IMG/VR virus record: IMGVR_UViG_3300021400_001148
Coordinates: 128,001-192,000 of that record
Length of the DNA stretch: 64,000 bases
Origin: a virus
Taxonomy: Duplodnaviria; Caudoviricetes
Strand: one strand, 5' to 3'
A model generated the notes under the pieces. It ran no database searches. It was given only the letters and a program-made list of their open reading frames with translations, and was not told where the DNA came from. Within the stretch, counting starts at the first letter, position 1; each line of letters starts with the position of its first letter. The translations under genes were made by a program, and so were the position numbers. Of the stretch, positions 1 to 64,000 are shown in pieces.

Positions 1-186
1 GCCTTCTTCATCGAAGAAACAAAGGCTCTCCGTTTCGTCAACATAAAAAAGAGCAATTTTGGTTTCGACCGGGTTGTGCCCGTTTTCATCCAAATGGTAG
101 TAAGTGAGTTCATCGGTGGCTTTGGTATATGCCATCCGTTTTTCAGTATCGATTTCGGTCAGCAGACGGATTATATCCTTTTCCAT
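1..186 (-). CDS. hypothetical protein, partial (runs off the left edge)
   Basis: Open frame from ATG at 186 (MEKDIIRLLTEID...) to the window start, downstream of 209..499. Confidence 0.6.
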   Translation of the reverse strand, partial: MEKDIIRLLTEIDTEKRMAYTKATDELTYYHLDENGHNPVETKIALFYVDETESLCFFDEEG

Positions 187-208
187 CTGCCTACGAATCT
201 TCACAATC

Positions 209-499
209 TCAGCGAGCCAGTTTTTCATGTTCGAGAATTTTAAGAATAGCCTTTATCTCGGAAAAATCAAAAGACATAAGGTCATCAATCTCGCGTTTTC
301 CGTCAATGTCAGTGGAGACACTGAACTTGCCCCCATTGAGAGATTGGCTGATTGAAACCAGCGTATGCTCTCTCAGCTCCTCGTAGTAGAAGAGTTTTAT
401 CTTCGTTTCGGGAGCAAACTCGTGATAAAACCCCGGGGCAGGAAGATAGGACTTTGCATTTGAGATGAGAGCCCTTTTATTTTTTGGATTCTTTACCAT
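209..499 (-). CDS. hypothetical protein
   Basis: ATG 25 nt downstream of the -7 box at 524. Confidence 0.8.
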   Translation of the reverse strand: MVKNPKNKRALISNAKSYLPAPGFYHEFAPETKIKLFYYEELREHTLVSISQSLNGGKFSVSTDIDGKREIDDLMSFDFSEIKAILKILEHEKLAR

Positions 500-572
500 A
501 TTCTGTTCCTTTTGTTTACACTACAAAGATAACGATTTTTCTTGACTTGGAAACCTATTCGGCGCAGGCGTG

Positions 573-731
573 CTATACATAGATTCCCATTTCTTCGAGT
601 TCTTCGATTGCGTCCTCCGGTACGAAATAGGAGCAGTCATCCCCAAACTCAATACCGAGGTTATCCATTTCTTCTTCTTCGAGGTCCATAAGAACCTGGC
701 TCTGAGGCCAATTGACTTTGATGTATCCCAT
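573..731 (-). CDS. small acidic hypothetical protein (YxxVxWP..Q.LM family), 52 aa
   Basis: True start MGYIKVNWPQSQ lies after the promoter at 756; similar to 7898..8074. Confidence 0.75.
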   Translation of the reverse strand: MGYIKVNWPQSQVLMDLEEEEMDNLGIEFGDDCSYFVPEDAIEELEEMGIYV

Positions 732-831
732 ATTCTTTTCCTTTTTGTTACATTGCAAAGATACTATCATTTTTTGATTTGCTGGTGGGTGTGGCGCAAT
801 GACGGCAGCCGGCCTTGCGCCTAAGAAAAAA

Positions 832-854
832 GTTGCGGTAAAAAATACCGCAAC
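832..854 (-). terminator. Intrinsic terminator (example of the hairpin plus U-tract preceding most palindromes)
   Basis: GTTGCGGTA/TACCGCAAC inverted repeat; the adjacent plus-strand A-tract gives a U-tail on the minus strand. Confidence 0.8.
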
Positions 855-861
855 CGCCAGC

Positions 862-1437
862 CTATTTCTTAATGTTCTTGGCTTTTTTCCGTAGCGAATC
901 AAAGTCGGTGTAAATAGCCTCTCCGTTGGAAAAACGGGCGGTGCAAACATATTCTCTGAAACCATACCCTTTTTTGATTCGGTTAATGATGCCGTTGGCA
1001 ATTTTTTCTTCTTCGTCCCGCAAGGCCTCTTCAAGGATATCGAAAGCCTTTTCCAGTTGGTATTCATAATCCTCGGATGTTACTTTGCATCCCCTGAAAC
1101 ATTTGTTGATTAGCCTTGTTGATGCGTAAGGAAAATAGTAGTGAACATCATCTATCAGTTCCTTGCGGTTGTGATTACGGAAATAGTATGCGCTGCCCAG
1201 CACATCGGTAAGACTTTCGGCATCGATGGCGTCAATACACGCATCCATGTAGTAGCCAGGAGTGAAAACAACCTTTATAAGGCGCAGTCCTTCATCTTCG
1301 GATTCTTTAATCTCGGTCGAAGGATAAGAACGACTTCCATCATTCCATTTGCCGAGTTCGGGGTAGTTTCCATATTCATAGTCATCGTTGGTAACTACAA
1401 CGCATCTTCTTTGGTATGAAAAATTTGGGGCACTCAT
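862..1437 (-). CDS. hypothetical protein
   Basis: Start corrected to MSAPNF, downstream of promoter 1466. Confidence 0.8.
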   Translation of the reverse strand: MSAPNFSYQRRCVVVTNDDYEYGNYPELGKWNDGSRSYPSTEIKESEDEGLRLIKVVFTPGYYMDACIDAIDAESLTDVLGSAYYFRNHNRKELIDDVHYYFPYASTRLINKCFRGCKVTSEDYEYQLEKAFDILEEALRDEEEKIANGIINRIKKGYGFREYVCTARFSNGEAIYTDFDSLRKKAKNIKK

Positions 1438-1568
1438 TGCTTTTTGTTCTTTCTGTTTTGCAATACAAATATAGTAAATCCTGTACAAAACCCAGTAAAT
1501 TCAGCGCAAAGCCGGCTGCCAATCTTGCGCCTAAAAAAGAAAACCCCGCATCAGCAGGGGTTCTTCTA

Positions 1569-2288
1569 TTATTCATCGGCATCCTCAAACTTCGTGTTTC
1601 CGATTTTGAGTCTGACCATCTCCCTTACTCGGTCATACCACATTGCCGTGATGTTTCGAATTTCTCCCTCCGTGTCCTCCACGACAACGCCAATTTCTTC
1701 AGAGCCATTGTAGGCGAGAGCTGCCTTTTCAATGCCACTGGCAATATCGTTCCAATCGGGATTTTCGCAGTCGATAGAGGTAACCATTTTGGCTGACTGA
1801 AGCAATGCTTCAAAGGAATCCACATCTTCGAGCTTGTCATATGGAATATCGAATCCGTCTGCGGTGATTGCAAATTCTTCGGTGAGATATTTGATTTGCA
1901 GGTTTAATCGGGCAGTAGGCCCCTGAACCCCATAGATATCTTCAAGTGTTTCATACATCCCCGTGATGGGAATCTCAATTGGTTTGTGCCCGTCACCGCC
2001 ACCCACATGATGTCCTTTGACAATTTCCATCAGTTGCCGGTAGACATCATCAATATCTTCCTCGGTTTCCACCGCGGAAATATCCTCTCCGTCCCCGTTG
2101 AGAAAAGTGGGCTCCTCGATGTCATCATCGTGGTATTCGTAAATTTCGTATTCACCCTCAAGGTATCCACTGCGGTCCATAAAAGTCTTGCAGTCTTCCT
2201 CGGTGGGGAAAACCATAAAGGAGGCGATTTCCTCTGGAATGTCCTTTGTGTTGATAAGTTCCGGCTGATAATAGGTTTTTCCTTTCAT
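1569..2288 (-). CDS. acidic hypothetical protein
   Basis: Start corrected to MKGKTYY, downstream of promoter 2314. Confidence 0.8.
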   Translation of the reverse strand: MKGKTYYQPELINTKDIPEEIASFMVFPTEEDCKTFMDRSGYLEGEYEIYEYHDDDIEEPTFLNGDGEDISAVETEEDIDDVYRQLMEIVKGHHVGGGDGHKPIEIPITGMYETLEDIYGVQGPTARLNLQIKYLTEEFAITADGFDIPYDKLEDVDSFEALLQSAKMVTSIDCENPDWNDIASGIEKAALAYNGSEEIGVVVEDTEGEIRNITAMWYDRVREMVRLKIGNTKFEDADE

Positions 2289-2487
2289 ATTCTTGTTCTC
2301 TTTTGTTACAATACAAAGATAGCAACATAAAATCGTACTCATCCGAGTACGGCGCAATGCGGGCTGCCAATCTTGCGCCTAAAAGAAAAAATGCCGGGAA
2401 AGGCCATTTTTAGGCGATTTCCGGCACTTTAAGAAAAAAGATGATGTGGAACACCACTTTAACCTTGCGGGGTTAATATAGGGGGTT

Positions 2488-2691
2488 TTATTCGTCTTTC
2501 CAGCCAGTCCACTCATTGGTCATGTCCTCATAGGTATCCGCGTCCTCTATGGATACCATTTCCACGAAGTCGAAACCAATGTCTTCGGTATCATCGGGAA
2601 CAGGCATCTGTTTGTGCCATTTGTTCTTGATGTCAGTCATGTCGTCACCCTCTATAAAGGCTTCAACGCGATATGTAAGTCTGATTTTCAT
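2488..2691 (-). CDS. hypothetical protein
   Basis: Third gene of a tightly packed unit. Confidence 0.7.
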   Translation of the reverse strand: MKIRLTYRVEAFIEGDDMTDIKNKWHKQMPVPDDTEDIGFDFVEMVSIEDADTYEDMTNEWTGWKDE

Positions 2692-2694
2692 AAT

Positions 2695-2853
2695 TTAGTC
2701 CTCCTCCGGCCATTCAATTTCAGCCATTCCTCTATATGTTTCGTATTCGGTGAGTTTACCCCCGTCTTCAATTGCTGTGGCAAGTTCACGAAGAAACTCC
2801 GCAGTATAATAGAGGTCGGTAGTGATTTTGAGTGTTACTTGTTTCTCTTCCAT
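2695..2853 (-). CDS. small hypothetical protein, 52 aa (not in ORF track)
   Basis: MEEKQVTLKITTDLYYTAEFLRELATAIEDGG...EED; fills the gap between neighbours. Confidence 0.7.
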   Translation of the reverse strand: MEEKQVTLKITTDLYYTAEFLRELATAIEDGGKLTEYETYRGMAEIEWPEED

Positions 2854-2860
2854 ATCTTTA

Positions 2861-3154
2861 TTATTTGAGATTGGAGATATAGTGCTCCTCTATCCAATTG
2901 GCAAGAGCCTTTTTGTTCTGAGTGTCGAGGTCGCACCAAAAATGTGCGATGCTGGCTGCTGAATCATCATAGGCGTTGGCAAATAGTTTCCACTTGCTCA
3001 CCATGTGGTCAAAGTTGGTTGTCCACTCGGTTTCAATAAGGAAAACCGGAAGCGCGTCCGTCCTTTCGTCACCGAACATAGTCTTCCAAGTATGCATACG
3101 CATCTTGTAGTTCATTGCGAAGTTCAACAGAATTACATCAATAATCTTTTTCAT
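2861..3154 (-). CDS. hypothetical protein
   Basis: Follows promoter 3179. Confidence 0.8.
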   Translation of the reverse strand: MKKIIDVILLNFAMNYKMRMHTWKTMFGDERTDALPVFLIETEWTTNFDHMVSKWKLFANAYDDSAASIAHFWCDLDTQNKKALANWIEEHYISNLK

Positions 3155-3276
3155 ATCTTTGTCTTTTTGTTTACATTACAAAGATAGCAAAAACTTGTAT
3201 GCACCCAGCAGGTTAGGCGCAGTCTCGGCAGCCCACTTTGCGCCTAAAAAATCACCGCAGTTTCCCGCGGTGGTTT

Positions 3277-3438
3277 CTAAATCATTTCAACCCTTGTCAC
3301 CAGGCCTTTCAGTGGATAGCAACCGATTCTTTTCATATCGGAGATGAAATTCTTTTGCCAATCTTCGGCCTTTTCCTTGCTGTCAAATTCGTAGCAGGTG
3401 TTCACCACTCCGTCCACTATAGTCTTGAATACCCACAT
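3277..3438 (-). CDS. small hypothetical protein
   Basis: Start corrected to MWVFKTIV, just after the stop of the upstream gene. Confidence 0.65.
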   Translation of the reverse strand: MWVFKTIVDGVVNTCYEFDSKEKAEDWQKNFISDMKRIGCYPLKGLVTRVEMI

Positions 3439-3442
3439 ATCC

Positions 3443-3844
3443 CTAAAATTTTTCAGAGAGTTCCTCGATTTCTGCCCAAGAAAAGAGTTCTTCCATTTTC
3501 CGCAGGCTGTTGTGGCAACCATTGAAGGCTCTCCGCGCGGTAGCCATTTCCTCGTCTCCGTAGCCAAACTCGTTGGCAAATTCCCAGAAAAGCGGATTGT
3601 TCTTCGCTGCATAGCAGTCACTGACGATACAACCTATAGCATCCTCAATCAGAGACGGGCTGACGCGTCCGAGGCGGTAGTTGTAAACTGAATCGTGGAA
3701 AGTGAACTTTCTTTCAACCCCGCGGATGTTGATGATAATATAATAAGACTGATGCCAATCGCCAAGCAGGTCTTTGGTCACTTTGTTTTTGCGTGTTGAG
3801 ACTTTGAAAATTGTTCCGTCCGCAAGTGTGTAGTTCTTTGTCAT
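3443..3844 (-). CDS. hypothetical protein
   Basis: Start corrected to MTKNYTL after promoter 3866. Confidence 0.8.
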   Translation of the reverse strand: MTKNYTLADGTIFKVSTRKNKVTKDLLGDWHQSYYIIINIRGVERKFTFHDSVYNYRLGRVSPSLIEDAIGCIVSDCYAAKNNPLFWEFANEFGYGDEEMATARRAFNGCHNSLRKMEELFSWAEIEELSEKF

Positions 3845-4030
3845 GTTCTTGTTCCTTTTGTATAACAAAGATAATAAAAAAAGACGAAAGGATGACGGGC
3901 AAGGCGCAACCGCGGCAGCCTGCCTTGCGCCCATAAAAAAACCACGGGGTCTATCGTTTCGGTGGGTCGAAAATACCGCCTCTTAAAACCTACTGTGCTC
4001 GCCCGTGGATTGCAACAAAGATATGAAAAC

Positions 4031-4222
4031 TTAGTCTTCTTCGTTTCTGAGTTTCTGTATGTAAATTGCCTTGAGTTTCTTCTCCCTCTTCACAACGGAA
4101 GGCTTCTTGAATTCCTGCCGTTCCCTCTGTTCCTTTATGAGTTTGGTGTTGTTACATTTCCTCTTGAAAATCTTGAGGTATTTCTCAATTTTATCCGATT
4201 CTTCTACTGGCACTCTTAGCAT
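4031..4222 (-). CDS. rpsU: ribosomal protein bS21 (phage-encoded)
   Basis: MLRVPVEESDKIEKYLKIFKRKCNNTKLIKEQRERQEFKKPSVVKR matches the bS21 signature (L++FKRK...+E.R.R..F.KPS..+R); 63 aa, basic. Confidence 0.92.
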   Translation of the reverse strand: MLRVPVEESDKIEKYLKIFKRKCNNTKLIKEQRERQEFKKPSVVKREKKLKAIYIQKLRNEED

Positions 4223-4528
4223 TTTCGTGTTGTTTTCTTTCTTATTTTTTTTAGCCACCCATCCCCGCACCGCCCGGGGAGTTCTCTCAGATAAGGAGAG
4301 CGGTCTCACTTTACCAGCCAACTATTTCAGACTGGCCTTTAATCCTAATGGGTAATAGCCGTCCGCTTTATTTATACTCGAGCAGACGGTCGAGTGGGGA
4401 GAAACCAAGGGCAGGGCACCGAGCACACCAACATAGTTTGTGGTTTACAGCCGTCTTTAAGCCAAGGCCCGTGGTTTCGTATCACAAATATACAAAAACT
4501 TTCGTAATTTATAAATAGTTCGGTGCAA

Positions 4529-4693
4529 TTATTCCTCGTACAACTCGTCATTGAAGAGGACATATCCGAGAGCCTGCAGGACAGTATCCGCCTCATCACT
4601 TTCAATGCCGTTGTCTATGAGAACTTTTTCAGCCTTTTCAATATCTTCGGGGTAAAGTGTTGCCCGAACCACTACTTTTTCTCTTGGTGTCAT
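4529..4693 (-). CDS. small hypothetical protein, 54 aa (not in ORF track)
   Basis: MTPREKVVVRATLYPEDIEKAEKVLIDNG...; follows promoter 4714. Confidence 0.7.
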   Translation of the reverse strand: MTPREKVVVRATLYPEDIEKAEKVLIDNGIESDEADTVLQALGYVLFNDELYEE

Positions 4694-4816
4694 ATCGTTT
4701 CCTTTTTGTATAACAAAGATAATAATTCTAGTTCCAAACTTTGTAGGTACGGCGCAAAGTCGGCAGCCACCCTTGCGCCTAAAAAGAAAATGGTACTCAG
4801 TTGAGTACCACCCTCT

Positions 4817-5602
4817 TTAGAAATTCTCTATGATAGAGACACTGCATCCACCATTTTTTCGAGTGTCGGGCGTTTTGTACATCTTGAGAACAACGCTTGT
4901 CTCATACCCAAGCAATGCCGTGCTCTTGAGAAAGTTCACCACATTCTTTTCATATTTGTTGAGAGCGTCTCTCTCCATAGTCACTTTGTCAGTGTCGGTA
5001 AACTTCACGACCTGATTTTTTCGGAAATCCTCCACCACCTCTTCCTTGCTCTTGAGGTAGTCGGCAACAAACTGCGAGATTTCGGAAAAGTAATAGGTAA
5101 TTGTTTCTTCCCCGTATTTCCAATACCCCGATGGAAGTGGATAGCATTCCCTTACAGTGAATGTGCATGGCTCATCGTAGTAGACCGAGAGTGATTCAAT
5201 GAAGACGAAAAACTTGTCAAGCTGCCCGTCAGTAAAACGATAACTTATCACAGAACTACCGAACCAACCAAGTCCAGGAGAAAGAACCACCTGCCCGAAG
5301 ATTTCCTTGATAGGCTGCTGAAAATAGTATGCAATATTTACCTGCCCATCGCCGGTCGCAAGGCATTCGGGGGTTACAAAAAGATAGGGTATTGAGTATG
5401 TGTCACTCCATAATGTTATTTGTCCAAGGCCAGCCACATTGGCCAGAACTTCTACCGAACCTATTTCCGGTCTTGTCTCCAGCTCGGGATGAAGAGTGAA
5501 CCCGAGAATCTTAGCTTCGCGGACTACATTATCAGTACCTCTGTAGTAGAAAATCTGCTTGTTCAGAATGTTGTTGAGTGCATCGTAGTTGATAGTGTCC
5601 AT
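4817..5602 (-). CDS. hypothetical protein
   Basis: 261 aa ORF following promoter 5627. Confidence 0.85.
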   Translation of the reverse strand: MDTINYDALNNILNKQIFYYRGTDNVVREAKILGFTLHPELETRPEIGSVEVLANVAGLGQITLWSDTYSIPYLFVTPECLATGDGQVNIAYYFQQPIKEIFGQVVLSPGLGWFGSSVISYRFTDGQLDKFFVFIESLSVYYDEPCTFTVRECYPLPSGYWKYGEETITYYFSEISQFVADYLKSKEEVVEDFRKNQVVKFTDTDKVTMERDALNKYEKNVVNFLKSTALLGYETSVVLKMYKTPDTRKNGGCSVSIIENF

Positions 5603-5719
5603 ATCTTTGTTCTTTTGTTTACATCACAAAAGTAGTGAATTTTTTTCAGAACTTCACTTGTTAGGCGCAGCGGGGGCAGCCTGCCTTGCGCCTAAAAGAA
5701 AAACCCGCAGGTGCGGGCT

Positions 5720-5968
5720 TTACTTTGCAAACCTCGGAACAAAGAAATCTTCCAATTTGTAAGTATTTCGGTTGAGGTGTCTGTTGATTCCCGTAACATC
5801 ATGCAGGAAATCAATCGTGTCAGCCTTGAGCAGTTCATCCCACTTCATTCCGTAACCGCTTTCAGCAAGGACAAGCAAGTCCATGAAAATTGTAGTCCTG
5901 TCCCAATCTGGGAGATACCCCATCGCCCTTTTGACGATTTCGTTGATGGTTTTAATAGTCTCTTTCAT
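5720..5968 (-). CDS. conserved small phage protein (DUF6874-like)
   Basis: Motif MDL...LL.AD..DF.HDV.GI.RHLNR.T..L...F.PRFA recognised from memory. Confidence 0.6.
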   Translation of the reverse strand: MKETIKTINEIVKRAMGYLPDWDRTTIFMDLLVLAESGYGMKWDELLKADTIDFLHDVTGINRHLNRNTYKLEDFFVPRFAK

Positions 5969-5974
5969 AATTTT

Positions 5975-6430
5975 TTAGATTACGCCCCCGGGGAAAGCCA
6001 TACGGTGATTGACTTCCCTACCGTTCTCCGGCCCGGTCTTGATGAGGTAGGCGTTGAAACAGCCGTCAAAATATTTGTGGCCGAACTTGATGCCGTTGAC
6101 CTCAAAGCCCCTGTCACTACCGAACTTCTCGTAGATTTCGTCTCTGGTCAACTCGGTATTGGCTCCAGACTGTCTCCACTTCTCGTACATTGCACCCTCG
6201 TACTGTTCAAGTTCCTTGGCGTTGCCCTTGGGGAAAGTGTACCTCCAATCCTCAACGCGGTAACCGTCTGATTCACGCACGCCGTAGATGCGGACACTCT
6301 CCAGATAACCCCACTTGGAGTAATCCCATATATAACCCAGACGCTTGAGGTAAGCGAGGCCCTTCTTGTTAATGACTTCTCCCACAGGGAGGCTCTCAAA
6401 ATACTTCTGAATCTGTGTCTTTGTTTTCAT
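5975..6430 (-). CDS. hypothetical protein
   Basis: Start corrected to MKTKTQIQ after promoter 6450. Confidence 0.8.
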   Translation of the reverse strand: MKTKTQIQKYFESLPVGEVINKKGLAYLKRLGYIWDYSKWGYLESVRIYGVRESDGYRVEDWRYTFPKGNAKELEQYEGAMYEKWRQSGANTELTRDEIYEKFGSDRGFEVNGIKFGHKYFDGCFNAYLIKTGPENGREVNHRMAFPGGVI

Positions 6431-6603
6431 ATCCGTTCCTTTTACATTACAAATATAGTTAATGTTTTTCATTGACTGTCCGTTTTGGCGCAACGGGGGC
6501 AGCCGGCTTTGCGCCAAAAAGAAAATAGGTAGCCCCACTCCCAAAGGATGTACAAACCCCGGGGGAATAGGACTATCCTGTTGTAGTCTTTTTTTTTCGA
6601 GAT

Positions 6604-6798
6604 TTACTTTTCTAATGATGGCAGTCCGACAACTTTCCTGATTCGGTTTGCTATACTAAAGCAATCCCTTGCCAAATCCTCACCGCACTCTTTCTCCCCG
6701 AACGGCGGTTCCCATAGATACTGTTCACCCCTCTCGCGGATATACACCTGCGCGTCTTCCAGTATTTGCTTATCTTTTTTTCCGATTACTATAATCAT
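6604..6798 (-). CDS. hypothetical protein
   Basis: Second gene in its unit. Confidence 0.65.
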   Translation of the reverse strand: MIIVIGKKDKQILEDAQVYIRERGEQYLWEPPFGEKECGEDLARDCFSIANRIRKVVGLPSLEK

Positions 6799-6822
6799 GG
6801 CTTTATTCGTTAATGGTTTTGT

Positions 6823-7065
6823 TTACCACTCCCTCAGTTCGTTTATGTTTTTATTTACCACCACCTCAAACAGTGCGTTGACTGCTTTTTTGATTGTCGG
6901 ATAGAATTTGCCCTTAAGGAAAACCCTTTCCCCGTTGGCATCGCGCACATAATCGCACCAAACCTTTCCATAGGCAAGCCCTCTGCCGATACGCAGGTAT
7001 GCCACCTTACCATCATCCGTGCTAATCATAGGTGCAAGGCTCATGAATGTTTCTTCTGTTTTCAT
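6823..7065 (-). CDS. hypothetical protein
   Basis: Follows promoter 7089. Confidence 0.75.
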   Translation of the reverse strand: MKTEETFMSLAPMISTDDGKVAYLRIGRGLAYGKVWCDYVRDANGERVFLKGKFYPTIKKAVNALFEVVVNKNINELREW

Positions 7066-7182
7066 ATCTCTTTTGCTTTTATCTACTGCAAATATAGGTA
7101 TTTTATTTCATTTCAGTGCAGGTACGGCGCAGCATCGGCAGCCACCCTTGCGCTTAAAAAGAAATGGGGCGAACCCCATTCT

Positions 7183-7446
7183 CTACCTTGTCACGAACTG
7201 CCGGATTTTTTCATAAACAAGTTCTCTTGCATTTTCGCGGTATTCATCGTACCACGCGGACTCGCCATCGTCTTCATATGGTTCACCGTTTGCATCAAGT
7301 ATCTGATACTCGTCTTCCGTCTTTTTAACGGCAGTATTCACAATATCATTCGCCAGAGTGTAAATTGCGTCCTCAATGCTGATGTCTTCAATGCACTCGT
7401 TGAGGACTTTTTCTGCGGTAAAAACTGAAATCGTTTCCTTTTTCAT
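7183..7446 (-). CDS. hypothetical protein
   Basis: Coupled to the upstream gene. Confidence 0.75.
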   Translation of the reverse strand: MKKETISVFTAEKVLNECIEDISIEDAIYTLANDIVNTAVKKTEDEYQILDANGEPYEDDGESAWYDEYRENARELVYEKIRQFVTR

Positions 7447-7447
7447 A

Positions 7448-7777
7448 CTAATTGTGGTCTATAATGTGAAGATAGATATGGGAAAGTTGCTCGTTGTCAA
7501 GGGCGTCAATCGGGGTACTCTCCTTGTAGCACATACCACCCTCGTCCATAAATTCATAGTCAACGGTTGTTTCGCTGGTGACAAGACGCTCCCTTTCGTT
7601 GATGATAGGGGTGATGTTTGTATAGTGATACTGACCACCTGTGAAATCGTCATTCTCCCGCCCGTTGAGTTCTCCGTTTTCAATGTGGTGGCAGATTGCT
7701 GTGATATAAACTTTGTGGAGGTCTTCCTTCAGTTGGGTGATTCGCTCTTTGTAATAATCTGAAATTGTCTTTACCAT
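7448..7777 (-). CDS. hypothetical protein
   Basis: Start corrected to MVKTISD after promoter 7797. Confidence 0.75.
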   Translation of the reverse strand: MVKTISDYYKERITQLKEDLHKVYITAICHHIENGELNGRENDDFTGGQYHYTNITPIINERERLVTSETTVDYEFMDEGGMCYKESTPIDALDNEQLSHIYLHIIDHN

Positions 7778-7897
7778 TTTGTTTCCTTTTGTATAACAAA
7801 GATAGTAAAATATCCTCACCACTTGTCGGGTAAGGCGCAACATCGGCTGCCAGTCCTGCGCTTAAAAGAAAATGGTACTCAGTTGAGTACCACTCTC

Positions 7898-8074
7898 TTA
7901 TAAATCGTGCTCATTCATCCAATCCACATCCACGAAGTATGCGGAACTTCCGAAGTCATCCATACCCTTGTCATTATTGATAAGGTAAGCGTTGTCATCA
8001 AATCCCTCGACCATCATAAGGTCCTGGATTTCGGGCCAACCAACAGCCACATAGTTTCCTGTCCTGTTTGTCAT
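7898..8074 (-). CDS. small acidic protein, 58 aa (YxxVxWP..Q.LM family; not in ORF track)
   Basis: MTNRTGNYVAVGWPEIQDLMMVEGFDDNAYLINDDKGMDDFGSSAYFVD... Confidence 0.75.
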   Translation of the reverse strand: MTNRTGNYVAVGWPEIQDLMMVEGFDDNAYLINNDKGMDDFGSSAYFVDVDWMNEHDL

Positions 8075-8077
8075 ATC

Positions 8078-8617
8078 TTAGCCAAAAACGAGTTCACCAA
8101 AAATTGCACACTGAAGGATTGCGTCATATCCCCAAAGGTCGATGTTCTCTTCAACGAGGTCTACCCAAAAGCGAGGGTATTTCTGCTGGACAATCTGAAG
8201 GCCCTTTTCGATGTCAGCGAGAGAAATCTCATGATTCCATTCTGCATCGGGGGCGTCTTCGTCCGGATTATATTCATCGGTTTCGTAGATGGTGATTTTG
8301 CCACCTTTGAGGAGAATGTCAGCGAGTTTGTCCTCAAAACAATCATCGGGGTTGGTGAGGGGTTTGTCTTCATCGCGGTAGTCCGCACCGAACCACGGGC
8401 TACCATAGAGAGCTCCCGAAAGGATATAACTCAGTTGCTCCTTGTCAGTGGTGTAAAACTTGATGTCGGTCGGCTCGTAGGTTTTCTTCCCATCCGTCTC
8501 CTCGGCAAATGTGAGGTCGAGGAAATGTTCCGCAATCGCAGACGGAATCATGTTTTCCGCAGGATTTGCCTTAACAAAACTGATGAGTTCCTGCTCGATA
8601 AATTCTTTTTTTGTCAT
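8078..8617 (-). CDS. hypothetical protein
   Basis: Follows promoter 8642; C-terminal D..LQ.A+FGE+V+G motif seen in other phage proteins. Confidence 0.8.
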   Translation of the reverse strand: MTKKEFIEQELISFVKANPAENMIPSAIAEHFLDLTFAEETDGKKTYEPTDIKFYTTDKEQLSYILSGALYGSPWFGADYRDEDKPLTNPDDCFEDKLADILLKGGKITIYETDEYNPDEDAPDAEWNHEISLADIEKGLQIVQQKYPRFWVDLVEENIDLWGYDAILQCAIFGELVFG

Positions 8618-8741
8618 ACCTTTGTTCTTTTGTTTGCATTACAAATATAGTAAAAGTTTCCCTTATTTCTTGGATGTGGGCGCAACCGCGGCAGCCTGCC
8701 TTGCGCCCAAAAAGAAATCCGCCAAACGGGGCGGACTTCTG

Positions 8742-9308
8742 TCAATAAGGAAAATCGGTTATTTTTTCAAACCACCTGCAGTCATAGACATTTTTCGCAG
8801 GGTCGAAATCGTATTTCATTTTTTCAATACGGTCTTCAAGGTCTTCAATGTTTGCATCAGCCTTGACCATATATGCCCTGAAAGTGTTCGTGCCATCGTG
8901 ATGGGAAGACTCAAGGTAGAAGCAATCCATGTCGTAGGTGACTTTCAACCTATCTTCTGCAACCCTTTCAATGACCGAATCGAAGTCATCGAAAATTTCC
9001 GGCATAATTGTGGGGTTTCCCCACCAAAGTCCAAGCTGGCCAACTACCACAAACTTTGAGTTTGCGAGCACGCTGGAGTACTTGATATTGTTTCGGTCGC
9101 ACTCATAGCTATCCTGTCTCTCTTCCTCAAGCCAATCCCAATACCTTTGGCTGTCTTCGGGTGCGGGAGTGAGGTCGTTATCCTCACAAAATTGAACATA
9201 ATCAGCATACTCAAATTCGCTGTGACTGTCAAGTATGCAGGGAAGTTCATCCTTATGTTTTTCAGTGTATTTTTTGAACCAATTGATAAATCCTTTGTTT
9301 CTTTTCAT
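8742..9308 (-). CDS. hypothetical protein
   Basis: Start corrected to MKRNKGF; contains G.LGLW.G and HHDGTN motifs. Confidence 0.8.
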   Translation of the reverse strand: MKRNKGFINWFKKYTEKHKDELPCILDSHSEFEYADYVQFCEDNDLTPAPEDSQRYWDWLEEERQDSYECDRNNIKYSSVLANSKFVVVGQLGLWWGNPTIMPEIFDDFDSVIERVAEDRLKVTYDMDCFYLESSHHDGTNTFRAYMVKADANIEDLEDRIEKMKYDFDPAKNVYDCRWFEKITDFPY

Positions 9309-9412
9309 GATGTTTTTCCTTTTGACAATACAAATATAGTGTGTTTCCGTCAGATTTCGGCTTGCACGGCGCAGCATCGGCAGCCGACCTTGCGCCTAAA
9401 AAAAAAGAGGCA

Positions 9413-9865
9413 CTAAATGTACCTCACAAAATGGGTTGTCGGATACGGGGCATAGTTTCCGTCCTCAGAAATTTCGGCCGCGAGTTCCTCTGCGGTCAGC
9501 GACCAGCCGTTGGCCTCGGCAAGCTGTTTGAACTCTTCATCGGACAGGTCGTTGTTGGTCTTGTCCTCGGGGATGAAGTCCGCATCCAGAACATAGAACC
9601 GCTTTTCGGGTTTTTCGGGGGTGGAGTCTTTACCCAGATTCATGTAAACATTTGTATCATAGACATCGCAAGCGAGACCGAAGGCGGGACAAGAGGTGAA
9701 ATAAGAAGAACCCCCTTCGGCAAGGGCATAGGTGGCTCCGGGGTAGTTCGCCATAAACTTGTCCACCATTTTTATCTCGTCATCCTCGAGACCAGTGGTG
9801 TCTCCGTTCATCAGATAGCATAAAGCCCAAGCAGGGATTTTTTCTGTAGCAACTTTCTTCAGCAT
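9413..9865 (-). CDS. hypothetical protein
   Basis: Follows promoter 9888; IP.WAL.YL.NGD.TGL motif. Confidence 0.8.
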   Translation of the reverse strand: MLKKVATEKIPAWALCYLMNGDTTGLEDDEIKMVDKFMANYPGATYALAEGGSSYFTSCPAFGLACDVYDTNVYMNLGKDSTPEKPEKRFYVLDADFIPEDKTNNDLSDEEFKQLAEANGWSLTAEELAAEISEDGNYAPYPTTHFVRYI

Positions 9866-10115
9866 AGTCTTTATCTTTTTCTCAAAACAAATATAATGAA
9901 AAGATTTCTGCCTGTTGGTGATTAAGCGCAGTACCGGCAGCCACCCTTGCGCCTAAAAGAAAACCCCCGGGGCGGTCGCAACACTCGCTCCGAGGTACAT
10001 ACAACCTCCGCCGTTTTCGTGGTGGTTAGGGAACATTTTGCGAATTTCCTTAATCCAGCCCAGCATCTTAGATTGTTTTCGCGGACTTATGCAATCATCC
10101 GTTTTTATTTCTTCC

Positions 10116-10301
10116 TCAATCTTCCTCGTAATTTTCTATGGTTTTGTATTTAGGCTTTTTGTAAGCCTTCTCGCTTTGGTGGATTTTCTTTCCGCCTGCG
10201 GTGGTTATCTGCTTGCCGTGGAGTTCTATTTCAAGGTCTCTTGACGCTTTCTTCATCGCCTTGAGATAATCTTTTTCAGTTATTCTGCCTTTTGGTTTCA
10301 T
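10116..10301 (-). CDS. small basic hypothetical protein
   Basis: MKPKGRITEKDYLKAMKKASRDLEIELHGK...; start overlaps the upstream stop. Confidence 0.7.
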   Translation of the reverse strand: MKPKGRITEKDYLKAMKKASRDLEIELHGKQITTAGGKKIHQSEKAYKKPKYKTIENYEED

Positions 10302-10558
10302 CAGTCGCAATAAAATAAAATTGTTTCATTGTCCACCTGTCCGAGAAAATCTTCCTGCTGTTCTTCCGTCCAATTGTGGTCAGTCATCCACTCGTCCATC
10401 TGCTCATCGATTTCATCGGCAAGGGACGGGTCGGCCATTGAAAGCGGGCAGCGCATCCTGTCCATTACATTGAGAGCGTGCTGAACCCGCGGCTCATACT
10501 CTTCTATGTTTTTGTGGCAAAGTGCCTCGATTTCTTTTACGATTGTTTTTGTATCCAT
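10301..10558 (-). CDS. hypothetical protein
   Basis: Start corrected to MDTKTIV. Confidence 0.75.
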   Translation of the reverse strand: MDTKTIVKEIEALCHKNIEEYEPRVQHALNVMDRMRCPLSMADPSLADEIDEQMDEWMTDHNWTEEQQEDFLGQVDNETILFYCD

Positions 10559-10660
10559 GTCATTTCCTTTTGACATTACAAATATAGCGAAAAACTCTGA
10601 ATTTTCGGCTGGTCAGGCGCAAAACCGGCAGCCAGCCTTGCGCCAAAAAAAAAGAGGAGA

Positions 10661-11209
10661 TTACTCCCCTCTTGCCTTTACCATATTTTCTTCATGCCGT
10701 CGCTCGTCCTGCAGGTCATTCACAAAATCCTTGCGTTCCGCCTTGTTGCGTTTTTCATTGGCTTTGAGGACAGCGTTTCGGTTGCCTGCGATACGAATCC
10801 AACAGTAAATTGTGCCGCGTTTCTCGACCTCGTAGGTAATTACATTGGTATTGTCCGCCCGAAGCTCAGCCGTTCCGCTTGTAAATGTCCAATTGGTAAA
10901 GTCCTTTGTGTATTCATCTTCACCGCTGGCACGCGAGGTACGACTTTCCGCGTAGGTCTCCGTCTTGGCCGTGATTCTTTTCACAAACTCACCGCGGAGG
11001 TCATTTTCGAGTTCGGCCTGTTTGCTCCTGCGGACGATGTCGGAAGCACCCACGGGGTAAGTTGTGTAACCCTCAACAAAGACAACATTCTTGTCCTTGA
11101 CTTCCTCGAAAGGAGAACCGATTTTGTTGGGCTGGAGAGAGAAATCCTTGATGGTTCCGCAAGACACCGCAAGCAGAACAAAAACCATGATTGTAAATAA
11201 CTTCTTCAT
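10661..11209 (-). CDS. predicted lipoprotein
   Basis: Corrected start MKKLFTIMVFVLLAVSC = signal peptide II with lipobox Cys. Confidence 0.75.
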   Translation of the reverse strand: MKKLFTIMVFVLLAVSCGTIKDFSLQPNKIGSPFEEVKDKNVVFVEGYTTYPVGASDIVRRSKQAELENDLRGEFVKRITAKTETYAESRTSRASGEDEYTKDFTNWTFTSGTAELRADNTNVITYEVEKRGTIYCWIRIAGNRNAVLKANEKRNKAERKDFVNDLQDERRHEENMVKARGE

Positions 11210-11310
11210 ATTCGTTCCTTTTTCTATTACAAATATAGTGATAATTTTTGATAGTCTTGGGGTTTCGGCGCAAAGTCGGCAGCCACCCTTGCGCCCAAAA
11301 AAGAAAACCT

Positions 11311-11586
11311 CTATCCGATGGACTTGAGGTATTCCTTTATTTTCCAGAGCATTTCTGCAGGGGTTTCCACTTTCTTGCGGTGCATCACCCACGAAGTTCG
11401 CTCGTTTGTGGTGTTCATCATGGTCTCGTTGCAGAGAATATAAATCCGTTCATAACCCCCCACCCCCACAAAGGTTGCGATACCAACGGGATTTTCCCCA
11501 CAATATTCAGACTTTACAAAGCCGAGGTTTGTCAACTCTTTTTCGAGTTCAGCCTGCTCCGAGGTGTTTTTGAAACGATAGTACAT
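11311..11586 (-). CDS. hypothetical protein
   Basis: Coupled to the upstream gene. Confidence 0.75.
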   Translation of the reverse strand: MYYRFKNTSEQAELEKELTNLGFVKSEYCGENPVGIATFVGVGGYERIYILCNETMMNTTNERTSWVMHRKKVETPAEMLWKIKEYLKSIG

Positions 11587-11587
11587 A

Positions 11588-12085
11588 TTACCTGCTCCAA
11601 ATTGGTTGTTTGAAAATATTGTCCTCGCGTGAAATGTTCCACGCCTTTTCTACCTGCTCCCAAGTAAGACCGAAAAGTTCAAGGTCTTCTTCGGGGTTGA
11701 ACTGGTATTCGTCCCAATAGGTCTCCGGGGACTGCCAATCGACCATGTTGAAAACAAACTCCGCAACCTTTTCAAATCCTTCTCCACCCACGAGGTTGAG
11801 GAGGTCTTCGTAAGTCCAGCCGTTATTTTTGAAAACTTCTTCTCTCGATTCCTCATATTCTTCCCTTGTCAGTTCGTTGAAGATAAACTTTTCCTTGAGG
11901 TCTGCAAGGTCGTCTTCAATCTGCTCAAGGCCGAACTCCGAGATATAGCAAATACCTTTCTTTTCACCAAAAGCTTTCTTGTCTTTGTAGCAAACGCCAT
12001 TGAAAGTGCTTTCCCCAGTGTAGGAGAGGACTTTTCCATTTTCCTCTTCGTGGCGATAACCGATTGTTGCGAAAACTATTTTCAT
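11588..12085 (-). CDS. hypothetical protein
   Basis: Follows promoter 12106. Confidence 0.8.
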   Translation of the reverse strand: MKIVFATIGYRHEEENGKVLSYTGESTFNGVCYKDKKAFGEKKGICYISEFGLEQIEDDLADLKEKFIFNELTREEYEESREEVFKNNGWTYEDLLNLVGGEGFEKVAEFVFNMVDWQSPETYWDEYQFNPEEDLELFGLTWEQVEKAWNISREDNIFKQPIWSR

Positions 12086-12229
12086 CTTTTTCCCTTTCGT
12101 TACTACAAAGATAATAAAATAAAATCATATTCGTTTGGGTACAGCGCAATGCCGGCAGCCGCCTTCGCGCCAAAAGAAAAGGGGCGGCACCCCAGCGGCC
12201 ACCCCATTGAAACCGTACTCACTTGAGTA

Positions 12230-12667
12230 CTATATGCCGAGCAACTGCCCCATCAGCATAAGTCCTTCAACGGCCTTGACATCCTCCTCGCTGTTCATCA
12301 CGATGTTGGAGTTTGCCAGCATCTCCTTCTGACGCGGGCTGCAGGCGTCATGGATTTTCTTGAAATTCTGGAACATGGCTTCAGCCTTTTCACTTTCAGC
12401 CTTTGCCTTGCGGTCAATCAGCTGGGCGTAAACCTCACCCTGAAGGTCTTTGGGAAGTTTGGCGATGGCTTTCTTGAGAGCAGATTCGTAGTCGAATCTC
12501 TGCCAGTCGCGACCGCACCATGACACCTTGCTGTCACTCATGTTGTGGGTAATACAGCGGACTGTCTCACAGTAACCCATACGGGTGTCGGTAGACCAAG
12601 CTTTGAAAATAACGAGTTCACCGTTGACATTAGCCTCGAAACGGCTCTGATTGTATACTTTTGCCAT
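12230..12667 (-). CDS. hypothetical protein
   Basis: 145 aa, second gene in its unit. Confidence 0.8.
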   Translation of the reverse strand: MAKVYNQSRFEANVNGELVIFKAWSTDTRMGYCETVRCITHNMSDSKVSWCGRDWQRFDYESALKKAIAKLPKDLQGEVYAQLIDRKAKAESEKAEAMFQNFKKIHDACSPRQKEMLANSNIVMNSEEDVKAVEGLMLMGQLLGI

Positions 12668-12678
12668 AGTCGTAAGAA

Positions 12679-12942
12679 TTAGCGGTTTAACATATCTTTG
12701 AGTTCCTTGAGTCCGTTGACAATCTCAACTTCAGCGGTGTAAACACCCTTGACTGAATCCCACACGCGTCTTGTAACCTCAACCTTTTCGATTACCCCAT
12801 CCCCGTTGATTCGCAGGGAAATGATTGGCCTGTTACCTTTTGACCAGTCTTCGAGGTGAGCCAACCCCATCCCAGGCACTTCGTTGGTCTTCCTATAGCC
12901 AGCTGCCTTGAGGTTCCTTTTTGCACTTTCGTAGTTAATCAT
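12679..12942 (-). CDS. hypothetical protein
   Basis: Start corrected to MINYES. Confidence 0.75.
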   Translation of the reverse strand: MINYESAKRNLKAAGYRKTNEVPGMGLAHLEDWSKGNRPIISLRINGDGVIEKVEVTRRVWDSVKGVYTAEVEIVNGLKELKDMLNR

Positions 12943-13034
12943 ATCTTTTCCTTTTGACATTACAAATATACCACAATTTTATTATAAATTTGTGGCATAG
13001 GCGCAACCACGGCAGCCTTCCTTGCGCCCAAAAG

Positions 13035-13335
13035 AAAAAGCCCCGTGGCTGGGGCAAGTTCAACAAATCTAAAAAATCGAGTAATAAAATAAATAATATA
13101 TCTTGTTCCTCTTGGCGGTTGGGTGGTTCAGTAGTGGTTTGCCAGACCTTCTACTTATCGAGGGTTTTCAATTGACCTCGCACCCTTTGTTCCTCCCTTT
13201 GGGAGAATGCCGACAGCCTCCTAACTTTCCCCTTTTTGCCATTTAGGTCTTCTTGGCGGTGGTGGCCACTCACTGGGGTAATGCTTACTCTTGGTTTGTC
13301 GTAGTGCTTAGAGTTTCGTACCTAACTTCGTTTGT
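13035..13335 (-). ncRNA. candidate small RNA (promoter-to-terminator unit lacking a normal ORF)
   Basis: Promoter 13340 with half-site 13377 and terminator GCCCC..GGGGC at about 13040-13056; no ATG near the start; only a 24-codon internal ORF. Confidence 0.4.
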
Positions 13336-13401
13336 ATTACAAATATACTACATTTTGTTTTTGTTTTGTCAGTTCCGGCGCAACGCACGCCCCTCCCACT
13401 T

Positions 13402-13710
13402 TTATACACTAATTTTAATCATGTCGGGAAGTCCGTTGGCAGAGTAGCCCCACCACTGCCTGCTGACCTTGAACCCCTCGGAGGTAAGGAATTTGATAAG
13501 GGCGGGGAACTTTTTGTTATCAAAAATTCCTACCTTGCAACCCTCGGCAGACGATGTACCACAAAGGGAATCAATGCAGACATATCCAATCCTCTTGATG
13601 CCTGCGGCTATCGTGGAAAGAATCTCATCTTTCCTCGGCATAATCTCGTTGTCAATAATCTGCTGGTCAGTGTTGGCCATTTCGGCTTTGAGTGTTTCTG
13701 CGTAGTTCAT
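13402..13710 (-). CDS. hypothetical protein
   Basis: Start corrected to MNYAETL. Confidence 0.8.
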   Translation of the reverse strand: MNYAETLKAEMANTDQQIIDNEIMPRKDEILSTIAAGIKRIGYVCIDSLCGTSSAEGCKVGIFDNKKFPALIKFLTSEGFKVSRQWWGYSANGLPDMIKISV

Positions 13711-13868
13711 ATCTTTGTCCTTTTGTTTACATAACAAAGATAGTGAAATTATTTGAAAACATACCAACCAAGGCGCAACCGCGGCAGCCGCTTTTGCGCC
13801 AAAAAGAAAAGGGGGCACCGGTCACACCAACATAGTTGGGTTTACAGCCGAATTTAAGCCCCTTGTTT

Positions 13869-14105
13869 CTATATGTCGCAGAACCTGTTTACAAGCCTTA
13901 TACTGCCGTTTGCAAGTTTCTCATTGAAAAACCTTTCGGACATACTCCAAAAATCGGAAATGCTCAGTTCCTCTGGGTTTTTGACCTTGCAGAAAGTGTA
14001 ATATGTCGCACCATATATCTGCCTCGTTTCCTTTGTGCGGAAGTAAAGTTCTTCTTTACCCGAATAAGGAAATTTGTAAGCGATTATCTGACCAATTTCT
14101 ACCAT
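13869..14105 (-). CDS. hypothetical protein
   Basis: Follows promoter 14129. Confidence 0.75.
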   Translation of the reverse strand: MVEIGQIIAYKFPYSGKEELYFRTKETRQIYGATYYTFCKVKNPEELSISDFWSMSERFFNEKLANGSIRLVNRFCDI

Positions 14106-14178
14106 AGTTGTTCTCGTTTGTTTCTATACAAATGTAACGAAAACATTTGAAAGCCTTTCAGCTTCGGCGCAGCAGAGG

Positions 14179-14415
14179 TCAAACCTCTTCTTCAAGGTAC
14201 TTGACAAGCTCCTTCTCGTTATCGGTGGTAAACATATACTGCCCAGCAAACCCCGACCAAAAAAGATGCACCTGCCATATGGTGGCGAAAACATAATTGT
14301 AGCCACGCCTATCAAAAAGCACATAATAGGCAGTATCGTTGATAAGCACAGGCTGAACGGTTTCGTCCGACCTATCACAGTATTCAACATCAAGCCATTT
14401 GATTCTATTTTTCAT
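14179..14415 (-). CDS. hypothetical protein
   Basis: Second gene in its unit. Confidence 0.7.
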   Translation of the reverse strand: MKNRIKWLDVEYCDRSDETVQPVLINDTAYYVLFDRRGYNYVFATIWQVHLFWSGFAGQYMFTTDNEKELVKYLEEEV

Positions 14416-14421
14416 ATCCGT

Positions 14422-14655
14422 CTAATAATAACCGTTTGCAAGGTTTTTAATTTCCTTTTTCATATCCTCATTGTTGGAGATGATTACATCCCTGCGGACG
14501 GGGTCTCGGCTTGGTTCGTCGAAATAATATCCCCTTTGTGTATGCACAGAATTTATCTCAACAAGTTCCCCGCCGCCCAAAAGAGGGCTGGTTTTTACTG
14601 AATACCCCCTTTCAAGAAGTTTCTGAAATGTTTCATTGTCTATGAACTTACTCAT
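14422..14655 (-). CDS. hypothetical protein
   Basis: Follows promoter 14676. Confidence 0.75.
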   Translation of the reverse strand: MSKFIDNETFQKLLERGYSVKTSPLLGGGELVEINSVHTQRGYYFDEPSRDPVRRDVIISNNEDMKKEIKNLANGYY

Positions 14656-14838
14656 AACCTTTTCTTTTTGTATTACAAATGTAATGATTTAGAATGTAAA
14701 TCTCGGGAGTGAGGCGCAAAGGCGGCTGCCAGCCTTGCGCTTAAAGGAAAACCCCGGGGTTGCTCATGTCCCGGGGATTGTTAGAGGATTTGCTGAAGAT
14801 AACCCCACTCTTGGGAACCTTGTCGGTTTATTCAAATC

Positions 14839-15120
14839 CTACCAAATTGTCAGGAATGCGTAATCGTTGTCCTTGTCAGCCTCTTCGAGAATAAGGCTGG
14901 CGGTTGTACCCCAAACCTCGTCTTTTTCCATTTTTCTTAATGTGGAGAAAGGAATTTCAACCTCGGTTTCTTCTTCATTGATAAAGATACCGTCATCTAT
15001 TTCAGTGCCCATTTTTGAACGGAGGAACTGAAGGAATTTCTCTACCTCGTCCCAGCCATTGATGGCGTTTCGGCCGTATTCTACTTTGTAGATTTTTGCT
15101 GTGTGTAATGATAATGCCAT
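14839..15120 (-). CDS. hypothetical protein
   Basis: Follows promoter 15144. Confidence 0.75.
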   Translation of the reverse strand: MALSLHTAKIYKVEYGRNAINGWDEVEKFLQFLRSKMGTEIDDGIFINEEETEVEIPFSTLRKMEKDEVWGTTASLILEEADKDNDYAFLTIW

Positions 15121-15254
15121 AGTGTTGTGTTTTTCTTACAGTACAAAGATAGTAAGATAAAGTCGTACTCATCCGAGTACGGCGCAGTGCCGGCAGCCGC
15201 CTTTGCGCTTAAAAAGAAAAGGGGATTTCTCCCCTCTCTCAAATCTCTCAAAAG

Positions 15255-15416
15255 TTATTCCCCAATGTAGACAACACTTGCACCGAGTGTCGGCATATTA
15301 CTGTTGAGGTATTTTTGTGCTTCTTCTGGTGTCTTGAACCGCACAGGCTTATGAAATCCGTTAAGTGTTCCAAACGTCGGGCCCCAACCGCCCTCGACGA
15401 GCACCAAGCCGTCCAT
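15255..15416 (-). CDS. small hypothetical protein (not in ORF track)
   Basis: MDGLVLVEGGWGPTFGTLNGFHKPVRFKTPEEAQKYL...; start could be 15431. Confidence 0.55.
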   Translation of the reverse strand: MDGLVLVEGGWGPTFGTLNGFHKPVRFKTPEEAQKYLNSNMPTLGASVVYIGE

Positions 15417-15418
15417 TC

Positions 15419-15796
15419 CTATTCCGTACATACGCGTTTCGTCATTTGTTGTACTCTGAGCAAATTTGATTTGCGTGTTCCGTTCATATATTCCAAGAGA
15501 GTGGCAAGGTCTTCAGTCTCAAAGAAATGCTCTGAAGCAAGGACAGTCTGCTCATCACCATACGCGGACTTTACCGTTATTTTGAGAAAACCAAGGTTGT
15601 CTTGAAACACCTCAAAAACATCGGGATAAGCCCCAGTTTCATCGGGGTATGATACAGCCACATCACAGTAGACTTTCTCTTCCTCCTCCACTTCATCCCA
15701 TCTGCGGAAAATAAATTTGGTTCTATTTTCAGTGAGGGCAATCATTTCAGCAAGTATGCCTTTGCGAATTTCTTTGAGAACAGTTGTGTAATTCAT
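15419..15796 (-). CDS. hypothetical protein
   Basis: Start corrected to MNYTTVL. Confidence 0.75.
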   Translation of the reverse strand: MNYTTVLKEIRKGILAEMIALTENRTKFIFRRWDEVEEEEKVYCDVAVSYPDETGAYPDVFEVFQDNLGFLKITVKSAYGDEQTVLASEHFFETEDLATLLEYMNGTRKSNLLRVQQMTKRVCTE

Positions 15797-15914
15797 ATTC
15801 GTTTCCTTTTTACAATACAAATATAATGAAAAACTTTCCGTTGCTGGTGAATTTGGCGCAAAGCCGGCAGCCAGCCTTGCGCCTAAAAAGAAAAGGGGAT
15901 TTCTCCCCCTTTCG

Positions 15915-16223
15915 TTAGTCGATGTAGCCGAATGTGCCGTCCGCAAGGCCTTTCCTGCGTTCCTTTGCGTTGTAACCGCACCACCGCCCGACATGGCCCG
16001 AAGTGGTGTGGGAGCAGTCATGCTCACAGCCGAAATAGTAGCGACCTTCGCTCCTGATATACACACCCACGATGGTTTCGTAGGACTGAAAAACCTCTCC
16101 GTTTTCATAGTAGATTATGAACTGATTGGGGGCTTTGCCATAGCCGTTTCTGGAGGGGCCGTTGGTTATCTTCCTGAGGGTGCCGAGTTTGGCAGAGAGC
16201 TGGGACATTGTCATTTTTTCCAT
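15915..16223 (-). CDS. hypothetical phage protein
   Basis: Start corrected to MEKMTMS; NQF....FQSY.T.V..S.TT..H motif. Confidence 0.8.
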   Translation of the reverse strand: MEKMTMSQLSAKLGTLRKITNGPSRNGYGKAPNQFIIYYENGEVFQSYETIVGVYIRSEGRYYFGCEHDCSHTTSGHVGRWCGYNAKERRKGLADGTFGYID

Positions 16224-16526
16224 ATCTTCTTGTTTTCTGATTACATTACAAAGATACAACATTTTCTTTAGTGTGCTGTAGGTTGGGCGCAACGGGGGCA
16301 GCCGCCTTTGCGCCTAAAAAGAAACGGAATGGTGTCCCACTCCGTTTCCACATATAGCCGTCTTCGAGCGGTTTTACCTCTACCTCATTACCCCAAAAGG
16401 TAAGCCCGGTGTTAGATTCGGCATTTATGTTTGCAACGAATTGCCCTCGTTGCCAGAGCCCAACCTCGTTTCCCTCCCTCGGTCGGCATTGGGCGCGGTC
16501 AGCTACTCCGCCTTCAGTTCTCTTTT

Positions 16527-16688
16527 TTACAAATGTGGCAAAATCTTTTCATCAAAGATAAGGCAGTTGAATACCCCGATGATTGAGAGGATAAGGTATC
16601 CCATATCACTTCGCCATTTCAGTGCTACGAATACAATCGGCAGGATTATCACCGCATACCCCAATATTCTTTTTGCTTTTGTGCTCAT
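16527..16688 (-). CDS. small two-helix membrane protein, 53 aa (not in ORF track)
   Basis: MSTKAKRILGYAVIILPIVFVALKWRSDMGYLILSIIGVFNCLIF...; follows promoter 16709. Confidence 0.65.
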   Translation of the reverse strand: MSTKAKRILGYAVIILPIVFVALKWRSDMGYLILSIIGVFNCLIFDEKILPHL

Positions 16689-16807
16689 ATCATTTCCTTT
16701 TGACATTACAAATATAATACAATTATCGCAAATGCTGTCAGTTTCGGCGCAGCATCGGCAGCCGCCTTAGCGCCCAAAGGAAAACCCTCGCTCGGAGGGT
16801 TGCCCAA

Positions 16808-17605
16808 TCAGTAGATTTTTTCCTGATACTTCACTCGCCCCGTAGGGGTTTTGATAGTGATTTCTATGTACTTCCGCTTTTCGCCCTCGCACTCCACTTC
16901 GTAGTATTCGGAGTGTTTGCGTTCAAAGTCATCTATGTAGTTCTCCTCGCCCCTCTTGACTGAGATAGTGTCCTTGCTACCCCTTGCCTTGCGGAGTTCT
17001 TCAAGTATCCTTGCACACTTGTTCGGCTTGTTGTCAAGGAAACACCTCTCGCCATACTCGTCCCAAAGCCTTCCCCTCTTGCCACCCATAGCCGCGGAGA
17101 AGAGTTCATAGTTTCCGAGCGGCTTGTTGTACCCACCGAAGTTGGGGCCAGCCAGCGCGTACTTGTTGAGGTAGTTCTGCAAGGCCTTGTACTCCTTGCA
17201 AGGGGCATCTGCAAGGCAGACCTTTGCGATGTACTTCAACTTGTAGGTACACCAATAGGAAACCCCATTGTTGTACTCTATGGTATCTTCGACCACAGAC
17301 AGACCGCTCCACCCCTTTGTTTTCTTCAGCTGGTCAAACATCTTGCCGAGTTCGCAGAACACTTCGGAAATATCGGTGCGAGTTTTTACACTGCCCATTT
17401 CCTTGTTGTTCATCTTGATGGTGTAGGAATCGGTGTACCTCTTCCCATCTTTGTCCCACTTATCATTATCCCACACTGCGAAGTCCACCATTTGGCTCTT
17501 CCTGCTCCAAGAACCGAGAGGGAGACCTTTGTTAGACTTGCGTGTGCTTGCAAGGGCGGTCTTTGCCGCCTTGAAAATCTTTTCTGCCAATGTCTTGTTG
17601 TCCAT
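16808..17605 (-). CDS. basic hypothetical protein
   Basis: 265 aa, follows promoter 17630. Confidence 0.85.
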   Translation of the reverse strand: MDNKTLAEKIFKAAKTALASTRKSNKGLPLGSWSRKSQMVDFAVWDNDKWDKDGKRYTDSYTIKMNNKEMGSVKTRTDISEVFCELGKMFDQLKKTKGWSGLSVVEDTIEYNNGVSYWCTYKLKYIAKVCLADAPCKEYKALQNYLNKYALAGPNFGGYNKPLGNYELFSAAMGGKRGRLWDEYGERCFLDNKPNKCARILEELRKARGSKDTISVKRGEENYIDDFERKHSEYYEVECEGEKRKYIEITIKTPTGRVKYQEKIY

Positions 17606-17727
17606 ACCTTTGTGCTTTTGTTTACATTACAAAGATACACATTTCTCCGCAAGGCCGGTGTCCGGTGGCGCGGACGGGGCAGCCATCATCGCGCCGAGAA
17701 GAAAACCCTCACTTGGAGGGTTCGCTT

Positions 17728-18165
17728 TTACTGCTCAGCCTGAGCCTTTTCGTACTCCTTTGCAAGGTCAAGGAGGAAACTGAACACATCAGCCGCGTTC
17801 TCCCAACCTCCGTCAAGGACATCACACCACGCGCCATCACAAAGCCACTTCGGAGATTTTTTGTCTTCGGGGTCATAGTTCGGATTCTTGTAATAAACAA
17901 AACTCTCGAACCAATTGTTATTGTCCACATACACGCGTTCATCGTTCCATGCCTTTCCATTGTGGAAAAGTTCCACAAGTTCTTCGGGAAACTGTGAGGA
18001 CGCTCTATAGGATTCGTCATTGAAAACCACACGGACATCTCCTGCAACCCTGATAGAAACATAAAGACCGTCAGTTTCAAGGCTGGCAACTTCCTGACCG
18101 CTGTCGAGTTCCATTGAATCGTTTACACCGAGAAGAAAATCGGCTACTGAAAAATCGTATTTCAT
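17728..18165 (-). CDS. hypothetical protein
   Basis: Start corrected to MKYDFSV. Confidence 0.8.
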   Translation of the reverse strand: MKYDFSVADFLLGVNDSMELDSGQEVASLETDGLYVSIRVAGDVRVVFNDESYRASSQFPEELVELFHNGKAWNDERVYVDNNNWFESFVYYKNPNYDPEDKKSPKWLCDGAWCDVLDGGWENAADVFSFLLDLAKEYEKAQAEQ

Positions 18166-18359
18166 ATCTTTGTTTCTTGGTTTATACAAATATAGTAATA
18201 AAATCCCAGACCTACTCCACCAAGGCGCAGCATCGGCAGCCGACCTTGCGCCAAAAAAGAAACGGAATGGCGTCCCACTCCGTTTCAGAAAAAGTCGGCT
18301 TCGAGCGGTTTTATCTCTACCTCATTACCCCAAAGGGCAAGCCCGGTGTCAAGCTTCGA

Positions 18360-18680
18360 CTATATTTCAAACATATCCCTGACCATACTCTCAAGGTCTT
18401 TCGCTGTTTTAACACCCCTCCGCCTGAACTCCTCATTCAACTGCCTTGTGGTTACATACTTTGAGCAAGCGTAATATTCAGACGGATAGGATACTTCAAT
18501 CACCCTGAAAGTGCCTGTCTTCCAATCGTAGTCACATTCCCCCTCCCATGTGGCGTCTCCCGTACAGAAAGGATATGCACTGGAGCGTAAAGCAACTACC
18601 TCTGCGTGTGCTTTGAAACCCAATTTCTTTGCAGTATCGTTGATGAACTTTGCGAAAACTTTGCTAACTTGTACTTTCAT
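18360..18680 (-). CDS. hypothetical protein
   Basis: Start corrected to MKVQVSK. Confidence 0.8.
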   Translation of the reverse strand: MKVQVSKVFAKFINDTAKKLGFKAHAEVVALRSSAYPFCTGDATWEGECDYDWKTGTFRVIEVSYPSEYYACSKYVTTRQLNEEFRRRGVKTAKDLESMVRDMFEI

Positions 18681-18817
18681 AGTGTGTTCCCTTGTTTGCA
18701 TTACAAATATAGCCAATTTCTTTGAAAGGGCGGTCTTGTCTGGCGCAGCGGGGGCAGCCTGCCTTGCGCCTGAAAGAAAACCCCGAGAGCAATGCCCCCG
18801 GGGGAAACCAAAAAACA

Positions 18818-19114
18818 TCAGTCGATATACCCGAGAAATCTCGTTTCATACACTCCCCAGCCATCGGCTATATACCAATCATGGGCTTTCTGCTCAGCCT
18901 CTTCCTCCGAGGAGGCCACGATGATTTCTTTTCTCGTTCTGCTTTCGTGATAGGGAAGCCCGAGGACAAAAAGTGTCGCTTCGTACTTTCCCGCCTTTGT
19001 CTCTGGCTCATAGGTAAGGCCGAGAAAATGCTTTGCAATTTCAAAGGTGTCTGCGTAGGGGTTTTCCTCAATGAATTTCCCCAGTTCTTTTTCAATAAAT
19101 CCGTCTCTTGACAT
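18818..19114 (-). CDS. hypothetical protein
   Basis: N-terminus resembles that of 8078..8617 (FIE.EL..F+..NP....IA.HFL.LT). Confidence 0.75.
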   Translation of the reverse strand: MSRDGFIEKELGKFIEENPYADTFEIAKHFLGLTYEPETKAGKYEATLFVLGLPYHESRTRKEIIVASSEEEAEQKAHDWYIADGWGVYETRFLGYID

Positions 19115-19138
19115 AGTGTATTGTGTTTTGGTGTTTGC

Positions 19139-19381
19139 CTATTTGAAAATCGCCCAAAAATCAAGTTTGCAGACCAGCTCATCAACCTTGTTGCCCACCC
19201 TTTGGGCGAGTTCCCAAGCACCCTCATCAACCACTCCGTTTTCATCCTCGAAAACCTCTCCATCCGCACACCAATCAACGAACCTTTCAGTTCCCTGCTC
19301 CAACTCAATGTCATTGTAGAGCATATTGGTAATCTGATTTGCGACTTTCTTGATTTGTTCCTTTGTGTAATGCTTAACCAT
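19139..19381 (-). CDS. hypothetical protein
   Basis: Start corrected to MVKHYTK. Confidence 0.75.
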   Translation of the reverse strand: MVKHYTKEQIKKVANQITNMLYNDIELEQGTERFVDWCADGEVFEDENGVVDEGAWELAQRVGNKVDELVCKLDFWAIFK

Positions 19382-19534
19382 AGTGTTTGTTCTTTTACAT
19401 AACAAAGATAAGAAAAATCTCTTCCAGACCAGCGGACAAGGCGCAGCATCGGCAGCCGACCTTGCGCCACAAAAAAAAACGGAGGGTATCTCACGACAGC
19501 CCCCGTTACCCCTTATCTAACCCTATCTAAAATC

Positions 19535-19927
19535 TTATTCTTCTTCGTGTTCGTGCATACGGACTTCTTCCTTGCCGAAAAAAGCCTGCTCGAAAGTGGT
19601 TTTGAGGTTCCGCCTTTCCCACTTGTCCTTGATGTTGTAGGTGTGGATTACAAGCGGCTCGCCTTTGAGGATACAGACCATAAAGTCAATTCCGAGGGTT
19701 TTTCTACCATATTCAACGGATTCAGCCATACCACAGGGCTTTCCCTGCTCTGCAAGGCACTCCGTAAACCTTTCAAGGAGGTCGGCGCCAGTTTTTCTTA
19801 CAGTGAGGTAGACATTCTCCCCCTTTTCATACTTTTCGTATGCCTTCGGGAAGTCGATGAAGAGGTCGCCACTGCAAGAGTGGATATAATTCGCACAAAT
19901 GTGGAATATGTTGCAGATGTATTTCAT
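19535..19927 (-). CDS. hypothetical protein
   Basis: Start corrected to MKYICN. Confidence 0.75.
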   Translation of the reverse strand: MKYICNIFHICANYIHSCSGDLFIDFPKAYEKYEKGENVYLTVRKTGADLLERFTECLAEQGKPCGMAESVEYGRKTLGIDFMVCILKGEPLVIHTYNIKDKWERRNLKTTFEQAFFGKEEVRMHEHEEE

Positions 19928-20080
19928 ATACCTTTCTTTTACATTACAAATATAAACAAATTTCTTCGTTGTTTGCTGTCTTTGGCGCAGCGTGGGCAGC
20001 CACCATTGCGCCCACAAGTGTTTCCCACCCGCCATCTTCTCTGATTTACCCAATGATAGCAGGTGGGATTTTTTTTTATT

Positions 20081-20476
20081 CTATATCAAATTTTCAAGAT
20101 TTTCAAGATAGTACTTTATCGCTGCTTCGCAGGCTTCTTCATATTCCAAGGATTCACACTGATGGTAATCATCTTCGCAAGGTTTAGATGTCATTGGCTT
20201 AACATATGCATACCATAAGTGCTCCCATTCTGTATCAATGGCAATGTTATGCACTTCCCTCAACCACTTCATTGCCATTTGAAGAGTAGGTGCAGTACAT
20301 TCAAAATAGTTTTTTGTTATATCATTGTAATTAGAATTACGAATACTATCATATCTATTTAACTTACACAAGTCACCATAAGGCATATAAACCATTGATG
20401 TGCTCCAATCAAACCCCTTTTCCTTCAGGAGTTTTGCCGTTTCAAAACTAATATAGTCTTCATTATTAAGCACCAT
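20081..20476 (-). CDS. conserved Bacteroidales-phage hypothetical protein
   Basis: EDYISFETAKLLKEKGF...APTLQMAMKWLRE...YEEA.EAAI motif; lower GC than neighbours. Confidence 0.8.
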   Translation of the reverse strand: MVLNNEDYISFETAKLLKEKGFDWSTSMVYMPYGDLCKLNRYDSIRNSNYNDITKNYFECTAPTLQMAMKWLREVHNIAIDTEWEHLWYAYVKPMTSKPCEDDYHQCESLEYEEACEAAIKYYLENLENLI

Positions 20477-20478
20477 AT

Positions 20479-20916
20479 TTATTCCTCCTTTTTTCTATTA
20501 AAATGAGTTGCTCCCCATTCAGCGAAGTAACGGGCGATATACGCATAGTCTTCGGGCTCTATATTGGTAGTATCAGCCACACTCGCATCGTGATATGTTT
20601 GCTCTATGATTTTCTCCAACTCCGCCCTTGCCGCCTCCGCCTCCAGCTGGCTTCCGTAAAGAAATTCTTGAACAGTAGGCCCTATATTACCCCAAGGCTC
20701 TAATTCTTTCCATTCCTTTTCAAGTTGCTCTTTCGGTGTTGTAGCAAGGTGGTGTTTAAGTTCTGCAACCAAATCCACCTCCGGCTGCTCCTGTTGGAGA
20801 GAGGTAGCAAATAAAAGAAGTTCATTAAGCCTTTTGTTAGCAACTCGGCTCTCTTTTAAGTCGATAAGCCTTTTTATCTCGGCTATCAGTTTTTCCGCGT
20901 CAATGTATTTAATCAT
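20479..20916 (-). CDS. hypothetical protein
   Basis: Start corrected to MIKYIDAEKL. Confidence 0.75.
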   Translation of the reverse strand: MIKYIDAEKLIAEIKRLIDLKESRVANKRLNELLLFATSLQQEQPEVDLVAELKHHLATTPKEQLEKEWKELEPWGNIGPTVQEFLYGSQLEAEAARAELEKIIEQTYHDASVADTTNIEPEDYAYIARYFAEWGATHFNRKKEE

Positions 20917-21079
20917 GACTATAATTTTTAATGTTGCACTACAAATATAAGAAAACAATCTCAAACCCTGTCAGCCAAGGCGCAACCGCGGCAGCCGCTT
21001 TTGCGCCAAAAAGAAAAGGGGGCACCGGTCACACCAACATAGTTGGGTTTACAGCCGAATTTAAGCCCCTTGTTATTTG

Positions 21080-21421
21080 TCAGATTTTACCGAACACCGC
21101 ACCCTTGACGAAGTTATAAACCTCTCTGATGGTTTTCTTGCTGAGGTTTTCCCAAGGCAGGAGCACAATGTTGTCGCTCTCGCCATCGTTGTCATCGATG
21201 ATGATGCCACCAGGGCAGACTTCGGCCATAAACGCACTTCCAATCATAACGGGGTGCGTTTCCATAAAGTCGTAGTCGAGTTTGGGCATATGGAGCATCT
21301 CTACCCTGCGGGCGGCCCTAAGCATAGCCTCAAAGAACCAATCGTTCTGGTCGGTCTTGAACGAATCGTTGTACTTTTCTACTACCGCAGCAATCTTGCG
21401 AATCATTTTCTTTGTTCTCAT
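21080..21421 (-). CDS. hypothetical protein
   Basis: Start corrected to MRTKKMI. Confidence 0.75.
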   Translation of the reverse strand: MRTKKMIRKIAAVVEKYNDSFKTDQNDWFFEAMLRAARRVEMLHMPKLDYDFMETHPVMIGSAFMAEVCPGGIIIDDNDGESDNIVLLPWENLSKKTIREVYNFVKGAVFGKI

Positions 21422-21570
21422 GTCTTGTTCTCGTTTGGTATTACAAAGATAAACAATTTTATTTCCACCCTGCGGGTTTCGGCGCAACGGGGGCAGCCGA
21501 CTTTGCGCCTACAACGAACCCCCGAGGACCGCTCCCCGGGGGACAACAACCAAAACACAAACTATGAGAG

Positions 21571-21948
21571 TTAAACAAACACTACATTCTCGTTTAATAT
21601 TTCCATAAAGTGGTCAAAGTCCGCAGGACCGACACCGACACTATTTCCGCCAAGCGAAAAACTTCCGTTTTCGGGAAAGGCCGACACCTCTTTGAGGGAA
21701 TTTTCAGCGATTTTCACACCATAAGCGAAAGTAAATGCTTTGTTGGACTTCACTTGTTTCCTCCACCCAATCTTCCTTACACGCCTATCGAAAAACTGTA
21801 TACCTTTCTTTTTTGCAAGCTCCTCATCAGCCTTTTCTTCTGCCGATGAAAGGTCCTTTGCGTCAATGTGAAAACACACACTTCCGTATTGTGGCCAGTT
21901 GTTTATTACAAACTTGCTTTGGCAAGTCACACTGAAAATCTTTGTCAT
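21571..21948 (-). CDS. hypothetical protein (first unit of the array in transcription order)
   Basis: Start corrected to MTKIFSV. Confidence 0.75.
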   Translation of the reverse strand: MTKIFSVTCQSKFVINNWPQYGSVCFHIDAKDLSSAEEKADEELAKKKGIQFFDRRVRKIGWRKQVKSNKAFTFAYGVKIAENSLKEVSAFPENGSFSLGGNSVGVGPADFDHFMEILNENVVFV

Positions 21949-22033
21949 ATCCCTTTCGTTTACATTACAAAGATACGAAAACATTTGAAGGGCCTTGCTG
22001 ATTGGGCGCAACCTCGGCAGCCACCTTTGCGCT

Positions 22034-22550
22034 GTACCCCTCCCTACACTACCCCTATGGGAGGACCTCCTACATCTTACCTCTATCTCCCCTCCCTACA
22101 TTTCCCCTTCCTACAAATGGCCGTTTAGGGGCGGACTGTTGGCCGTGAATTTTTTACTAATTAAAAACCCGTTTCACATAGGGGGTAGGGGTCTTTTTCT
22201 GAAAGGCCTTTTTCAAAAAATTTTTTTAAAAAATTCACGGAATTCTCCTAGCAGACCCCCGGGGGGGGTGGGAAAACAGAGGCCCCCGGGCCGGGGGAAA
22301 AGGTGGGGCGGGGGGAGGACGCGGTGAAGCCCCGGGGGCAATTGTGTGTACGGGGAAGCAAATGTACCGGGAACAACCGTTCAAATTTAAAATCTTGCTC
22401 TGAAACGGAAAAAACTTAGGGGTAGGGGGTCTTTTTCCCAAGGTACCATATCCCGAAAAAATTTTTTATATGTAACTTATTGATTTTCAAATATTTGCTA
22501 TTTGCTCACGAAAAGCAAAGCAAAACCCCCGGGGGGTTATCCGAGAGGTA
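22034..22550. other. Non-coding G/C-homopolymer region at the head of the array
   Basis: C-rich 22034-22115, then G-rich 22180-22430; AGGGGGTAGGGG(G)TCTTTTTC twice (22180, ~22417); A/T runs; no credible ORF. Confidence 0.6.
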
Positions 22551-22553
22551 GTG

Positions 22554-22792
22554 TTACTTTTTGATGATGTTCACCGTCACCTCAGCCGGCTCGTCTTCCC
22601 ACTTAAAGTCTTTGAATGCTTCTTTCATCCCCGGGAGATGTGTTATTTCCTCGGGGTCTCTGGTTGCGGCGACTGTATACCAAAACCCCCGTCAAGTTCC
22701 TCCCTTAACGGTTTATGTTCGAAAAAGAGCCAGAGGGAATTGTTTTTCTTGTCTCTGGTGACATATCCATCCACTAATTTCAATATATCCAT
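22554..22792 (-). pseudogene. Frameshifted small gene (...KWEDEP.EV family)
   Basis: MDILKLVDGYVTRDKKNNSLWLFFEHKPLR... continues as WYTV...FKWEDEPAEV only after a -1 shift at GGGGGTTTT (22682-22690). Confidence 0.6.
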
Positions 22793-22899
22793 AATCATTG
22801 CCAAGTGGTATATTTTACTCTTTGCAAATATACAAAAACCTTGGAAATATAACCGCGTAAATAGAGGGGGTTATATATTTATTAGAAAAACAACGGTTT

Positions 22900-24111
22900 A
22901 TGGACAATGTTAAGTATATATGGGTTGACAGCCGCGTTGAGGGCATCGGTTCCTCTTGGTACTACGGGGGACAGGACCAGATGACCCCGGATGAACTGCA
23001 GGCATTTTTAACTAAGTACAATGCTGTCGCCTTCTACAAGGGTAATTTCTATGACAATGTGAAAGACATCCCCCTTGGCTATGAACGCCAAGAATATGAC
23101 ACTTATGGAATGCCATCCGGCCGTTATACAACAGTGACGCCAACGGTAACAGTCGTACCCAAGGGAACTACATTGGACAACAACTTTCACCGCTTCAACT
23201 TTCCGGAGGGCTCGATGAAAAGAAGCGGACAGGTACCGGCCAGAAACTGGAGAAACTCCGTCAACGAAGCCTTGAGGATGAGGAAAAATACCGCAGATTA
23301 TTTTTCAACCGATGACCCCGAATCCATTAAGAAAATAAAGGGCCTCAAACAAAACTATGACCCGTATCTTTTTGGCCCCGACGCTGAACTCGAGCATAAC
23401 AAAAAAGAACTTACTGACTTGATTTCGGACCGTGCTGCTGGTAAGGAACACAACCTGCCGAGGCCTAAATGGAGATGGGGCGGCAACAGAATGGACGGCG
23501 AAACAAAAGAAGATTTTGACAATGCACTCTACCTGAACAAAGCATATTCCGAAAACCCCGAAGGTACTGAAAACCTTTATACTGATGAGCCCGGTTACGA
23601 GGAACCCGAGGAAATAAACGAAACTGTTAAACAGGTTGGCAAAAGAAGCATCACTAAAATCAACGAATCACAGTTAGGACAGATTATTGCTGAAAGTGTG
23701 AAGAATGTATTGAAAGAATATTTCAACGGTGTTAACAGAAATTCTTTCAGCAATGATGGAATAAAAAACTATCAGGGAACTGGCTCCGAGGAAAGTAAAG
23801 AAAGAGTGGAAAAAATAAGAGATAAAAGTTCCAAGTTTAGTTTCCCCGGGCCCGAATTTAAACACCCCGGAACGGGAGAAAATGATTCTAGTTATGATAG
23901 ATTCCGCAAACGCAGTGGTGGTGATTTTGAATATGCTCCTACTAACAATATGATGGCAAATCTGGTCTACCAGTACATTAGAGGCATTGCCGGTGGCGAC
24001 ACATCCCTTTCTTCGTCTTTGAAATATTATTTTGAAAAGCCCGAAAACGCCGCTGAGTTCATAGCGTACCTGCACAAAAATGGATTTAAGACAGAAAGAA
24101 TGTGGAAATGA
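22900..24111 (+). CDS. hypothetical protein, possible virion-internal protein
   Basis: 403 aa; internal INESQLGQIIAESVKNVLKE motif. Confidence 0.8.
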   Translation: MDNVKYIWVDSRVEGIGSSWYYGGQDQMTPDELQAFLTKYNAVAFYKGNFYDNVKDIPLGYERQEYDTYGMPSGRYTTVTPTVTVVPKGTTLDNNFHRFNFPEGSMKRSGQVPARNWRNSVNEALRMRKNTADYFSTDDPESIKKIKGLKQNYDPYLFGPDAELEHNKKELTDLISDRAAGKEHNLPRPKWRWGGNRMDGETKEDFDNALYLNKAYSENPEGTENLYTDEPGYEEPEEINETVKQVGKRSITKINESQLGQIIAESVKNVLKEYFNGVNRNSFSNDGIKNYQGTGSEESKERVEKIRDKSSKFSFPGPEFKHPGTGENDSSYDRFRKRSGGDFEYAPTNNMMANLVYQYIRGIAGGDTSLSSSLKYYFEKPENAAEFIAYLHKNGFKTERMWK

Positions 24112-25034
24112 TTCTTACTGAAAAAGACCTTACATACCTCGTCAAGAAAACAATCCTTGAATACCATAAGGGGCAACAACTGATGTTGCCCTTTGACGGT
24201 AACAGTGAACCGTATAACTATATGCACTTCATGGAATATCTTGAATCGATTGGTAAATATGGGACACTCTCTTCGCAACTGGACCCGAAAGACCCTGAGA
24301 GTTATATCGGAAACAAACTTGAGACATATGTTGAAATAGCAGAGGGAATTTTGGAAGAAATGATTGGCAATGAGCCGGAGGACATCTATTACGAGTTCTT
24401 CCGCCCGTTCGTGAATAAATATGGGCTTGAGTGTATCCGCGGATATATTCGCAAGGAATTTGACGACAACCCGGATAATCTCCTGTGGTGGTGGGGAACA
24501 TTTTGTGATGAGGACTTAAGGTATGCCCTGGACATTGTGAACAAAGTTCTTGACCCGCACTATGTAAACCAGTGGAATGATTTCATGGGTGACTTGGCCC
24601 AAAAAGAAATTCTCAATCTTCTTCAGAGTTTTATAACTAACGAACGAGGGCTTGTATACTGTGAGAGGGAAATAAGTGTACCCAACCTTATGGGGCGGGC
24701 TGATTTTGCAACGCCAACCAACCCTCAAAAAGATGCATACGAATATTTTCGCGAAAACTTTTCCGGCATAGGAGAGTGTTGGTCATATAGTGTTGGTGGT
24801 GGGTGCGCGTATTGTGAAAATACTTACAGGGCAAACGGTGGCGCTACCCACCTGCTTTTAAAAGGCTGGGTGAGACCTGAGGATGTTGATTTGAATACAA
24901 CTATGGTTTTGACGAATTACGACGAGGTTGAACTGCGGCTTAAATTAAATGCTAAAGTCGAAGTTGATGAAATAGTTGTGAGTAAAGTTGGTAAGAGGCT
25001 TCCGCTTAAATCTCCTATAATACTACCAGTGTAA
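24102..25034 (+). CDS. hypothetical protein, possible ADP-ribosyltransferase-like C-terminus
   Basis: N-terminal LTEKDL..LV motif; C-terminal R...WSYS...E.E pattern (weak). Confidence 0.7.
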   Translation: MEMILTEKDLTYLVKKTILEYHKGQQLMLPFDGNSEPYNYMHFMEYLESIGKYGTLSSQLDPKDPESYIGNKLETYVEIAEGILEEMIGNEPEDIYYEFFRPFVNKYGLECIRGYIRKEFDDNPDNLLWWWGTFCDEDLRYALDIVNKVLDPHYVNQWNDFMGDLAQKEILNLLQSFITNERGLVYCEREISVPNLMGRADFATPTNPQKDAYEYFRENFSGIGECWSYSVGGGCAYCENTYRANGGATHLLLKGWVRPEDVDLNTTMVLTNYDEVELRLKLNAKVEVDEIVVSKVGKRLPLKSPIILPV

Positions 25035-25924
25035 TGAATATGTTATTGACCGAAAATGACTTAACTTACCTTGTAGGAAAAACCCTGTCGTTAATAAAGG
25101 AAAATTCAAACGACCGGAAGGCAAACGCGTGGGTGAAACAAAACCTTGGTTTGACCGATTTCAATGAAATCAGGGAGGTTATAATGGGTATATACAAAGT
25201 AATTCCATATTCACGCGTGGAAGGCGGAAAATATCTGCCAGGAGTAATGCGATATGTTTTCATTGACCGCATTCCGAGGGACGAATATCCCCTTCTTAAC
25301 AAATTCCTGTATATTATTAAAACCAATTACCCACTACAGAGACAGTTTGATACGGATTTCAACGGATTATCTTTCAGTGAACTGAAAACACAATTTAAAT
25401 CTAACGGTGAAAAACAAGTTGAACCCGTGAATTATGTTGAAAAACGACGGCGGGCAGCAAATGGCTACACTATTACACAAATAGATAATTTCCGTGAAAT
25501 GGAAATGGCTACCGATGGCGAGTGGTGTATCTCAAACAGCAAAAGTGATTGGGACGACATTGTTGGTTATTCCAATGTTACTGTTTACCTTGTTGAAAAC
25601 GAGAATCTAATTGATGAATATGATGCCTATTACGAAAAACATCGTGAAGAGGCCATTCATAAAAAATGGGATTTGGATAATAAAACTGAAGACGACGAGT
25701 GGGAGATGCCGCAGTATGGCAGTGGTGAAGCACCTTATGATGCCTATGGTTTGAGCCGTTTTGTCGTGATAGTATCCAAAGACGGGCATTTGTCAGAATG
25801 CTATTCAAGGTACAACTTACCCAATCTTGCCGACGGGTATTTTTTGAATGAAAGGCAATTGGAAGAAATGCTCGGTGGAAAGTTCGAGGCGTTGTTTCCA
25901 TATGTCAAACATGGCCTGGATTGA
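25034..25924 (+). CDS. hypothetical protein
   Basis: N-terminus paralogous to the previous gene (LTENDLTYLVGKTL); WCIS motif. Confidence 0.8.
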   Translation: MNMLLTENDLTYLVGKTLSLIKENSNDRKANAWVKQNLGLTDFNEIREVIMGIYKVIPYSRVEGGKYLPGVMRYVFIDRIPRDEYPLLNKFLYIIKTNYPLQRQFDTDFNGLSFSELKTQFKSNGEKQVEPVNYVEKRRRAANGYTITQIDNFREMEMATDGEWCISNSKSDWDDIVGYSNVTVYLVENENLIDEYDAYYEKHREEAIHKKWDLDNKTEDDEWEMPQYGSGEAPYDAYGLSRFVVIVSKDGHLSECYSRYNLPNLADGYFLNERQLEEMLGGKFEALFPYVKHGLD

Positions 25925-25956
25925 TAGAAATCAGTGTTTCAGCGTATTTATATTAT

Positions 25957-27603
25957 ATGGGAAAGATTATTAAATTATCTGAATCACAAATGAGAAAACT
26001 TCTTGGGGACAACTTTGTTTCGTCTGTCCTTAAGGAGGATAACAATAGTTTTGGGAGTGGTTTTGGCGCAGCACAGTCCGCCGGAAAGAGACCATATGAT
26101 ATAAAACCGGGCGAGGGGCGTGCCAAGATGACCAATCTAGGCCATACAGTAATGGGTGGGGAGGTAAAAAATCCTAACACCGAACACCCCGAGAATGAAG
26201 TGGGTCTTCCTGAGACGAAGAACGATTTCATCAATTCTGTAATCAAGTACATTTACAAGGAAAACGGTGGGCCGGTGAACATACTTGACGCCTTGGAAAT
26301 TATTGGCAAACTACAGGGGAAAAACATATCGTCCGAAATCCGTTCAAAGGGTGTTGAAATCGGTGACGATGTCAAGAATTTCCTCGACATGGTGGATATA
26401 TCAACAATTCTTTCCAACTACCTCATTATAGACCAGCCGGACTATGTCTATTACCGCCTGTCAAAACTGTCTCCAGAAGAAATTGCAAGAATCAAGAAAA
26501 CATACAACCGTGATTTCTCCAACTGGGGTAAGAAATGCGATGGTTGTGGCCTTGAGGTATGGAAAACCAATGTCTTCACTAACAGTGGTGATGATGCACA
26601 TATAAACCTGGAATATATGGGGTCCGCCGGTAAATCCTCTGATGGGACCAATCTCGGTGAGATGAAAGCGTACAGGATTCCATTCCAAATTCACCACATG
26701 AATGAAGTTCCGACAGACAATAGTCCGCTCAATCTTTCCTGCCTCTGTCCTAACTGCCACTCGCTCACCGGTTCATATGCAAAGAACCACTCAACAGGAC
26801 TCACAGTGGCGGAATTGGAGAACTTGGTAAAATCCGAGAGGAACAGCGAGGAGGAGAATGACGAGATTGCAAGAAATATTGGGGCTCGCTTGTCACACGG
26901 CAATTTCTTGGATACCTCTTTGTCCGATAAAATGAATTCGGATTTTGCAAGTGCGGAGAATATTAGCACACAAGAAATAGACGAGTGCGTGAATCAAATA
27001 ATTTCACTTGGCAAACAGTGGTTCAGGGATAACATCTCTGGTGAAAACATAGAAACTAAATGGGACGACACTGAGTTTAAGAAAACAAATAGAAGTGAGC
27101 CCCAGTTTGTTTCTGAGGTTGCCGGGCTAAAAGTTTATGCATCCTTCTTGTCTAAATCCAAGAAAACGCTTTTTGTAACTCTGTATACCGACCCCAATGA
27201 CGAGAGGCAAACTTCCAATGCAAGTAATATGCGGAGCAATCCAATTGAGATACCGGTGGTCCTTCCTCAGCAAGGAAACAAATCTCAAGAGATTGCTGAT
27301 AAACAAAAAAACGAATATCTTAGAAAACAGATTTCGCTGTTCATCTTCAGAGCATTGAAGAACAAGGTTTACGGTGGAGCCGAACTCAGTCGTGCTGATT
27401 TCTTGAGTAATTCCGGCGGTGACAAAATCGCCAAGAACAATAAACTTGCAAAGGAACGGGATGTTGACAATTATAACGCCATGGAAAAGAAATCGCCCGT
27501 CAAACTCACGGATAGGAGCCGCAAAGTAGTTGATGATTTATCGTCAATTCCTGACAATGACGTCGCAAAATCATTGGCTAAACTTTATTCAAAAAAAGGT
27601 TAA
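25957..27603 (+). CDS. HNH endonuclease-domain protein
   Basis: CDGCG...IHHMNEVPTDNSPLNLSCLCPNCH; start corrected to MGKIIKLSESQM. Confidence 0.75.
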   Translation: MGKIIKLSESQMRKLLGDNFVSSVLKEDNNSFGSGFGAAQSAGKRPYDIKPGEGRAKMTNLGHTVMGGEVKNPNTEHPENEVGLPETKNDFINSVIKYIYKENGGPVNILDALEIIGKLQGKNISSEIRSKGVEIGDDVKNFLDMVDISTILSNYLIIDQPDYVYYRLSKLSPEEIARIKKTYNRDFSNWGKKCDGCGLEVWKTNVFTNSGDDAHINLEYMGSAGKSSDGTNLGEMKAYRIPFQIHHMNEVPTDNSPLNLSCLCPNCHSLTGSYAKNHSTGLTVAELENLVKSERNSEEENDEIARNIGARLSHGNFLDTSLSDKMNSDFASAENISTQEIDECVNQIISLGKQWFRDNISGENIETKWDDTEFKKTNRSEPQFVSEVAGLKVYASFLSKSKKTLFVTLYTDPNDERQTSNASNMRSNPIEIPVVLPQQGNKSQEIADKQKNEYLRKQISLFIFRALKNKVYGGAELSRADFLSNSGGDKIAKNNKLAKERDVDNYNAMEKKSPVKLTDRSRKVVDDLSSIPDNDVAKSLAKLYSKKG

Positions 27604-27617
27604 AAGAAAATCCGAGT

Positions 27618-28238
27618 CTATTTGACTCGGATTCTTTTTTCTGATTCAGCCCACTCCCCGAAAGTTTCCCCGAAAGTTGGGGCGTTTGCATCCTTTGTTG
27701 AGAATTGATAATATTTACCAGGCTTGATTGTGTCGAGCATATTAATGCACCTCTCAGACTCTTTCACCCACGGGGCATCCACCTTGTACTGTACTACCGA
27801 ATTCTCCAAGGCAAGGAAACCATGGGCATATCCTTTCGGTATTAAAACCCACTTGATTTCATCCGGTCTGTCGCAGAATTTCGTTGAAAGATGAAATTCA
27901 TGTATTTTTCCGAAGTCTTTGGAGTTAGGGTCTATGTTAACTGCATAATCCAGAATGTCTCCTTGAATAAGCCGTACAAGTTTGGTTTGCGCGTATTCAC
28001 CTTTTTGAAAGTGGAGGCCTCTTCCGAAATCGGCTCTTGTGAAAGACATATTGTCTTGGATGAAATGAATGTTCAACCCGGTACTTTCCGAGAATTTTTG
28101 CTCATTGAAAAGTTCAGTGAACCAACCCCGGTTATCGGGTATTAGTTTCTCTGTCACAATACTCGGTTCCAAACGGAGGACATCGGACAGTTTGTTAGCA
28201 CCCCCTAAGATAATTTCTTCGTATATTTTAATCTCCAT
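27618..28238 (-). CDS. rfbC: dTDP-4-dehydrorhamnose 3,5-epimerase
   Basis: DNRGWFTE, QDNMS..RGLHFQ...Q.KLV, IPKGYAHGF.AL, YKVD, STKD motifs. Confidence 0.92.
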   Translation of the reverse strand: MEIKIYEEIILGGANKLSDVLRLEPSIVTEKLIPDNRGWFTELFNEQKFSESTGLNIHFIQDNMSFTRADFGRGLHFQKGEYAQTKLVRLIQGDILDYAVNIDPNSKDFGKIHEFHLSTKFCDRPDEIKWVLIPKGYAHGFLALENSVVQYKVDAPWVKESERCINMLDTIKPGKYYQFSTKDANAPTFGETFGEWAESEKRIRVK

Positions 28239-28467
28239 AACAAATATTACCAATTAATTTTTTAAGTCTTTCGTCGATTTCAACACCATCTTTCGGAACA
28301 ACTTTCACTGGGAATGATAATTCTTTTCCCGGCTTGGAAAAAGAGAATCCGCCACCCCAATCAAGGCGCTGCTGGTGATTATAGTCCCACAAAACGACCT
28401 CATAATTATCAAATTCCCGGTCTTGGAAATGAATAAGAATATCTCTCAAATCTCTTATTGTCATCAT
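28228..28467 (-). CDS. hypothetical protein
   Basis: Overlap-coupled within the operon. Confidence 0.7.
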   Translation of the reverse strand: MMTIRDLRDILIHFQDREFDNYEVVLWDYNHQQRLDWGGGFSFSKPGKELSFPVKVVPKDGVEIDERLKKLIGNICYGD

Positions 28468-29531
28468 TTTTGGAGGTGTTTAAGTATTTCAGCAACAACA
28501 TCAATTGTCCAGCAATTTCCGAGGAGTCTGTATATCTGGCGTTCGGAGACATCCCAAACATAGTTTTCGGGAAATGTCTGCAGTTTCGCGCACTCACCCG
28601 GCTTCAGTATACGAACTTCCACATGTTTAGGGTCATTGAACTCTATTGCTCCAGTGATGGTTTCTCGTATGAGTTTGCATCCGTTACTCGGTGCTTTATT
28701 TGCAAAAGTCTGTCTGACGGCACCAATCTTATTGACATTTTTGGGGAATTTGTGATTGTAGTCATCATAAGGCAACCAGTATCCCCGGGCAATTTCTTTT
28801 GGTACTGAGTCTACACTCATCTGGTCCAAAATTTTCTCAACACTTTCAGGGGGAAGGCAGTATTTGGCGTTGTCGGTTTCCCAGTCAAGGTAGTTGAAAA
28901 GGTCATACTTCCCAGTAAGGTCATCAACAAAATTAACATCATCAATAATGTTCGTCCAATAAAGTCTGCGTCTTGTTTGCCCTGAGATAACTTTACTATT
29001 AATATAAAGCGGTTTGACACCAAGCGAGTCACTTATAATGTTTTCCCATTTTTCATTCATACCAATGTTTTCCAAAAGGAATTTTACATTGGGATTAACA
29101 GTATTCACCTCATTTAATATTCTGATGAATTCCCAAATGAGGTACCCCTGTCCATCAAATTCAAAGCCGGTGTCCTTTAACTCGAGATACTGTTTTAGGC
29201 TTGTGACCTCAACGGGTTCAATTGGCAATTCAACATCTTTTCTGCCAGTAAAACAAAGCGACTGGCATAATACTCCACCGATGACAAGGCCTGCATCAGG
29301 GAACATCTTACCATCCACTTCGCGGGCATCGCCAATCTGCATAATTTCCGGAAAGTTTATATGCGTTTGATAAATGGCGTATTTGTCAGTTTCACTGGCG
29401 AAATAGCGTTTTGTTTTAATCCCACAACGGTCCAAAGCCAGTTTGGCCCCACCAATGCCATCAAAAAGACTCAGTACAGTAATCCCCGGATTTCGTTTAA
29501 AAATTTTTTTCAGTTTTGCAAAAAGGTTCAT
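28464..29531 (-). CDS. DNA (cytosine-5) methyltransferase
   Basis: Motif I SLFDGIGG, IV GGVLCQ (variant of PCQ), VI LLENI, VIII Q.RRR.YW, X LQTFP...LGN. Confidence 0.85.
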   Translation of the reverse strand: MNLFAKLKKIFKRNPGITVLSLFDGIGGAKLALDRCGIKTKRYFASETDKYAIYQTHINFPEIMQIGDAREVDGKMFPDAGLVIGGVLCQSLCFTGRKDVELPIEPVEVTSLKQYLELKDTGFEFDGQGYLIWEFIRILNEVNTVNPNVKFLLENIGMNEKWENIISDSLGVKPLYINSKVISGQTRRRLYWTNIIDDVNFVDDLTGKYDLFNYLDWETDNAKYCLPPESVEKILDQMSVDSVPKEIARGYWLPYDDYNHKFPKNVNKIGAVRQTFANKAPSNGCKLIRETITGAIEFNDPKHVEVRILKPGECAKLQTFPENYVWDVSERQIYRLLGNCWTIDVVAEILKHLQK

Positions 29532-29532
29532 A

Positions 29533-30798
29533 TTAAAGTTTTTTTAAAATTACAATATATTCGTTTGTTATAGTGCTTGATTTTTCGCCAGATTTATTCG
29601 TCGGCGAATTCTTTGATGGCATACGCTTGGTAGGAAACTCCCTGACGATGGTTTCAACGTGTTTGAATCCGTTCTGTTCAAAAATTTCCGCTGTAAAATA
29701 ATCAAGTGGTATTTGAACATTCTTCACTGTGCGGTTTCCCACAACATAACAAGCAACGCCACCCGGGCTGATAATTCTTGAAATGTTACAAATTGATTTG
29801 TAGTAATCATTCAGAAAAGACACAACCTCAAAATATCTTTTTTCATCGGTTTTTTTTATTTCCACTAACGCCGATTCCACTGACTCGGAAGTAAATAACT
29901 CCTTGGTTTGCTTTTTGCCACCCATAAGTTCTTTGTCAAGTGACTTATCACTCAGCCCGAACCATTCATTGGCCCACGAACTAAATTCACCGTAAGCCAC
30001 GGTAGTTCTACTATCTCCATATGGGGGAGAAGTAACAACCATATCATAAGGAACCTTTTCAAAAGCACTAATGAAATTATCTGACATTTCACAAGAATTC
30101 ACTTTCATCGTAATAGCCGCACCCATTGCCCCGGGAGTTGGTAAAGCGGCACGGTAAGATTCCAAGCCCTTGAGGTTCCTCTCAACCTTATTCACAAATG
30201 TTCCGAAAACATCCGGGCTAAATCGTGCAAGTTTTTCCTTGTCCATCCGGTAACGCTTGAATTCCCCGTTTCTCGTAAACGATGTCTCCCGCACGGTTTC
30301 GGCCAAAGGTATGTAAAAGAATTGCCTGCCTTCCCCATCATCAACAACAAGGTCGATACACCGTTGTATGAAATGAAGTTTTTTGAAGGTTTCTTCACTG
30401 AACCAGTATTCCCAGTTCTTAATCTTTTTGTATTGGTCTGGTGTCACTGCATCCGGAAAATACCTCGTTAGCCGGTCTTTAATGTCGATGAAGTACTTGC
30501 CAAGCGGTGCGTTGGTAAACGAACGGCACTTTGTCTTACTTATCATCAATGCAAGGGGGTTTAAGTCGTAACCACAGACATTGAGGCCGGCGAGTAAACC
30601 TTCGACCAGAGAGGTGCCGCTACCACAATACGGGTCTAAAAGCGATTCCGCCCCAGCTGGCTTATATTCTGTAATGAGTCTTCTTGCTATCTGGGGAATC
30701 ATCATCGCCGGGTAATTGTGATAACAGTGCGTATATTCTTTGGTATCAACCCCCTGAAAATCCCACGAGTGGTCAATCGTTCTTTTATACTCCTTCAT
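29533..30798 (-). CDS. DNA amino-methyltransferase (N4-C/N6-A), SAM motif before catalytic motif
   Basis: H.YPA.MIPQI, LDPYCGSGT, VTSPPY. Confidence 0.88.
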   Translation of the reverse strand: MKEYKRTIDHSWDFQGVDTKEYTHCYHNYPAMMIPQIARRLITEYKPAGAESLLDPYCGSGTSLVEGLLAGLNVCGYDLNPLALMISKTKCRSFTNAPLGKYFIDIKDRLTRYFPDAVTPDQYKKIKNWEYWFSEETFKKLHFIQRCIDLVVDDGEGRQFFYIPLAETVRETSFTRNGEFKRYRMDKEKLARFSPDVFGTFVNKVERNLKGLESYRAALPTPGAMGAAITMKVNSCEMSDNFISAFEKVPYDMVVTSPPYGDSRTTVAYGEFSSWANEWFGLSDKSLDKELMGGKKQTKELFTSESVESALVEIKKTDEKRYFEVVSFLNDYYKSICNISRIISPGGVACYVVGNRTVKNVQIPLDYFTAEIFEQNGFKHVETIVREFPTKRMPSKNSPTNKSGEKSSTITNEYIVILKKL

Positions 30799-31603
30799 CG
30801 TTCTCAATCGGTTGTTGGTTCAACATGTTTTCGGCCAGTGCAATTCTTCGTTTAGAGATGTCGAAGTATTTCTCTACCTTTTCTATACCAATAAAGTTTC
30901 TTTTTGTCAATACCGCCATTTTACCAGTAGTACAACTTCCCATAAAAGGGTCGAGGACAGTATCCCCCTCATTACTCCACGATATGATGTGGTCTTTCGC
31001 AAGGTCTTCTGGAAATATTGCCGGATGCTCGAAGGCTATTTTATCTTTGGCAGAATTGCCCCCACCGATAGAATAATTCCAAATATTAAACCTTTTTCCA
31101 TAAGGCTCTCTGACCGAAGACTTTCCGATATTGCGAACCCCGTCCCTGTTCCTTCCGCTGGCACCTCTCTCGCATACATAAAGATTTTTACGGTCTTTAA
31201 TGAAATTGAGCGTCTTGGGTTTCCCTTTTGAAAAGACAAACATATATTCGAAAACCTGGTGATAGCAAGTTTTGGATGGAAAAGCAAAAGACCCTTTATT
31301 CCAAATCATCGTATCATGGAGATTGAAGCCAATCTCCTTGAAATACAACGCCTGCTTGAATGAACTTCCTGTTTCACTTCCCTTGATTACGGCGTCACCT
31401 ATCACCCACACAACAACACCACCTGGTTTCGTCACTCTGTAAAGTTCATTCGCAACCTGTTTAAAGATATCAAAGTTCCAAACAAGTTCTCCTTCATATG
31501 ACCTTAAATCATCATATGGAGGTGACGTCACGGTAAGGTCTATACTACAGCCCTCAAGTTCTTTAAGTTTTTCAACACAGTCACCAAGAATTAGTTTTAC
31601 CAT
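30785..31603 (-). CDS. DNA amino-methyltransferase (N4-C/N6-A), beta class
   Basis: VTSPPY...HPAIFP...VLDPFMGS.TT. Confidence 0.92.
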   Translation of the reverse strand: MVKLILGDCVEKLKELEGCSIDLTVTSPPYDDLRSYEGELVWNFDIFKQVANELYRVTKPGGVVVWVIGDAVIKGSETGSSFKQALYFKEIGFNLHDTMIWNKGSFAFPSKTCYHQVFEYMFVFSKGKPKTLNFIKDRKNLYVCERGASGRNRDGVRNIGKSSVREPYGKRFNIWNYSIGGGNSAKDKIAFEHPAIFPEDLAKDHIISWSNEGDTVLDPFMGSCTTGKMAVLTKRNFIGIEKVEKYFDISKRRIALAENMLNQQPIENDEGV

Positions 31604-31866
31604 ACCAAATCTTCCATTTCCTCAATTATATCAATCGCCTCATCCAAGCCCTCCATTTCACCCTGTTCATAGTCGTTTGCAACTTCTTCGGGCTCTGCTT
31701 CTGCCCTCACAATTACATTATGATTCTGGAGGATTTGGTCCTCAATAGCATGTTTTCTCAACTCAAAAGCGGCACGAACTTTATGTAATTCATGTACCTC
31801 GGCTGTTTTATATGCAAAAACACACGCAACAACACACACAACGATAAAGGTAATCAGTATCCACAT
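31597..31866 (-). CDS. membrane-anchored hypothetical protein
   Basis: Hydrophobic N-terminus MWILITFIVVCVVACVFAY; promoter at 31883. Confidence 0.7.
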   Translation of the reverse strand: MWILITFIVVCVVACVFAYKTAEVHELHKVRAAFELRKHAIEDQILQNHNVIVRAEAEPEEVANDYEQGEMEGLDEAIDIIEEMEDLVW

Positions 31867-31922
31867 AGTATTTTTCTTTTTGCAAATATACAAAAAAAAC
31901 TATTTATTAGAAAGTTGTTTTT

Positions 31923-32591
31923 ATGATTATAGGTGTTGATTTCGATGGAACAGTTGTTACTCATGAATACCCTTATATAGGTGAAGATATAGGTGCTGTG
32001 CCTGTTTTGAAGAGACTGGTTGAGGCTGGACACAAGTTAATTCTTTTTACAATGCGAAGTTCTAAAAATGGAACCCTGCAAGACGCTGTCAATTGGTTTA
32101 AAGAGAACAACATTCCATTATATGGTGTAAACACTAATCCAACACAAAGTGAGTGGACTGATTCACCAAAAGCACATTGCAATGTATACATTGACGATGC
32201 TGGTTTTGGTATGCCGGTGAAATTCGATTCTGAAAGTAGAAGAAGATATGTCGACTGGGAAAAATTGGAAAGTATGCTAGAAGAAGAAGGAATATTAGAA
32301 TCAGAAAATAATGATAATATGAGAAAAGTGCAAATAACGGAATCAGTTCTTCGGTCGATAATCGAAGAAAGTGTAAAGAGGATACTTGAATCCACCGATG
32401 AGAAAGCAGTCTCTAAGGCACAGCAAAGATTTTTCGGTATGGTCCACGCATATCAAAATGGAGATATGCCCAATGCCAGCAAGTCAATAAAAGACGCTGC
32501 TGACAGTATGACAGATGATGAAGTGGAGGATTTTGCATCTACAAAACACAAAGGCCTCCCGAATCATGTGAAAAAGAGTAAGAAAAAATAA
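31923..32591 (+). CDS. HAD-superfamily hydrolase fused to a DUF3008-like tail
   Basis: IGVDFDGT...ILFTMR...YIDD; then ITESVLRSIIEESV; then SKAQQRFFG...DFASTKHKGLP. Confidence 0.75.
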   Translation: MIIGVDFDGTVVTHEYPYIGEDIGAVPVLKRLVEAGHKLILFTMRSSKNGTLQDAVNWFKENNIPLYGVNTNPTQSEWTDSPKAHCNVYIDDAGFGMPVKFDSESRRRYVDWEKLESMLEEEGILESENNDNMRKVQITESVLRSIIEESVKRILESTDEKAVSKAQQRFFGMVHAYQNGDMPNASKSIKDAADSMTDDEVEDFASTKHKGLPNHVKKSKKK

Positions 32592-32601
32592 GTACCTAAT
32601 T

Positions 32602-32634
32602 AAAAAAACCCACGGCCCAGACCGCGGGTTTTTC
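32602..32634. terminator. Bidirectional terminator between convergent genes
   Basis: AAAAAACCCACGG...CCGCGGGTTTTT. Confidence 0.7.
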
Positions 32635-32847
32635 TTAAACTTTGTTGTATACTTGCTGGCGTGGCCTCAGGATATCAAACCCAAATCGTTCTTCTTTAGC
32701 AATCAATCTTCCAAAAACGCCCTGGTAGTAATCATCAACCATTCCTTCATTGTAATAAATCACACCGTTTACAACTGAAAGGTCCGTACCAGCCGGCACT
32801 GTATTTTCCCCAATTTTATAGGGTTTAAAAAAGTAATACCTCTTCAT
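32635..32847 (-). CDS. hypothetical protein
   Basis: ORF in minus-strand operon. Confidence 0.7.
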   Translation of the reverse strand: MKRYYFFKPYKIGENTVPAGTDLSVVNGVIYYNEGMVDDYYQGVFGRLIAKEERFGFDILRPRQQVYNKV

Positions 32848-32876
32848 GCTTTTTCTTTTAATGTAGTTATTTCTCG

Positions 32877-33770
32877 TTAAAAATCAATATTTGAGATGCC
32901 GGCGTCAACCTCTATCTCGTGTATAACTCGCTCCATTATTAGTTCCTTTAATTTTACAACTTCATATTCACCAGATTCCTTAATCCATATAAGCCGTTTT
33001 CCGAAAACCTTCACACCTTTATCGCGTAAAGCCTTTTCGTACAAAGTTTGCTGAACCTCGTAGTGATTTTTGGGGTTATCAAGTAAATATTCGAGCCCCC
33101 TTATCATTTTTTTATTATTGAAGTTCTTATATAGGTCAGCATTGGTTTTCCAGTCGAACATTACCGTTCCTCGCTTTCCGTTTATTTCTGTATAAAAAAG
33201 AAGGTCAAATGTGCCGGCATAAAGTATGGTTCCATCTTTCGCTTCTGTATATACCTGTGTCTCGGCAAGTATTGGCACATATGAATCCGGTACGGCAAGC
33301 CAGAACTTTACTATTGCATCTTCGAAACCACCGTTCGAATAAAACCTCCCATCAGGGAGAAGCCGGTCTCTATATTCCGGCAGAATGCCATCATAATCCC
33401 CCACCATATAATGCATACAACTTTCCCCAAAGGCGTGGGCTATTGTGCCCCTGTCGGTTGCCGCTTTAGCATTGTCGGCCCATGACTTTTTAATTTGAGC
33501 AGCGGTCATATGATAGTACTCAGAAGATTCATCATTAAAGTGTTTTTCTGCACAAAATTTTGATATTCGTTCTGAATCGAACGGAACTACAAATTTTTCC
33601 ACCATTGATGAAACAGATGGGATATTTTGACCATTCAGTGTATAAGTGTGAGGCCCCTCATCAAAGACAAGCCCCTTGAAGGCGTCTTTAATGAGGGTTC
33701 TCTGTACTACGCAGGCAGGACTATTATACTTCTCCCGCCACGGTCTCTCTGTGTTGTCCAGATAAAGCAC
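32877..33770 (-). CDS. PD-(D/E)XK exonuclease (Cas4/RecB-like)
   Basis: PSVS, RGTIAH, E..V, AGTFDLL, DWKT, Y.VQ..LY motifs. Confidence 0.8.
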   Translation of the reverse strand: MLYLDNTERPWREKYNSPACVVQRTLIKDAFKGLVFDEGPHTYTLNGQNIPSVSSMVEKFVVPFDSERISKFCAEKHFNDESSEYYHMTAAQIKKSWADNAKAATDRGTIAHAFGESCMHYMVGDYDGILPEYRDRLLPDGRFYSNGGFEDAIVKFWLAVPDSYVPILAETQVYTEAKDGTILYAGTFDLLFYTEINGKRGTVMFDWKTNADLYKNFNNKKMIRGLEYLLDNPKNHYEVQQTLYEKALRDKGVKVFGKRLIWIKESGEYEVVKLKELIMERVIHEIEVDAGISNIDF

Positions 33771-34140
33771 TTTTCTCTTTCCTAATATTGTCTATTTTTT
33801 CTTTAAGGAGCCTTTGCTCGAGTTTTTCGATAATGATATCACCATGGCAAGGCTCAGGTTTGCAGTAGCATTCTAAATAAATATCCTCACCGTTTTTGTA
33901 TTTTTCATAAAGAATATCTACCGCCCGTTTAAACTTAACATTGGATTTATACATCAAGTCAAAGTAATGGGAATAATTTTTTATTGCTTCTTCTCTTGTT
34001 TTGACTTGATATATGGCTTTGGTCTTTTCGAGTTTCAAGTGTGTGTATGGATTACCCAAAACACTGCCCCGGTAAATTGGTATATTATTCTTCTCTGCTT
34101 GGTGGTTCTCTAATTTTCTATTATATACTACTATTCCCAT
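33724..34140 (-). CDS. DUF4326-like protein
   Basis: RGSVLGNPY...REEAI..Y...L.CYCKPEPCHGDII. Confidence 0.8.
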   Translation of the reverse strand: MGIVVYNRKLENHQAEKNNIPIYRGSVLGNPYTHLKLEKTKAIYQVKTREEAIKNYSHYFDLMYKSNVKFKRAVDILYEKYKNGEDIYLECYCKPEPCHGDIIIEKLEQRLLKEKIDNIRKEKSALSGQHRETVAGEV

Positions 34141-34594
34141 GTTTTCTTTTTCTCCTCAGTTCAGTAGCGTTACCGTTATAAACAACCTCGTATTCATCAA
34201 GAGTATTTTCCAGAAAATCTCTAACAATAATAACTGATTTGTCGCCTTTAGGGTCACCCAAATCCACATTTATCTTGTATTCTGGCTCTAAAACCCAGAG
34301 ATTTTCATCAAGAAATGACCAGCCGCCTTTATCACCAAGATTAGTATCAATAGTACCTTCGGTTCCTTTCTTGATATGCCCAATCATTAGTTGTCTCGGA
34401 TTGTCTTCTGAAATTGTTACTTCAATTTCATATTTCTCTCCGCCAGACCCATTAAGAAATGCCCGTTTGTTAAGTGGAGTGACTGGATGGCCAAAATCCT
34501 CTTGGAAATAGACTGATGCAATTATTTCATCAGCGGTAATGCCGGTAATAATAACTTCTTGTAGCCAATACCAAAATCTAAGTCTGTATGTCAT
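34121..34594 (-). CDS. hypothetical protein
   Basis: ORF in operon. Confidence 0.7.
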   Translation of the reverse strand: MTYRLRFWYWLQEVIITGITADEIIASVYFQEDFGHPVTPLNKRAFLNGSGGEKYEIEVTISEDNPRQLMIGHIKKGTEGTIDTNLGDKGGWSFLDENLWVLEPEYKINVDLGDPKGDKSVIIVRDFLENTLDEYEVVYNGNATELRRKRKHGNSSI

Positions 34595-34600
34595 AATGTT

Positions 34601-35359
34601 TTAGTTTGTTCTATCATACCTATGTTCTTCAACTTCAATAACCAGTGGCTCGTACACCATTTGATACCCCTCGTTTTTTACGGACAGACAAGCAATGGCC
34701 GTACCATCTTTTTCCTCTAATGTGTGACTGCTACTATGTATATGACCATGAAAGGCATAACGCGGTTTTTTGGATACAATAGCAGAAGCCAGTGGTTTGT
34801 TGCCTGCATCCTTACCCTTGTACCGGCCTTCGCTGATTAGGCCATAAGGAGGGATTGCGGGGGCGTCGTGCGTAAGAAGAATATCCACATCACCCGGTAT
34901 ATTATCAAATGCCACGGTTAATTTTTCATCATCAATCATAAAAGCCCAACCACCAAAGATTTTACACCAAGGGGTACCATAAATTTTCAACCATTCATCA
35001 CACTTTTCAAAACGATATTCTTGGTCGAAAAGATATACAAGTCTACCCTTACAAGGTTTAATTACATCCGGCCATATGGCGCTATATCCACCAGTGTTGT
35101 ACGGCTGTGACTCCTGCTCCAACCAAAAATCATGATTTCCGGCGATAAAAATCACTTTACTGTACTCGTCGGCAAACGGAAGCCCCATTACCCACGGTAC
35201 GAAAACATCCATAAACCATTTATGTTGACCTTCAGCATCAAGAAACCTATCCCAAGAAAAGTTAGGTGCGACATCCCCACCAATCAGTAGGATATCAAAT
35301 GTTTCTTCTATTTTTGGGAGGTCACCATGTGTGTCGCTTATTCCAATTACTTTAAGCAT
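34601..35359 (-). CDS. calcineurin-like metallophosphoesterase
   Basis: SDTHG, GGD, AGNHD, LLTH, HGHIH. Confidence 0.92.
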   Translation of the reverse strand: MLKVIGISDTHGDLPKIEETFDILLIGGDVAPNFSWDRFLDAEGQHKWFMDVFVPWVMGLPFADEYSKVIFIAGNHDFWLEQESQPYNTGGYSAIWPDVIKPCKGRLVYLFDQEYRFEKCDEWLKIYGTPWCKIFGGWAFMIDDEKLTVAFDNIPGDVDILLTHDAPAIPPYGLISEGRYKGKDAGNKPLASAIVSKKPRYAFHGHIHSSSHTLEEKDGTAIACLSVKNEGYQMVYEPLVIEVEEHRYDRTN

Positions 35360-37017
35360 TCTAATTTCTTTGATTTTGCCAGATTATTTTCAAAAGTGCT
35401 GATAGTCCTATTTCTATCACGAGTGTACTGGACCCCCCATTTTTTTTCCTTGTTTATCTTACTCAGGCGGTCATTATATTCTTTATATCGTCCCAAAACA
35501 TATTCAAGTGAAAGGAATTTATAGTGCAAAAGGAATACACTATTTCCAGTATACCATTGTATGCTCCCAATCGGGGAACAATTGTGCGCCCCGGCAGAAT
35601 ATTTTATATCCTTAATGGCGTTTGGGTTGAATATCGTGACTTTTCGGAAAGTTTTATCCGGAAAACCGTTCGGTATCTGTTCCCACATAAGGCCCTTACC
35701 TTCTATTGGGAACGCTTCCGAAACCATGTTATAACCGAACGGCTTACAGATGGTTTCACCGCGGGCTTTCATTTTTTCAAGTTCATTTCTAATACCATTG
35801 GGTGAATACATGAATTCATCCAAATCGCACACCACAACAAAATCAGCCTTTCCCCTTGATGCTTTCCAAACCTCATTTTTCAGTCTTCGGTGGATATCGT
35901 CATTGAACCCATCACTGGAAAACTCCACTATATGAACATTGGGGATTTTTGAGAGGTATTCTTTTGAGCCGTCTGTTGAATTATTGTCGAGAACAAAAAC
36001 TTCATCTGCAATGGTTTTCCAATACTCAACGGCAAACGGTAAAATTTTTATCTCATTGTAACACAATGTATACAAATGGACCGTAAGATTTTTCCCTTTA
36101 TTACTCGGTTTTTCATACAATGACGGTACGGGAAATAAACTATCCAATGCGTGGTTCACTTCCACCTTTGTTTTCTCAAAGTCAGTAACCCCGGAGTCAT
36201 TTATGCAAAGTAGTTTACTTCTGTTTTGTTTAATCCTTTCGACAGCCGCACGCGTAATTCCGTGTTCAAAACTGATATATACAGAAGTTGTTTTTGGGTT
36301 TTTCACACTCTTTTTCTTGATTAGGTCATAGAATGAAAAAAGGTATTGATTGTAGCATTCTCTCGTCCTGAACCTTCCTATCTTGCGTTTAATTTCTTCG
36401 CCGCATTTTTCCCAAACCTCAATGTAACTGCTTCTCGTAAGAGGGTTCACCATGTGTTTTGGCATAATGCGACTGAAATTGATATGTGAACCACTGGCTT
36501 TTTTTGCTAAAAGAAATGAATTCTGAAGTTGAGCCTCATATTCTGAATTTCTTACATCGTATTGGGTGTTGGTTAACGAGTAGTTCAAAACAGGGCGGCC
36601 ATCAACGAAAAAGTCTGTTTCTTCACACTTACTAGAAACAAATGTATCATCATTAGCATAAATAAACCGTTCAGATATCCCCGGAATAAAACCCAAAAAC
36701 ATCTCGATGGTGGTTGAACAGAATGTGGGGAGGTATTCTTCCGGTATAAAATCTTTGTGTAAAACCACTTTTACCTTGTTTCGATTCACCCATTCCGGTA
36801 CTTGTGATTCACTGGATACAACCAAAAACACATTACCAATGAACGGGAGGTTGTCCTGAACCCCCCGAAGATTGTATTTGAGATTGTCCCATGACCTGAA
36901 ACGCTCTTCTAATTTTGAAAAATCCACAACTGAGTTGGTAGAATATTTTTCAAAAGTTTCCAACCATTCAGGGTCAGAGGAATCAACATATGTCACAACA
37001 TAGTCGATTTTTTCCAT
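35347..37017 (-). CDS. Stealth-family hexose-1-phosphoryl transferase fused to a GT-A glycosyltransferase
   Basis: IDYVVTYVDSSDPEW (CR1); LPTFCSTTIE...IPGISERFIYANDD (CR2); CIND (CR4); C-terminal YNE..DNNSTDGS..CDLDEF. Confidence 0.85.
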   Translation of the reverse strand: MEKIDYVVTYVDSSDPEWLETFEKYSTNSVVDFSKLEERFRSWDNLKYNLRGVQDNLPFIGNVFLVVSSESQVPEWVNRNKVKVVLHKDFIPEEYLPTFCSTTIEMFLGFIPGISERFIYANDDTFVSSKCEETDFFVDGRPVLNYSLTNTQYDVRNSEYEAQLQNSFLLAKKASGSHINFSRIMPKHMVNPLTRSSYIEVWEKCGEEIKRKIGRFRTRECYNQYLFSFYDLIKKKSVKNPKTTSVYISFEHGITRAAVERIKQNRSKLLCINDSGVTDFEKTKVEVNHALDSLFPVPSLYEKPSNKGKNLTVHLYTLCYNEIKILPFAVEYWKTIADEVFVLDNNSTDGSKEYLSKIPNVHIVEFSSDGFNDDIHRRLKNEVWKASRGKADFVVVCDLDEFMYSPNGIRNELEKMKARGETICKPFGYNMVSEAFPIEGKGLMWEQIPNGFPDKTFRKVTIFNPNAIKDIKYSAGAHNCSPIGSIQWYTGNSVFLLHYKFLSLEYVLGRYKEYNDRLSKINKEKKWGVQYTRDRNRTISTFENNLAKSKKLECLK

Positions 37018-37020
37018 AAC

Positions 37021-37425
37021 TTATTTCGAGCATGTTATATACCACGGGCATAGCGGATTCCAAGGGGTCCAAGGGGTGACACCTGGCACATTTGTCGGGG
37101 GATAAGGTGAAGTTGTGTCTGGCCGCTGTGAACTTTCCAGTATAGACAGTCTGAGTGAGAGGGTAGCAATTTGTTGACTAAGTTCCTCAATTTTCTTCAT
37201 TACCCGCTCTTCCGGGTCTTGCGGAGCATTAGCCGGTTCGGGATTAAGATATGGTTTGAGTGCTTCAAAAAACTCATCAAATCTGCTTGGTGTTGGCGAG
37301 GCAACATCTGTTTTTGTCAGTTCCCTCCCATCGGAAAGTTTGAGTGTTAGTGTACAGTTAAAGGTCCCTAATTGAATGTTGGGTATTACTTTGTACTCAG
37401 AATCAATAATGCGTATTTCTTCCAT
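37021..37425 (-). CDS. hypothetical protein
   Basis: Start corrected to MEEIRII after promoter 37444. Confidence 0.7.
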   Translation of the reverse strand: MEEIRIIDSEYKVIPNIQLGTFNCTLTLKLSDGRELTKTDVASPTPSRFDEFFEALKPYLNPEPANAPQDPEERVMKKIEELSQQIATLSLRLSILESSQRPDTTSPYPPTNVPGVTPWTPWNPLCPWYITCSK

Positions 37426-37473
37426 GTTGTTACTTGTTTTTTGCAAATATACAAAAAATAGCGGAGATATCCG

Positions 37474-37917
37474 CTATTGTAAAAGGTTTTTTACGATTTT
37501 TGAAATTACTTGTCCTGAGGCAGTGCCGGCCATTTGTTTATTGGCAAGTCCCATGACCTTTCCCATATCCCTAATAGAGGTTGCACCAACATCAGAAATG
37601 ATTTTCTTGATACTTTTTGTAATTTCTTCTTCAGAAAGTTGTTTCGGGAGATATTCTTCGAGGTACCTGTTTTCAGATAATTCTTTCTCAGCCAAATCCG
37701 GGCGGTTTGCGTTTTGATATATTTCGGCCGACTCGCGATGCTGTTTAACCAGTTTCTGGATGAGTTTCAGAACAACATCATCAGTTGCATCCTTGTTTGC
37801 CCCGGAGGTCTTGTAAACTTGTATCTCGTTTTTAATGGCTTTCACAGCAGACAGCCTGTCAGTATTTCGCTCTTTTGTAGCGGCAATAATGTCCTGTTGA
37901 ATTTTCTCTTCTAGCAT
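37474..37917 (-). CDS. GatB/YqeY domain protein
   Basis: KQHRESAEIY....RPDLAEKEL.E...LEEYLPKQLS...DMGKVMG. Confidence 0.92.
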   Translation of the reverse strand: MLEEKIQQDIIAATKERNTDRLSAVKAIKNEIQVYKTSGANKDATDDVVLKLIQKLVKQHRESAEIYQNANRPDLAEKELSENRYLEEYLPKQLSEEEITKSIKKIISDVGATSIRDMGKVMGLANKQMAGTASGQVISKIVKNLLQ

Positions 37918-37938
37918 ACAAATGAATCTTTTTAACTG

Positions 37939-38058
37939 AGCCAGAGGGAGGATTCGAACCTCCAACCTACGGTTTGTTCAATAATTTTAAAAATTGCTGT
38001 TAGCCTCCGTATTTACCAAAGGCATTTATCCGCCGCTCTACCGTTGAGCTACTCTGGC
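37939..38058 (-). tRNA. tRNA-like gene with a ~57-nt insertion replacing the anticodon loop (intron-containing, pseudo- or mimic tRNA)
   Basis: Acceptor GCCAGAG/CTCTGGC; D arm GCTC-AACGGTA-GAGC; T arm GGAGG-TTCGAAT-CCTCC; no encoded CCA; -7 promoter at 38067-38074. Confidence 0.8.
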
Positions 38059-38233
38059 TAGTGTTACAAATATACAAAATTAATTGGAATTCTCAAGTGC
38101 ATCCATCAATTCTGATGTTTCTTTTAGAAGTTTTCTCATTATTCTTTTGACTGCAATGTCGCTGTTTTCGGTAGTTTGGGAAACAACATCCCCACATACA
38201 ACTACAGGTTTAATTATGCACTCTTCAAGAATG

Positions 38234-38698
38234 TTACTGTTCAATTTCTCGGCTTCCATTTTCAGTGATTTTAAAAACTTTACCATCTACAAGTCTTTTC
38301 CATTTTCTTGCAGCAAATTCAGGACTGAGGTGTTCAGACATTCGTTTGACCTGCTTTTCTGCGCACTCTTGACAGACAGTACGATACCATTTATTAATTA
38401 TCATACCGACATTCTTTTTTGTACCACAATCTTCGCAAGTGTGTGACGCTTCTTCTCGGGCCGCAGCTACCATATCGTTGAATTTTTTAACTACATCAGA
38501 TGGCACTCCATCAAAATGGAGGTATATTTCAAGTCCACCCCATTTTTCTTTAATTTGAGCGATTTCAATGTTTCCGCCCTTGGATTGTGAGTTGTATTCT
38601 TCAATAGATTTAACAACCGGCTCTACTATTTTAAACCAGCCCTCACCAATTTCCCACCCGAAAAGTTCGTATGGGGTTTTCAATTCATCATTTCTCAT
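38234..38698 (-). CDS. hypothetical phage protein
   Basis: GWF..+V...QIKEKWGGL.IY...CEDCG...CQEC motifs. Confidence 0.8.
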   Translation of the reverse strand: MRNDELKTPYELFGWEIGEGWFKIVEPVVKSIEEYNSQSKGGNIEIAQIKEKWGGLEIYLHFDGVPSDVVKKFNDMVAAAREEASHTCEDCGTKKNVGMIINKWYRTVCQECAEKQVKRMSEHLSPEFAARKWKRLVDGKVFKITENGSREIEQ

Positions 38699-39249
38699 GC
38701 AAACCTTTGTTTAAACAGTAATTCATCCTCAATATCTTCACCTGATGCGGTACGAAATTTCCATCCTTTTGGGGCGAGACAAATGGTTGGAAGCCCTAAT
38801 TTGTCAGCAGCCTTTAGTGCGGCCTCATCAATTCCAGTCTGTCCGCCAGACCTCACGCAATAGAAGATAATGCCTTTCTCTTTGAAACGCAAGAGGATAT
38901 TGTAAATCATTTCATCAAGCCTAGACTGACTAATACCATATTTTGAGAATGTGTACATTCCATTTCCTGCTACGTTCAAAATGACCCCTCTCAAGTTTTT
39001 ACTTATGAGTTGTTTCATTTTTTCGAAGCATTGATTCAGAGTGTCTTTTTCTGATGAGGAAATCTTCCCACGCTCATTAATATGAATCATAAAAAAAGGT
39101 GTGGCAGAGTCTTCGGCAAACTTCTTTGTTGCTTTTTCGCCATATGTGGTGTCATCAATAGCAAATGCTATTGTGATGTCTGACATCACAACATTGAGCC
39201 TAGTTCTGGACTGATATCCATATTTCACATCTTCACCGAACCGTATCAT
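38695..39249 (-). CDS. SLOG-superfamily (MoCo-carrier/YpsA-like) protein
   Basis: Y..RT.LNV..SD.TIAF, LNVAGN, RSGGQTGIDEAAL..A...PKGW. Confidence 0.7.
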   Translation of the reverse strand: MIRFGEDVKYGYQSRTRLNVVMSDITIAFAIDDTTYGEKATKKFAEDSATPFFMIHINERGKISSSEKDTLNQCFEKMKQLISKNLRGVILNVAGNGMYTFSKYGISQSRLDEMIYNILLRFKEKGIIFYCVRSGGQTGIDEAALKAADKLGLPTICLAPKGWKFRTASGEDIEDELLFKQRFA

Positions 39250-40664
39250 TTCTGTATTGGTTTAAGGCCCATTTCTAGGGCTTTCTCGAGCATAAGTTTC
39301 TCCGCTTCTTCGAAATTGTTTCCTATTTTTCCATCAAGAATAGCATCCTTTACAAACTCCTTGATGATTTTAATCTCCTTCCCGGGGCCAATACCAAAGG
39401 TTTCCATAATATGAAAACCATCAATGGGATTCTTGAAATTACGGATAGCATCTTTAGCCTCAACCTCTTTCATATGTTCTTCGATGATGAGGATATTATT
39501 GTATATCTTCTGCCGTTTTGACTCATATCTTGTAGTCACATCACATTTAGCAAGAATCATCAAATCATCAATATCGTCCCCCGCGTCGAATAGCAGTCTC
39601 CTGATTGCAGAGTCAGTCACACCTTCTTCGGCGAGGGTTGTAGGACGCATATGCATCTCCACCATCTTTTTCACAAACGCCATCCTTCCGTCAGTCGGCA
39701 TTTTCATCCTCTGGAAAATCTTTTCCACCATCTTGGCACCAGCACCAGCGTGGTCATAAAATGTCCAGCCAATTCCGCCTATAAATTTTCTAGTTGGAAC
39801 CTTCCCAATGTCGTGGAGAAGAGCCGCCCAGCGTAGCCAGAGATTGTCACTTTTCTGTGTTACATTCCACAGCACTTGGAGTGTATGCTCGAAAATGTCT
39901 TTGTGACCTTTATCTTGCGGGAGTTTGAGTGCTTCCACCTCTGGTAAAATCAATTCAAGTAATCCGCACTCACTAAGAATTCTCACACCGTCAGATGCAT
40001 ATGGGGTAGAGAGAGTTTTATTCACTTCATCAACAATTCTTTCCTTTGTCAGAATCTCGTTGCGATATGAATTCCGTTTCATCGCCTCAAATGTTGGGGT
40101 ATCGAAATGAAACACTTTTCTGGGACTGGATAATTTACATTTGAATCTTACTGCTCGATAAATTCTGAGAGGGTCCTCGGAGAATCGTTCGTCGGGAGCC
40201 CCAACACACTTGATAACCCCATTCTCCAAATCCTCAAGTCCACCAAATTTATCTATCAACTGGCCAAAGGTCTCCTTGTTGATTGAAATGGCCATTGCAT
40301 TGATGGTGAAGTCTCTTCTTGACAAATCGTCGTCCAAAGTCCCATTATCGACAATTGGTTTCCTTGAGCCTCTTTTGTAAAATTCCTTCCGGCACCCAAC
40401 AAATTCAACTTCACCATCTCCATAGTGAACCTTTGCGGTACCAAAGTTTTCATACAAATCTACTTTCCCACCAACAATTTTTCCAAAAGCGGTTGCGGTT
40501 GCAAGGCCATTGCCCTCCACAACAATATCAATGTCGTCATTCGGCCTCCCAAGGAAATAATCCCGGACAAAACCACCAACAACATATCCATTTACACCAA
40601 GATTTTCGCAAACCTCAGAAAGGGTTTGAAAAACCGGATTTTTAATTGCTTTTTTATAATACAT
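39246..40664 (-). CDS. cca: CCA-adding tRNA nucleotidyltransferase with HD domain
   Basis: VGGFVRD..L.RP.DDIDIV, DL.RRDFTINAMA, F.EDPLRI.RA.RF, LLHDIGK. Confidence 0.92.
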   Translation of the reverse strand: MYYKKAIKNPVFQTLSEVCENLGVNGYVVGGFVRDYFLGRPNDDIDIVVEGNGLATATAFGKIVGGKVDLYENFGTAKVHYGDGEVEFVGCRKEFYKRGSRKPIVDNGTLDDDLSRRDFTINAMAISINKETFGQLIDKFGGLEDLENGVIKCVGAPDERFSEDPLRIYRAVRFKCKLSSPRKVFHFDTPTFEAMKRNSYRNEILTKERIVDEVNKTLSTPYASDGVRILSECGLLELILPEVEALKLPQDKGHKDIFEHTLQVLWNVTQKSDNLWLRWAALLHDIGKVPTRKFIGGIGWTFYDHAGAGAKMVEKIFQRMKMPTDGRMAFVKKMVEMHMRPTTLAEEGVTDSAIRRLLFDAGDDIDDLMILAKCDVTTRYESKRQKIYNNILIIEEHMKEVEAKDAIRNFKNPIDGFHIMETFGIGPGKEIKIIKEFVKDAILDGKIGNNFEEAEKLMLEKALEMGLKPIQK

Positions 40665-40698
40665 AAAATTTTTGCTGTAAATTTAATGAGAAAAAACT

Positions 40699-41643
40699 CT
40701 ATTCTAGGGCTGTGGGCGCATTCACATTCAGCGAATCAGGGTCATCCCGGCGTTCTTTAAGGTATGTGTCCCTGTATTTTTGATAGGCTTTCTCATCAAT
40801 TGCACGCCAATCAGTATCTGGAAACTCTTTGTATAATATCCTTCGAAAAGTTTTATTAAAGTTACTATCTTCAATCCACATTTTCGAGTATCGGACGGCA
40901 TTTCTCCGTTCAATATCGAGTTCCCATTTTGTTTTATTCAGTTCTTCTTGGAGTTCTTCATATGTTTTTTCATGCCCCCGGGCTGTCAATTCAAGAAGAA
41001 GCTTATTTTCCACTTCCTTAGTTTTTTTTTCGTTTTTTTTAGCCCTGTTTTTCCAAGTCACCATATTATAGTAAAACTTCTCCCCGAGATTCAGTTGTTC
41101 ATCGGAGTATTTTTCTTTATGGAGACAAGGAGCTTTTTTAACTACAACAATGCCGTCATATTCATTAACATATATAAGGCCTGCATAATCCGGAACTTCG
41201 TTTTCCCCTATCAGACCCGTTGGTACTGCATAGTAAAAATAATTAGGCCTTTTGTGATTGGTGGCCAGATAGTACGGGTTTTCATCTGCATATTTGTGAA
41301 AGCTTTCCCCCGCGCGCTTTATTGCCTCGTAATATCTCGGAAGGTACTTGTCACCATCAGGTTTGTTTTCAAGTATGATATGTTTATCTTTCTTGTGTTT
41401 GAAGTCGTTTTTGAAATCCGATTTGCTTATTTTAATTTCAAATTCGTAAATGTATCCACTTTTAGTTTCCAGTAATTTGTCACTTTCCCAATCAAACACA
41501 TAAAGACCATCTATGTTGTATTTAACAGAGTTAGGAGCAAAGAAACCGTTCAAAACATCTTGAATATACTCTTCGGTGTACTTGAATGGTTCCTTTTCCG
41601 TTTTTTTCTCCCACGGCTGTTGTCTCTTTCCTTGTGTTCCCAT
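40699..41643 (-). CDS. PD-(D/E)XK nuclease-like protein (MmcB-like)
   Basis: WESD...YEFEIKISKSDFK.D...PNYFYYAVP; start corrected to MGTQGK. Confidence 0.65.
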   Translation of the reverse strand: MGTQGKRQQPWEKKTEKEPFKYTEEYIQDVLNGFFAPNSVKYNIDGLYVFDWESDKLLETKSGYIYEFEIKISKSDFKNDFKHKKDKHIILENKPDGDKYLPRYYEAIKRAGESFHKYADENPYYLATNHKRPNYFYYAVPTGLIGENEVPDYAGLIYVNEYDGIVVVKKAPCLHKEKYSDEQLNLGEKFYYNMVTWKNRAKKNEKKTKEVENKLLLELTARGHEKTYEELQEELNKTKWELDIERRNAVRYSKMWIEDSNFNKTFRRILYKEFPDTDWRAIDEKAYQKYRDTYLKERRDDPDSLNVNAPTALE

Positions 41644-41685
41644 AACTTTGCAAATATACAAAAATCCCCAGAAACACCGGGGATA

Positions 41686-42705
41686 TTATCTTGCAACCGT
41701 AGCGTATTTCTTTATCTTGGCCAAGGCATTTTTCTCAACCTGTTTAACCCTCATTGGGCCAAGGTTAAATATTTCGCCAATTTCTTCAACGGGCACTGGC
41801 GCATCATACCCAATACCATAGAGCATTTTTAGTATTGTCCGGTCGCGTTCTGTGCAGACAGAAAGCAGTGTTTCAAGTCTTTCTGCCATGGCTTCCCTCT
41901 CCACCTCTTCTTCATAGTCATTATAAGAAGCGGTGGTAGCGTCAAACTCAAGTTGTGCGGGTGTTGGTTGATTATCATCACCACTCATCATCTCGTTTAT
42001 TGACGAGAAGTTGAGGTCCGATACATCAGAAGTGTTTTTTACTTTGAAGCCGAACATTTTTTCAACCATTTCCACAAGTTCGTCATTGTACGGTTCACGG
42101 CCGTTCTCTTGAATAAATTTGGCTTTTGCCTTCGGGAGCATAGTTATGAGTTTCTGTTTGTTGGCGGTTTTCACCATTTTGGAGTGGTTCGTTATATAAA
42201 ATCCCATATTTCTCCTTATGTACCACACAGCAAAAGTGAGGAACCTCGTCCCCTTCGTCGGGTCAAATTTATCAATAGCCTCAATAAGGCCAATGTTTCC
42301 CTCGTCCACGAGGTCAAGGACATTTGCCTGTGAGCCCATTTTCTTGGCAATGGAGAAAACAAACTTCTGGTTGCACTCAACTATTTTCTTCCTTGCAGAC
42401 TCGACCCTGCTGTCATTTTTAGCAATCTTCTTGTTGAGTTCATCAATCTTTCCAAGATTTTCCGCCTTGGTACGTTGAAGTTCAGCAATCTGTTTTTCAA
42501 TCTCAATGTTCTTATTAAGAATTTCAGACTTTTCAGAAGCATATCTCTCGGAGTCATTGTTCTTAATAACGCCGAAAAGTTCTATCTCCTCTTCCGGAGA
42601 AAGGGTTTCAATTCCACGGATTTCATTGAGAAAGGTTGAAATGTCCTCTGTTCTCTGTGTCGGCCTGATGATGCCGGATTCTTTACCTACTCTAACAACT
42701 GTCAT
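41686..42705 (-). CDS. RNA polymerase sigma-70 family factor (phage-encoded)
   Basis: Region 1.2 LSPEEEIEL; region 2 DLVDEGNIGLIEAIDKFDPTKGTRFLTFAVWYIR; region 4 EIGEIFNL..MRVKQVE. Confidence 0.92.
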   Translation of the reverse strand: MTVVRVGKESGIIRPTQRTEDISTFLNEIRGIETLSPEEEIELFGVIKNNDSERYASEKSEILNKNIEIEKQIAELQRTKAENLGKIDELNKKIAKNDSRVESARKKIVECNQKFVFSIAKKMGSQANVLDLVDEGNIGLIEAIDKFDPTKGTRFLTFAVWYIRRNMGFYITNHSKMVKTANKQKLITMLPKAKAKFIQENGREPYNDELVEMVEKMFGFKVKNTSDVSDLNFSSINEMMSGDDNQPTPAQLEFDATTASYNDYEEEVEREAMAERLETLLSVCTERDRTILKMLYGIGYDAPVPVEEIGEIFNLGPMRVKQVEKNALAKIKKYATVAR

Positions 42706-42785
42706 ACTTTTTACTTTAATGCTGGCAAATATACAACAATTTTTTTAAAAAATAATGTATATTTATATGAAAAACGTTTTTTAAT

Positions 42786-43250
42786 ATGAAAAATCTTGAT
42801 TTGGCAATTCGTAAAGCTTTACGCGAATCGATAGAAGAACTGTCAAGGGAGTGGGAGCCTAAGTTCGCTACCGGTAACGGTCCTGTTGGTGATGATGCCC
42901 CCTTTGAAAAGGAAGTCAATGAAAGCGAATGTGTCTGCCCTAAGTGTGGTAAGAAAGAGTGCATCTGCAAGGAGAGTGCTGAAACACCTGTTGAAGATGC
43001 CATCAACCCAACTCCTAACACTGACATTGAGGCCGAAAACACTGTTGCTGAGGAACCTGCAGCCGCTGGTCTTCCCGTAACTACCGATTGGGACCTCGCC
43101 CCTGAATCCGGTGCTTCCGAAGTTGGTGACGGTGACCCATTTGGTCTTAACCAAGAAGATACTCTCAGTGAAGACGAGTCTGCTATGCTACAGGAAGAAA
43201 ACAATCGTTTCCACAGCATTCTTGACAGAATCTCCAAACTTTACGATTAA
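42786..43250 (+). CDS. acidic hypothetical protein
   Basis: LAIRKALRESIEE N-terminus; CxCPKCGKKECxC motif. Confidence 0.75.
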   Translation: MKNLDLAIRKALRESIEELSREWEPKFATGNGPVGDDAPFEKEVNESECVCPKCGKKECICKESAETPVEDAINPTPNTDIEAENTVAEEPAAAGLPVTTDWDLAPESGASEVGDGDPFGLNQEDTLSEDESAMLQEENNRFHSILDRISKLYD

Positions 43251-43255
43251 ACAGC

Positions 43256-43282
43256 AACCTCGGTTATCCGAGGTTTTTTTTT
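43256..43282. terminator. Intrinsic terminator
   Basis: AACCTCGG-TTAT-CCGAGGTT followed by a T run. Confidence 0.75.
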
Positions 43283-43649
43283 ATTCCTCAACCTTTTCCC
43301 AATTAAGCTGGTAATCAATGCATTTGTATACCCCCGGGGTTAAGCCACCCTTAAAAGAAAACTGATGTACAAGACTTTCTATGTAAAGAAGGTTGGCTTT
43401 GAACCAATCGTAGAGACTTAACATGTACTTTTCCTTGTCTTCAGAATATCTCCTTCCAGTATAGTCCTCCTCTGTGCCTTGAATCTGTTCGTCGTAGAAG
43501 CCCAAAATTAGAGCCATGTCCTCAAAAAGGTAGGAACCACCCCAAAGAGAATTTACATTATAAACCACATTGTCCTTATCGTCCCTTGTTGGATTCAAAC
43601 CCTGTATGAGTTTGATGTGGTCTTCGGTGATTTTAACTTTTACAATCAT
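43281..43649 (-). CDS. hypothetical protein
   Basis: Coupled to dnaJ. Confidence 0.75.
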   Translation of the reverse strand: MIVKVKITEDHIKLIQGLNPTRDDKDNVVYNVNSLWGGSYLFEDMALILGFYDEQIQGTEEDYTGRRYSEDKEKYMLSLYDWFKANLLYIESLVHQFSFKGGLTPGVYKCIDYQLNWEKVEE

Positions 43650-44722
43650 TTTATTGTCTTTTTAAAGTTATTTAGTAAATCTTTCTGTTCAGCGGTAAGT
43701 TTCTTCACGCCTTGAGTATAGTTAACAACTATTTTGAAGTCTGCCTGACTACTTATACCCTCTCCGCGGAAAATTCTTTCATAACCATTAACCGTATTTT
43801 CGGGTATTTTTATCTTTTCCTTCTTACCGCTCGGCAAAACCACCTCTTTTTCGCAACCAAGCATTGCATCATAGAAAGGGACATCCAGTTTATACTCAAT
43901 CCCGCCACGGTTATCAGTCAATGCATAGCCCTGAGGCAAGTAAAGAGTGAAGTGCAATATGAGGTCTCCTCTGACACCAGTCCCACCACTTGGGTAGCCA
44001 CCGTGACCACTGACAGCAAGGTCTCCAACAAAAATAATGCCAGCAGGTATATCAACCGGGGTACTCTCTTTTGATGGTTTTTTGTCAAAACCAGTTCCCC
44101 CACAACTTGGACAGGGGTTAATGATATGTTTTCCAGTTCCACCGCAGTGAGGGCAAGGTGTCCTTGTTGTCCATTGCATAAAGCCCTGATTGACCGTCTT
44201 TGACATGAAACCCGTGCCGCCGCAATGAGGACAGTTTTCTACTCGTCCGTCAGTTCCGAGGCCTGTTCCATTACAATGCCCACAAGGTTTCTGCACATCA
44301 TATTCTATGATTTTTCCCTTGGCGCCGTTTATAACCTCTTCCATTGTAAGGCTGACTTCAACAACGATGTTTGGGCCTTTATTAATTGTTTGTTGCCTTC
44401 TTCGTTTGAACGGATTTCCGCCAAAATTTCTCCAAAAGGCCTCTTCCATATCATCGTAGCCATCTTCACCCCAGTCAGTGTTCACACCAGAATTATCAAG
44501 GCCCATGTCATATGCAGACCTTTTGTCTTTGTCAGAGAGAACGCTATAAGCCTCATTCAGCTCTTTAAATTTGGTCTCTGCATTCTTTTTCTCTTCCTCA
44601 CTTGCATTAACCCATCTGTCCGGGTGCCATTTCAGTGCCAGTGTACGGAATTTTTTTTGAATTTCTTCAGTGGTGGCGTTTTCATTTACACCAAGAAGTT
44701 TATAATAACCTTTATTGTCCAT
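43646..44722 (-). CDS. dnaJ: DnaJ chaperone
   Basis: J-domain with HPD, four CxxCxGxG repeats, C-terminal domain; start corrected to MDNKGYY. Confidence 0.93.
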   Translation of the reverse strand: MDNKGYYKLLGVNENATTEEIQKKFRTLALKWHPDRWVNASEEEKKNAETKFKELNEAYSVLSDKDKRSAYDMGLDNSGVNTDWGEDGYDDMEEAFWRNFGGNPFKRRRQQTINKGPNIVVEVSLTMEEVINGAKGKIIEYDVQKPCGHCNGTGLGTDGRVENCPHCGGTGFMSKTVNQGFMQWTTRTPCPHCGGTGKHIINPCPSCGGTGFDKKPSKESTPVDIPAGIIFVGDLAVSGHGGYPSGGTGVRGDLILHFTLYLPQGYALTDNRGGIEYKLDVPFYDAMLGCEKEVVLPSGKKEKIKIPENTVNGYERIFRGEGISSQADFKIVVNYTQGVKKLTAEQKDLLNNFKKTIK

Positions 44723-44807
44723 TTCTTTCTTTTTCTGTGTGCAAATATACAAAAAAAGTGCCGAAGGCATAAGCCTCCGGCGCAAAAATGGAATTTGATT
44801 TCACTTG

Positions 44808-45407
44808 TTATTTCTCAGCCTTCTTTTTCAATGTAAGCTTTGCTTCAAAAACATTACCCTTAAGGTCGACGAATGTTAAAACCCCACCGGATTTTATTTT
44901 CATTCCGCCAAGCACACCCTCATTAAGGGTAACCTTTTTCATCTCTTCGAGGTTGGACTTGATGCTTTCATCTATGAGATATTTGATGTAGTTGTAATCA
45001 ACTGCCATCGCCGGTGTGGAAAAACTAGTACTAGGGGTTTGTTCATTTATCCGCCTCGTAGCAGGACGGGCAACCGGAGTCCTTCTTTCAAGTTCTTCAT
45101 AATTCTCCAATGTATCAAGCACCGAACCACCGGCCCCGGGGGCTGCAGACATATCAATCGGATTACTTATCATCGCCTCCAGTATTTCTTTCGGAAGATT
45201 GGTGTTAATCTGTGATTCATCCAAACCCGAATAAGCCATTGGGTCCACGCCTTGCCTGTATCTTGGTTGGGAATCAATGACAGGTGTTGTGTTGTAGGAT
45301 TCTTCTGTTATAGTGCCCCTTTTTGCAGCAACAGCCGCATTGAAATTGTCGTCATTCATCAATCGTTGGGCATTAGCCAGAGCCCTGCCCACTATTCTAT
45401 GGTCCAT
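44808..45407 (-). CDS. hypothetical protein
   Basis: 199 aa ORF in operon. Confidence 0.75.
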   Translation of the reverse strand: MDHRIVGRALANAQRLMNDDNFNAAVAAKRGTITEESYNTTPVIDSQPRYRQGVDPMAYSGLDESQINTNLPKEILEAMISNPIDMSAAPGAGGSVLDTLENYEELERRTPVARPATRRINEQTPSTSFSTPAMAVDYNYIKYLIDESIKSNLEEMKKVTLNEGVLGGMKIKSGGVLTFVDLKGNVFEAKLTLKKKAEK

Positions 45408-46078
45408 TATATTTCTTCTTCTGTTTCTTTATTGTTATCCGGGCCGTACTCATAGTCGTTCAACGCCTGTGACACATAGTCCTCATCTGAAAGTTTATTT
45501 CTCAGTCTCTCATTGTCGGGCTTCTCGCCATTAGCTGCCTTTACATCGTCTTTTGTTACTGGTCCCGTTGGCTTTTGTCCGGTAGCCGGGTTTTCCTGTG
45601 GGGTTGGGACAGTATTGCCCTTATTTTGGGAAACATCATTTTTGGTCACCGGCCCTAGAACAGTCTTTTCCTTTTTACCCCTTCCGAAACTCGCAATATT
45701 GAAAACATCCTCCATAGTTTCATCCCCATTTGGGTTGAACTTACCAAGGATTACTTCCTTACTGGTTCCGGGAGGCTGGCTAAATATGTGTAATTTCAAG
45801 GTTTTCCAATCAACAATCCTGTCAAGGCGGAAAAATTTCCATGCGGTACCTTTTGTTGTAGAATCCCCGTAAGGTTGAAACGCTCTCACAACAGGGTTTC
45901 CGGATTTTGTAGTCCCATACGCCACTGGCTGTATGAGCCTTTGGTCGGTATGTTCGTCTTCACCATCGGTTTTATACTTAATAATAGCCTCATAGTGATG
46001 ATTTATAGCATCATTCACGGTGCTTACATCAACACTTTCCTTAAGGATATCCTTAACTATATCACCAAACAACGACAT
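45407..46078 (-). CDS. WYL-like domain protein
   Basis: R.IQPVAYG.....N.VVRAFQ....WKFFRLDRI. Confidence 0.6.
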   Translation of the reverse strand: MSLFGDIVKDILKESVDVSTVNDAINHHYEAIIKYKTDGEDEHTDQRLIQPVAYGTTKSGNPVVRAFQPYGDSTTKGTAWKFFRLDRIVDWKTLKLHIFSQPPGTSKEVILGKFNPNGDETMEDVFNIASFGRGKKEKTVLGPVTKNDVSQNKGNTVPTPQENPATGQKPTGPVTKDDVKAANGEKPDNERLRNKLSDEDYVSQALNDYEYGPDNNKETEEEI

Positions 46079-46461
46079 TATTTTACAAAATACTGTCCGT
46101 CTTTAATATTGAGGCTCGTGTCAACGCTGGTATCACCGTAAGGATGCTCCTCGTTGTACTTGCTGATAGCAGCCAAATATTCACGGCCACCAATTCCATT
46201 TCTACCTTTGATGTCGTAAAGCCCGCCACCATGTTGTGTATCCAACTGATGATAATTATATCCAGTAATAACTGATTTGTCATCACTTGGAATAACATGT
46301 GTGTGCCCACCGTGACGAGTACCCTTACCAAGGGGGTCGCCGTCACTTATAGCATCCTTATGAGTCTCTTTGTACTCGTCATTCCTTGTATAGTCATTCC
46401 TTACTTCGAGCTCTTGTCTTTTCTCGAAACCGGTTTTCTCAAGGTTACTCTGTTTTGCCAT
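46078..46461 (-). CDS. hypothetical (probable virion) protein
   Basis: 127 aa; HKDAISDGDPLGKG motif. Confidence 0.7.
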   Translation of the reverse strand: MAKQSNLEKTGFEKRQELEVRNDYTRNDEYKETHKDAISDGDPLGKGTRHGGHTHVIPSDDKSVITGYNYHQLDTQHGGGLYDIKGRNGIGGREYLAAISKYNEEHPYGDTSVDTSLNIKDGQYFVK

Positions 46462-46503
46462 ATTCGTTTATAATTTATATTCTTTATTTCTTTTTTTCAA
46501 GGG

Positions 46504-47196
46504 TTATTCCCCATAATAATTAGTGCTTGTCTTGGGTGTATGAGCCATTCCATTACCGGAACCCTTGGTGTGAGGAGATATGAAGGCATTTGTGTCTCCA
46601 GCCTGACTTTTGGTTTCTTTGTAAGATTTGTCAATAATCTGGTCACTTTTCACTTTCCTGTCAAGTTCCCGTTTTAAATCGTCACCACCCAAGGTCTGAT
46701 ATTCTTCAGGCGTTATTTTCCCGCTTTCCATATCACTTAAAAGGTTTGAGGCGTAGTTGTTTGTATATCCGCTCAAAAGATGTTCAATCCTTTTGCTTCC
46801 CACAACTCTGTCGCCACTTGCGTTGTAATTCGCCTTAAGTTTTTGTGCCAATGGCCCGGAGATTTTGTGTCTCCTTGTCATATTAGCGGTACTTACTTCA
46901 TTAACTGGATTTTTTTTTTCAACAGATTCCATTGTATATCCACCCCTGGCAGGCATCACACCCCTGTCACTGTACATATTTCTTGGGACAATGGATTTTG
47001 CAATGGTGTCAGTGGTTACAGGCTTGCCGTCGGGAAGAGGGTTTAATCCAACCTCGTACCCCAAGTCTTTAACATTACCGTCAGATGTAGAGTCATCAAG
47101 ATATTGCCCGTCAAGAATTTCATCTACATTTTCCTTGACGGTGTTCGCTATCAGTTGATTGAACTGTTCTTCCGTTATTCGTATTTTTCGGTTCAT
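46504..47196 (-). CDS. hypothetical protein with N-terminal ITEEQ motif
   Basis: Start corrected to MNRKIRITEEQFNQLI. Confidence 0.75.
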   Translation of the reverse strand: MNRKIRITEEQFNQLIANTVKENVDEILDGQYLDDSTSDGNVKDLGYEVGLNPLPDGKPVTTDTIAKSIVPRNMYSDRGVMPARGGYTMESVEKKNPVNEVSTANMTRRHKISGPLAQKLKANYNASGDRVVGSKRIEHLLSGYTNNYASNLLSDMESGKITPEEYQTLGGDDLKRELDRKVKSDQIIDKSYKETKSQAGDTNAFISPHTKGSGNGMAHTPKTSTNYYGE

Positions 47197-47251
47197 TGTG
47201 TACTCAAACCATTTACCATAAATATTTATTGGTAAGAAAAAACACGCTCTG

Positions 47252-49147
47252 ATGGCAAATATCAAGATTAACAATACACGAAAACTGAGCCTGAAATTAC
47301 GAAACGACCAGTATTGGGACTTCATGCTTTTCAAAGATGAAGCCTACGGGCGTGGCAGTGAGTTTTTCGATGATGAGAATATGGGGTGCCTTGCGTCATT
47401 CATTTCGTCCAACGATGATGAATGCGTAAAATATTTTGATAATGGAAAAGTTTTCTCCAACAAATCATGGGACGGTGCGATAAATGAACCGGAAGATGAT
47501 GATGAAAAGGGCTTGATTCTGAAAAATATTGGCTTCACTGGAGTGGATAACGGTCTTGTTTTTTACGATAAAAACATAACATCTAACCTGCAGTTTTTCA
47601 ACTATTACACAAGGAGTCATTTTGACACTTTGGGGGAAACTCGTTTAAACCTGTCTGTTGTAAGGTCAAATACCGGGGAACATTGGTATCCAGTACATCT
47701 TGTTGGTGAAGAAGCCGAAAAGTATTTTGAATTTAAGGGTGGATTCCTTCAGGGCTTTTTTAAAACATACGGCCACAAGTACCAGACACTTCCTGATTAT
47801 ATAGAAAGTGACTGGTGCCTTAATTTTTCTCTGAGGCCAAGAAAAGAATACGAAGTGGACGAACACACTTTAAATTACGAGCATCCGGAGAATAATGGCA
47901 TATTCTTCTATCTTGGAACTCGTGCGGAAAACAAGTTTTGGGAACAATTCGCCAGTGAGCAAGAAAAAGAAAAACTTAAACGGTATTTCATTGAAGGTGG
48001 TTACAATGAAGTTCAAGAAGATGTAAAGGATTATAATGGTGACAATCTTCCGTATGAATTCGATGAAGAATACCATGTACAGGCTGATGATTCTTGCCCC
48101 ACAACGCCGCAGGACTGGATATCCCCGGGGGTTATAACGCTCGACGAGGAAATCCAGTATGTTTCCGGTGTGATTCTCAAAGATTGTTGTGAAATGGATG
48201 TTCCCGTCGAACCGGATTACTACTCTGAGATTGTTTGTGGCGACGAAACTAATCCTTGGATTGAAGCGGGTTACTTCATCAAAGATATTTCTCTCGACGA
48301 CATTGATATTGAAACTCTTGGTGGTTACTCCTTGGATAAGAACACAAGTTCTGCTTATGAAATTACAAGCAACAATAAGTACCTTCTCTTTAACCAGACC
48401 TGTAGTGGGTACACCGTGCCGAAGTGGGAGAAAGACGACGGGGAGAACAAAACTTTTGTTTTCATCACGGAGAAGAAAAAAATTCCCAACTACTATCTTC
48501 TTTTCAACCAAACCCGCACTGGATACACGGTCAACACGATTGACGACTATTATGAAGAGAATTTGGATGAATATGACATTTATCGCGACCTCTATAGGAA
48601 CGCTTTCTGTCTTAAAGCCAACGAGGATGGGTCAATATCTTATCGGTACCTCCTTAAAAACTGTGGTGAGGGTAGCGACTATTATGAGTACCCCGGGGAA
48701 ATCTTGGATGAGAAATTAAAGGTTATTGAAGAAACCACATCTCCCGGACTTTTGGTTGATGGTGAATGGAACAGCGTTACGGTCCGTTTCTCCATATTAG
48801 GCGGAACAGGTTTGGATAAATGCAGTACAACAATAGGCAAACGCCTTATGCAGATTTACATATATGTTGGCGGCTATTTGAAGTTCATCAGTAAACCTCT
48901 GCCAGAGATAAGACTTCGTCCTCTCAATGATGTTGCGGATAAACAGGAAGGTGTGCCATATAACATTTCAATTGGTGGTGGCACTCAGGGCTTGGCAGAC
49001 ACCGTCTCTCTCGATTTTATGAGCCATACTGATTACACCCTGCCGCTGGAAAAGGTTTTCGGAGGGTCGTTTATGGGTGATGTCAGGCTGTTTAGATTTT
49101 ACGATTGTGCACTGGATTTAACTGCAATTAGGTCATTCAAAAAATAG
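47252..49147 (+). CDS. probable structural protein (possible lectin/LamG-like C-terminus)
   Basis: 631 aa; C-terminal IYVGG...ISIGGG...F.GDV..FRFY..AL. Confidence 0.65.
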   Translation: MANIKINNTRKLSLKLRNDQYWDFMLFKDEAYGRGSEFFDDENMGCLASFISSNDDECVKYFDNGKVFSNKSWDGAINEPEDDDEKGLILKNIGFTGVDNGLVFYDKNITSNLQFFNYYTRSHFDTLGETRLNLSVVRSNTGEHWYPVHLVGEEAEKYFEFKGGFLQGFFKTYGHKYQTLPDYIESDWCLNFSLRPRKEYEVDEHTLNYEHPENNGIFFYLGTRAENKFWEQFASEQEKEKLKRYFIEGGYNEVQEDVKDYNGDNLPYEFDEEYHVQADDSCPTTPQDWISPGVITLDEEIQYVSGVILKDCCEMDVPVEPDYYSEIVCGDETNPWIEAGYFIKDISLDDIDIETLGGYSLDKNTSSAYEITSNNKYLLFNQTCSGYTVPKWEKDDGENKTFVFITEKKKIPNYYLLFNQTRTGYTVNTIDDYYEENLDEYDIYRDLYRNAFCLKANEDGSISYRYLLKNCGEGSDYYEYPGEILDEKLKVIEETTSPGLLVDGEWNSVTVRFSILGGTGLDKCSTTIGKRLMQIYIYVGGYLKFISKPLPEIRLRPLNDVADKQEGVPYNISIGGGTQGLADTVSLDFMSHTDYTLPLEKVFGGSFMGDVRLFRFYDCALDLTAIRSFKK

Positions 49148-49245
49148 TATGGATGGCCTATTTTTAATGGTTGACTGCTATTTATGTTTAACGGACGAGA
49201 AGGTCCAGCATTTACATCAAAAAGAGAAAAGAAAACAGAAGTCGT

Positions 49246-51672
49246 ATGGCTAAACTTATATTATACCAAACCAAGTCTCCTTATGAAGGGGATGTTACTA
49301 AAAACTGTCAGATGACAGGTAAGGAAATGGACAGTAATTTCCTTAATCTCAAAGGGGATGACATAAAAACAATAGTTCTCGATGACAAAACAAATATCCT
49401 CACTGTTACAAGAAACAAGGATGGTTTCCGTGACTGTAATGGGGAGGTTATCAATGCAAAATATCGCATAGACCTTAATAAACTTGGTTTCATTTCTGAT
49501 ATCAAGGCAGAGAATGGTATGCTTATTGGTAAAAAATCAGATGGAACTAATGTTTCAGTCAGACTTTCTGATATAAGCATCCTTTGCTCCACCGATGGTA
49601 CTATCGATGGTAATGGTAGTGCTGCACACCCACTTTCAATTTCAAGAGGTTCCAGAACCGGCCAGTATTCTGCCTGCAAGGAAATCATTGATGTTATTGA
49701 GGGCGAGAAACTTCCGGAAAATCCATCTCTCGGTGAGAGGTATATCACGAGGGAGGAAATCAACAAATCCGGTAAACTCTATCCCTATGACGCAGTTTGG
49801 AAAATAGCCAAAGACCTCGAAGCGGCAAACTACGGCTGGAGAATTCCAACCAAGAAAGACTGGGATGACACTCTTATGCTTCTTGAAGGATGTAAAGACC
49901 TTCCAAAGGGATATAAGAATCACCATAGTGAGGAAACCGGAAACCTCGGTAGGTATGCCGGCAAATTAGCCAAGACAGTTGACACTTGGAAAGAACACGA
50001 GCTCAACAAGGACAACTTCGGGTTTATGGGTATCTATGCTGTCGGCTATAAGGATGCTGCCGGTAACTGGTCTGCCGGAAGTGACAATCACGCTTCGGGT
50101 ATGTCGACTGCGTTCTGGACATCCACACTCCGTGAGGGAGATAAGATTGACGATGATGGGTACAAGGTATACGCCAAACGATTCGATGCATTCAAGAAAC
50201 TCAGCACCGGAAAGGTAGAATGCGACACCGTGCGTCAGGATGTGCTCCCGCAAATTTCAAAACTTTCGCTCAGGCTTGTTAAAGACTACGACGGAACCAA
50301 TTTCAGGTCTTCTGAAGACATTTTCGGTACATATTATCCTTGCGAGATTGTTGATGCCAAAACTGATGATGAGGAAGTTAACAATGAACTTAATGAATAC
50401 TATAAGCCCAGAATTTGGACTTCCATCAACCTCTCTTATTCAACTGAGAAAATAGAGAATGAAATTGAAGATGCGCCTAAAGTCGGTGAATCTGATATCA
50501 GATTCTTCATTAACGATTGGGATGGCACCCGTTGGGTTCGTCAGGAACTTATACTCGGTGATAGTGTTGTTCTCACAGAAGAATTTGTTGATGAAAGTGG
50601 AAACACCCAGGTTCATGAATTCAGAATGCTTCCTGATGAGGAAGGTAATATCAGCCTCGTAGACCTTACTGAGGCCGGTAGTAGCGAAACTGCAAAACTC
50701 GAAGAAGAGATTGAGGCTATATCTGCAGTAACTGGAAACATCGTTTCTTCAATTGGTGGAAATGAGGATGGTACAATTGAACCTTTTGAAAATGAAATTA
50801 TTGCCAGTGCTGAAACAATTGTGGATGCAGTTACTGCAATCGCTGACGAGGTTGTTGCACAGGGTACTCGCATGAACACAATCAATGAATCTGCTGGTTT
50901 TGGCCCAGATGGTGAATATATTCCAGCAAGTGGAATCACTGAAGACGCGGAAAATATAGCAGAGGCTGTTCAAATTCTTAGTGATGCAATTTCTGGGGGT
51001 GCAGGTACTACTGGCAAAATTATTGAATCGGTCGGTCTCAACGACGATGGTACAATGCCGGAGGTTGAAGGCGAATACCTTGACAGCCCAGAAACTGTCA
51101 TTGATGCTCTCAAAGCACTTGATGAAGCAATAAAGGCTGGAAGAGAAGAATCCTCTGCCAAAACCGAAGCAATCATTGAATCTGTTGGACTTGACGAAAA
51201 CGGCCACTATGTTGCGACAACAGATAAATTTACCAGTGCCGCCACCAAGGTTACGGAAGCAATTGGTCTGCTTAACAATCAGGCTGTTAGCAACCAAGAT
51301 GAAACAGACTCAATAGAAACTGCAGTTGGGCTTGATGAGAATGGTGATTATGTAAAGAAAACGACCGGCCATTTCATTAACGAGGCTAATTCAATTGAAG
51401 AAGAAATTGCTGCACTTGATGAACAGATACATGATGATGACAAGGAACTCGAAAATGTTGAGGCTTCTGTTGGTTTAAAAGTTGGCAAGGGCGACCTTCC
51501 TGATGAATATGCCAGCACCAATGTCATTAGCAATGGTATGACAGTCATTGAGGCTGTTGAATCTATCGACAAAAAAATCGGCACCCCTTCTGATGTAAGG
51601 CTCGAAGGCCAAAAGGATGATGAGATTTCACTTTACGCTTATATTAACGAATCAGATTACGGCGAATTTTAA
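49246..51672 (+). CDS. fibre-like protein with FISUMP (Fibrobacter succinogenes major paralogous)-like domain and coiled-coil repeats
   Basis: GKLY.Y.....GWRIPTKKDW...FWTST...SLRLVKD; C-terminal IE.SVGL..+G repeats. Confidence 0.7.
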   Translation: MAKLILYQTKSPYEGDVTKNCQMTGKEMDSNFLNLKGDDIKTIVLDDKTNILTVTRNKDGFRDCNGEVINAKYRIDLNKLGFISDIKAENGMLIGKKSDGTNVSVRLSDISILCSTDGTIDGNGSAAHPLSISRGSRTGQYSACKEIIDVIEGEKLPENPSLGERYITREEINKSGKLYPYDAVWKIAKDLEAANYGWRIPTKKDWDDTLMLLEGCKDLPKGYKNHHSEETGNLGRYAGKLAKTVDTWKEHELNKDNFGFMGIYAVGYKDAAGNWSAGSDNHASGMSTAFWTSTLREGDKIDDDGYKVYAKRFDAFKKLSTGKVECDTVRQDVLPQISKLSLRLVKDYDGTNFRSSEDIFGTYYPCEIVDAKTDDEEVNNELNEYYKPRIWTSINLSYSTEKIENEIEDAPKVGESDIRFFINDWDGTRWVRQELILGDSVVLTEEFVDESGNTQVHEFRMLPDEEGNISLVDLTEAGSSETAKLEEEIEAISAVTGNIVSSIGGNEDGTIEPFENEIIASAETIVDAVTAIADEVVAQGTRMNTINESAGFGPDGEYIPASGITEDAENIAEAVQILSDAISGGAGTTGKIIESVGLNDDGTMPEVEGEYLDSPETVIDALKALDEAIKAGREESSAKTEAIIESVGLDENGHYVATTDKFTSAATKVTEAIGLLNNQAVSNQDETDSIETAVGLDENGDYVKKTTGHFINEANSIEEEIAALDEQIHDDDKELENVEASVGLKVGKGDLPDEYASTNVISNGMTVIEAVESIDKKIGTPSDVRLEGQKDDEISLYAYINESDYGEF

Positions 51673-51673
51673 T

Positions 51674-52537
51674 ATGGATTTTAAAGATAGAATACTTCGT
51701 TTAAGGCGAGCAAAAACTATTTTCAATAGCAGGGATGCCGCCATGGCTTATGTAGAGGACAATAGAAAGTCCCACTACGGGGAGCCTGTCGTTGTACGCT
51801 ATCGCGGTGAAAAAGGCGAAATCTACGCAATACTCGCCATTGGTTCATCGGAATATACAGCCAAAAACCCCAATAACAGGTATCAATATATTGACCCGGG
51901 GCTTATGGAGAAACTTCTTCACGGTGAACTTGAAGGTAGAGTTGCAGCGGATGAGAAAATGTATGCATCAATCGGGCTTGGCTCGGAAGGAGCACACGAA
52001 AGGTCCGCCGGACACTATACCAGTGCAAGAACCATTAACAGTATTGAAGAAGAGATACTCGCGGTTGATGCTGAAGTTTTTGCAGTTAACGAAAAAATTT
52101 CTGATGAATCTTCTGCCAGACAATCGGACAAAACCCAAATAATCGAGGCGGTTGGGCTTTCGGAAACCGGTAATTATAAAACAATGGGGTACTATTACAC
52201 CACCGGAGCAACCTCAGTGTCAGAAAGTATAAAACTTCTTGATAGTAAGTTACACGACATTGAAACTTTTGTGGGCAAATCCACTGATGCTAAAACCAAA
52301 AACACTGTTTTCGGCTACATTAACAAAATGAAGGCTGAAACCGACTCGGATGTATCAGAACTGGACCGCACATTGGAAATGGTTGATGGGAAATTTAAGC
52401 CTTACACTGTGGAGGATGGTACAAAATATATAAACAACCAAAACTCAATCAGGGATGAAATCCGCGCATTGGATTTTGCTATACAAAATTTGGCAAAGGC
52501 AATTGAGGAGATTCACGCTGATATCAACAAAAATTAA
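51674..52537 (+). CDS. fibre-associated protein
   Basis: N-terminal F.SR..A.....GEPVV.RY domain shared with the next gene; GL..+G repeats; start corrected to MDFKDRI. Confidence 0.7.
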   Translation: MDFKDRILRLRRAKTIFNSRDAAMAYVEDNRKSHYGEPVVVRYRGEKGEIYAILAIGSSEYTAKNPNNRYQYIDPGLMEKLLHGELEGRVAADEKMYASIGLGSEGAHERSAGHYTSARTINSIEEEILAVDAEVFAVNEKISDESSARQSDKTQIIEAVGLSETGNYKTMGYYYTTGATSVSESIKLLDSKLHDIETFVGKSTDAKTKNTVFGYINKMKAETDSDVSELDRTLEMVDGKFKPYTVEDGTKYINNQNSIRDEIRALDFAIQNLAKAIEEIHADINKN

Positions 52538-52558
52538 AAGTAAACACTACAATATATT

Positions 52559-55500
52559 ATGGCAAACAAAGGCGCATTCATAAATGGTGACACAGGTCAG
52601 ACTACAAGTAGAGAATTGAGATTCCTTCACGCTGGTGCGTCGTTCAACACCCGTGAGGAAGCAAAACAATACATTTTAGACAAGGTTGGTGATGAAACAA
52701 TCAACTCAACCTATGCACAGCCTGTTGTTGCCAGATACAAAGATAATGGCGGGGAACAGATTATACTCGGTATTGGCAAGGGAGATAATGGGTTTCATTT
52801 CATTGACTCTGCAGCAATAGAGCATGATATTCGTGCCATCATCGAGAGCATCGGTGTTGGCTCAGAGGGCATTGATGTTGTATACAGTGACGAAAAACTC
52901 GTTTCTGTCAAAGATGAAATTCTCAAATTAAATGAGATAATTCAGAATGGTGATGAAACCACTGCATTTGATACGATTAACACCGTCGCCGCAAAAATTG
53001 ATGAAATACTTTCAACGATTTCAAACGACGAGAGAGTTTCAAATAGTATAATTGAATCCGTTGGTCTGAATGCAGATGGTACACTTCCGGAATTTGAAAG
53101 CACGGAGTATATCGCTGACGGCGAATCACTGAAACACGCAATTGAAACTCTTGACGAGTCTCTTGCTGGTGTGCAGTCACAGGTTACATCGAACAAAATC
53201 GCAAGTGCTGATGGTAGTATTGTGGTTACCGCTGATGAGACTGGTACTGATGTCGCTGTTAATGTAGACAGAACCACAGTCGTGGTAGGTAATAACGGCA
53301 AGGTTTCAACTGGCCTTTGGATTAAGAAATATGATGAAAACGATAACATAAGCCCGGACCTCCGTGCCGTGTACAAACTTGTTGATGCGAACGGTACACC
53401 CGTTTCCGGAAGTAAGGACATCGAAATTCCAAAAGACAGTTCGTTCGTTACCGCACAACTTGGCACCGAAGACATCTATGTTGATACAAATACAGGTGAG
53501 ATTCACGACCCCGGTGTTGAACAAGGTAAAAAGGTAGATGTGCTTTTCCTTGTCTATCTGAACAATGAAAACAAATATGTTGGTGTACAGATTCCAATTG
53601 GTGATTTCCTTCAGGAAGCCGAGTTTAAAGACGGTTTAAAGGTTGTAAACCATGAGGTTTATGTTCGTATTGATGATACTTCTGAGGCTTTCCTTTCCGT
53701 AAGTCCGGATGGCGTTAAACTTTCTGGTGTGCAAACTGCAATTGATGATGCGGTTGAATCCGAGAAGGAGCGTGCTATTTTGGAGGAAGAAGCACTTGAC
53801 GCTGCAATAAAATCCGAAGAAAATAGGGCGAAAGCCGCAGAGAAGGATATTAGGCAAAAGGTTGGTTTGGATGAAGAAACAGGTGCATATGTTCCTTACA
53901 CTGAAGGCGTATATACTTCTGCAGCAACAACCGTCCTTGACGCAACATCCAAACTTGACGATGCTGTCAAGGATATACAGAAACAGGTTATTGATAATCA
54001 TGTGGAGGGTGAAAACGCAATTGTTGCCACCCCCGGGGACGGTAAAACAGTAGTTTCACTCAAAATAGGACAAGAAGATAAACTGCTCACAAATGACACT
54101 GAAGGCCTTCACTCAACCATTGACCTTGTTGAAGTTACTGGTGAAGAGCTCAGGGCTCTTGGCAATGATGTGCGGGAAGCCTATAAACTCACTGGTGTAA
54201 ACAGTCAGATTGGTGCATACATTAAGATATACAACAATTCATCCGCACTTCATAGTATCGCCGTGGGTGATATGGGTGACAGGTTCAGTGCTCCCCTTGA
54301 TGGAAGTGACGGTAAAAAAACTGTTTATCCCGACGGAATCATAACCGGTAGTACACATCAAGAAGCCATAAGAGTTATTTACAAAACTGACAAACTCGAT
54401 GATGCTACTGGTATGGCCATTTATGAAATGGTTCTTACAGATGTTGATAGTTTCCTTCAGACAGATGAGTTTGAGGATGGTCTCGAAGTGGTTCACGGAG
54501 AAGAGAGTGATATCGTTAAAGTTAAGATTGCTGAGGATTCTGAAGAATTCTTAACAGTCAGTATCACCGGTGTCAAACTTTCTGGCGTACAAACTGCGAT
54601 TGACAACGCTGTTGAGGTTGAAAAAGAGCGTGCAACCGCCAAAGAAAATGAAATTGCGGATAATCTTGCAAGTGAAATCACAAGTGCCAGAACTGAAGAA
54701 GCTCGTATTGAGGCTAAGGTTGATGCTGAAAAAACTCGTGCCGAGGCTGCCGAAGCCGACCTTCAATCTCAAATAACCGCAGAGGTTGAACGCGCAATCG
54801 CACGCGAGAACGCTATTGAAACTGACCTTCAGTCTGAGGTTACAAGGGCTACAGGCGAAGAAACCCGTATTGAAAGTAGACTTAACGGTGAGATTGATAG
54901 GGCTATTGAACAAGAAGATACTATAGAATCCAATGTTGGCCTTGATGAAAATGGCAAACATATCCAGACGGAAGGCAACTACACAAACGCAGCCACCACA
55001 ATTACAGGTGAAATCGCAGCCCTTGATACACAAGTAAAGAACGAACAGGATGAAATTGACCACGTTGAGGACGCAGCTGGCTTTGCGGCCGACGGCACAT
55101 ATGTTAAATACACTGGTGGTGCCTACATATCCAATGCAACAAGCGTCCTTGATGCGACATCCAAACTTGATGATGCAATTGTTGATGTTCAGGAACAAAT
55201 CACGGCTAATAAGGTGGTTGGTGACAACGCTATAGTTGTAACGACCGCTACCACAGGAACAACCGTTAGTCTTAAACTTAAGGGTGATAACATCTTGACT
55301 AATAATGCTGACGGCCTTTATGCTACATTGACTATCAAACAACTTTCAAGTGGTGCAGCTGAGGCTCTTGGTGAAAATGTTCGTGAAGCATATAAACTTG
55401 TGGGTGTTGATGGGGAAACTCAGTTGGGTGATGTAATCAAAGTTTACAAAGACTCCTCACTTGTGGATGTTTCTATTGGTGATATGGGCGACAAATTTGC

Positions 55501-58453
55501 TAACCCTACAACTGATGACTATCACTCCAAAGATACGAACATCGATGCGGGTATCACCGGGAAAGAGGCATTAAGGTTTATCTATCTTCTTTCAGACGGA
55601 ACTTATGAAATGGCTCTCATAGACCTTTCATCTTATTTGAGAGAGTCAGAGTTTGAGGACGGACTTGAGGTTTCTGGCCACATTGTCAAGGTTAAAATTG
55701 ACCCCGCATCTGAGGCTTTCTTAAGTGTAAGCGGCAACGGTGTGAAATTGAGTGGTGTACAAGATGCCATCAACGACGAAGCAAACCGTGCCACAAGGCA
55801 AGAAGATACTATTGAAGGTGCCGTTGGTCTCAATACTGATGGCACACATAAGAGAAGCGGCGGTACCTATACCAATAACGCAAATACAATAGCAGATGAG
55901 ATTGCTGCACTTGATGCACAGGCTGCTGCAAATCAGACTGAAACAGACACAATTGAATCTGCCGTCGGGCTTGATGAAACTGGTGTTCACAAACCTACTT
56001 CCGGCAAATACACAAATAGTGCTACCACAATTGCCGGTGAAATCGCCGCCCTTGATGCTGAGGCTTTCAGACATTCTGGTGAAACTGATAACATCGAAAC
56101 TGCAGTTGGGCTCGATGCTGACGGCAACTATGTCCGTACAACCGGTGATATTACCAGAGATGCTGATAGTGTTAAGGCAGCTATTGAACTTCTCGACAGA
56201 AATGCTGTTTCCGAACAAGCAGAGATAGATGTGGTTGAAGATAATGTTGGTTTAAATGCTGACGGCACACACAAAGCGTCTGGCGGACATTATACTAATG
56301 ATGCTACAACAATTGTTGGCGAAATTGCTGCACTTGATGCAGAAGCATATAGACATTCTGGTGAGACCAACAACATTGAAACTGCAGTTGGGCTTGATGC
56401 CGACGGAAACTATGTTCATACCACCGGTCAAACCACTAGTGCGGCTGAAAGCATTAAGGAGGCCATTGAGCTCCTCGACGCTAAATCATCCACTGATGCT
56501 GGTGAGGTTGATAATATCGAGGCTTCTGTTGGACTTGACGAAAATGGCGGATATGTTGCACCTTCCGGAGAATATGTATCCACCTCTACAACAGTCAAAA
56601 ATGCCATTGAACTTCTCGACGCACAGGCAGTCTCCAATCAAACTGAAACTGACACGATTGAAAACGGTGTTGGTCTGAATGCCAATGGAACACATAAGCC
56701 ATCCGGTGGGCATTACACAAACAATGCTACAACAATTGCCGGCGAGATTGCAGCCCTCGACACACAAGCAAAGGACGAACAGGATGAAATCGACCGGATT
56801 GAATCTGCTGCTGGTTTTAATGAGAACGGAACATATAAACAAACCAGAACCAAATACACCAGCGGTACATCATCGGTTTATGACGCAATTGAGGCACTTG
56901 ATACTCAGGAAACATCCAATCAGGATGAGACTGATAGAATTGAGTCTGGTGTTGGACTTGATGCAAGTGGTAATTATGTAAGGCCTTCCGGAAGATACAT
57001 TAGTGGAACTTCAAGTGTGATGGAAGCCATTGAATCACTCAATGCCCATGCAAGTGATAGTCAAAATGAACTTGATAAAGCTGAAAGTAGTGTTGGACTT
57101 AATGAAGATGGCTCATACAAGGCCACTAGGACAAGATATACCAGTGGGACTAGTTCGGTGTACAGTGCTATTGAGGCCCTCGATACGCAAGAAGCCGACA
57201 ATCAAAATGAAACCGATAGAATTGAAACGGGGGTTGGTCTTAATGCCGACGGAACATACACATCACCTTCCGGTAAGTATGTCAGTGGAAGCACGAGTGT
57301 GATTGACGCCATTTCTAAACTCAACACTGAGTTTGAAAATGTGCACACAGAAATAGACGAAACTAATGATGACCTTGCAACCGTTCGCAGCAGTGTTGGC
57401 CTTGCATCTGACGGTTCGCATGTTGCTTCTTCGGGACGATACACTTCAGGTGCCAGTACAGTTGAGGGTGAAATCGTCGCCCTCGATGCACAGGCGGTCG
57501 CAAATCAGAATGAAACTGATGCGATTGAAAATGCGGTTGGACTAAATGCTGATGGAACTTTCAAAACCATCAACGGAAATTATACCACTGATGCCGGAAG
57601 TACTTCAGATGCAATTAAGGCTGTTGATGCTCAAACTAAGTTGAATACCGACCATATTGCAACTAACGCCTCTGACATCCTTAAAAACAAGGTATACAGT
57701 TCAAGTAATGCGATAGAGGTTGAACACACTGACACAGAGGGCGCTGGTACAAAAGTAGGACTCACCATTAATGGTAATGATATGGTTCTTACCCAAGATG
57801 CCGGTCTGCTTGCTACCATACACCTCGAAAAAGTAACTGGCGTTACAACAGCTGGAACTGCTTATACGGCAATTCAACTTAAAGGGAAAGAGGGTAGAAT
57901 AATCGATGAAATTGACGCGAGCGACTTTGTTGCTGACGGATTCTTGGAGTCAGTTGAAGTTGTGACAAGAGGTGCTAGCACTTACATTGTATTCACTTGG
58001 AATACCGCGGCTGGAAGTAGGGTTACAGAAATACCTGTAACAGATATCTTTGTTCCCTACACAGCATCTACCGGTGTTAGGCTTGTTGGGCACGATTTCC
58101 AAGGTGTTGTTGACCCGAATAGTGACAAGTACTTGACTGTTGGTCTTGATGGTTTCAAACTCGATGGTATTGAAGAAGTTGTTGAAGAATTTGAAGAGGC
58201 GGTCAGAGATATTAACGAGAAACTCGTAGACATTGTCTCTGACAATGAGGCTTTGGTAATCACCAACGAAGACCAGGGCTTCAGAAAATATCGTAGATTA
58301 ACGATAACTCTTGGTTCTACTCTTGATACTACTGAGACTCAATTACCTGAAAAGAACTATTTAAGAATAGCAGATGATGGTCTTCATACAACCATCAGGC
58401 CGCTTACTAATGAAGAAATTCATGGAATAACAAATATTGACAATATACAATAA
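52559..58453 (+). CDS. giant repetitive fibre / tail-associated protein (1964 aa)
   Basis: About 17 copies of a ~42-aa IE..VGL..+G.Y....Y...A..+...I..LD unit, plus repeated EF.DGL.V...V.V+ID..SE.FL.V...GVKLSGVQ blocks. Confidence 0.8.
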   Translation: MANKGAFINGDTGQTTSRELRFLHAGASFNTREEAKQYILDKVGDETINSTYAQPVVARYKDNGGEQIILGIGKGDNGFHFIDSAAIEHDIRAIIESIGVGSEGIDVVYSDEKLVSVKDEILKLNEIIQNGDETTAFDTINTVAAKIDEILSTISNDERVSNSIIESVGLNADGTLPEFESTEYIADGESLKHAIETLDESLAGVQSQVTSNKIASADGSIVVTADETGTDVAVNVDRTTVVVGNNGKVSTGLWIKKYDENDNISPDLRAVYKLVDANGTPVSGSKDIEIPKDSSFVTAQLGTEDIYVDTNTGEIHDPGVEQGKKVDVLFLVYLNNENKYVGVQIPIGDFLQEAEFKDGLKVVNHEVYVRIDDTSEAFLSVSPDGVKLSGVQTAIDDAVESEKERAILEEEALDAAIKSEENRAKAAEKDIRQKVGLDEETGAYVPYTEGVYTSAATTVLDATSKLDDAVKDIQKQVIDNHVEGENAIVATPGDGKTVVSLKIGQEDKLLTNDTEGLHSTIDLVEVTGEELRALGNDVREAYKLTGVNSQIGAYIKIYNNSSALHSIAVGDMGDRFSAPLDGSDGKKTVYPDGIITGSTHQEAIRVIYKTDKLDDATGMAIYEMVLTDVDSFLQTDEFEDGLEVVHGEESDIVKVKIAEDSEEFLTVSITGVKLSGVQTAIDNAVEVEKERATAKENEIADNLASEITSARTEEARIEAKVDAEKTRAEAAEADLQSQITAEVERAIARENAIETDLQSEVTRATGEETRIESRLNGEIDRAIEQEDTIESNVGLDENGKHIQTEGNYTNAATTITGEIAALDTQVKNEQDEIDHVEDAAGFAADGTYVKYTGGAYISNATSVLDATSKLDDAIVDVQEQITANKVVGDNAIVVTTATTGTTVSLKLKGDNILTNNADGLYATLTIKQLSSGAAEALGENVREAYKLVGVDGETQLGDVIKVYKDSSLVDVSIGDMGDKFANPTTDDYHSKDTNIDAGITGKEALRFIYLLSDGTYEMALIDLSSYLRESEFEDGLEVSGHIVKVKIDPASEAFLSVSGNGVKLSGVQDAINDEANRATRQEDTIEGAVGLNTDGTHKRSGGTYTNNANTIADEIAALDAQAAANQTETDTIESAVGLDETGVHKPTSGKYTNSATTIAGEIAALDAEAFRHSGETDNIETAVGLDADGNYVRTTGDITRDADSVKAAIELLDRNAVSEQAEIDVVEDNVGLNADGTHKASGGHYTNDATTIVGEIAALDAEAYRHSGETNNIETAVGLDADGNYVHTTGQTTSAAESIKEAIELLDAKSSTDAGEVDNIEASVGLDENGGYVAPSGEYVSTSTTVKNAIELLDAQAVSNQTETDTIENGVGLNANGTHKPSGGHYTNNATTIAGEIAALDTQAKDEQDEIDRIESAAGFNENGTYKQTRTKYTSGTSSVYDAIEALDTQETSNQDETDRIESGVGLDASGNYVRPSGRYISGTSSVMEAIESLNAHASDSQNELDKAESSVGLNEDGSYKATRTRYTSGTSSVYSAIEALDTQEADNQNETDRIETGVGLNADGTYTSPSGKYVSGSTSVIDAISKLNTEFENVHTEIDETNDDLATVRSSVGLASDGSHVASSGRYTSGASTVEGEIVALDAQAVANQNETDAIENAVGLNADGTFKTINGNYTTDAGSTSDAIKAVDAQTKLNTDHIATNASDILKNKVYSSSNAIEVEHTDTEGAGTKVGLTINGNDMVLTQDAGLLATIHLEKVTGVTTAGTAYTAIQLKGKEGRIIDEIDASDFVADGFLESVEVVTRGASTYIVFTWNTAAGSRVTEIPVTDIFVPYTASTGVRLVGHDFQGVVDPNSDKYLTVGLDGFKLDGIEEVVEEFEEAVRDINEKLVDIVSDNEALVITNEDQGFRKYRRLTITLGSTLDTTETQLPEKNYLRIADDGLHTTIRPLTNEEIHGITNIDNIQ

Positions 58454-58455
58454 CA

Positions 58456-61400
58456 ATGAGTGACGGAATTTTCTTGAATAAAAGGGGTACTGCAGCCCTC
58501 TGGAACGATGTAACTGCAATGGAAACCAAGGGCAAAAAGGCTCTTGCTGAGGCAATTGGCCTTGGTTTCTCTGGGGCTACTAGTGACAATCAAACCGGTG
58601 TTGTAAAGCACCTTGACAGTGGTGACCATTACACAAGCGGTGCTACCACTGTATTGGGTGAGGTTGAAAAACTCGACACCACTCTTTGGAATGCAATCGA
58701 GGAGGACCAGGTTTTCCACAACAGCAAAACTTTCTCTGGCGATACGCAGAACATCACCGGAAGAACAAGTGTTAATGTCAAAGGTGGTGTTGTTAATGTG
58801 ACTGGGGAGACGGAAACTAATTTCTCCGGGGCTAAAATGTCTGTTGATGAAACATCTTCAGTTTCAGTGAAAACCCCTTCAACAACAGTAAGTGGCTCAA
58901 CACTTAGTGTCACAGAAAACACTTCGGCGACAGTAACAACGCCTGATGCTAAAATCATTGCAACAGCAAGCACAATCAGTGGTTCTACGCTATCAGTTAC
59001 GGAGACATCTTCTGCATCAGTGTCTGCCCCAACAACAAATGTTTCTGGTACAACAACCCTCAACTTAAAGGGCGGAACAACTACAAATTTGGAGTCCGGG
59101 GATATTGTCAATGTTACTGGGAAGACCGTAAATGCCAAAGGCTCAACGGCTGTTAATGTTTCTGGGGCAACAATCAATGCCACGGGTACAACAAATATCG
59201 AAGGTAATACCAATATAACAGGTGTTACCAGGGTAAGTGGCGTAACTTCCATCACGGGAGATACTACTATTACGGGAAACGAAACCGTTACAAAGAACCT
59301 CAATGTTAGTGGTAATACCAATATTACTGGGAATACAAACATTAGTGGTACTACAACCATCGACGATTCACTCGAAATACATGACGGTCTTACTGTAACC
59401 GCTGGTGGTGTTGCAATCACCGGCAACACTTCAGTTAGTGGTGACACAAACATTAAAGGAGCAACAAACATCACAGGGAACACAAGTGTGACCGGAAACA
59501 CCACTTTGAGCGGCAATACAAAAATTACTTCCGGAGGTCTCAATGTGACCGGTAACACAACAGTTAGTGGAGACACAACCTTGACTGGTAATGAGGGCAT
59601 TTCCGGTAATCTCACTGTCAGTGGAAATACTGGGATTTCAGGGACAACAGAGATTGGTAAAACACTCACTGTAGCCTCCGGCCTTACTGTAAATAAAGGT
59701 GGTATCGCATCCACCGGTGTGACTTCCCTGAGTGGCCAAACAAATATTGATGGTGCAACAAATATCACAGGAAGCACCACAATTACCGGAGACGAAATCC
59801 TCAACGGAAACCTCCATGTCACTGGAACCACTGTACTTGACAAAAACACCAAAATTAACGCCGGTGGGCTTAATGTAACCGGCGATACAACCATAAGTGG
59901 TAACACAACCATTACTGGCACCACAAAGGTCACTGGAGACACAACCATTAGTGGCAATACTGTAATCAGTGGTGATACTACGCTAAATGGCAAAGAAAGA
60001 GTTAATGGAAACCTTGAAGTTACTGGTACTGCTACAATAACTGGGAACACTACTATTAACAGTAATACCAAGATTACCAGTGGTGGCCTTAATGTGACTG
60101 GAACCACTACTGTTAGTGGTAACACCACAATTAATGGTGAGACTAAAGTAACTGGGGATACAACTATCAGTGGTGCGACTACAATATCTGGTACTACGAC
60201 AGTTAAAGGTGCTACCAATATTGACGGCACAACTTCGATAACTGGCAATACGAATGTTCGTGGCAGCATTGATTTCAGTGGTGCAACAGCCTCCATTAAA
60301 TCAACCGGAACCAACGCAATTAGTGGGGGTACTAATACCTTTACTAGCACTGGAGAGACAGACATTAACGCAGGTTCTAAACTTGTGGTAAAAACACCTG
60401 TCACTGAGATAAGCGGAACCAGCGTGAGTGTCACTGGGACCACTAACCTGAACGGAAACACTAATATTACAGGCAGTCTTACGGTAAGCGAAAATGAAAC
60501 TATATCCAAGAACTTGACTGTCAATGGAAATACTACCCTCGGGGATACTTCTGGTGATACAGTAACAATTGCAGGCAATACCAAAATCAAAGCCGGTGGT
60601 CTTAATGTAACTGGTGATACAACAATCAGCGGCAACACGACTTTGAATGGTAATGAAACTGTCAATGGAAGCCTTGGCGTAACAGGTAACACTAACATAA
60701 CTGGCAACACAAACATCACCGGTAATACAACTGTGAAGGGTAATACGAATTTGGGTGATGCGGATAGTGATGTGCTCACTGTTGTCGGCACAACAAATGC
60801 AACTGGGCCCGTCAACATTACGGGAGACACTCTTATCGATGGCAAACTCACAGTTACTGATGGTATGGAAGTTGGTTGCCCGTTTGATGTTTGCGATACT
60901 CTAGGTGTGACCGCCGGAACCATTGTTGTATCAGGAAACGAGGCTGTTACAGGCAATATTGGAATTTCTGGTACCACAACTACAACCGGAAAATTGACTG
61001 CAAACGGTGGGGCTGATATTACTGGTGCTACAAATGTTCGTGGTAATACAACTTTTAGTGGCGGGACTATCACTGAGACTGCCACAACAAGCATATCTCT
61101 CACCGCACCCACAACCAACATTAGCGGAACAACTACTAATGTAAGTGGAAATACCAACATAACCGGAAACGAAACCGTAAGTGGAAGTCTTTCCGTCAGT
61201 GGCAATACCACACTTGGTGATGCTGCAACGGATGTTACGACAATCTGCGGAGCAACCAACGCAAATGGTAATATTAGTGTAACTGGCAGTGTTTCTGCAA
61301 GTTCCGATGTTAATGCTGGTGGAAACCTCAGTATAACAGGTAATGCTACTGTTAAGGGAAACACCACCCTCGGAGACGCTTCCACTGATACCGTCACAAT

Positions 61401-64000
61401 CAACGGGAGTACCAACGCTACTGGACCCGTGACTATCACAGGGAATGAAACTGTGAATGGAAACCTTGTCGTTACAGGTACTACAAGTATTAGTGGTAAC
61501 ACTTCTATTGATGGAAGTACTCGCCTTGGAAACGCGGCAAGCGACACTCTTACTGTGTGCGGTACAACAAACACTAATGGCAATCTAAATGTCACAGGTA
61601 GCACCACAGTGTCTGGTAATGCAAGTATTGGCGGAACATTAAATGTGACTGGAAGCACCACTCTTGCAGATGCTTCTGCTACGAGCGTTTCAGCAACAAG
61701 TATCAGCACCCCATCACTTACAGTAACAACATTGTCAGCAACAAACGGTAATTTCTCTGGTAATGTGAATGTCACTGGAAATACAAAACTTGGTGCAGTA
61801 ACTGCCACCACTATTTCTGGACAGACAGAAACACTTTCAGGAAACCTTACAGTATCAGGTAGCACAACCCTTGGTGATGCGGTAAGTGATACGCTTACAA
61901 TCAATGCAAATACCACCGCTGCTGCCGGAACTAAGTTCGATGCACTATCAATTGTGTCTGCCACTACAGAGTCCGTAAATGTGAAGGAGGCGTGGAAACT
62001 CGTTGATAAAGCTGGCAACCAGTATGGTTCAACTATTAATATCTATAAGGATAGTTCCCTCAAGAGTGTTGAACTTACAGACACCAGTGGTGGAACATCA
62101 ACCGGACAATACCTTAAGTTTACATACATTCTTTCAGATGGGTCGGAAAGTGTTGTTTACCTCGATGTTTCACAGTTCCTTGTTCAGAGTGAATTTGCCA
62201 GCGGTGTGACTTCAACATCAGCCGGAATTGTCAGAGGTGTGGTTGACCCCACTTCAGAATCTTTCCTTAGTGTAGGGGTTAATGGTTTCAAACTTTCCGG
62301 TGTGCAAAACGCTATTAACGCCAAAGTTAACTCTCTGGATGTTACCACTGATGTCGCTGTTGCTGGACAATATGTCGCTGCAATTCAGGAGGCTGACGGT
62401 ATTGTCTCTGTAAAGGCTAGGGCTAATGTTAGTGAGGCTGTTCTTAACAATTACAGGAAGGGTAGTGATTCTTCAGCGGTTACATCCGCTGATACTGTTA
62501 ATGCCGCAATCAGCAAACTTGAAAATCAGATTACAAAATCTGCCTCCGCTGCTACAACGAAAATCACTGAAGACGCAACCGGGCATGTAACGGTTTCCAA
62601 AACAACAAACACAGATGGTTCGGCAACCTACACCATTGGGGAGAATGATATCGCATCTGCAAGTGGCCTTTCATCTGAAATTACAGCAAGAAAGGCTGTT
62701 GATGGACAGACCGGTCAAACCTATGCAGCAAATTCCGGAACACATTACATATCCGCGGCAACAAGCCTTAACAATGCTGACGTACGGCTTGATACTGCAA
62801 TATATAATGAAGTAACTGCAAGAACTGCTGCAATTGAAGCACTGGATAAATCCGATACGGCCGTCGCTAACAATTTTGTCACTGCTGTAAGCGAAGAGAA
62901 CGGTATTATTACCGTTTCGAGAAAGCAGCCTGGTTTCAGTGAAATTAGCGGCACCACAACCGCAGCACAGCACTATGCCGTAACGGGTTCCGGTGCGACT
63001 GGTGGTACTAACGAATGGATTAAGAGTGTGGCTGTTGATGCTAAAGGCCATGTCACCGGTGCTACCAAGAGCCAGCCTGCATTCTCTAACATTTCAGGGG
63101 CAATTTCAGAAGCACAACACTATGCCGTGACGGGTTCCGGTGCTACCAGTAACACAAGCAAGTGGGTCAACAGTATATCTGTCGACGCCAAGGGCCATGT
63201 CACCGGTACGACAACAAGCCAGCCAACAGGCACTGATGTATCGCTTTCTGGGTACACGATATCCACTGCGAGCACATATAGCGACCTTGAAATTAAGGAT
63301 ACAGATAATGCGAACACTGCTTTCGGAAAAATCCAGAAACAAGTTCTTGACAATGAGGACGTGACAAGTGCGGCCCTTAATGACCTGAATAACCGCATTG
63401 AAGAACTTAACAATGCTGATGTACAGCTCGACGCTGCAATACATAACGAAGTAGTTGCAAGAACTGCTGCGATTGAGGCACTGGATAAATCCGATACGGC
63501 CGTCGCCAACAATTTTGTTACCGCTGTAAGTGAAGAAAATGGTATAATCACTGTCTCAAGAAAACAACCTGGTTTCAGTGAAATTAGCGGTGTCACAACC
63601 GCTGCACAGCACTATGCCGTAACGGGTTCCGGTGCTACCAGTGGTGTAAGCAAATGGGTCAACAGTATATCTGTCGACACCAAGGGTCATGTCACCGGTA
63701 CGACAACAAGCCAGCCAACAGGTGCCGACGTGTCACTTTCCGGATACACGATATCTACCGCGAGTACATATAGTGACCTTGAAATCAAGAGTGCTGATAA
63801 TGCAAATACTGCCTTCGGAAAAATCCAGAAACAAGTTCTTGATAACGAGGAAGTAACAAGTGCAGCCCTTAATGACCTGAATAGTCGCATTGAAGGACTT
63901 AATTATGGCGATAGTGGGTCCGGATTTGTAACTGCAGTCACACAAACAAATGGTAAAATTTCAGTTTCCAAGGGCCAGCCGACAGGTGGCGATGTATCGC
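58456..64000 (+). CDS. giant Thr/Gly/Asn/Ser-rich beta-helix fibre protein, partial (runs off the right edge; absent from the ORF track)
   Basis: ATG 2 nt after the upstream stop (MSDGIFLNKRG...); long run of 6-residue (G.T.I.) repeats; explains the antisense 1129-aa ORF. Confidence 0.85.
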   Translation, partial: MSDGIFLNKRGTAALWNDVTAMETKGKKALAEAIGLGFSGATSDNQTGVVKHLDSGDHYTSGATTVLGEVEKLDTTLWNAIEEDQVFHNSKTFSGDTQNITGRTSVNVKGGVVNVTGETETNFSGAKMSVDETSSVSVKTPSTTVSGSTLSVTENTSATVTTPDAKIIATASTISGSTLSVTETSSASVSAPTTNVSGTTTLNLKGGTTTNLESGDIVNVTGKTVNAKGSTAVNVSGATINATGTTNIEGNTNITGVTRVSGVTSITGDTTITGNETVTKNLNVSGNTNITGNTNISGTTTIDDSLEIHDGLTVTAGGVAITGNTSVSGDTNIKGATNITGNTSVTGNTTLSGNTKITSGGLNVTGNTTVSGDTTLTGNEGISGNLTVSGNTGISGTTEIGKTLTVASGLTVNKGGIASTGVTSLSGQTNIDGATNITGSTTITGDEILNGNLHVTGTTVLDKNTKINAGGLNVTGDTTISGNTTITGTTKVTGDTTISGNTVISGDTTLNGKERVNGNLEVTGTATITGNTTINSNTKITSGGLNVTGTTTVSGNTTINGETKVTGDTTISGATTISGTTTVKGATNIDGTTSITGNTNVRGSIDFSGATASIKSTGTNAISGGTNTFTSTGETDINAGSKLVVKTPVTEISGTSVSVTGTTNLNGNTNITGSLTVSENETISKNLTVNGNTTLGDTSGDTVTIAGNTKIKAGGLNVTGDTTISGNTTLNGNETVNGSLGVTGNTNITGNTNITGNTTVKGNTNLGDADSDVLTVVGTTNATGPVNITGDTLIDGKLTVTDGMEVGCPFDVCDTLGVTAGTIVVSGNEAVTGNIGISGTTTTTGKLTANGGADITGATNVRGNTTFSGGTITETATTSISLTAPTTNISGTTTNVSGNTNITGNETVSGSLSVSGNTTLGDAATDVTTICGATNANGNISVTGSVSASSDVNAGGNLSITGNATVKGNTTLGDASTDTVTINGSTNATGPVTITGNETVNGNLVVTGTTSISGNTSIDGSTRLGNAASDTLTVCGTTNTNGNLNVTGSTTVSGNASIGGTLNVTGSTTLADASATSVSATSISTPSLTVTTLSATNGNFSGNVNVTGNTKLGAVTATTISGQTETLSGNLTVSGSTTLGDAVSDTLTINANTTAAAGTKFDALSIVSATTESVNVKEAWKLVDKAGNQYGSTINIYKDSSLKSVELTDTSGGTSTGQYLKFTYILSDGSESVVYLDVSQFLVQSEFASGVTSTSAGIVRGVVDPTSESFLSVGVNGFKLSGVQNAINAKVNSLDVTTDVAVAGQYVAAIQEADGIVSVKARANVSEAVLNNYRKGSDSSAVTSADTVNAAISKLENQITKSASAATTKITEDATGHVTVSKTTNTDGSATYTIGENDIASASGLSSEITARKAVDGQTGQTYAANSGTHYISAATSLNNADVRLDTAIYNEVTARTAAIEALDKSDTAVANNFVTAVSEENGIITVSRKQPGFSEISGTTTAAQHYAVTGSGATGGTNEWIKSVAVDAKGHVTGATKSQPAFSNISGAISEAQHYAVTGSGATSNTSKWVNSISVDAKGHVTGTTTSQPTGTDVSLSGYTISTASTYSDLEIKDTDNANTAFGKIQKQVLDNEDVTSAALNDLNNRIEELNNADVQLDAAIHNEVVARTAAIEALDKSDTAVANNFVTAVSEENGIITVSRKQPGFSEISGVTTAAQHYAVTGSGATSGVSKWVNSISVDTKGHVTGTTTSQPTGADVSLSGYTISTASTYSDLEIKSADNANTAFGKIQKQVLDNEEVTSAALNDLNSRIEGLNYGDSGSGFVTAVTQTNGKISVSKGQPTGGDVS
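62770..63899 (+). repeat. Near-identical tandem nucleotide repeats inside the fibre gene
   Basis: About 62770-62996 recurs at +639; about 63112-63407 recurs at +492. Confidence 0.85.

Follow-up and report, generated by a model that had tools for sequence, protein, structure and literature searches.

Organization of the array

The source virus record was a complete 354,809-bp genome of a rumen phage, and the window (the whole 64,000-nucleotide stretch analysed) corresponded to its bases 128001–192000. The window contained 31 copies of the 29-bp palindrome GGCGCA-N5-GGCWGCC-N5-TGCGCC (21 exact and 10 with 1–2 mismatches; up to 3 mismatches allowed), compared to 0.00 in 100 shuffles at the same tolerance; all 31 copies listed in a preliminary description, from 793 to 22005, were recovered. 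The whole-genome motif scan proposed there gave 36 palindromes, all within genome positions 123877–150033 and none elsewhere in the 354,809 bp. The array was one 26-kb minus-strand block of 36 self-contained transcription units, carried genes exclusively on that strand, and reached 4.1 kb past the left edge of the window (window coordinates −4123 to 22033). Its features in the window were as follows (spacer, gap in bp between palindrome and −7 box; flipped core, GGCAGCC on the sense strand):

1–22033 (−): window part of the 26-kb array, holding the palindromes; all genes minus-strand
793–821 (−): palindrome, 0 mismatches; −7 box 756–763; spacer 29
1503–1531 (−): palindrome, 1 mismatch; core flipped; spacer 29
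2351–2379 (−): palindrome, exact; core flipped; spacer 29
3216–3244 (−): palindrome, exact; spacer 29; strain RUG734 and run X4 each have a different sequence at one N5
3903–3931 (−): palindrome, exact; spacer 29
4751–4779 (−): palindrome, exact; spacer 29; its unit carries a bS21 homologue (4222–4031)
5664–5692 (−): palindrome, exact; spacer 29
6487–6515 (−): palindrome, exact; spacer 29
7126–7154 (−): palindrome, 1 mismatch; spacer 29
7834–7862 (−): palindrome, 1 mismatch; core flipped; spacer 29
8679–8707 (−): palindrome, exact; spacer 29
9368–9396 (−): palindrome, exact; spacer 29
9925–9953 (−): palindrome, 1 mismatch; spacer 29
10616–10644 (−): palindrome, exact; spacer 29
11267–11295 (−): palindrome, exact; spacer 29; RNA contig 10666–11208 below it
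12143–12171 (−): palindrome, 2 mismatches; spacer 29
13000–13028 (−): palindrome, exact; spacer 29; RNA contig 12247–12948 below it
13772–13800 (−): palindrome, exact; spacer 29; entered by RNA contig 13447–13781
14713–14741 (−): palindrome, 1 mismatch; core flipped; spacer 29
15181–15209 (−): palindrome, 1 mismatch; spacer 29
15855–15883 (−): palindrome, exact; spacer 29
16286–16314 (−): palindrome, exact; spacer 29
16746–16774 (−): palindrome, 1 mismatch; spacer 29; distal half and upstream terminator differ in strain RUG734
17667–17695 (−): palindrome, symmetric double change (GGCGCG...CGCGCC); heads cassette u08 (gene 17605–16808)
18224–18252 (−): palindrome, exact; spacer 29
18742–18770 (−): palindrome, exact; spacer 30; module duplicated in RUG734 and X4
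19440–19468 (−): palindrome, exact; spacer 29; RNA contigs stop at 19510
19984–20012 (−): palindrome, exact; spacer 29; upstream T-tract absent
20979–21007 (−): palindrome, exact; spacer 29
21481–21509 (−): palindrome, exact; spacer 29
22005–22033 (−): palindrome, 1 mismatch, first of the array; spacer 29; without upstream gene or terminator

The gap between palindrome and TAnnTTTG on the minus strand was 29 bp in 33 of the 36 copies and 30 bp in two (18742 and one copy outside the window), while the final copy (−4123) was without TAnnTTTG on that strand; within the window, 30 of 31 copies had the 29-bp gap, in agreement with the earlier count and its single exception at 18742. An upstream terminator (a T-rich tract together with a hairpin at or below −8 kcal/mol) directly adjoined 32 of the 36 palindromes, and terminator-like sites numbered 45 versus 21.9 ± 4.6 in shuffles. 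The terminator–palindrome–promoter unit described previously was thereby borne out, with unit lengths of 431–995 bp; each unit held 1–4 small ORFs (61 in total), slightly more than the 1–3 first proposed, and these were indeed mutually dissimilar, with a single similar pair (blastp E 5e-7). Pfam matches were found in 4 of 60 array ORFs (DUF6926, DUF6874, Ribosomal_S21, and SprT-like), and the assignment of this ORFan-rich block to a type typical of early or host-takeover genes was supported.

RNA contigs from two studies were confined to single units: none of the 16 listed pieces spanned a palindrome, compared to 6.6 expected at random. Contig 12247–12948 covered both genes of the 13000 unit, leaving a gap of 10 nt to the predicted start (see below), and contig 10666–11208 left 17 nt to that of the 11267 unit. 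Contig 13447–13781 extended 51 nt beyond the predicted start and 10 nt into the 13772 palindrome, a point against the activator reading set out below. Contigs of both studies ended at 19510, the base of the terminator hairpin upstream of the 19440 palindrome.

A genome-wide promoter class with the GCGCC box

GCGCC-N29-TAnnTTTG was present at 67 sites genome-wide, the N30 version at three, and each remaining spacing between 15 and 44 at 0–1; an independent tool also gave 67, versus 0 for a reversed control. Outside the array lay 35 of the 67, which had the proximal arm only and no palindrome; they shared nothing upstream of wTTGCGCC (the consensus of the GCGCC box), and their flanks were unrelated, some being inside coding 3′ ends. 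About 70 promoters of this 355-kb phage carried the box: (i) 35 dispersed single-box promoters and (ii) 36 units with the double-box form, composed of two inverted boxes around an invariant GGCWGCC core. The invariant 29 bp belongs to this promoter class, and to the proximal arm alone, rather than to the palindrome. Because 35 palindrome-free promoters use the proximal arm as a promoter element, the palindrome is the double-box version and not the basic unit; the dyad of the preliminary description was real and conserved, but the 29-bp rule attached to it is that of the proximal arm. Single-box promoters in the window included the following:

524–565 (−): internal promoter, proximal box only, GCGCC-N29-TATCTTTG
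13340–13381 (−): internal promoter, proximal box only
14129–14170 (−): internal promoter, proximal box only
44742–44783 (−): dispersed single-box promoter outside the array, GCGCC-N29-TATATTTG, preceding a 358-aa ORF; a terminator-like hairpin lies within its 29-nt spacer

Since seven dispersed promoters were leaderless, with ATG 4 nt past the −7 box, the start site was predicted about 5 nt after TTTG. Relative to it, the palindrome would occupy about −70 to −42 (a refinement of the roughly −40 to −70 given before), with its proximal box at about −46 to −42, approximately one helical turn upstream of the usual host −33 element. The −33 TTTG was largely missing (found in 1 of 38 array promoters), so some help for polymerase would be expected; E. 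coli-type −35/−10 pairs showed no enrichment (32 observed versus 26.7 expected). We lean towards the palindrome being a double-box site for a putative phage-specified activator or sigma adaptor, for which T4 MotA, with its activator box at a fixed position, is a fitting analogy. The fixed spacing, the missing −33 element, and the confinement of RNA contigs to single units count in favour of this reading. Under it, the roles of the core and distal arm in one-directional units are left unexplained by the single-box promoters, which counts against it.

It is distinctly unlikely that the box is instead read by region 4, and TAnnTTTG by region 2, of a phage sigma-70-family factor acting with no separate activator. 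The genome did encode two sigma factors with both regions (337.2 kb, 248 aa; window 41686–42705, 339 aa) plus a third, weak match, and the box was phage-specific (see below). However, the −33/−7 pair of Bacteroidota is 19 bp apart, making the 29-bp gap about 10 bp longer, and we know of no sigma-70-family promoter with a gap as long as 29 bp; the beta flap anchors sigma region 4 at about −35; a more obvious target for a phage sigma would be a separate TATTTATA motif, 41 of whose 60 occurrences preceded an ORF; and a symmetric binder would better match the palindrome and its bidirectional use in relative L047, in which one palindrome had N29, TATCTTTG, and a gene on either side (divergent promoters) with no terminator nearby. 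Either arm thus serves its own side in that relative.

Alternatively, a repressor, a shut-off factor, or an insulator might use the palindrome as its operator. A dimer or tetramer just past each terminator would then silence the array at a set time, perhaps by binding cooperatively or by forming loops from one site to the next over about 700 bp, or would act as a roadblock against read-through between units. Its abutment on the upstream T-tract in 32 of 36 units, its restriction to the array when single boxes suffice elsewhere, and the failure of all 16 listed RNA contigs to cross it would fit, but we hold this unlikely: the site is clear of the −7 box and start site, the proximal arm sits exactly where the single box does in 35 other promoters and hence looks like a positive element, polymerase lacking a −33 element would need help, and the L047 palindrome lies between two promoters away from any terminator.

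Conservation and cassette turnover

The sequence comparison was applied to strains 97–98% identical, and changes were found at 2 of 190 positions in arms and core, 9 of 290 in the 29-nt promoter spacer, and 26 of 100 in the N5 spacers. The scan of relatives suggested earlier showed the palindrome to be kept in L047 and in L264 (56% protein identity, u08 homologue); the latter had 25 palindromes in 20.8 kb, with GCGC, GGCWGCC, and GCGC invariant, spacing of 29 in 23 of 25 copies, and both core orientations about equally frequent. Arms and core hardly changed between strains and the motif was kept at about 56% protein identity, so that the host-type −7 box does lie at a fixed distance from a conserved dyad that is under selection. 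The N5 spacers evolved about 8 times faster than adjacent non-coding DNA, a rate that would not be expected for a plain binding site and that counts against the activator reading.

The symmetric double change at 17667 was present as described, but as a sign of selection for symmetry it was weak evidence: L264 positions 6 and 24 were complementary in just 6 of 25 copies, the 17-bp interior of the copy at −483 was inverted between strains, and template switching inside the palindrome could produce symmetric changes without selection. Modules also swapped sequence, 10 of 11 changed half-spacers matching pentamers found at other copies. These exchanges, the inverted interior, and the duplication of modules on cassette gain would suit modules with no sequence-specific function, copied from one ancestor and homogenised by gene conversion (PeSL-like concerted evolution). 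Such an origin is highly improbable, since conversion would even out whole tracts, yet arms and core were invariant while the N5 and 29-nt spacers varied in almost every copy; moreover, the single box recurred at the same distance in 35 promoters with unrelated flanks, some in coding 3′ ends, and the motif persisted in L264.

Cassettes were gained and lost between strains, and their order was shuffled in relatives: cassette u08 was missing from RUG734 and bovine run X4, and both had the 18742 module duplicated plus an extra cassette of about 430 bp. One RUG734 breakpoint lay in or adjoining the core of the 16746 palindrome, and the remaining strain breakpoints were at gene ends, terminators, or leaders. 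A site-specific recombination site of the loxP, dif, or attC type marking cassette boundaries would account for the permuted cassettes, the 16746 breakpoint, and a 29-bp layout of two inverted arms and a 7-bp core, and the inversion at −483 is compatible with it. We find this barely credible, because the complete genome contained no tyrosine or serine recombinase (Phage_integrase and Resolvase domains), which extends an earlier remark limited to the window, the other breakpoints avoided the core, 36 active direct repeats would lead to loss of the array, synapsis needs more than the 17 bp that were inverted, and each cassette has its own promoter. The cassette boundary proposed as integron-like was therefore not supported; the array was closest to T4 PeSL hyperplastic regions in its ORFan cassettes, strain-level gain and loss, and shuffled order. 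The terminator–palindrome–promoter module may act as a repeated portable joint for cassette gain, loss, and reordering, with turnover at the module via ordinary recombination, as with T4 PeSLs.

Phage specificity and the putative factor

The putative host, assigned by binning only, was the incomplete 1.6-Mb Bacteroidales MAG RUG734, in which 11 palindromes and 9 bipartite promoters were confined to three phage-derived contigs, with none of either on the non-phage contigs. Another 150 genomes of its family gave 0–3 matches each, the same as control, and among the at least 120 matches listed from 185,579 species genomes, only single chance-like ones were seen besides phage contigs. The box and palindrome are thus supported as phage-specific, and the host regulon that the preliminary description had named as a possible match did not emerge. 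A host transcription factor borrowed by the phage and switching on the array at infection would remove the timing problem of an immediate-early array and would suit promoters carrying the host −7 box, but it is very unlikely given the lack of the motifs from non-phage RUG734 contigs, of enrichment in the family, and of more than chance-like singles elsewhere among the listed matches.

The regulator search proposed earlier assigned no DNA-binding protein, in line with the remark that none was evident in the window: domain searches for HTH_3, Sigma70_r4_2, and the MotA C-terminal domain gave no match, and genes flanking the array or the sigma gene offered no candidate except a weak WYL match. 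The sole GerE match was rejected as a Rossmann-fold reductase. For the dimeric or tetrameric phage or host binder first envisaged, the dyad proved phage-specific and the MotA comparison apt, but no candidate protein was found.

In the activator reading that we prefer, the palindrome would be the GCGCC box in doubled form, the box being an upstream promoter element specific to the phage. The box would be recognised by a DNA-binding protein that the phage genome presumably encodes; this activator or sigma adaptor would either be produced early or enter with the virion. An immediate-early array would count against this reading, since an activator made by the phage would come too late unless packaged in the virion. 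The factor may bind single boxes as a monomer and the palindrome as a dimer or higher oligomer, and its effect would probably be activation as opposed to repression, through recruiting or stabilising host RNA polymerase–sigmaA where the promoter has a −7 box only. Genes driven by single-box promoters include RNA-repair, NADAR, and kinase-like ones, and the class was nearly missing from genome region 150–290 kb; this gene content, together with the ORFans, bS21, and SprT-like genes of the array, fits a pre-late class. The likely timing of box-driven expression would be pre-late as well, with the box-bearing promoters of this phage forming one co-regulated pre-late gene class.

The palindrome array and its phage genome

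The source record was a single 354,809-bp contig (window: bases 128001-192000) with a GC content of 41%, classified in IMG/VR as a complete virus bearing direct terminal repeats. The palindrome GGCGCA-N5-GGCWGCC-N5-TGCGCC, composed of two arms, two N5 spacers, and a core GGCWGCC, had 21 exact copies and 31 copies at ≤3 mismatches in the window, all within 793-22033 (0 expected by chance); genome-wide, all 36 copies were located inside genome 123877-150033, and the array thus spanned 26 kb and began 4.1 kb left of the window. The aligned copies displayed, on the sense (minus) strand, the organization T-rich tract–GGCGCAAGGnnGGCTGCCGnnnTTGCGCC–29 unconserved nt–TAYnTTTGTAATG, followed in the array units by an A-rich leader with ATG 15-28 nt on. 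Palindrome positions 2-5, 12-14, 16-18, and 25-28 showed no variation across 36/36 copies, and the core was flipped in four of the 36. The Bacteroidota-type -7 box TAnnTTTG was present in 35/36 copies, at a spacer of 29 nt in 33 and 30 nt in two, with the last copy having no box. A stable hairpin plus T-tract adjoined the palindrome in 32/36 copies, and terminator-like sites reached twice the shuffled expectation. The preliminary description of the array was accurate: its 31 window copies, fixed 29-bp gap, and terminator–palindrome–promoter units were all recovered.

The 36 units (26 kb) contained 61 small ORFs with one similar pair among them; Pfam matches were found for 4/60 array ORFs (DUF6926, DUF6874, ribosomal protein S21, and SprT-like), and Rfam at gathering score gave 0 matches in window 1-23000. 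Three regions of the array had additional characteristics:

Window 4031-4222, minus strand: 63-aa ribosomal protein bS21 homologue within an array unit, with 86% identity in the related phage contig L264.
Window 20081-20476, minus strand: the one array protein that has paralogues at other genomic sites (four, 35-42% identity, near genome 28.2, 88.6, 110.1, and 113.2 kb); ~20250-20800 had high depth and many loose ends in sequencing runs X2 and X20, as if common to other elements.
Window 22034-22560: array head, ~530 bp of non-coding DNA at the switch from minus- to plus-strand genes, with two copies each of the repeated elements CCCTCCCTACA and GGGGTAGGGG(G)TCTTTTTC and with extended runs of C/G; it may be an origin or some other cis site.

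Near-identical DNA was present in bovine, sheep, and goat gut metagenomes, and three contigs assigned by binning to the rumen Bacteroidales MAG RUG734 were 97-98% identical to the phage genome; a megablast search of INPHARED phages with the array gave no match. All 11 palindromes and all nine bipartite promoters (GCGCC box plus -7 box; see below) of RUG734 (1.6 Mb) were located on these three phage-derived contigs, and TGCGCC-N29-TAnnTTTG occurred 0-3 times per genome in 150 other genomes of the RUG734 family, like the reversed control. The IMG/VR palindrome scan, which leaves out the source record itself, gave six singletons; among the matches listed for JGI/ENA metagenomes and 185,579 species genomes, there were isolated ones, mostly in high-GC genomes, with RUG734 and four short ERZ842401 contigs as the exceptions. 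The isolated matches were taken as chance, and the palindrome and the bipartite promoter were specific to the phage. Binding of the palindrome by a host factor, a rival reading to which the host-type -7 box would be congenial, has to be set against these counts from RUG734-family genomes. The palindrome motif was not met in the literature, searched mostly by concept and in part by the sequence itself.

The genome also displayed marked tetramer depletion, with a GATC count of 0 in the whole 354,809 bp (Markov expectation ~1000) and with ACGT, AGCT, and CATG at 0.17x, 0.31x, and 0.45x, which suggests strong restriction-site avoidance. It encoded three DNA methyltransferases at window 28464-31603, plus a 564-aa protein at genome 231207-232901 (L291) with weak matches to zinc-finger Rua1_C, REase-like, and GNAT/Mom-like domains, possibly a DNA-modification enzyme.

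Single-box promoters and the 29-bp distance

Every TAnnTTTG upstream of an ORF was listed, and many promoters outside the array carried wTTGCGCC at the same 29-nt distance without the palindrome. A whole-genome count of GCGCC-N(d)-TAnnTTTG with d = 15-44 gave 67 occurrences at d = 29, three at d = 30, and 0-1 at any other d; a second tool also gave 67 for GCGCC-N29-TAnnTTTG versus 0 for the reversed control. Thirty-five GCGCC promoters were located outside the array (34 at N29 and one at N30). The 29-bp rule belonged to the proximal (gene-side) arm, not to the whole palindrome. The dispersed sites had nothing further in common upstream of wTTGCGCC, and their 29-nt spacer often contained the terminator hairpin plus T-tract of the preceding gene. 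Single-box promoters were also found inside array units, and seven dispersed ones had ATG exactly 4 nt past TAnnTTTG:

Window 524-565: single-box promoter inside an array unit.
Window 13340-13381: single-box promoter inside an array unit.
Window 14129-14170: single-box promoter inside an array unit.
Genome 13476, 17059, 47554, 51357, 54397, 68097, and 332656 (outside the window): the seven dispersed promoters with ATG at 4 nt.

These seven promoters probably give leaderless mRNAs, and the start site was on this basis predicted at ~5 nt past TTTG. Numbered from that start, the GCGCC box would lie at about -46 to -42 and the palindrome at about -70 to -42, with its center near -56. A -33 TTTG was present in 1/38 array promoters. 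The Bacteroidota -33/-7 spacer is usually ~19 bp, which would put the GCGCC box roughly a helical turn farther upstream than the -33 position.

The single-box promoters drove RNA-repair-type genes (RlaP, RNA ligase, and phosphoesterase), NADAR, a P-loop kinase-like gene, and DUF2828. The GCGCC promoter class was concentrated at genome 290-355 kb and 0-150 kb and nearly missing from 150-290 kb, and its genes fit a pre-late, non-structural class. Another element, TATTTATA, had an ORF of ≥60 aa no more than 80 nt downstream in the sense direction at 41/60 occurrences across the whole genome and was thus a candidate late promoter. It occurred, for instance, upstream of a sigma gene (window 42705-42800), and it was often located just upstream of a TATATTTG promoter, giving dual promoters.

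RNA and DNA runs were available as Logan contigs, with parts of the array covered by RNA from the source-sample metatranscriptome X8 and from sheep run X20. None of the 16 longest RNA pieces listed spanned a whole palindrome, versus 6.6 expected at random placement (zero in 0/5000 trials), and all 16 listed DNA pieces did. One RNA contig spanned both genes of a unit and stopped 10 nt short of the predicted start, and another extended 51 nt beyond the predicted start; RNA contigs from both studies stopped at 19510, where a terminator hairpin has its base, and such contig ends may not be true ends. RNA depth per bin was uneven (0-13.8) and DNA depth flat, and because the data are contigs, RNA depth gave no basis for ranking genes. 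The RNA contigs provided weak evidence of transcription. A repressor or insulator site was a rival reading of the palindrome that would accord with RNA pieces ending short of it; the proximal arm standing alone, at the same distance from the -7 box, in front of the dispersed genes is more readily accommodated by an element that serves the promoter.

Variation of the palindrome and turnover of cassettes

Ten orthologous palindrome copies were compared between the phage genome and RUG734, two strains otherwise 97-98% identical.

Table. Differences between the phage genome and RUG734 at ten orthologous palindrome copies
Arms plus core: 2/190
29-nt promoter spacer: 9/290
Box plus leader: 5/300
N5 spacers: 26/100

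The N5 spacers differed from the 29-nt promoter spacer at Fisher p = 3e-10, and their change rate was ~8x that of neighboring non-coding DNA. The strain comparison points to a palindrome under selection. Among the changed half-spacers, 10/11 matched pentamers already used at other copies (36 distinct pentamers among 72). The sites of N5 variation included window 793-821, 3216-3244, and 16286-16314, as well as genome 127517-127545 (locus -483, a palindrome left of the window), at which the 17-nt interior was exactly inverted between strains; comparable replacements of several spacer bases occurred in bovine run X4 at 3222-3225 and 16304/16307. These N5 changes would most simply be read as sequence exchange between copies or as template switching inside the palindrome; the pentamer matches would also be inflated if only certain pentamers were allowed. 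The symmetric double change at 17667 had been regarded as consistent with selection on dyad symmetry; exchange or template switching can yield such changes without selection, and this change is poor evidence for it. Exchange among copies would likewise suit the rival proposal that concerted evolution keeps the palindrome without function, and the fixed 29-nt distance of the proximal arm outside the array speaks for a functional site.

Homologues of the protein of the cassette headed by palindrome 17667 (u08) numbered >170, some of them on contigs of 314-364 kb. L264 (56% identity for this protein) harbored 25 palindromes in 20.8 kb. Their GCGC, GGCWGCC, and GCGC positions were invariant, positions 1, 6, 24, and 29 were free to vary, and the core had both orientations about equally frequently; the spacing was 29 for 23 copies and 30 for another, and the final copy stood at the locus end. 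L264 and the array had 27 homologous genes in common (30-86% identity) in different order. The ERZ842401 contig L047 contained one palindrome, from which 29 nt, then TATCTTTG, then a leader of similar type led to a gene on either side; one of the two genes was 54% identical to a gene of the phage array. From this layout, the palindrome was regarded as two inverted promoter boxes around a core, each arm serving its own side, able to drive both directions. Two further contigs, L261 and L262, found via the sigma factor (30-35% identity), had no GCGCC-N29 promoters and were too distant to inform.

Three other readings of the palindrome were considered: (i) a sigma54 (-24/-12) promoter was rejected, since the sense-strand consensus had GG(12-13)-N11-GC(25-26) versus the required GG-N10-GC (TGGCAC-N5-TTGC); (ii) a hairpin or cruciform was rejected, since arms of only 4-6 bp would have to enclose a 17-nt interior and no covariation was seen between positions 6 and 24 in L264; and (iii) as to a methylation site (GCGC, GCWGC), GCGC was mildly depleted (0.67x), and GCAGC/GCTGC were not depleted.

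RUG734 contig L196 did not contain the u08 cassette (window ~16791-17727) and had ~60 unrelated bases instead; it also harbored an additional cassette of ~430 bp, flanked by duplicates of the 18742 promoter–palindrome module. Both events were present in X4, as a 16787->17739 joint containing 74 intervening letters and as a step back of 42 at 18783. At 16746, strain homology stopped at about the palindrome core, the proximal half and promoter being the same and the distal half and terminator being different.

As in integron arrays, a long one-directional run of small unrelated genes was separated by imperfect palindromes, and cassette content differed among close relatives. Unlike integrons (attC, IntI, and Pc), the array had no integrase, each unit had its own promoter and terminator instead of a common Pc, and the palindrome was short and of fixed length, with breakpoints mostly outside it. 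The complete genome gave no match to the Phage_integrase (PF00589) or Resolvase domain, for both of which the controls were positive. The integron-like cassette boundary proposed in the preliminary description did not hold up against the lack of a recombinase domain, the promoter and terminator of each unit, and the position of the breakpoints; the same points bear on the palindrome as a recombination site in general, a rival reading favored by the homology break at 16746 and the inverted interior at locus -483.

PeSL (promoter-early stem-loop) cassettes sit in hyperplastic regions of T4-type phages (Arbiol et al. 2010, PMC2839356; Comeau et al. 2014, PMC4122927). A PeSL is an intergenic terminator hairpin plus a strong host-type promoter, with ~50 repeats among small ORFans; its hairpin may precede the promoter or separate the two promoter elements. 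In T4-like myoviruses, the PeSL promoter follows the E. coli sigma70 -35/-10 consensus and is preceded by AT-rich sequence. Encapsidated mini-circles form by exchange between nearby PeSL modules (PMC2839356; PMC4122927). Like PeSLs, the array module was a repeated intergenic stem-loop terminator plus host-sigma-type promoter, concentrated in a block rich in small ORFans, and indels and replacements between close relatives stopped at these modules; the place of the hairpin varied here too (upstream in the array, inside the 29-nt spacer in dispersed single-box promoters). In contrast to PeSLs, the putative host belonged to Bacteroidota, the array promoter had a -7 box only, and no PeSL counterpart exists for the GC-rich box, which stands at a strict 29-bp distance and is doubled to form the 29-bp palindrome with its invariant core; E. 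coli sigma70-type -35/-10 pairs showed no enrichment (32 vs 26.7 expected). By these comparisons, the cassette behavior matched T4-type PeSL modular shuffling much better than an integron.

Candidate factor and likeness to activator-box systems

Double-box binding of a phage-specified activator or sigma adaptor is the reading of the palindrome that we favor, by a modest margin over even chances. The putative factor would help host RNAP-sigmaA at promoters having only a -7 box. T4 middle promoters carry a MotA box and are used through the MotA activator and AsiA, a case of sigma appropriation. As at T4 MotA promoters, the host-type downstream element was retained, a phage-specific box in a set position stood in for the missing upstream sigma element, and dozens of promoters would define a pre-late non-structural gene class; the MotA box is centered at -30 and occupies the site of the -35 element, and the GCGCC box here would lie at ~-44 (about -46 to -42). 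We know of no palindromic version of the MotA box in T4. P2/P4 Ogr/Delta bind TGT-N12-ACA at ~-55, and Mu C and Mor are further activators of late promoters with dyad sites. These systems share with the present one a dyad centered at ~-43 to -55, a poor upstream element, and, probably, an operon set switched together, in their case by a small phage activator; they differ in having four to five such promoters versus ~70 here, no single half-site class, no three-part 29-bp site, and a motif unrelated to the palindrome. The whole design may be regarded, by analogy, as a variant of known PeSL cassettes combined with activator-box phage promoters.

No small activator of the Ogr/Delta, Mu C, or Mor type was found in the phage genome, and complete-genome domain searches gave no DNA-binding protein assignable to the GCGCC box: (i) the MotA C-terminal domain (MotCF, PF09158) had no match in the complete genome and none in control genomes either; (ii) HTH_3, Sigma70_r4_2, and Sigma54_DBD profiles had no match in the complete genome; (iii) the sole GerE match (16 bits) was spurious, being in an RmlD-like Rossmann protein; and (iv) among 30 neighbors and the genes downstream of promoters lacking the box, Pfam matches were limited to a weak WYL match (window 45407-46078) and the Mom/GNAT-like 564-aa protein. 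The phage encoded two clear sigma-70-family factors plus a weak third, and direct reading of the GCGCC box by a phage sigma is accordingly a rival to the activator or adaptor, which would leave the host-type -7 box to host sigmaA.

The palindrome type included, besides the present genome, a 362-kb contig of ERZ27256937. Two rumen phage contigs carried similar small-gene arrays: L265:1-20789 (314.6 kb, ERZ941413) with homologues of 13 array proteins and L263:1-20795 (363.7 kb, ERZ920194) with homologues of three. Many of their cassettes were headed by a sigma54-type -24/-12 promoter (TGGCACG-N4-TTGC, then TATA), not by palindrome plus -7 box, with 23 TGGCA-N6/7-TTGC matches in L265 (20.8 kb) and five in L263, and a GGGGTAGAAAAA / TTTTTCTACCCC element recurred near terminators. 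Sigma54 promoters heading phage ORFan cassettes look unusual.

A broader reading is put forward as a tentative and rather doubtful one: (a) the phage's own GCGCC-reading factor would run ~70 pre-late promoters as a Bacteroidota counterpart of T4 sigma appropriation with other geometry, the GCGCC box lying roughly a helical turn upstream of the usual -33 position; (b) the palindrome would make the module orientation-independent, with cassettes pluggable on either side; and (c) sister phages with the same ORFan pool would have swapped the whole promoter code for the sigma54-type -24/-12 one. If true, promoter class would be a trait of the cassette array that can be swapped at the level of lineages.

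Bacteroidota hosts have an unusual sigmaA and -33/-7 promoters; to our knowledge, transcription control by Bacteroidota phages has been little studied, and we know of no activator-box system like T4 MotA described for them. The ~70 natural rigid two-part promoters, in single-box, double-box, and bidirectional versions, are a ready-made mutational series, and their design is a handle for finding the factor (7-bp or 29-bp bait). Comparison with relatives having the same gene pool under sigma54-type promoters could show the rewiring of a whole gene class at once, and the array extends the PeSL idea of regulatory modules as gene-shuffling joints from T4-like coliphages to giant rumen phages.

Follow-up and report, generated by a model that had tools for sequence, protein, structure and literature searches.

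A cassette array in a giant phage of rumen Bacteroidales, probably shuffled by short-homology recombination at repeated regulatory junctions

A block of small transcription units

The window analyzed here, a stretch of 64,000 nucleotides, is one part of a 354,809-bp phage genome with terminal repeats. The phage is a jumbo (giant) phage, and its host group is rumen Bacteroidales. The window contains 32 copies of the heptamer GGCWGCC, compared to 4.5 expected from shuffles, and 31 of them lie within 804-22,022. A search of all 354,809 bp for the full palindrome (GCGC-N6-GGCWGCC-N6-GCGC) found 36 copies, every one inside genome positions 123,878-150,032 (window -4122 to 22,032), a single 26-kb block. 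Because palindromes occur down to genome position 123,878, the array extends to approximately 4.1 kb before the window start. Judged from its sequence, this hyperplastic region comprises 36 predicted self-contained transcription units, each carrying one to four small orphan genes on the minus strand. Eight of the 10 largest array genes had no family match in Pfam or PHROG.

Features in window coordinates (unstranded unless marked; palindromes listed without comment come from the motif search):
1..22035, minus strand: portion of the cassette array inside the window, with 31 of 36 units, each a palindrome followed by a predicted promoter and small minus-strand genes
794..820: palindrome, unit 31
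1504..1530: palindrome, unit 30
2352..2378: palindrome, unit 29; promoter spacer includes the GTACTC..GAGTAC word at 2333
3217..3243: palindrome, unit 28
3904..3930: palindrome, unit 27
4752..4778: palindrome, unit 26; shared terminator word at 4783
5665..5691: palindrome, unit 25
6488..6514: palindrome, unit 24
7127..7153: palindrome, unit 23
7835..7861: palindrome, unit 22; shared terminator word at 7865
8680..8706: palindrome, unit 21
9339..9395: palindrome of unit 20 (9369-9395) with 30-nt spacer; strain-variable tract
9926..9952: palindrome, unit 19
10617..10643: palindrome, unit 18; site of event F
11268..11294: palindrome, unit 17
12144..12170: palindrome, unit 16; site of event E
13001..13027: palindrome, unit 15
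13700..13870, minus strand: representative junction (unit 14), with 3' UTR and predicted hairpin/T-run terminator 13800-13867, palindrome 13772-13801, 30-nt spacer 13743-13772
13735..13742, minus strand: predicted -7 box of the same junction, TATCTTTG; ATG at 13710
13768..13867: 100-bp block, putative donor copy (3' UTR, terminator and palindrome of unit 14)
14714..14740: palindrome, unit 13
15182..15208: palindrome, unit 12; equals the other strain's unit 11 palindrome
15856..15882: palindrome, unit 11; both spacers strain-variable
16287..16313: palindrome, unit 10
16747..16773: palindrome, unit 9; core 16757-16763 is the start of identity with the other strain
16791..17727, minus strand: event D segment, including unit 8; unique to the present phage in the strain comparison
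18225..18251: palindrome, unit 7
18743..18769: palindrome, unit 6; site of event C
19441..19467: palindrome, unit 5
19985..20011: palindrome, unit 4; event B edge
20018..20478, minus strand: event B segment, 131-aa gene 20081-20476 and terminator
20975..21074: 100-bp block, putative recipient copy, including unit 3 palindrome 20980-21006
21482..21508: palindrome, unit 2
22006..22032: palindrome, unit 1, first of the array; site of event A

Every unit starts with a composite junction of approximately 100 bp. On the minus strand it runs from a hairpin and T-run terminator, which belongs to the preceding unit, through a 29-bp palindrome and a spacer to the motif TAnnTTTG and the ATG. The palindrome has the form GGCGCAA-N4-GGCWGCC-N4-TTGCGCC and directly abuts the T-run. 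TAnnTTTG is predicted to be a -7 promoter box of the Bacteroidota (host) type; a -33 TTTG element showed no conservation across the array junctions. The distance from palindrome to box is 30 nt in 33 of the 36 units and 31 nt in the remaining 3, making this spacer rigid in length and variable in sequence, and the three conserved blocks are spaced approximately 11.5 bp center to center. Within the palindrome, the terminator-side spacer has a biased composition and usually begins AAGG. The two spacers are no more complementary than re-paired ones (2.61 versus 2.64, p = 0.64), and the palindrome interior is therefore not a selected stem. Given its rigid spacing from the promoter, the primary role of the palindrome is probably transcriptional: it is most likely a binding site for a symmetric regulator of this promoter class. 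The junctions as a whole are predicted to have both promoter and terminator activity.

Mosaic palindromes within the genome

An earlier note on this DNA had described palindrome halves and flanks recurring in different combinations among the cassettes. All of its coordinates were correct on re-check, and every left/right spacer pairing it listed can be read in the sequence. Since the array genes lie on the minus strand, its "left" spacer is the promoter-side half and its "right" spacer the terminator-side half. The shared flanks are also present: TCGTACTCATCCGAGTAC at 2333 and 15163, a 29-nt terminator word at 4783 and 7865, AAAAGAAAAGGGGATTTCTCCCC at 15212 and 15886, and a 100-bp duplicate (13768-13867 and 20975-21074) that matches at 100 of 100 positions and extends no further on either side.

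Recurrence of the spacer 6-mers exceeds a column-shuffle null on both sides, with 33 identical pairs versus 17.5 for the terminator side (p = 0.004) and 28 versus 6.8 for the promoter side (p = 0.0002). Pairs with both halves in common number 7, compared to 1.4 expected (p = 0.002). The halves are therefore partly linked, yet most sharing involves a single half, which is the mosaic that the earlier note described. The sequence of a half correlates with that of its own flank (on the promoter side, r = 0.18, p = 0.001, and r = 0.17, p = 0.005; on the terminator side, in the distant relative described below, r = 0.14, p = 0.003), and no co-variation of either half with the opposite flank was found. 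Between two junctions, the median length of the longest common run is 10 nt; 76% of junction pairs have this run in the stretch from T-run to palindrome, and 24% have it at the -7 box.

Comparison with a close strain and a distant relative

The close strain, 96-99% identical to the present phage, is represented by 20,381-bp loci that are identical in two assemblies from different samples (L069 and L070); its arrangement also occurs in L057/L071 and L072. The alignment consists of collinear blocks of 95-98.5% identity, broken by six cassette-scale gains or losses in approximately 14 kb (events A-F). Events A, C, E, and F are extra units in the other strain with junction copies on both sides, and B and D are segments found only in the present phage. 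All six have at least one edge within or at the edge of a palindrome or in the conserved blocks of a junction. Event A (unit 1) is an additional 428-bp unit in the other strain; its crossover falls within the palindrome, between core and terminator-side arm. Event C (unit 6) adds a 527-bp unit with a 126-aa gene at 28% GC, and its junction copies have 32 nt in common, from T-run to core. Event E (unit 16, a 107-aa unit) has an 18-nt crossover interval extending between the terminator-side GCGC arm and the core, and in event F (unit 18, a 112-aa unit) a segment of approximately 50 nt from core to -7 box is duplicated. Event B (unit 4) replaces the whole palindrome in the other strain, with identity returning where the promoter-side arm ends. 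Event D contains the unit 7 terminator, a palindrome (17668-17694), and a 265-aa gene (16808-17605, unit 8). Its edge is the core of the unit 9 palindrome: promoter-ward of this core the strains are identical, and the terminator-side half and terminator of unit 9 are unrelated. The four genes unique to the other strain lack any homologue in the present genome, indicating gain or loss, not relocation. One further difference between the strains lies within a gene, where a segment is replaced. Besides the palindrome, exchange edges occur at the T-run and the -7 box.

Junctions present in both strains also differ. Genes are approximately 98-99% identical between the strains. Differences amount to 1.6% in gene bodies and 0.75% in the core, 7.4% in the promoter-side half plus spacer, and 11% in the terminator-side half (junction versus body, p = 2e-20). 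They form clustered tracts of 3-12 changes, and approximately half of the junctions have 0 or 1. At unit 20 the strains disagree at 12 positions within 9339-9378 (promoter-side half plus spacer), a tract that ends at the core on one side and at the -7 box on the other. At unit 11, both spacers differ and the flanks have 0-1 mismatch; the other strain's palindrome is the exact 28-nt sequence of the neighboring unit 12 palindrome, which looks like a short conversion tract of approximately 45 nt. The 100-bp block at 13768-13867 is present and identical in both strains. Its duplicate at 20975-21074 is missing from the other strain, which carries a diverged terminator and terminator-side half there and is identical from the core of the unit 3 junction onwards. 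This configuration points to a recent ectopic conversion in the present lineage.

In a distant relative with the same palindrome, 39 reciprocal-best gene pairs have kept their orientation in a permuted order. Within units, 7 adjacencies are kept and 4 broken; across palindromes, 3 are kept and 21 broken (Fisher p = 0.004 from the present phage's side and 0.007 from the relative's). Relatives thus display neither the conserved gene order nor the random breakpoints that would speak against the earlier note, whose claim that crossovers in or near the GGCWGCC core insert, delete, and reorder cassettes is supported by the six strain events and the permuted relative. Three or four breakpoints in the distant comparison lie inside units, away from any palindrome (units 16, 24, and 28), and together with the replaced in-gene segment they indicate that other routes act too. 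In the distant comparison, selection that keeps transcription units whole could account for part of the enrichment of breaks at junctions. Orthologous junctions of the two phages keep no detectable spacer similarity, which makes old events untraceable.

Routes of exchange and known systems

We propose that short-homology recombination between repeated regulatory junctions probably shuffles the units, much as in the promoter-early stem-loop (PeSL) cassettes of T4-type phages (Arbiol et al. 2010, PMC2839356; Comeau et al. 2014, PMC4122927). Unrelated units have no sequence in common except the invariant blocks of the junction (T-run plus arm, core, second arm, and -7 box), so homologous recombination would exchange strands there. 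The phage's own machinery, of which a RecA-family match of 40.6 bits may be a part, would act on matches of approximately 7-30 nt. Whole units would be deleted or inserted between two junctions and re-ordered without inversion. Short ectopic gene-conversion tracts would re-assort the terminator-side half (with the terminator) and the promoter-side half (with the spacer) independently. Observed exchange edges broadly match the 76%/24% spread of the longest shared runs, and no dedicated recombinase is required by the data.

The palindrome might instead be a dedicated recombination site resembling integron attC, perhaps recognized as a folded single strand and cut or paired by an unrecognized phage recombinase or nuclease, with site-specific capture and excision of cassettes. 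Several edges at the core or arms have only 7-13 nt in common, tracts seem to begin at the core and extend one way, and an HNH-domain protein is encoded approximately 4 kb from the array start. Four of five single-stranded copies tested fold as a hairpin (-9.8 to -13 kcal/mol, z approximately -2.6), but the other folds no better than shuffles and the spacers do not covary. Tyrosine and serine recombinases are absent from the genome (a domain search found no Phage_integrase or Resolvase domain), and none of the four proteins adjoining the array start matches a recombinase family. The T-run and -7 box contain edges too, in roughly the proportion expected from the longest shared runs, and the constant 30-nt distance to the promoter suggests a transcriptional role. 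We consider a dedicated site unlikely.

We give little credence to illegitimate breaks occurring anywhere, with selection retaining whole units and the palindrome as a passive border mark. This would equally predict the contrast within and between units in the distant relative, and some breaks do fall inside units. However, four of the six strain events have direct junction copies flanking the extra unit, with the switch point within 18-50 nt of shared sequence, and the conversion tracts at units 3, 11, and 20 alter no gene content, which selection for unit integrity cannot explain. It is highly improbable that constrained short spacers simply drifted among a few allowed words and converged on the same combinations. 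Spacer composition is indeed biased and orthologous junctions lack spacer similarity, but strain differences are clustered in tracts while about half of the junctions have almost none, one tract equals the neighboring palindrome exactly, another is a 100-bp exact copy, and recurrence exceeds the shuffle null. Assembly chimeras at repeats would be an equally far-fetched source of the strain differences. The comparison sequences are all metagenomic contigs, and repeats may mislead assemblers. Yet the variant arrangement is identical across 20,381 bp in the assemblies of two samples and appears again in four further contigs from other runs, and that of the present phage is repeated in L022-L026. 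Moreover, the contig names give k-mer sizes (k87, k141) that far exceed the shared runs at junctions, most of which measure 10-30 nt, and the genes of the extra units are absent from the present genome.

Short-homology recombination at junctions would bring to a Bacteroidales phage a form of cassette shuffling known from T4-type phages. Like the present junctions, PeSLs are composite terminator-plus-promoter motifs of approximately 100 bp in tens of copies; they precede orphan genes in hyperplastic regions and flank insertions, deletions, and replacements between near-identical phages. Neither system has an integrase, and for both the recombination functions of the phage itself are invoked. 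Events A, C, E, and F agree with the model of the PeSL authors, in which DNA between flanking motifs is excised or inserted. The two share no sequence homology, so the present junction is an analogue and not a family member. PeSLs carry E. coli sigma-70 -35/-10 promoters in place of the predicted Bacteroidota -7 box. What PeSLs conserve is the stem-loop, which varies in position; the present junctions have a variable terminator hairpin and conserve a distinct element, the 29-bp tripartite palindrome, whose distance from the promoter is rigid. Exchanges in the present array resolve to the palindrome, with halves assorting independently. Mini-circles have been demonstrated for PeSLs (PMC2839356; PMC4122927).

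Integron attC arrays are similar in their one-directional, small, mostly orphan cassettes between imperfect palindromes and in differing in cassette content between close strains. However, the present genome lacks IntI as well as any tyrosine or serine recombinase, its arms (GGCGCAA/TTGCGCC) are unlike attC R/L boxes, and its exchange edges are scattered across the conserved blocks of the junction. Integron cassettes are promoterless, whereas each unit here has its own predicted promoter and terminator. The junctions also recall the boundary ("linker") sequences of the modular theory of phage evolution (Botstein 1980, discussed in PMC2839356), in which a short conserved sequence between functionally unrelated modules is the swap point. 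Unlike those linkers, the present one is a defined regulatory junction with 36 copies in one genome, and beyond exchange between phages it would drive intragenomic conversion and the gain and loss of units.

The composite junction and its palindrome

The window contains 32 copies of GGCWGCC where 4.5 are expected, and 31 of them lie at 804-22,022. In the whole phage record (354,809 bp, with direct terminal repeats; the window covers its bases 128,001-192,000), the longer pattern GCGC-N6-GGCWGCC-N6-GCGC is present 36 times, every one of them in a single 26-kb block at genome 123,878-150,032; the array therefore reaches about 4 kb upstream of the window start. The array genes lie on the minus strand, and each palindrome copy there sits within the same composite junction.

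Elements of the junction, in order along the minus strand
First, minus strand: hairpin and T-run; the hairpin is variable and G+C-rich, the T-run is TTTTCTTTTTA
Second, minus strand: palindrome GGCGCAA-N4-GGCTGCC-N4-TTGCGCC, directly abutting the T-run
Third, minus strand: variable spacer, 30 nt in 33 units and 31 nt in 3
Fourth, minus strand: TAnnTTTG -7 element, after the spacer
About 20 nt past the -7 element, minus strand: ATG, opening 1-4 small genes

When the array is compared with itself, only this junction of about 100 bp is repeated (70-80% identity), and the genes are mutually unrelated at the DNA level. Eight of the ten largest have no Pfam or PHROG family match, and a search of window positions 1-23,000 matched no Rfam family. 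A slightly relaxed pattern, TAnnTT[T/A]G, follows all 36 palindromes and stands at +30 in 33, although the match following the final copy (window -4122) is perhaps not a genuine promoter. As read from the sequence, each unit has its own predicted -7 box and its own predicted terminator.

From the Bacteroides promoter literature, we take TAnnTTTG to be the -7 element of Bacteroidota promoters. The -33 TTTG, about 19-21 nt upstream of it, has no conserved copy in the junction consensus, which fits, without proving, reliance on an upstream activator site. The palindrome interior shows no complementarity or covariation, and selection for a hairpin or cruciform there was rejected on that ground; single-strand folding gave moderate hairpins only, and one of five tested copies folded no better than its shuffles. 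The three conserved blocks of the palindrome follow one another at intervals of about one helical turn, and the palindrome keeps a fixed distance from the -7 box. From the lack of interior pairing, the weak folding, the helical phasing, the fixed spacing and the missing -33 element, we infer a candidate binding site for a symmetric regulator of this promoter class.

Two side observations concern the palindrome. A short metagenome contig (L034, 625-727) carries one copy with a TAnnTTTG box 30 nt away on either side, an arrangement suggesting that the palindrome could serve divergent promoters symmetrically. The window also encodes a C-5 cytosine methyltransferase (28464-29531), and the palindrome core contains GCWGC.

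Mosaic junctions and differences between strains

An earlier note had described palindrome halves and flanks as shuffled between cassettes, a footprint of recombination at the repeat. On re-reading, all of its coordinates and spacer pairings were correct (its "left" spacer is the promoter-side half, its "right" the terminator-side half), and the 100-bp exact duplicate it reported is present and ends abruptly at both sides. The statistical check of spacer linkage that it proposed showed spacer words recurring above position-wise composition (p = 0.004 and 0.0002). Both halves are common to 7 unit pairs against 1.4 expected (p = 0.002) and one half only to about 47, so the halves are linked partly, not tightly. 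In both the window phage and one relative, variation in each palindrome half tracks the adjoining flank and not the far one. On the promoter side, the half correlates with the 30-nt spacer at r = 0.18 (p = 0.001) and 0.17 (p = 0.005); on the terminator side, the half correlates with the terminator in the relative (r = 0.14, p = 0.003), the value in the window phage (r = 0.07) not being significant.

Relatives for comparison, all of them metagenomic contigs, were found through the 265-aa cassette protein and contig look-ups. An INPHARED megablast with both window halves gave no match, a palindrome pattern scan of IMG/VR returned only the phage's own record, the same scan of JGI metagenomes gave short or chance matches only, and a related-locus search with the 403-aa flank protein returned nothing. 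A 363-kb genome reached via its CCA-adding enzyme (G001) was rejected as a relative for this purpose: the genes in common are scattered, with 25-70% amino-acid identity, and it lacks both synteny and the palindrome. One locus (L022) is 100% identical to the window phage's array. A palindrome scan of a genome collection led to three contigs in the uncultured rumen Bacteroidales MAG RUG734 (L049, L057 and L058), which are fragments of this phage at 97-98% identity; their binning is a hint that rumen Bacteroidales are the host, and the case is a reminder that MAG bins hold phage DNA. The strict pattern GGCGCAA-N4-GGCWGCC-N4-TTGCGCC has one exact match in each of seven Pseudomonas genomes (L046-L048, L051, L052, L056 and L059), probably unrelated.

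One RUG734 contig, L057, differs in structure from the window phage. Looking up its extra gene yielded L069 and L070, loci of 20,381 bp from different samples and assemblers that are identical to each other, hereafter the other strain. Its collinear blocks are 95-98.5% identical to the window phage (96-99% as cited overall), and six cassette-scale events separate the two within about 14 kb. The earlier note had placed crossovers in or near the palindrome core; each of the six events has an edge within the palindrome or one of the conserved blocks of the junction.

Cassette-scale events between the window phage and the other strain (palindromes named by window start position)
A, palindrome 22006: extra unit of 428 bp in the other strain; the switch falls between terminator-side arm and core
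B, 20018-20478: 131-aa gene and terminator only in the window phage; palindrome 19985 replaced, identity returning at the end of the promoter-side arm
C, palindrome 18743: extra 527-bp unit in the other strain, with a 126-aa gene; two junction copies with 32 nt in common, T-run to core
D, 16791-17727: only in the window phage, including the 265-aa gene and palindrome 17668; identity between the strains at palindrome 16747 runs from the core towards the promoter, with unrelated sequence on the terminator side
E, palindrome 12144: a further 107-aa unit, only in the other strain; switch confined to 18 nt, GCGC arm to core
F, palindrome 10617: extra 112-aa unit in the other strain; duplicated segment from core to -7 box

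Both arrangements are replicated in independent assemblies, and the shared runs at the junctions are much shorter than assembly k-mers. The four genes exclusive to the other strain have no homologue anywhere in the window phage genome, so these events are gains or losses, not relocations; other related phages have homologues of three of them. The 126-aa gene of event C is lysine-rich, has 28% GC against an array average of 45%, and looks recently acquired and foreign; its unit (L070:10001-10381, equal to L057:1486-1866 on the minus strand) is on 11 contigs. A separate difference lies away from any palindrome: in the first gene of unit 3, 64 bp (window 20806-20869) are replaced by 94 unrelated bases in the other strain, the protein being 81% identical overall.

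Three junctions carry exchange tracts without a change of gene content. At palindrome 20980 (unit 3), the other strain's terminator and terminator-side half are diverged and the strains are identical from the core onwards, so the 100-bp duplicate is a recent copy made in the window lineage only. The unit 14 junction (13768-13867) was apparently copied over that of unit 3. Both spacers of palindrome 15856 differ between the strains while the flanks have 0-1 mismatch, and over 28 nt the copy in the other strain has the sequence of palindrome 15182, the one next to it. In palindrome 9369, 12 positions differ across the promoter-side half and its spacer, in a tract bounded by the core and the -7 box. 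Overall, junctions are more diverged than gene bodies (p = 2e-20); about half of them have 0-1 strain differences and the rest carry clustered tracts.

Divergence between the two strains, by zone
Terminator-side half: 11%
Promoter-side half: 7.4%
30-nt spacer: 7.4%
Terminator: 4.3%
-7 box and leader: 2.0%
Gene bodies: 1.6%
Core: 0.75%

At greater distance, the relative REL (31 kb, built from L045, L028 and L044 via exact overlaps) has 38 palindromes with the same junction architecture and 30-nt spacing. It shares 39 reciprocal-best genes with the window phage at 25-86% identity, all with orientation kept. Shuffling at the palindrome, as the earlier note proposed, predicts that relatives will not conserve gene order, and that of REL is strongly permuted. 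Where no palindrome intervenes, 7 shared-gene adjacencies are kept and 4 broken, whereas across a palindrome 3 are kept and 21 broken (Fisher p = 0.004; p = 0.007 counted from the REL side); three or four breaks in this comparison fall inside units. Junction spacers gave no orthology signal between the two phages, apart from the terminator staying with the gene upstream of it, so old exchanges are untraceable by that route.

Routes of exchange and known systems

A search of the whole genome for tyrosine and serine recombinase domains found none (the controls of the Phage_integrase search matched), and the four proteins adjoining the array start have no recombinase family match. A RecA-family gene is present. 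When junctions are compared pairwise in register, the longest run of identity is 10 nt in the median and 18 nt at the 90th percentile. In 76% of pairs this run lies in the stretch from T-run to palindrome, in 24% at the -7 box. The observed exchange edges broadly follow this spread, so short-homology recombination between the repeated junctions, by which units would be exchanged, is sufficient; a site-specific step is not required to explain the exchanges. Alternatively, a dedicated phage protein might target the tripartite palindrome, both regulating the promoters and starting strand exchange at the core by nick, break or hairpin recognition. Gene-conversion tracts would then begin at the core, and the array would be an integrase-free, integron-like capture platform of jumbo phages. 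We consider this quite unlikely and favor short-homology recombination.

Read as an integron proper, the array fails on three defining features. No tyrosine recombinase IntI adjoins it, Phage_integrase being absent genome-wide; integron cassettes are promoterless and depend on one common promoter, whereas each unit here has a -7 box and terminator of its own; and the bulged attC hairpin (R''-L''/L'-R') is replaced by arms GGCGCAA/TTGCGCC with no interior covariation. Closer are the PeSLs of T4-type phages, promoter-and-terminator motifs of about 100 bp in hyperplastic regions, which flank orphan genes differing between near-identical phages and operate with no integrase (PMC2839356, PMC4122927). 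The array likewise has an intergenic motif of about 100 bp with a predicted host-type promoter and terminator stem-loop, in many copies in a hyperplastic region ahead of genes without known homologues, and indels or replacements between close phages are bounded by it. However, the junction is unrelated to the T4-type consensus (sigma-70 -35/-10, GGGG..CCCC stem), and differs in its promoter type and in having a tripartite palindrome as a separate element, at fixed spacing from the promoter; in this array, moreover, exchanges are placed at base level and the two halves assort independently. By this comparison, the junction is analogous to PeSLs but not homologous.

Related phages with another junction type

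Several related jumbo phages (L029, L031, L042 and L043 as whole loci, L027 in part) carry homologues of array genes without the palindrome. In its place a perfect sigma-54-type -24/-12 motif, TGGCACG-N4-TTGC, stands ahead of the genes, 21-34 times per 20 kb and in the gene orientation; the window phage has none. The whole junction type seems, from these sequences, to have been exchanged between phage lineages. Reading a palindrome half of the window phage as a sigma-54 promoter was rejected for its wrong spacing and the absent sigma factor: the promoter-side half TGGCTGCC-N4-TTGC (e.g. 13773-13789) is one base too long for the motif, the genome has no copy of TGGCAC-N5-TTGC with the fixed GG-GC spacing, and no sigma-54 gene or DNA-binding domain was found in it. 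The resemblance of TGGCTGCC-N4-TTGC to the relatives' motif, one base shorter, may be coincidence, or the two junction types may share an ancestor. The genome has two sigma-70-family sigma factor genes above the Pfam cut-off (window 41686-42705; genome 337,220-337,966) and a third, weak match; these factors probably redirect transcription of other gene classes.

Most documented cases of modular shuffling at repeated regulatory cassettes come from T4-type phages of Proteobacteria. The same modular logic is now seen in an unrelated, uncultured 355-kb phage, its host hinted to be rumen Bacteroidales, where the edges of exchanges are resolved to within a few bases of a defined palindrome and the two junction halves have separate genealogies. 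Units whose genes look foreign, one with 28% GC, are gained and lost between strains otherwise about 98% identical, which shows turnover of accessory, probably host-takeover, genes in giant gut phages. The array also defines a promoter class with a candidate operator. The sigma-54-like junction ahead of homologous cassette genes in the related phages suggests that one junction type can be swapped wholesale for another along an array, raising the question of how phage regulators and promoters co-evolve.

A further element recurs in the window phage, in REL and in a palindrome-less phage: the inverted repeat GGTACTCA-NN-TGAGTACC, a terminator hairpin.

Sites of the inverted repeat or, in the window, its GTACTC..GAGTAC core
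Window: 4783-4811, 7865-7893, 2333-2350, 15163-15180
REL: 9640-9660, 13470-13490, 18000-18020
L027: 11830-11848

The GTACTC..GAGTAC core also lies within two promoter spacers of the window phage, and the hairpin may be a mobile or protein-bound module.
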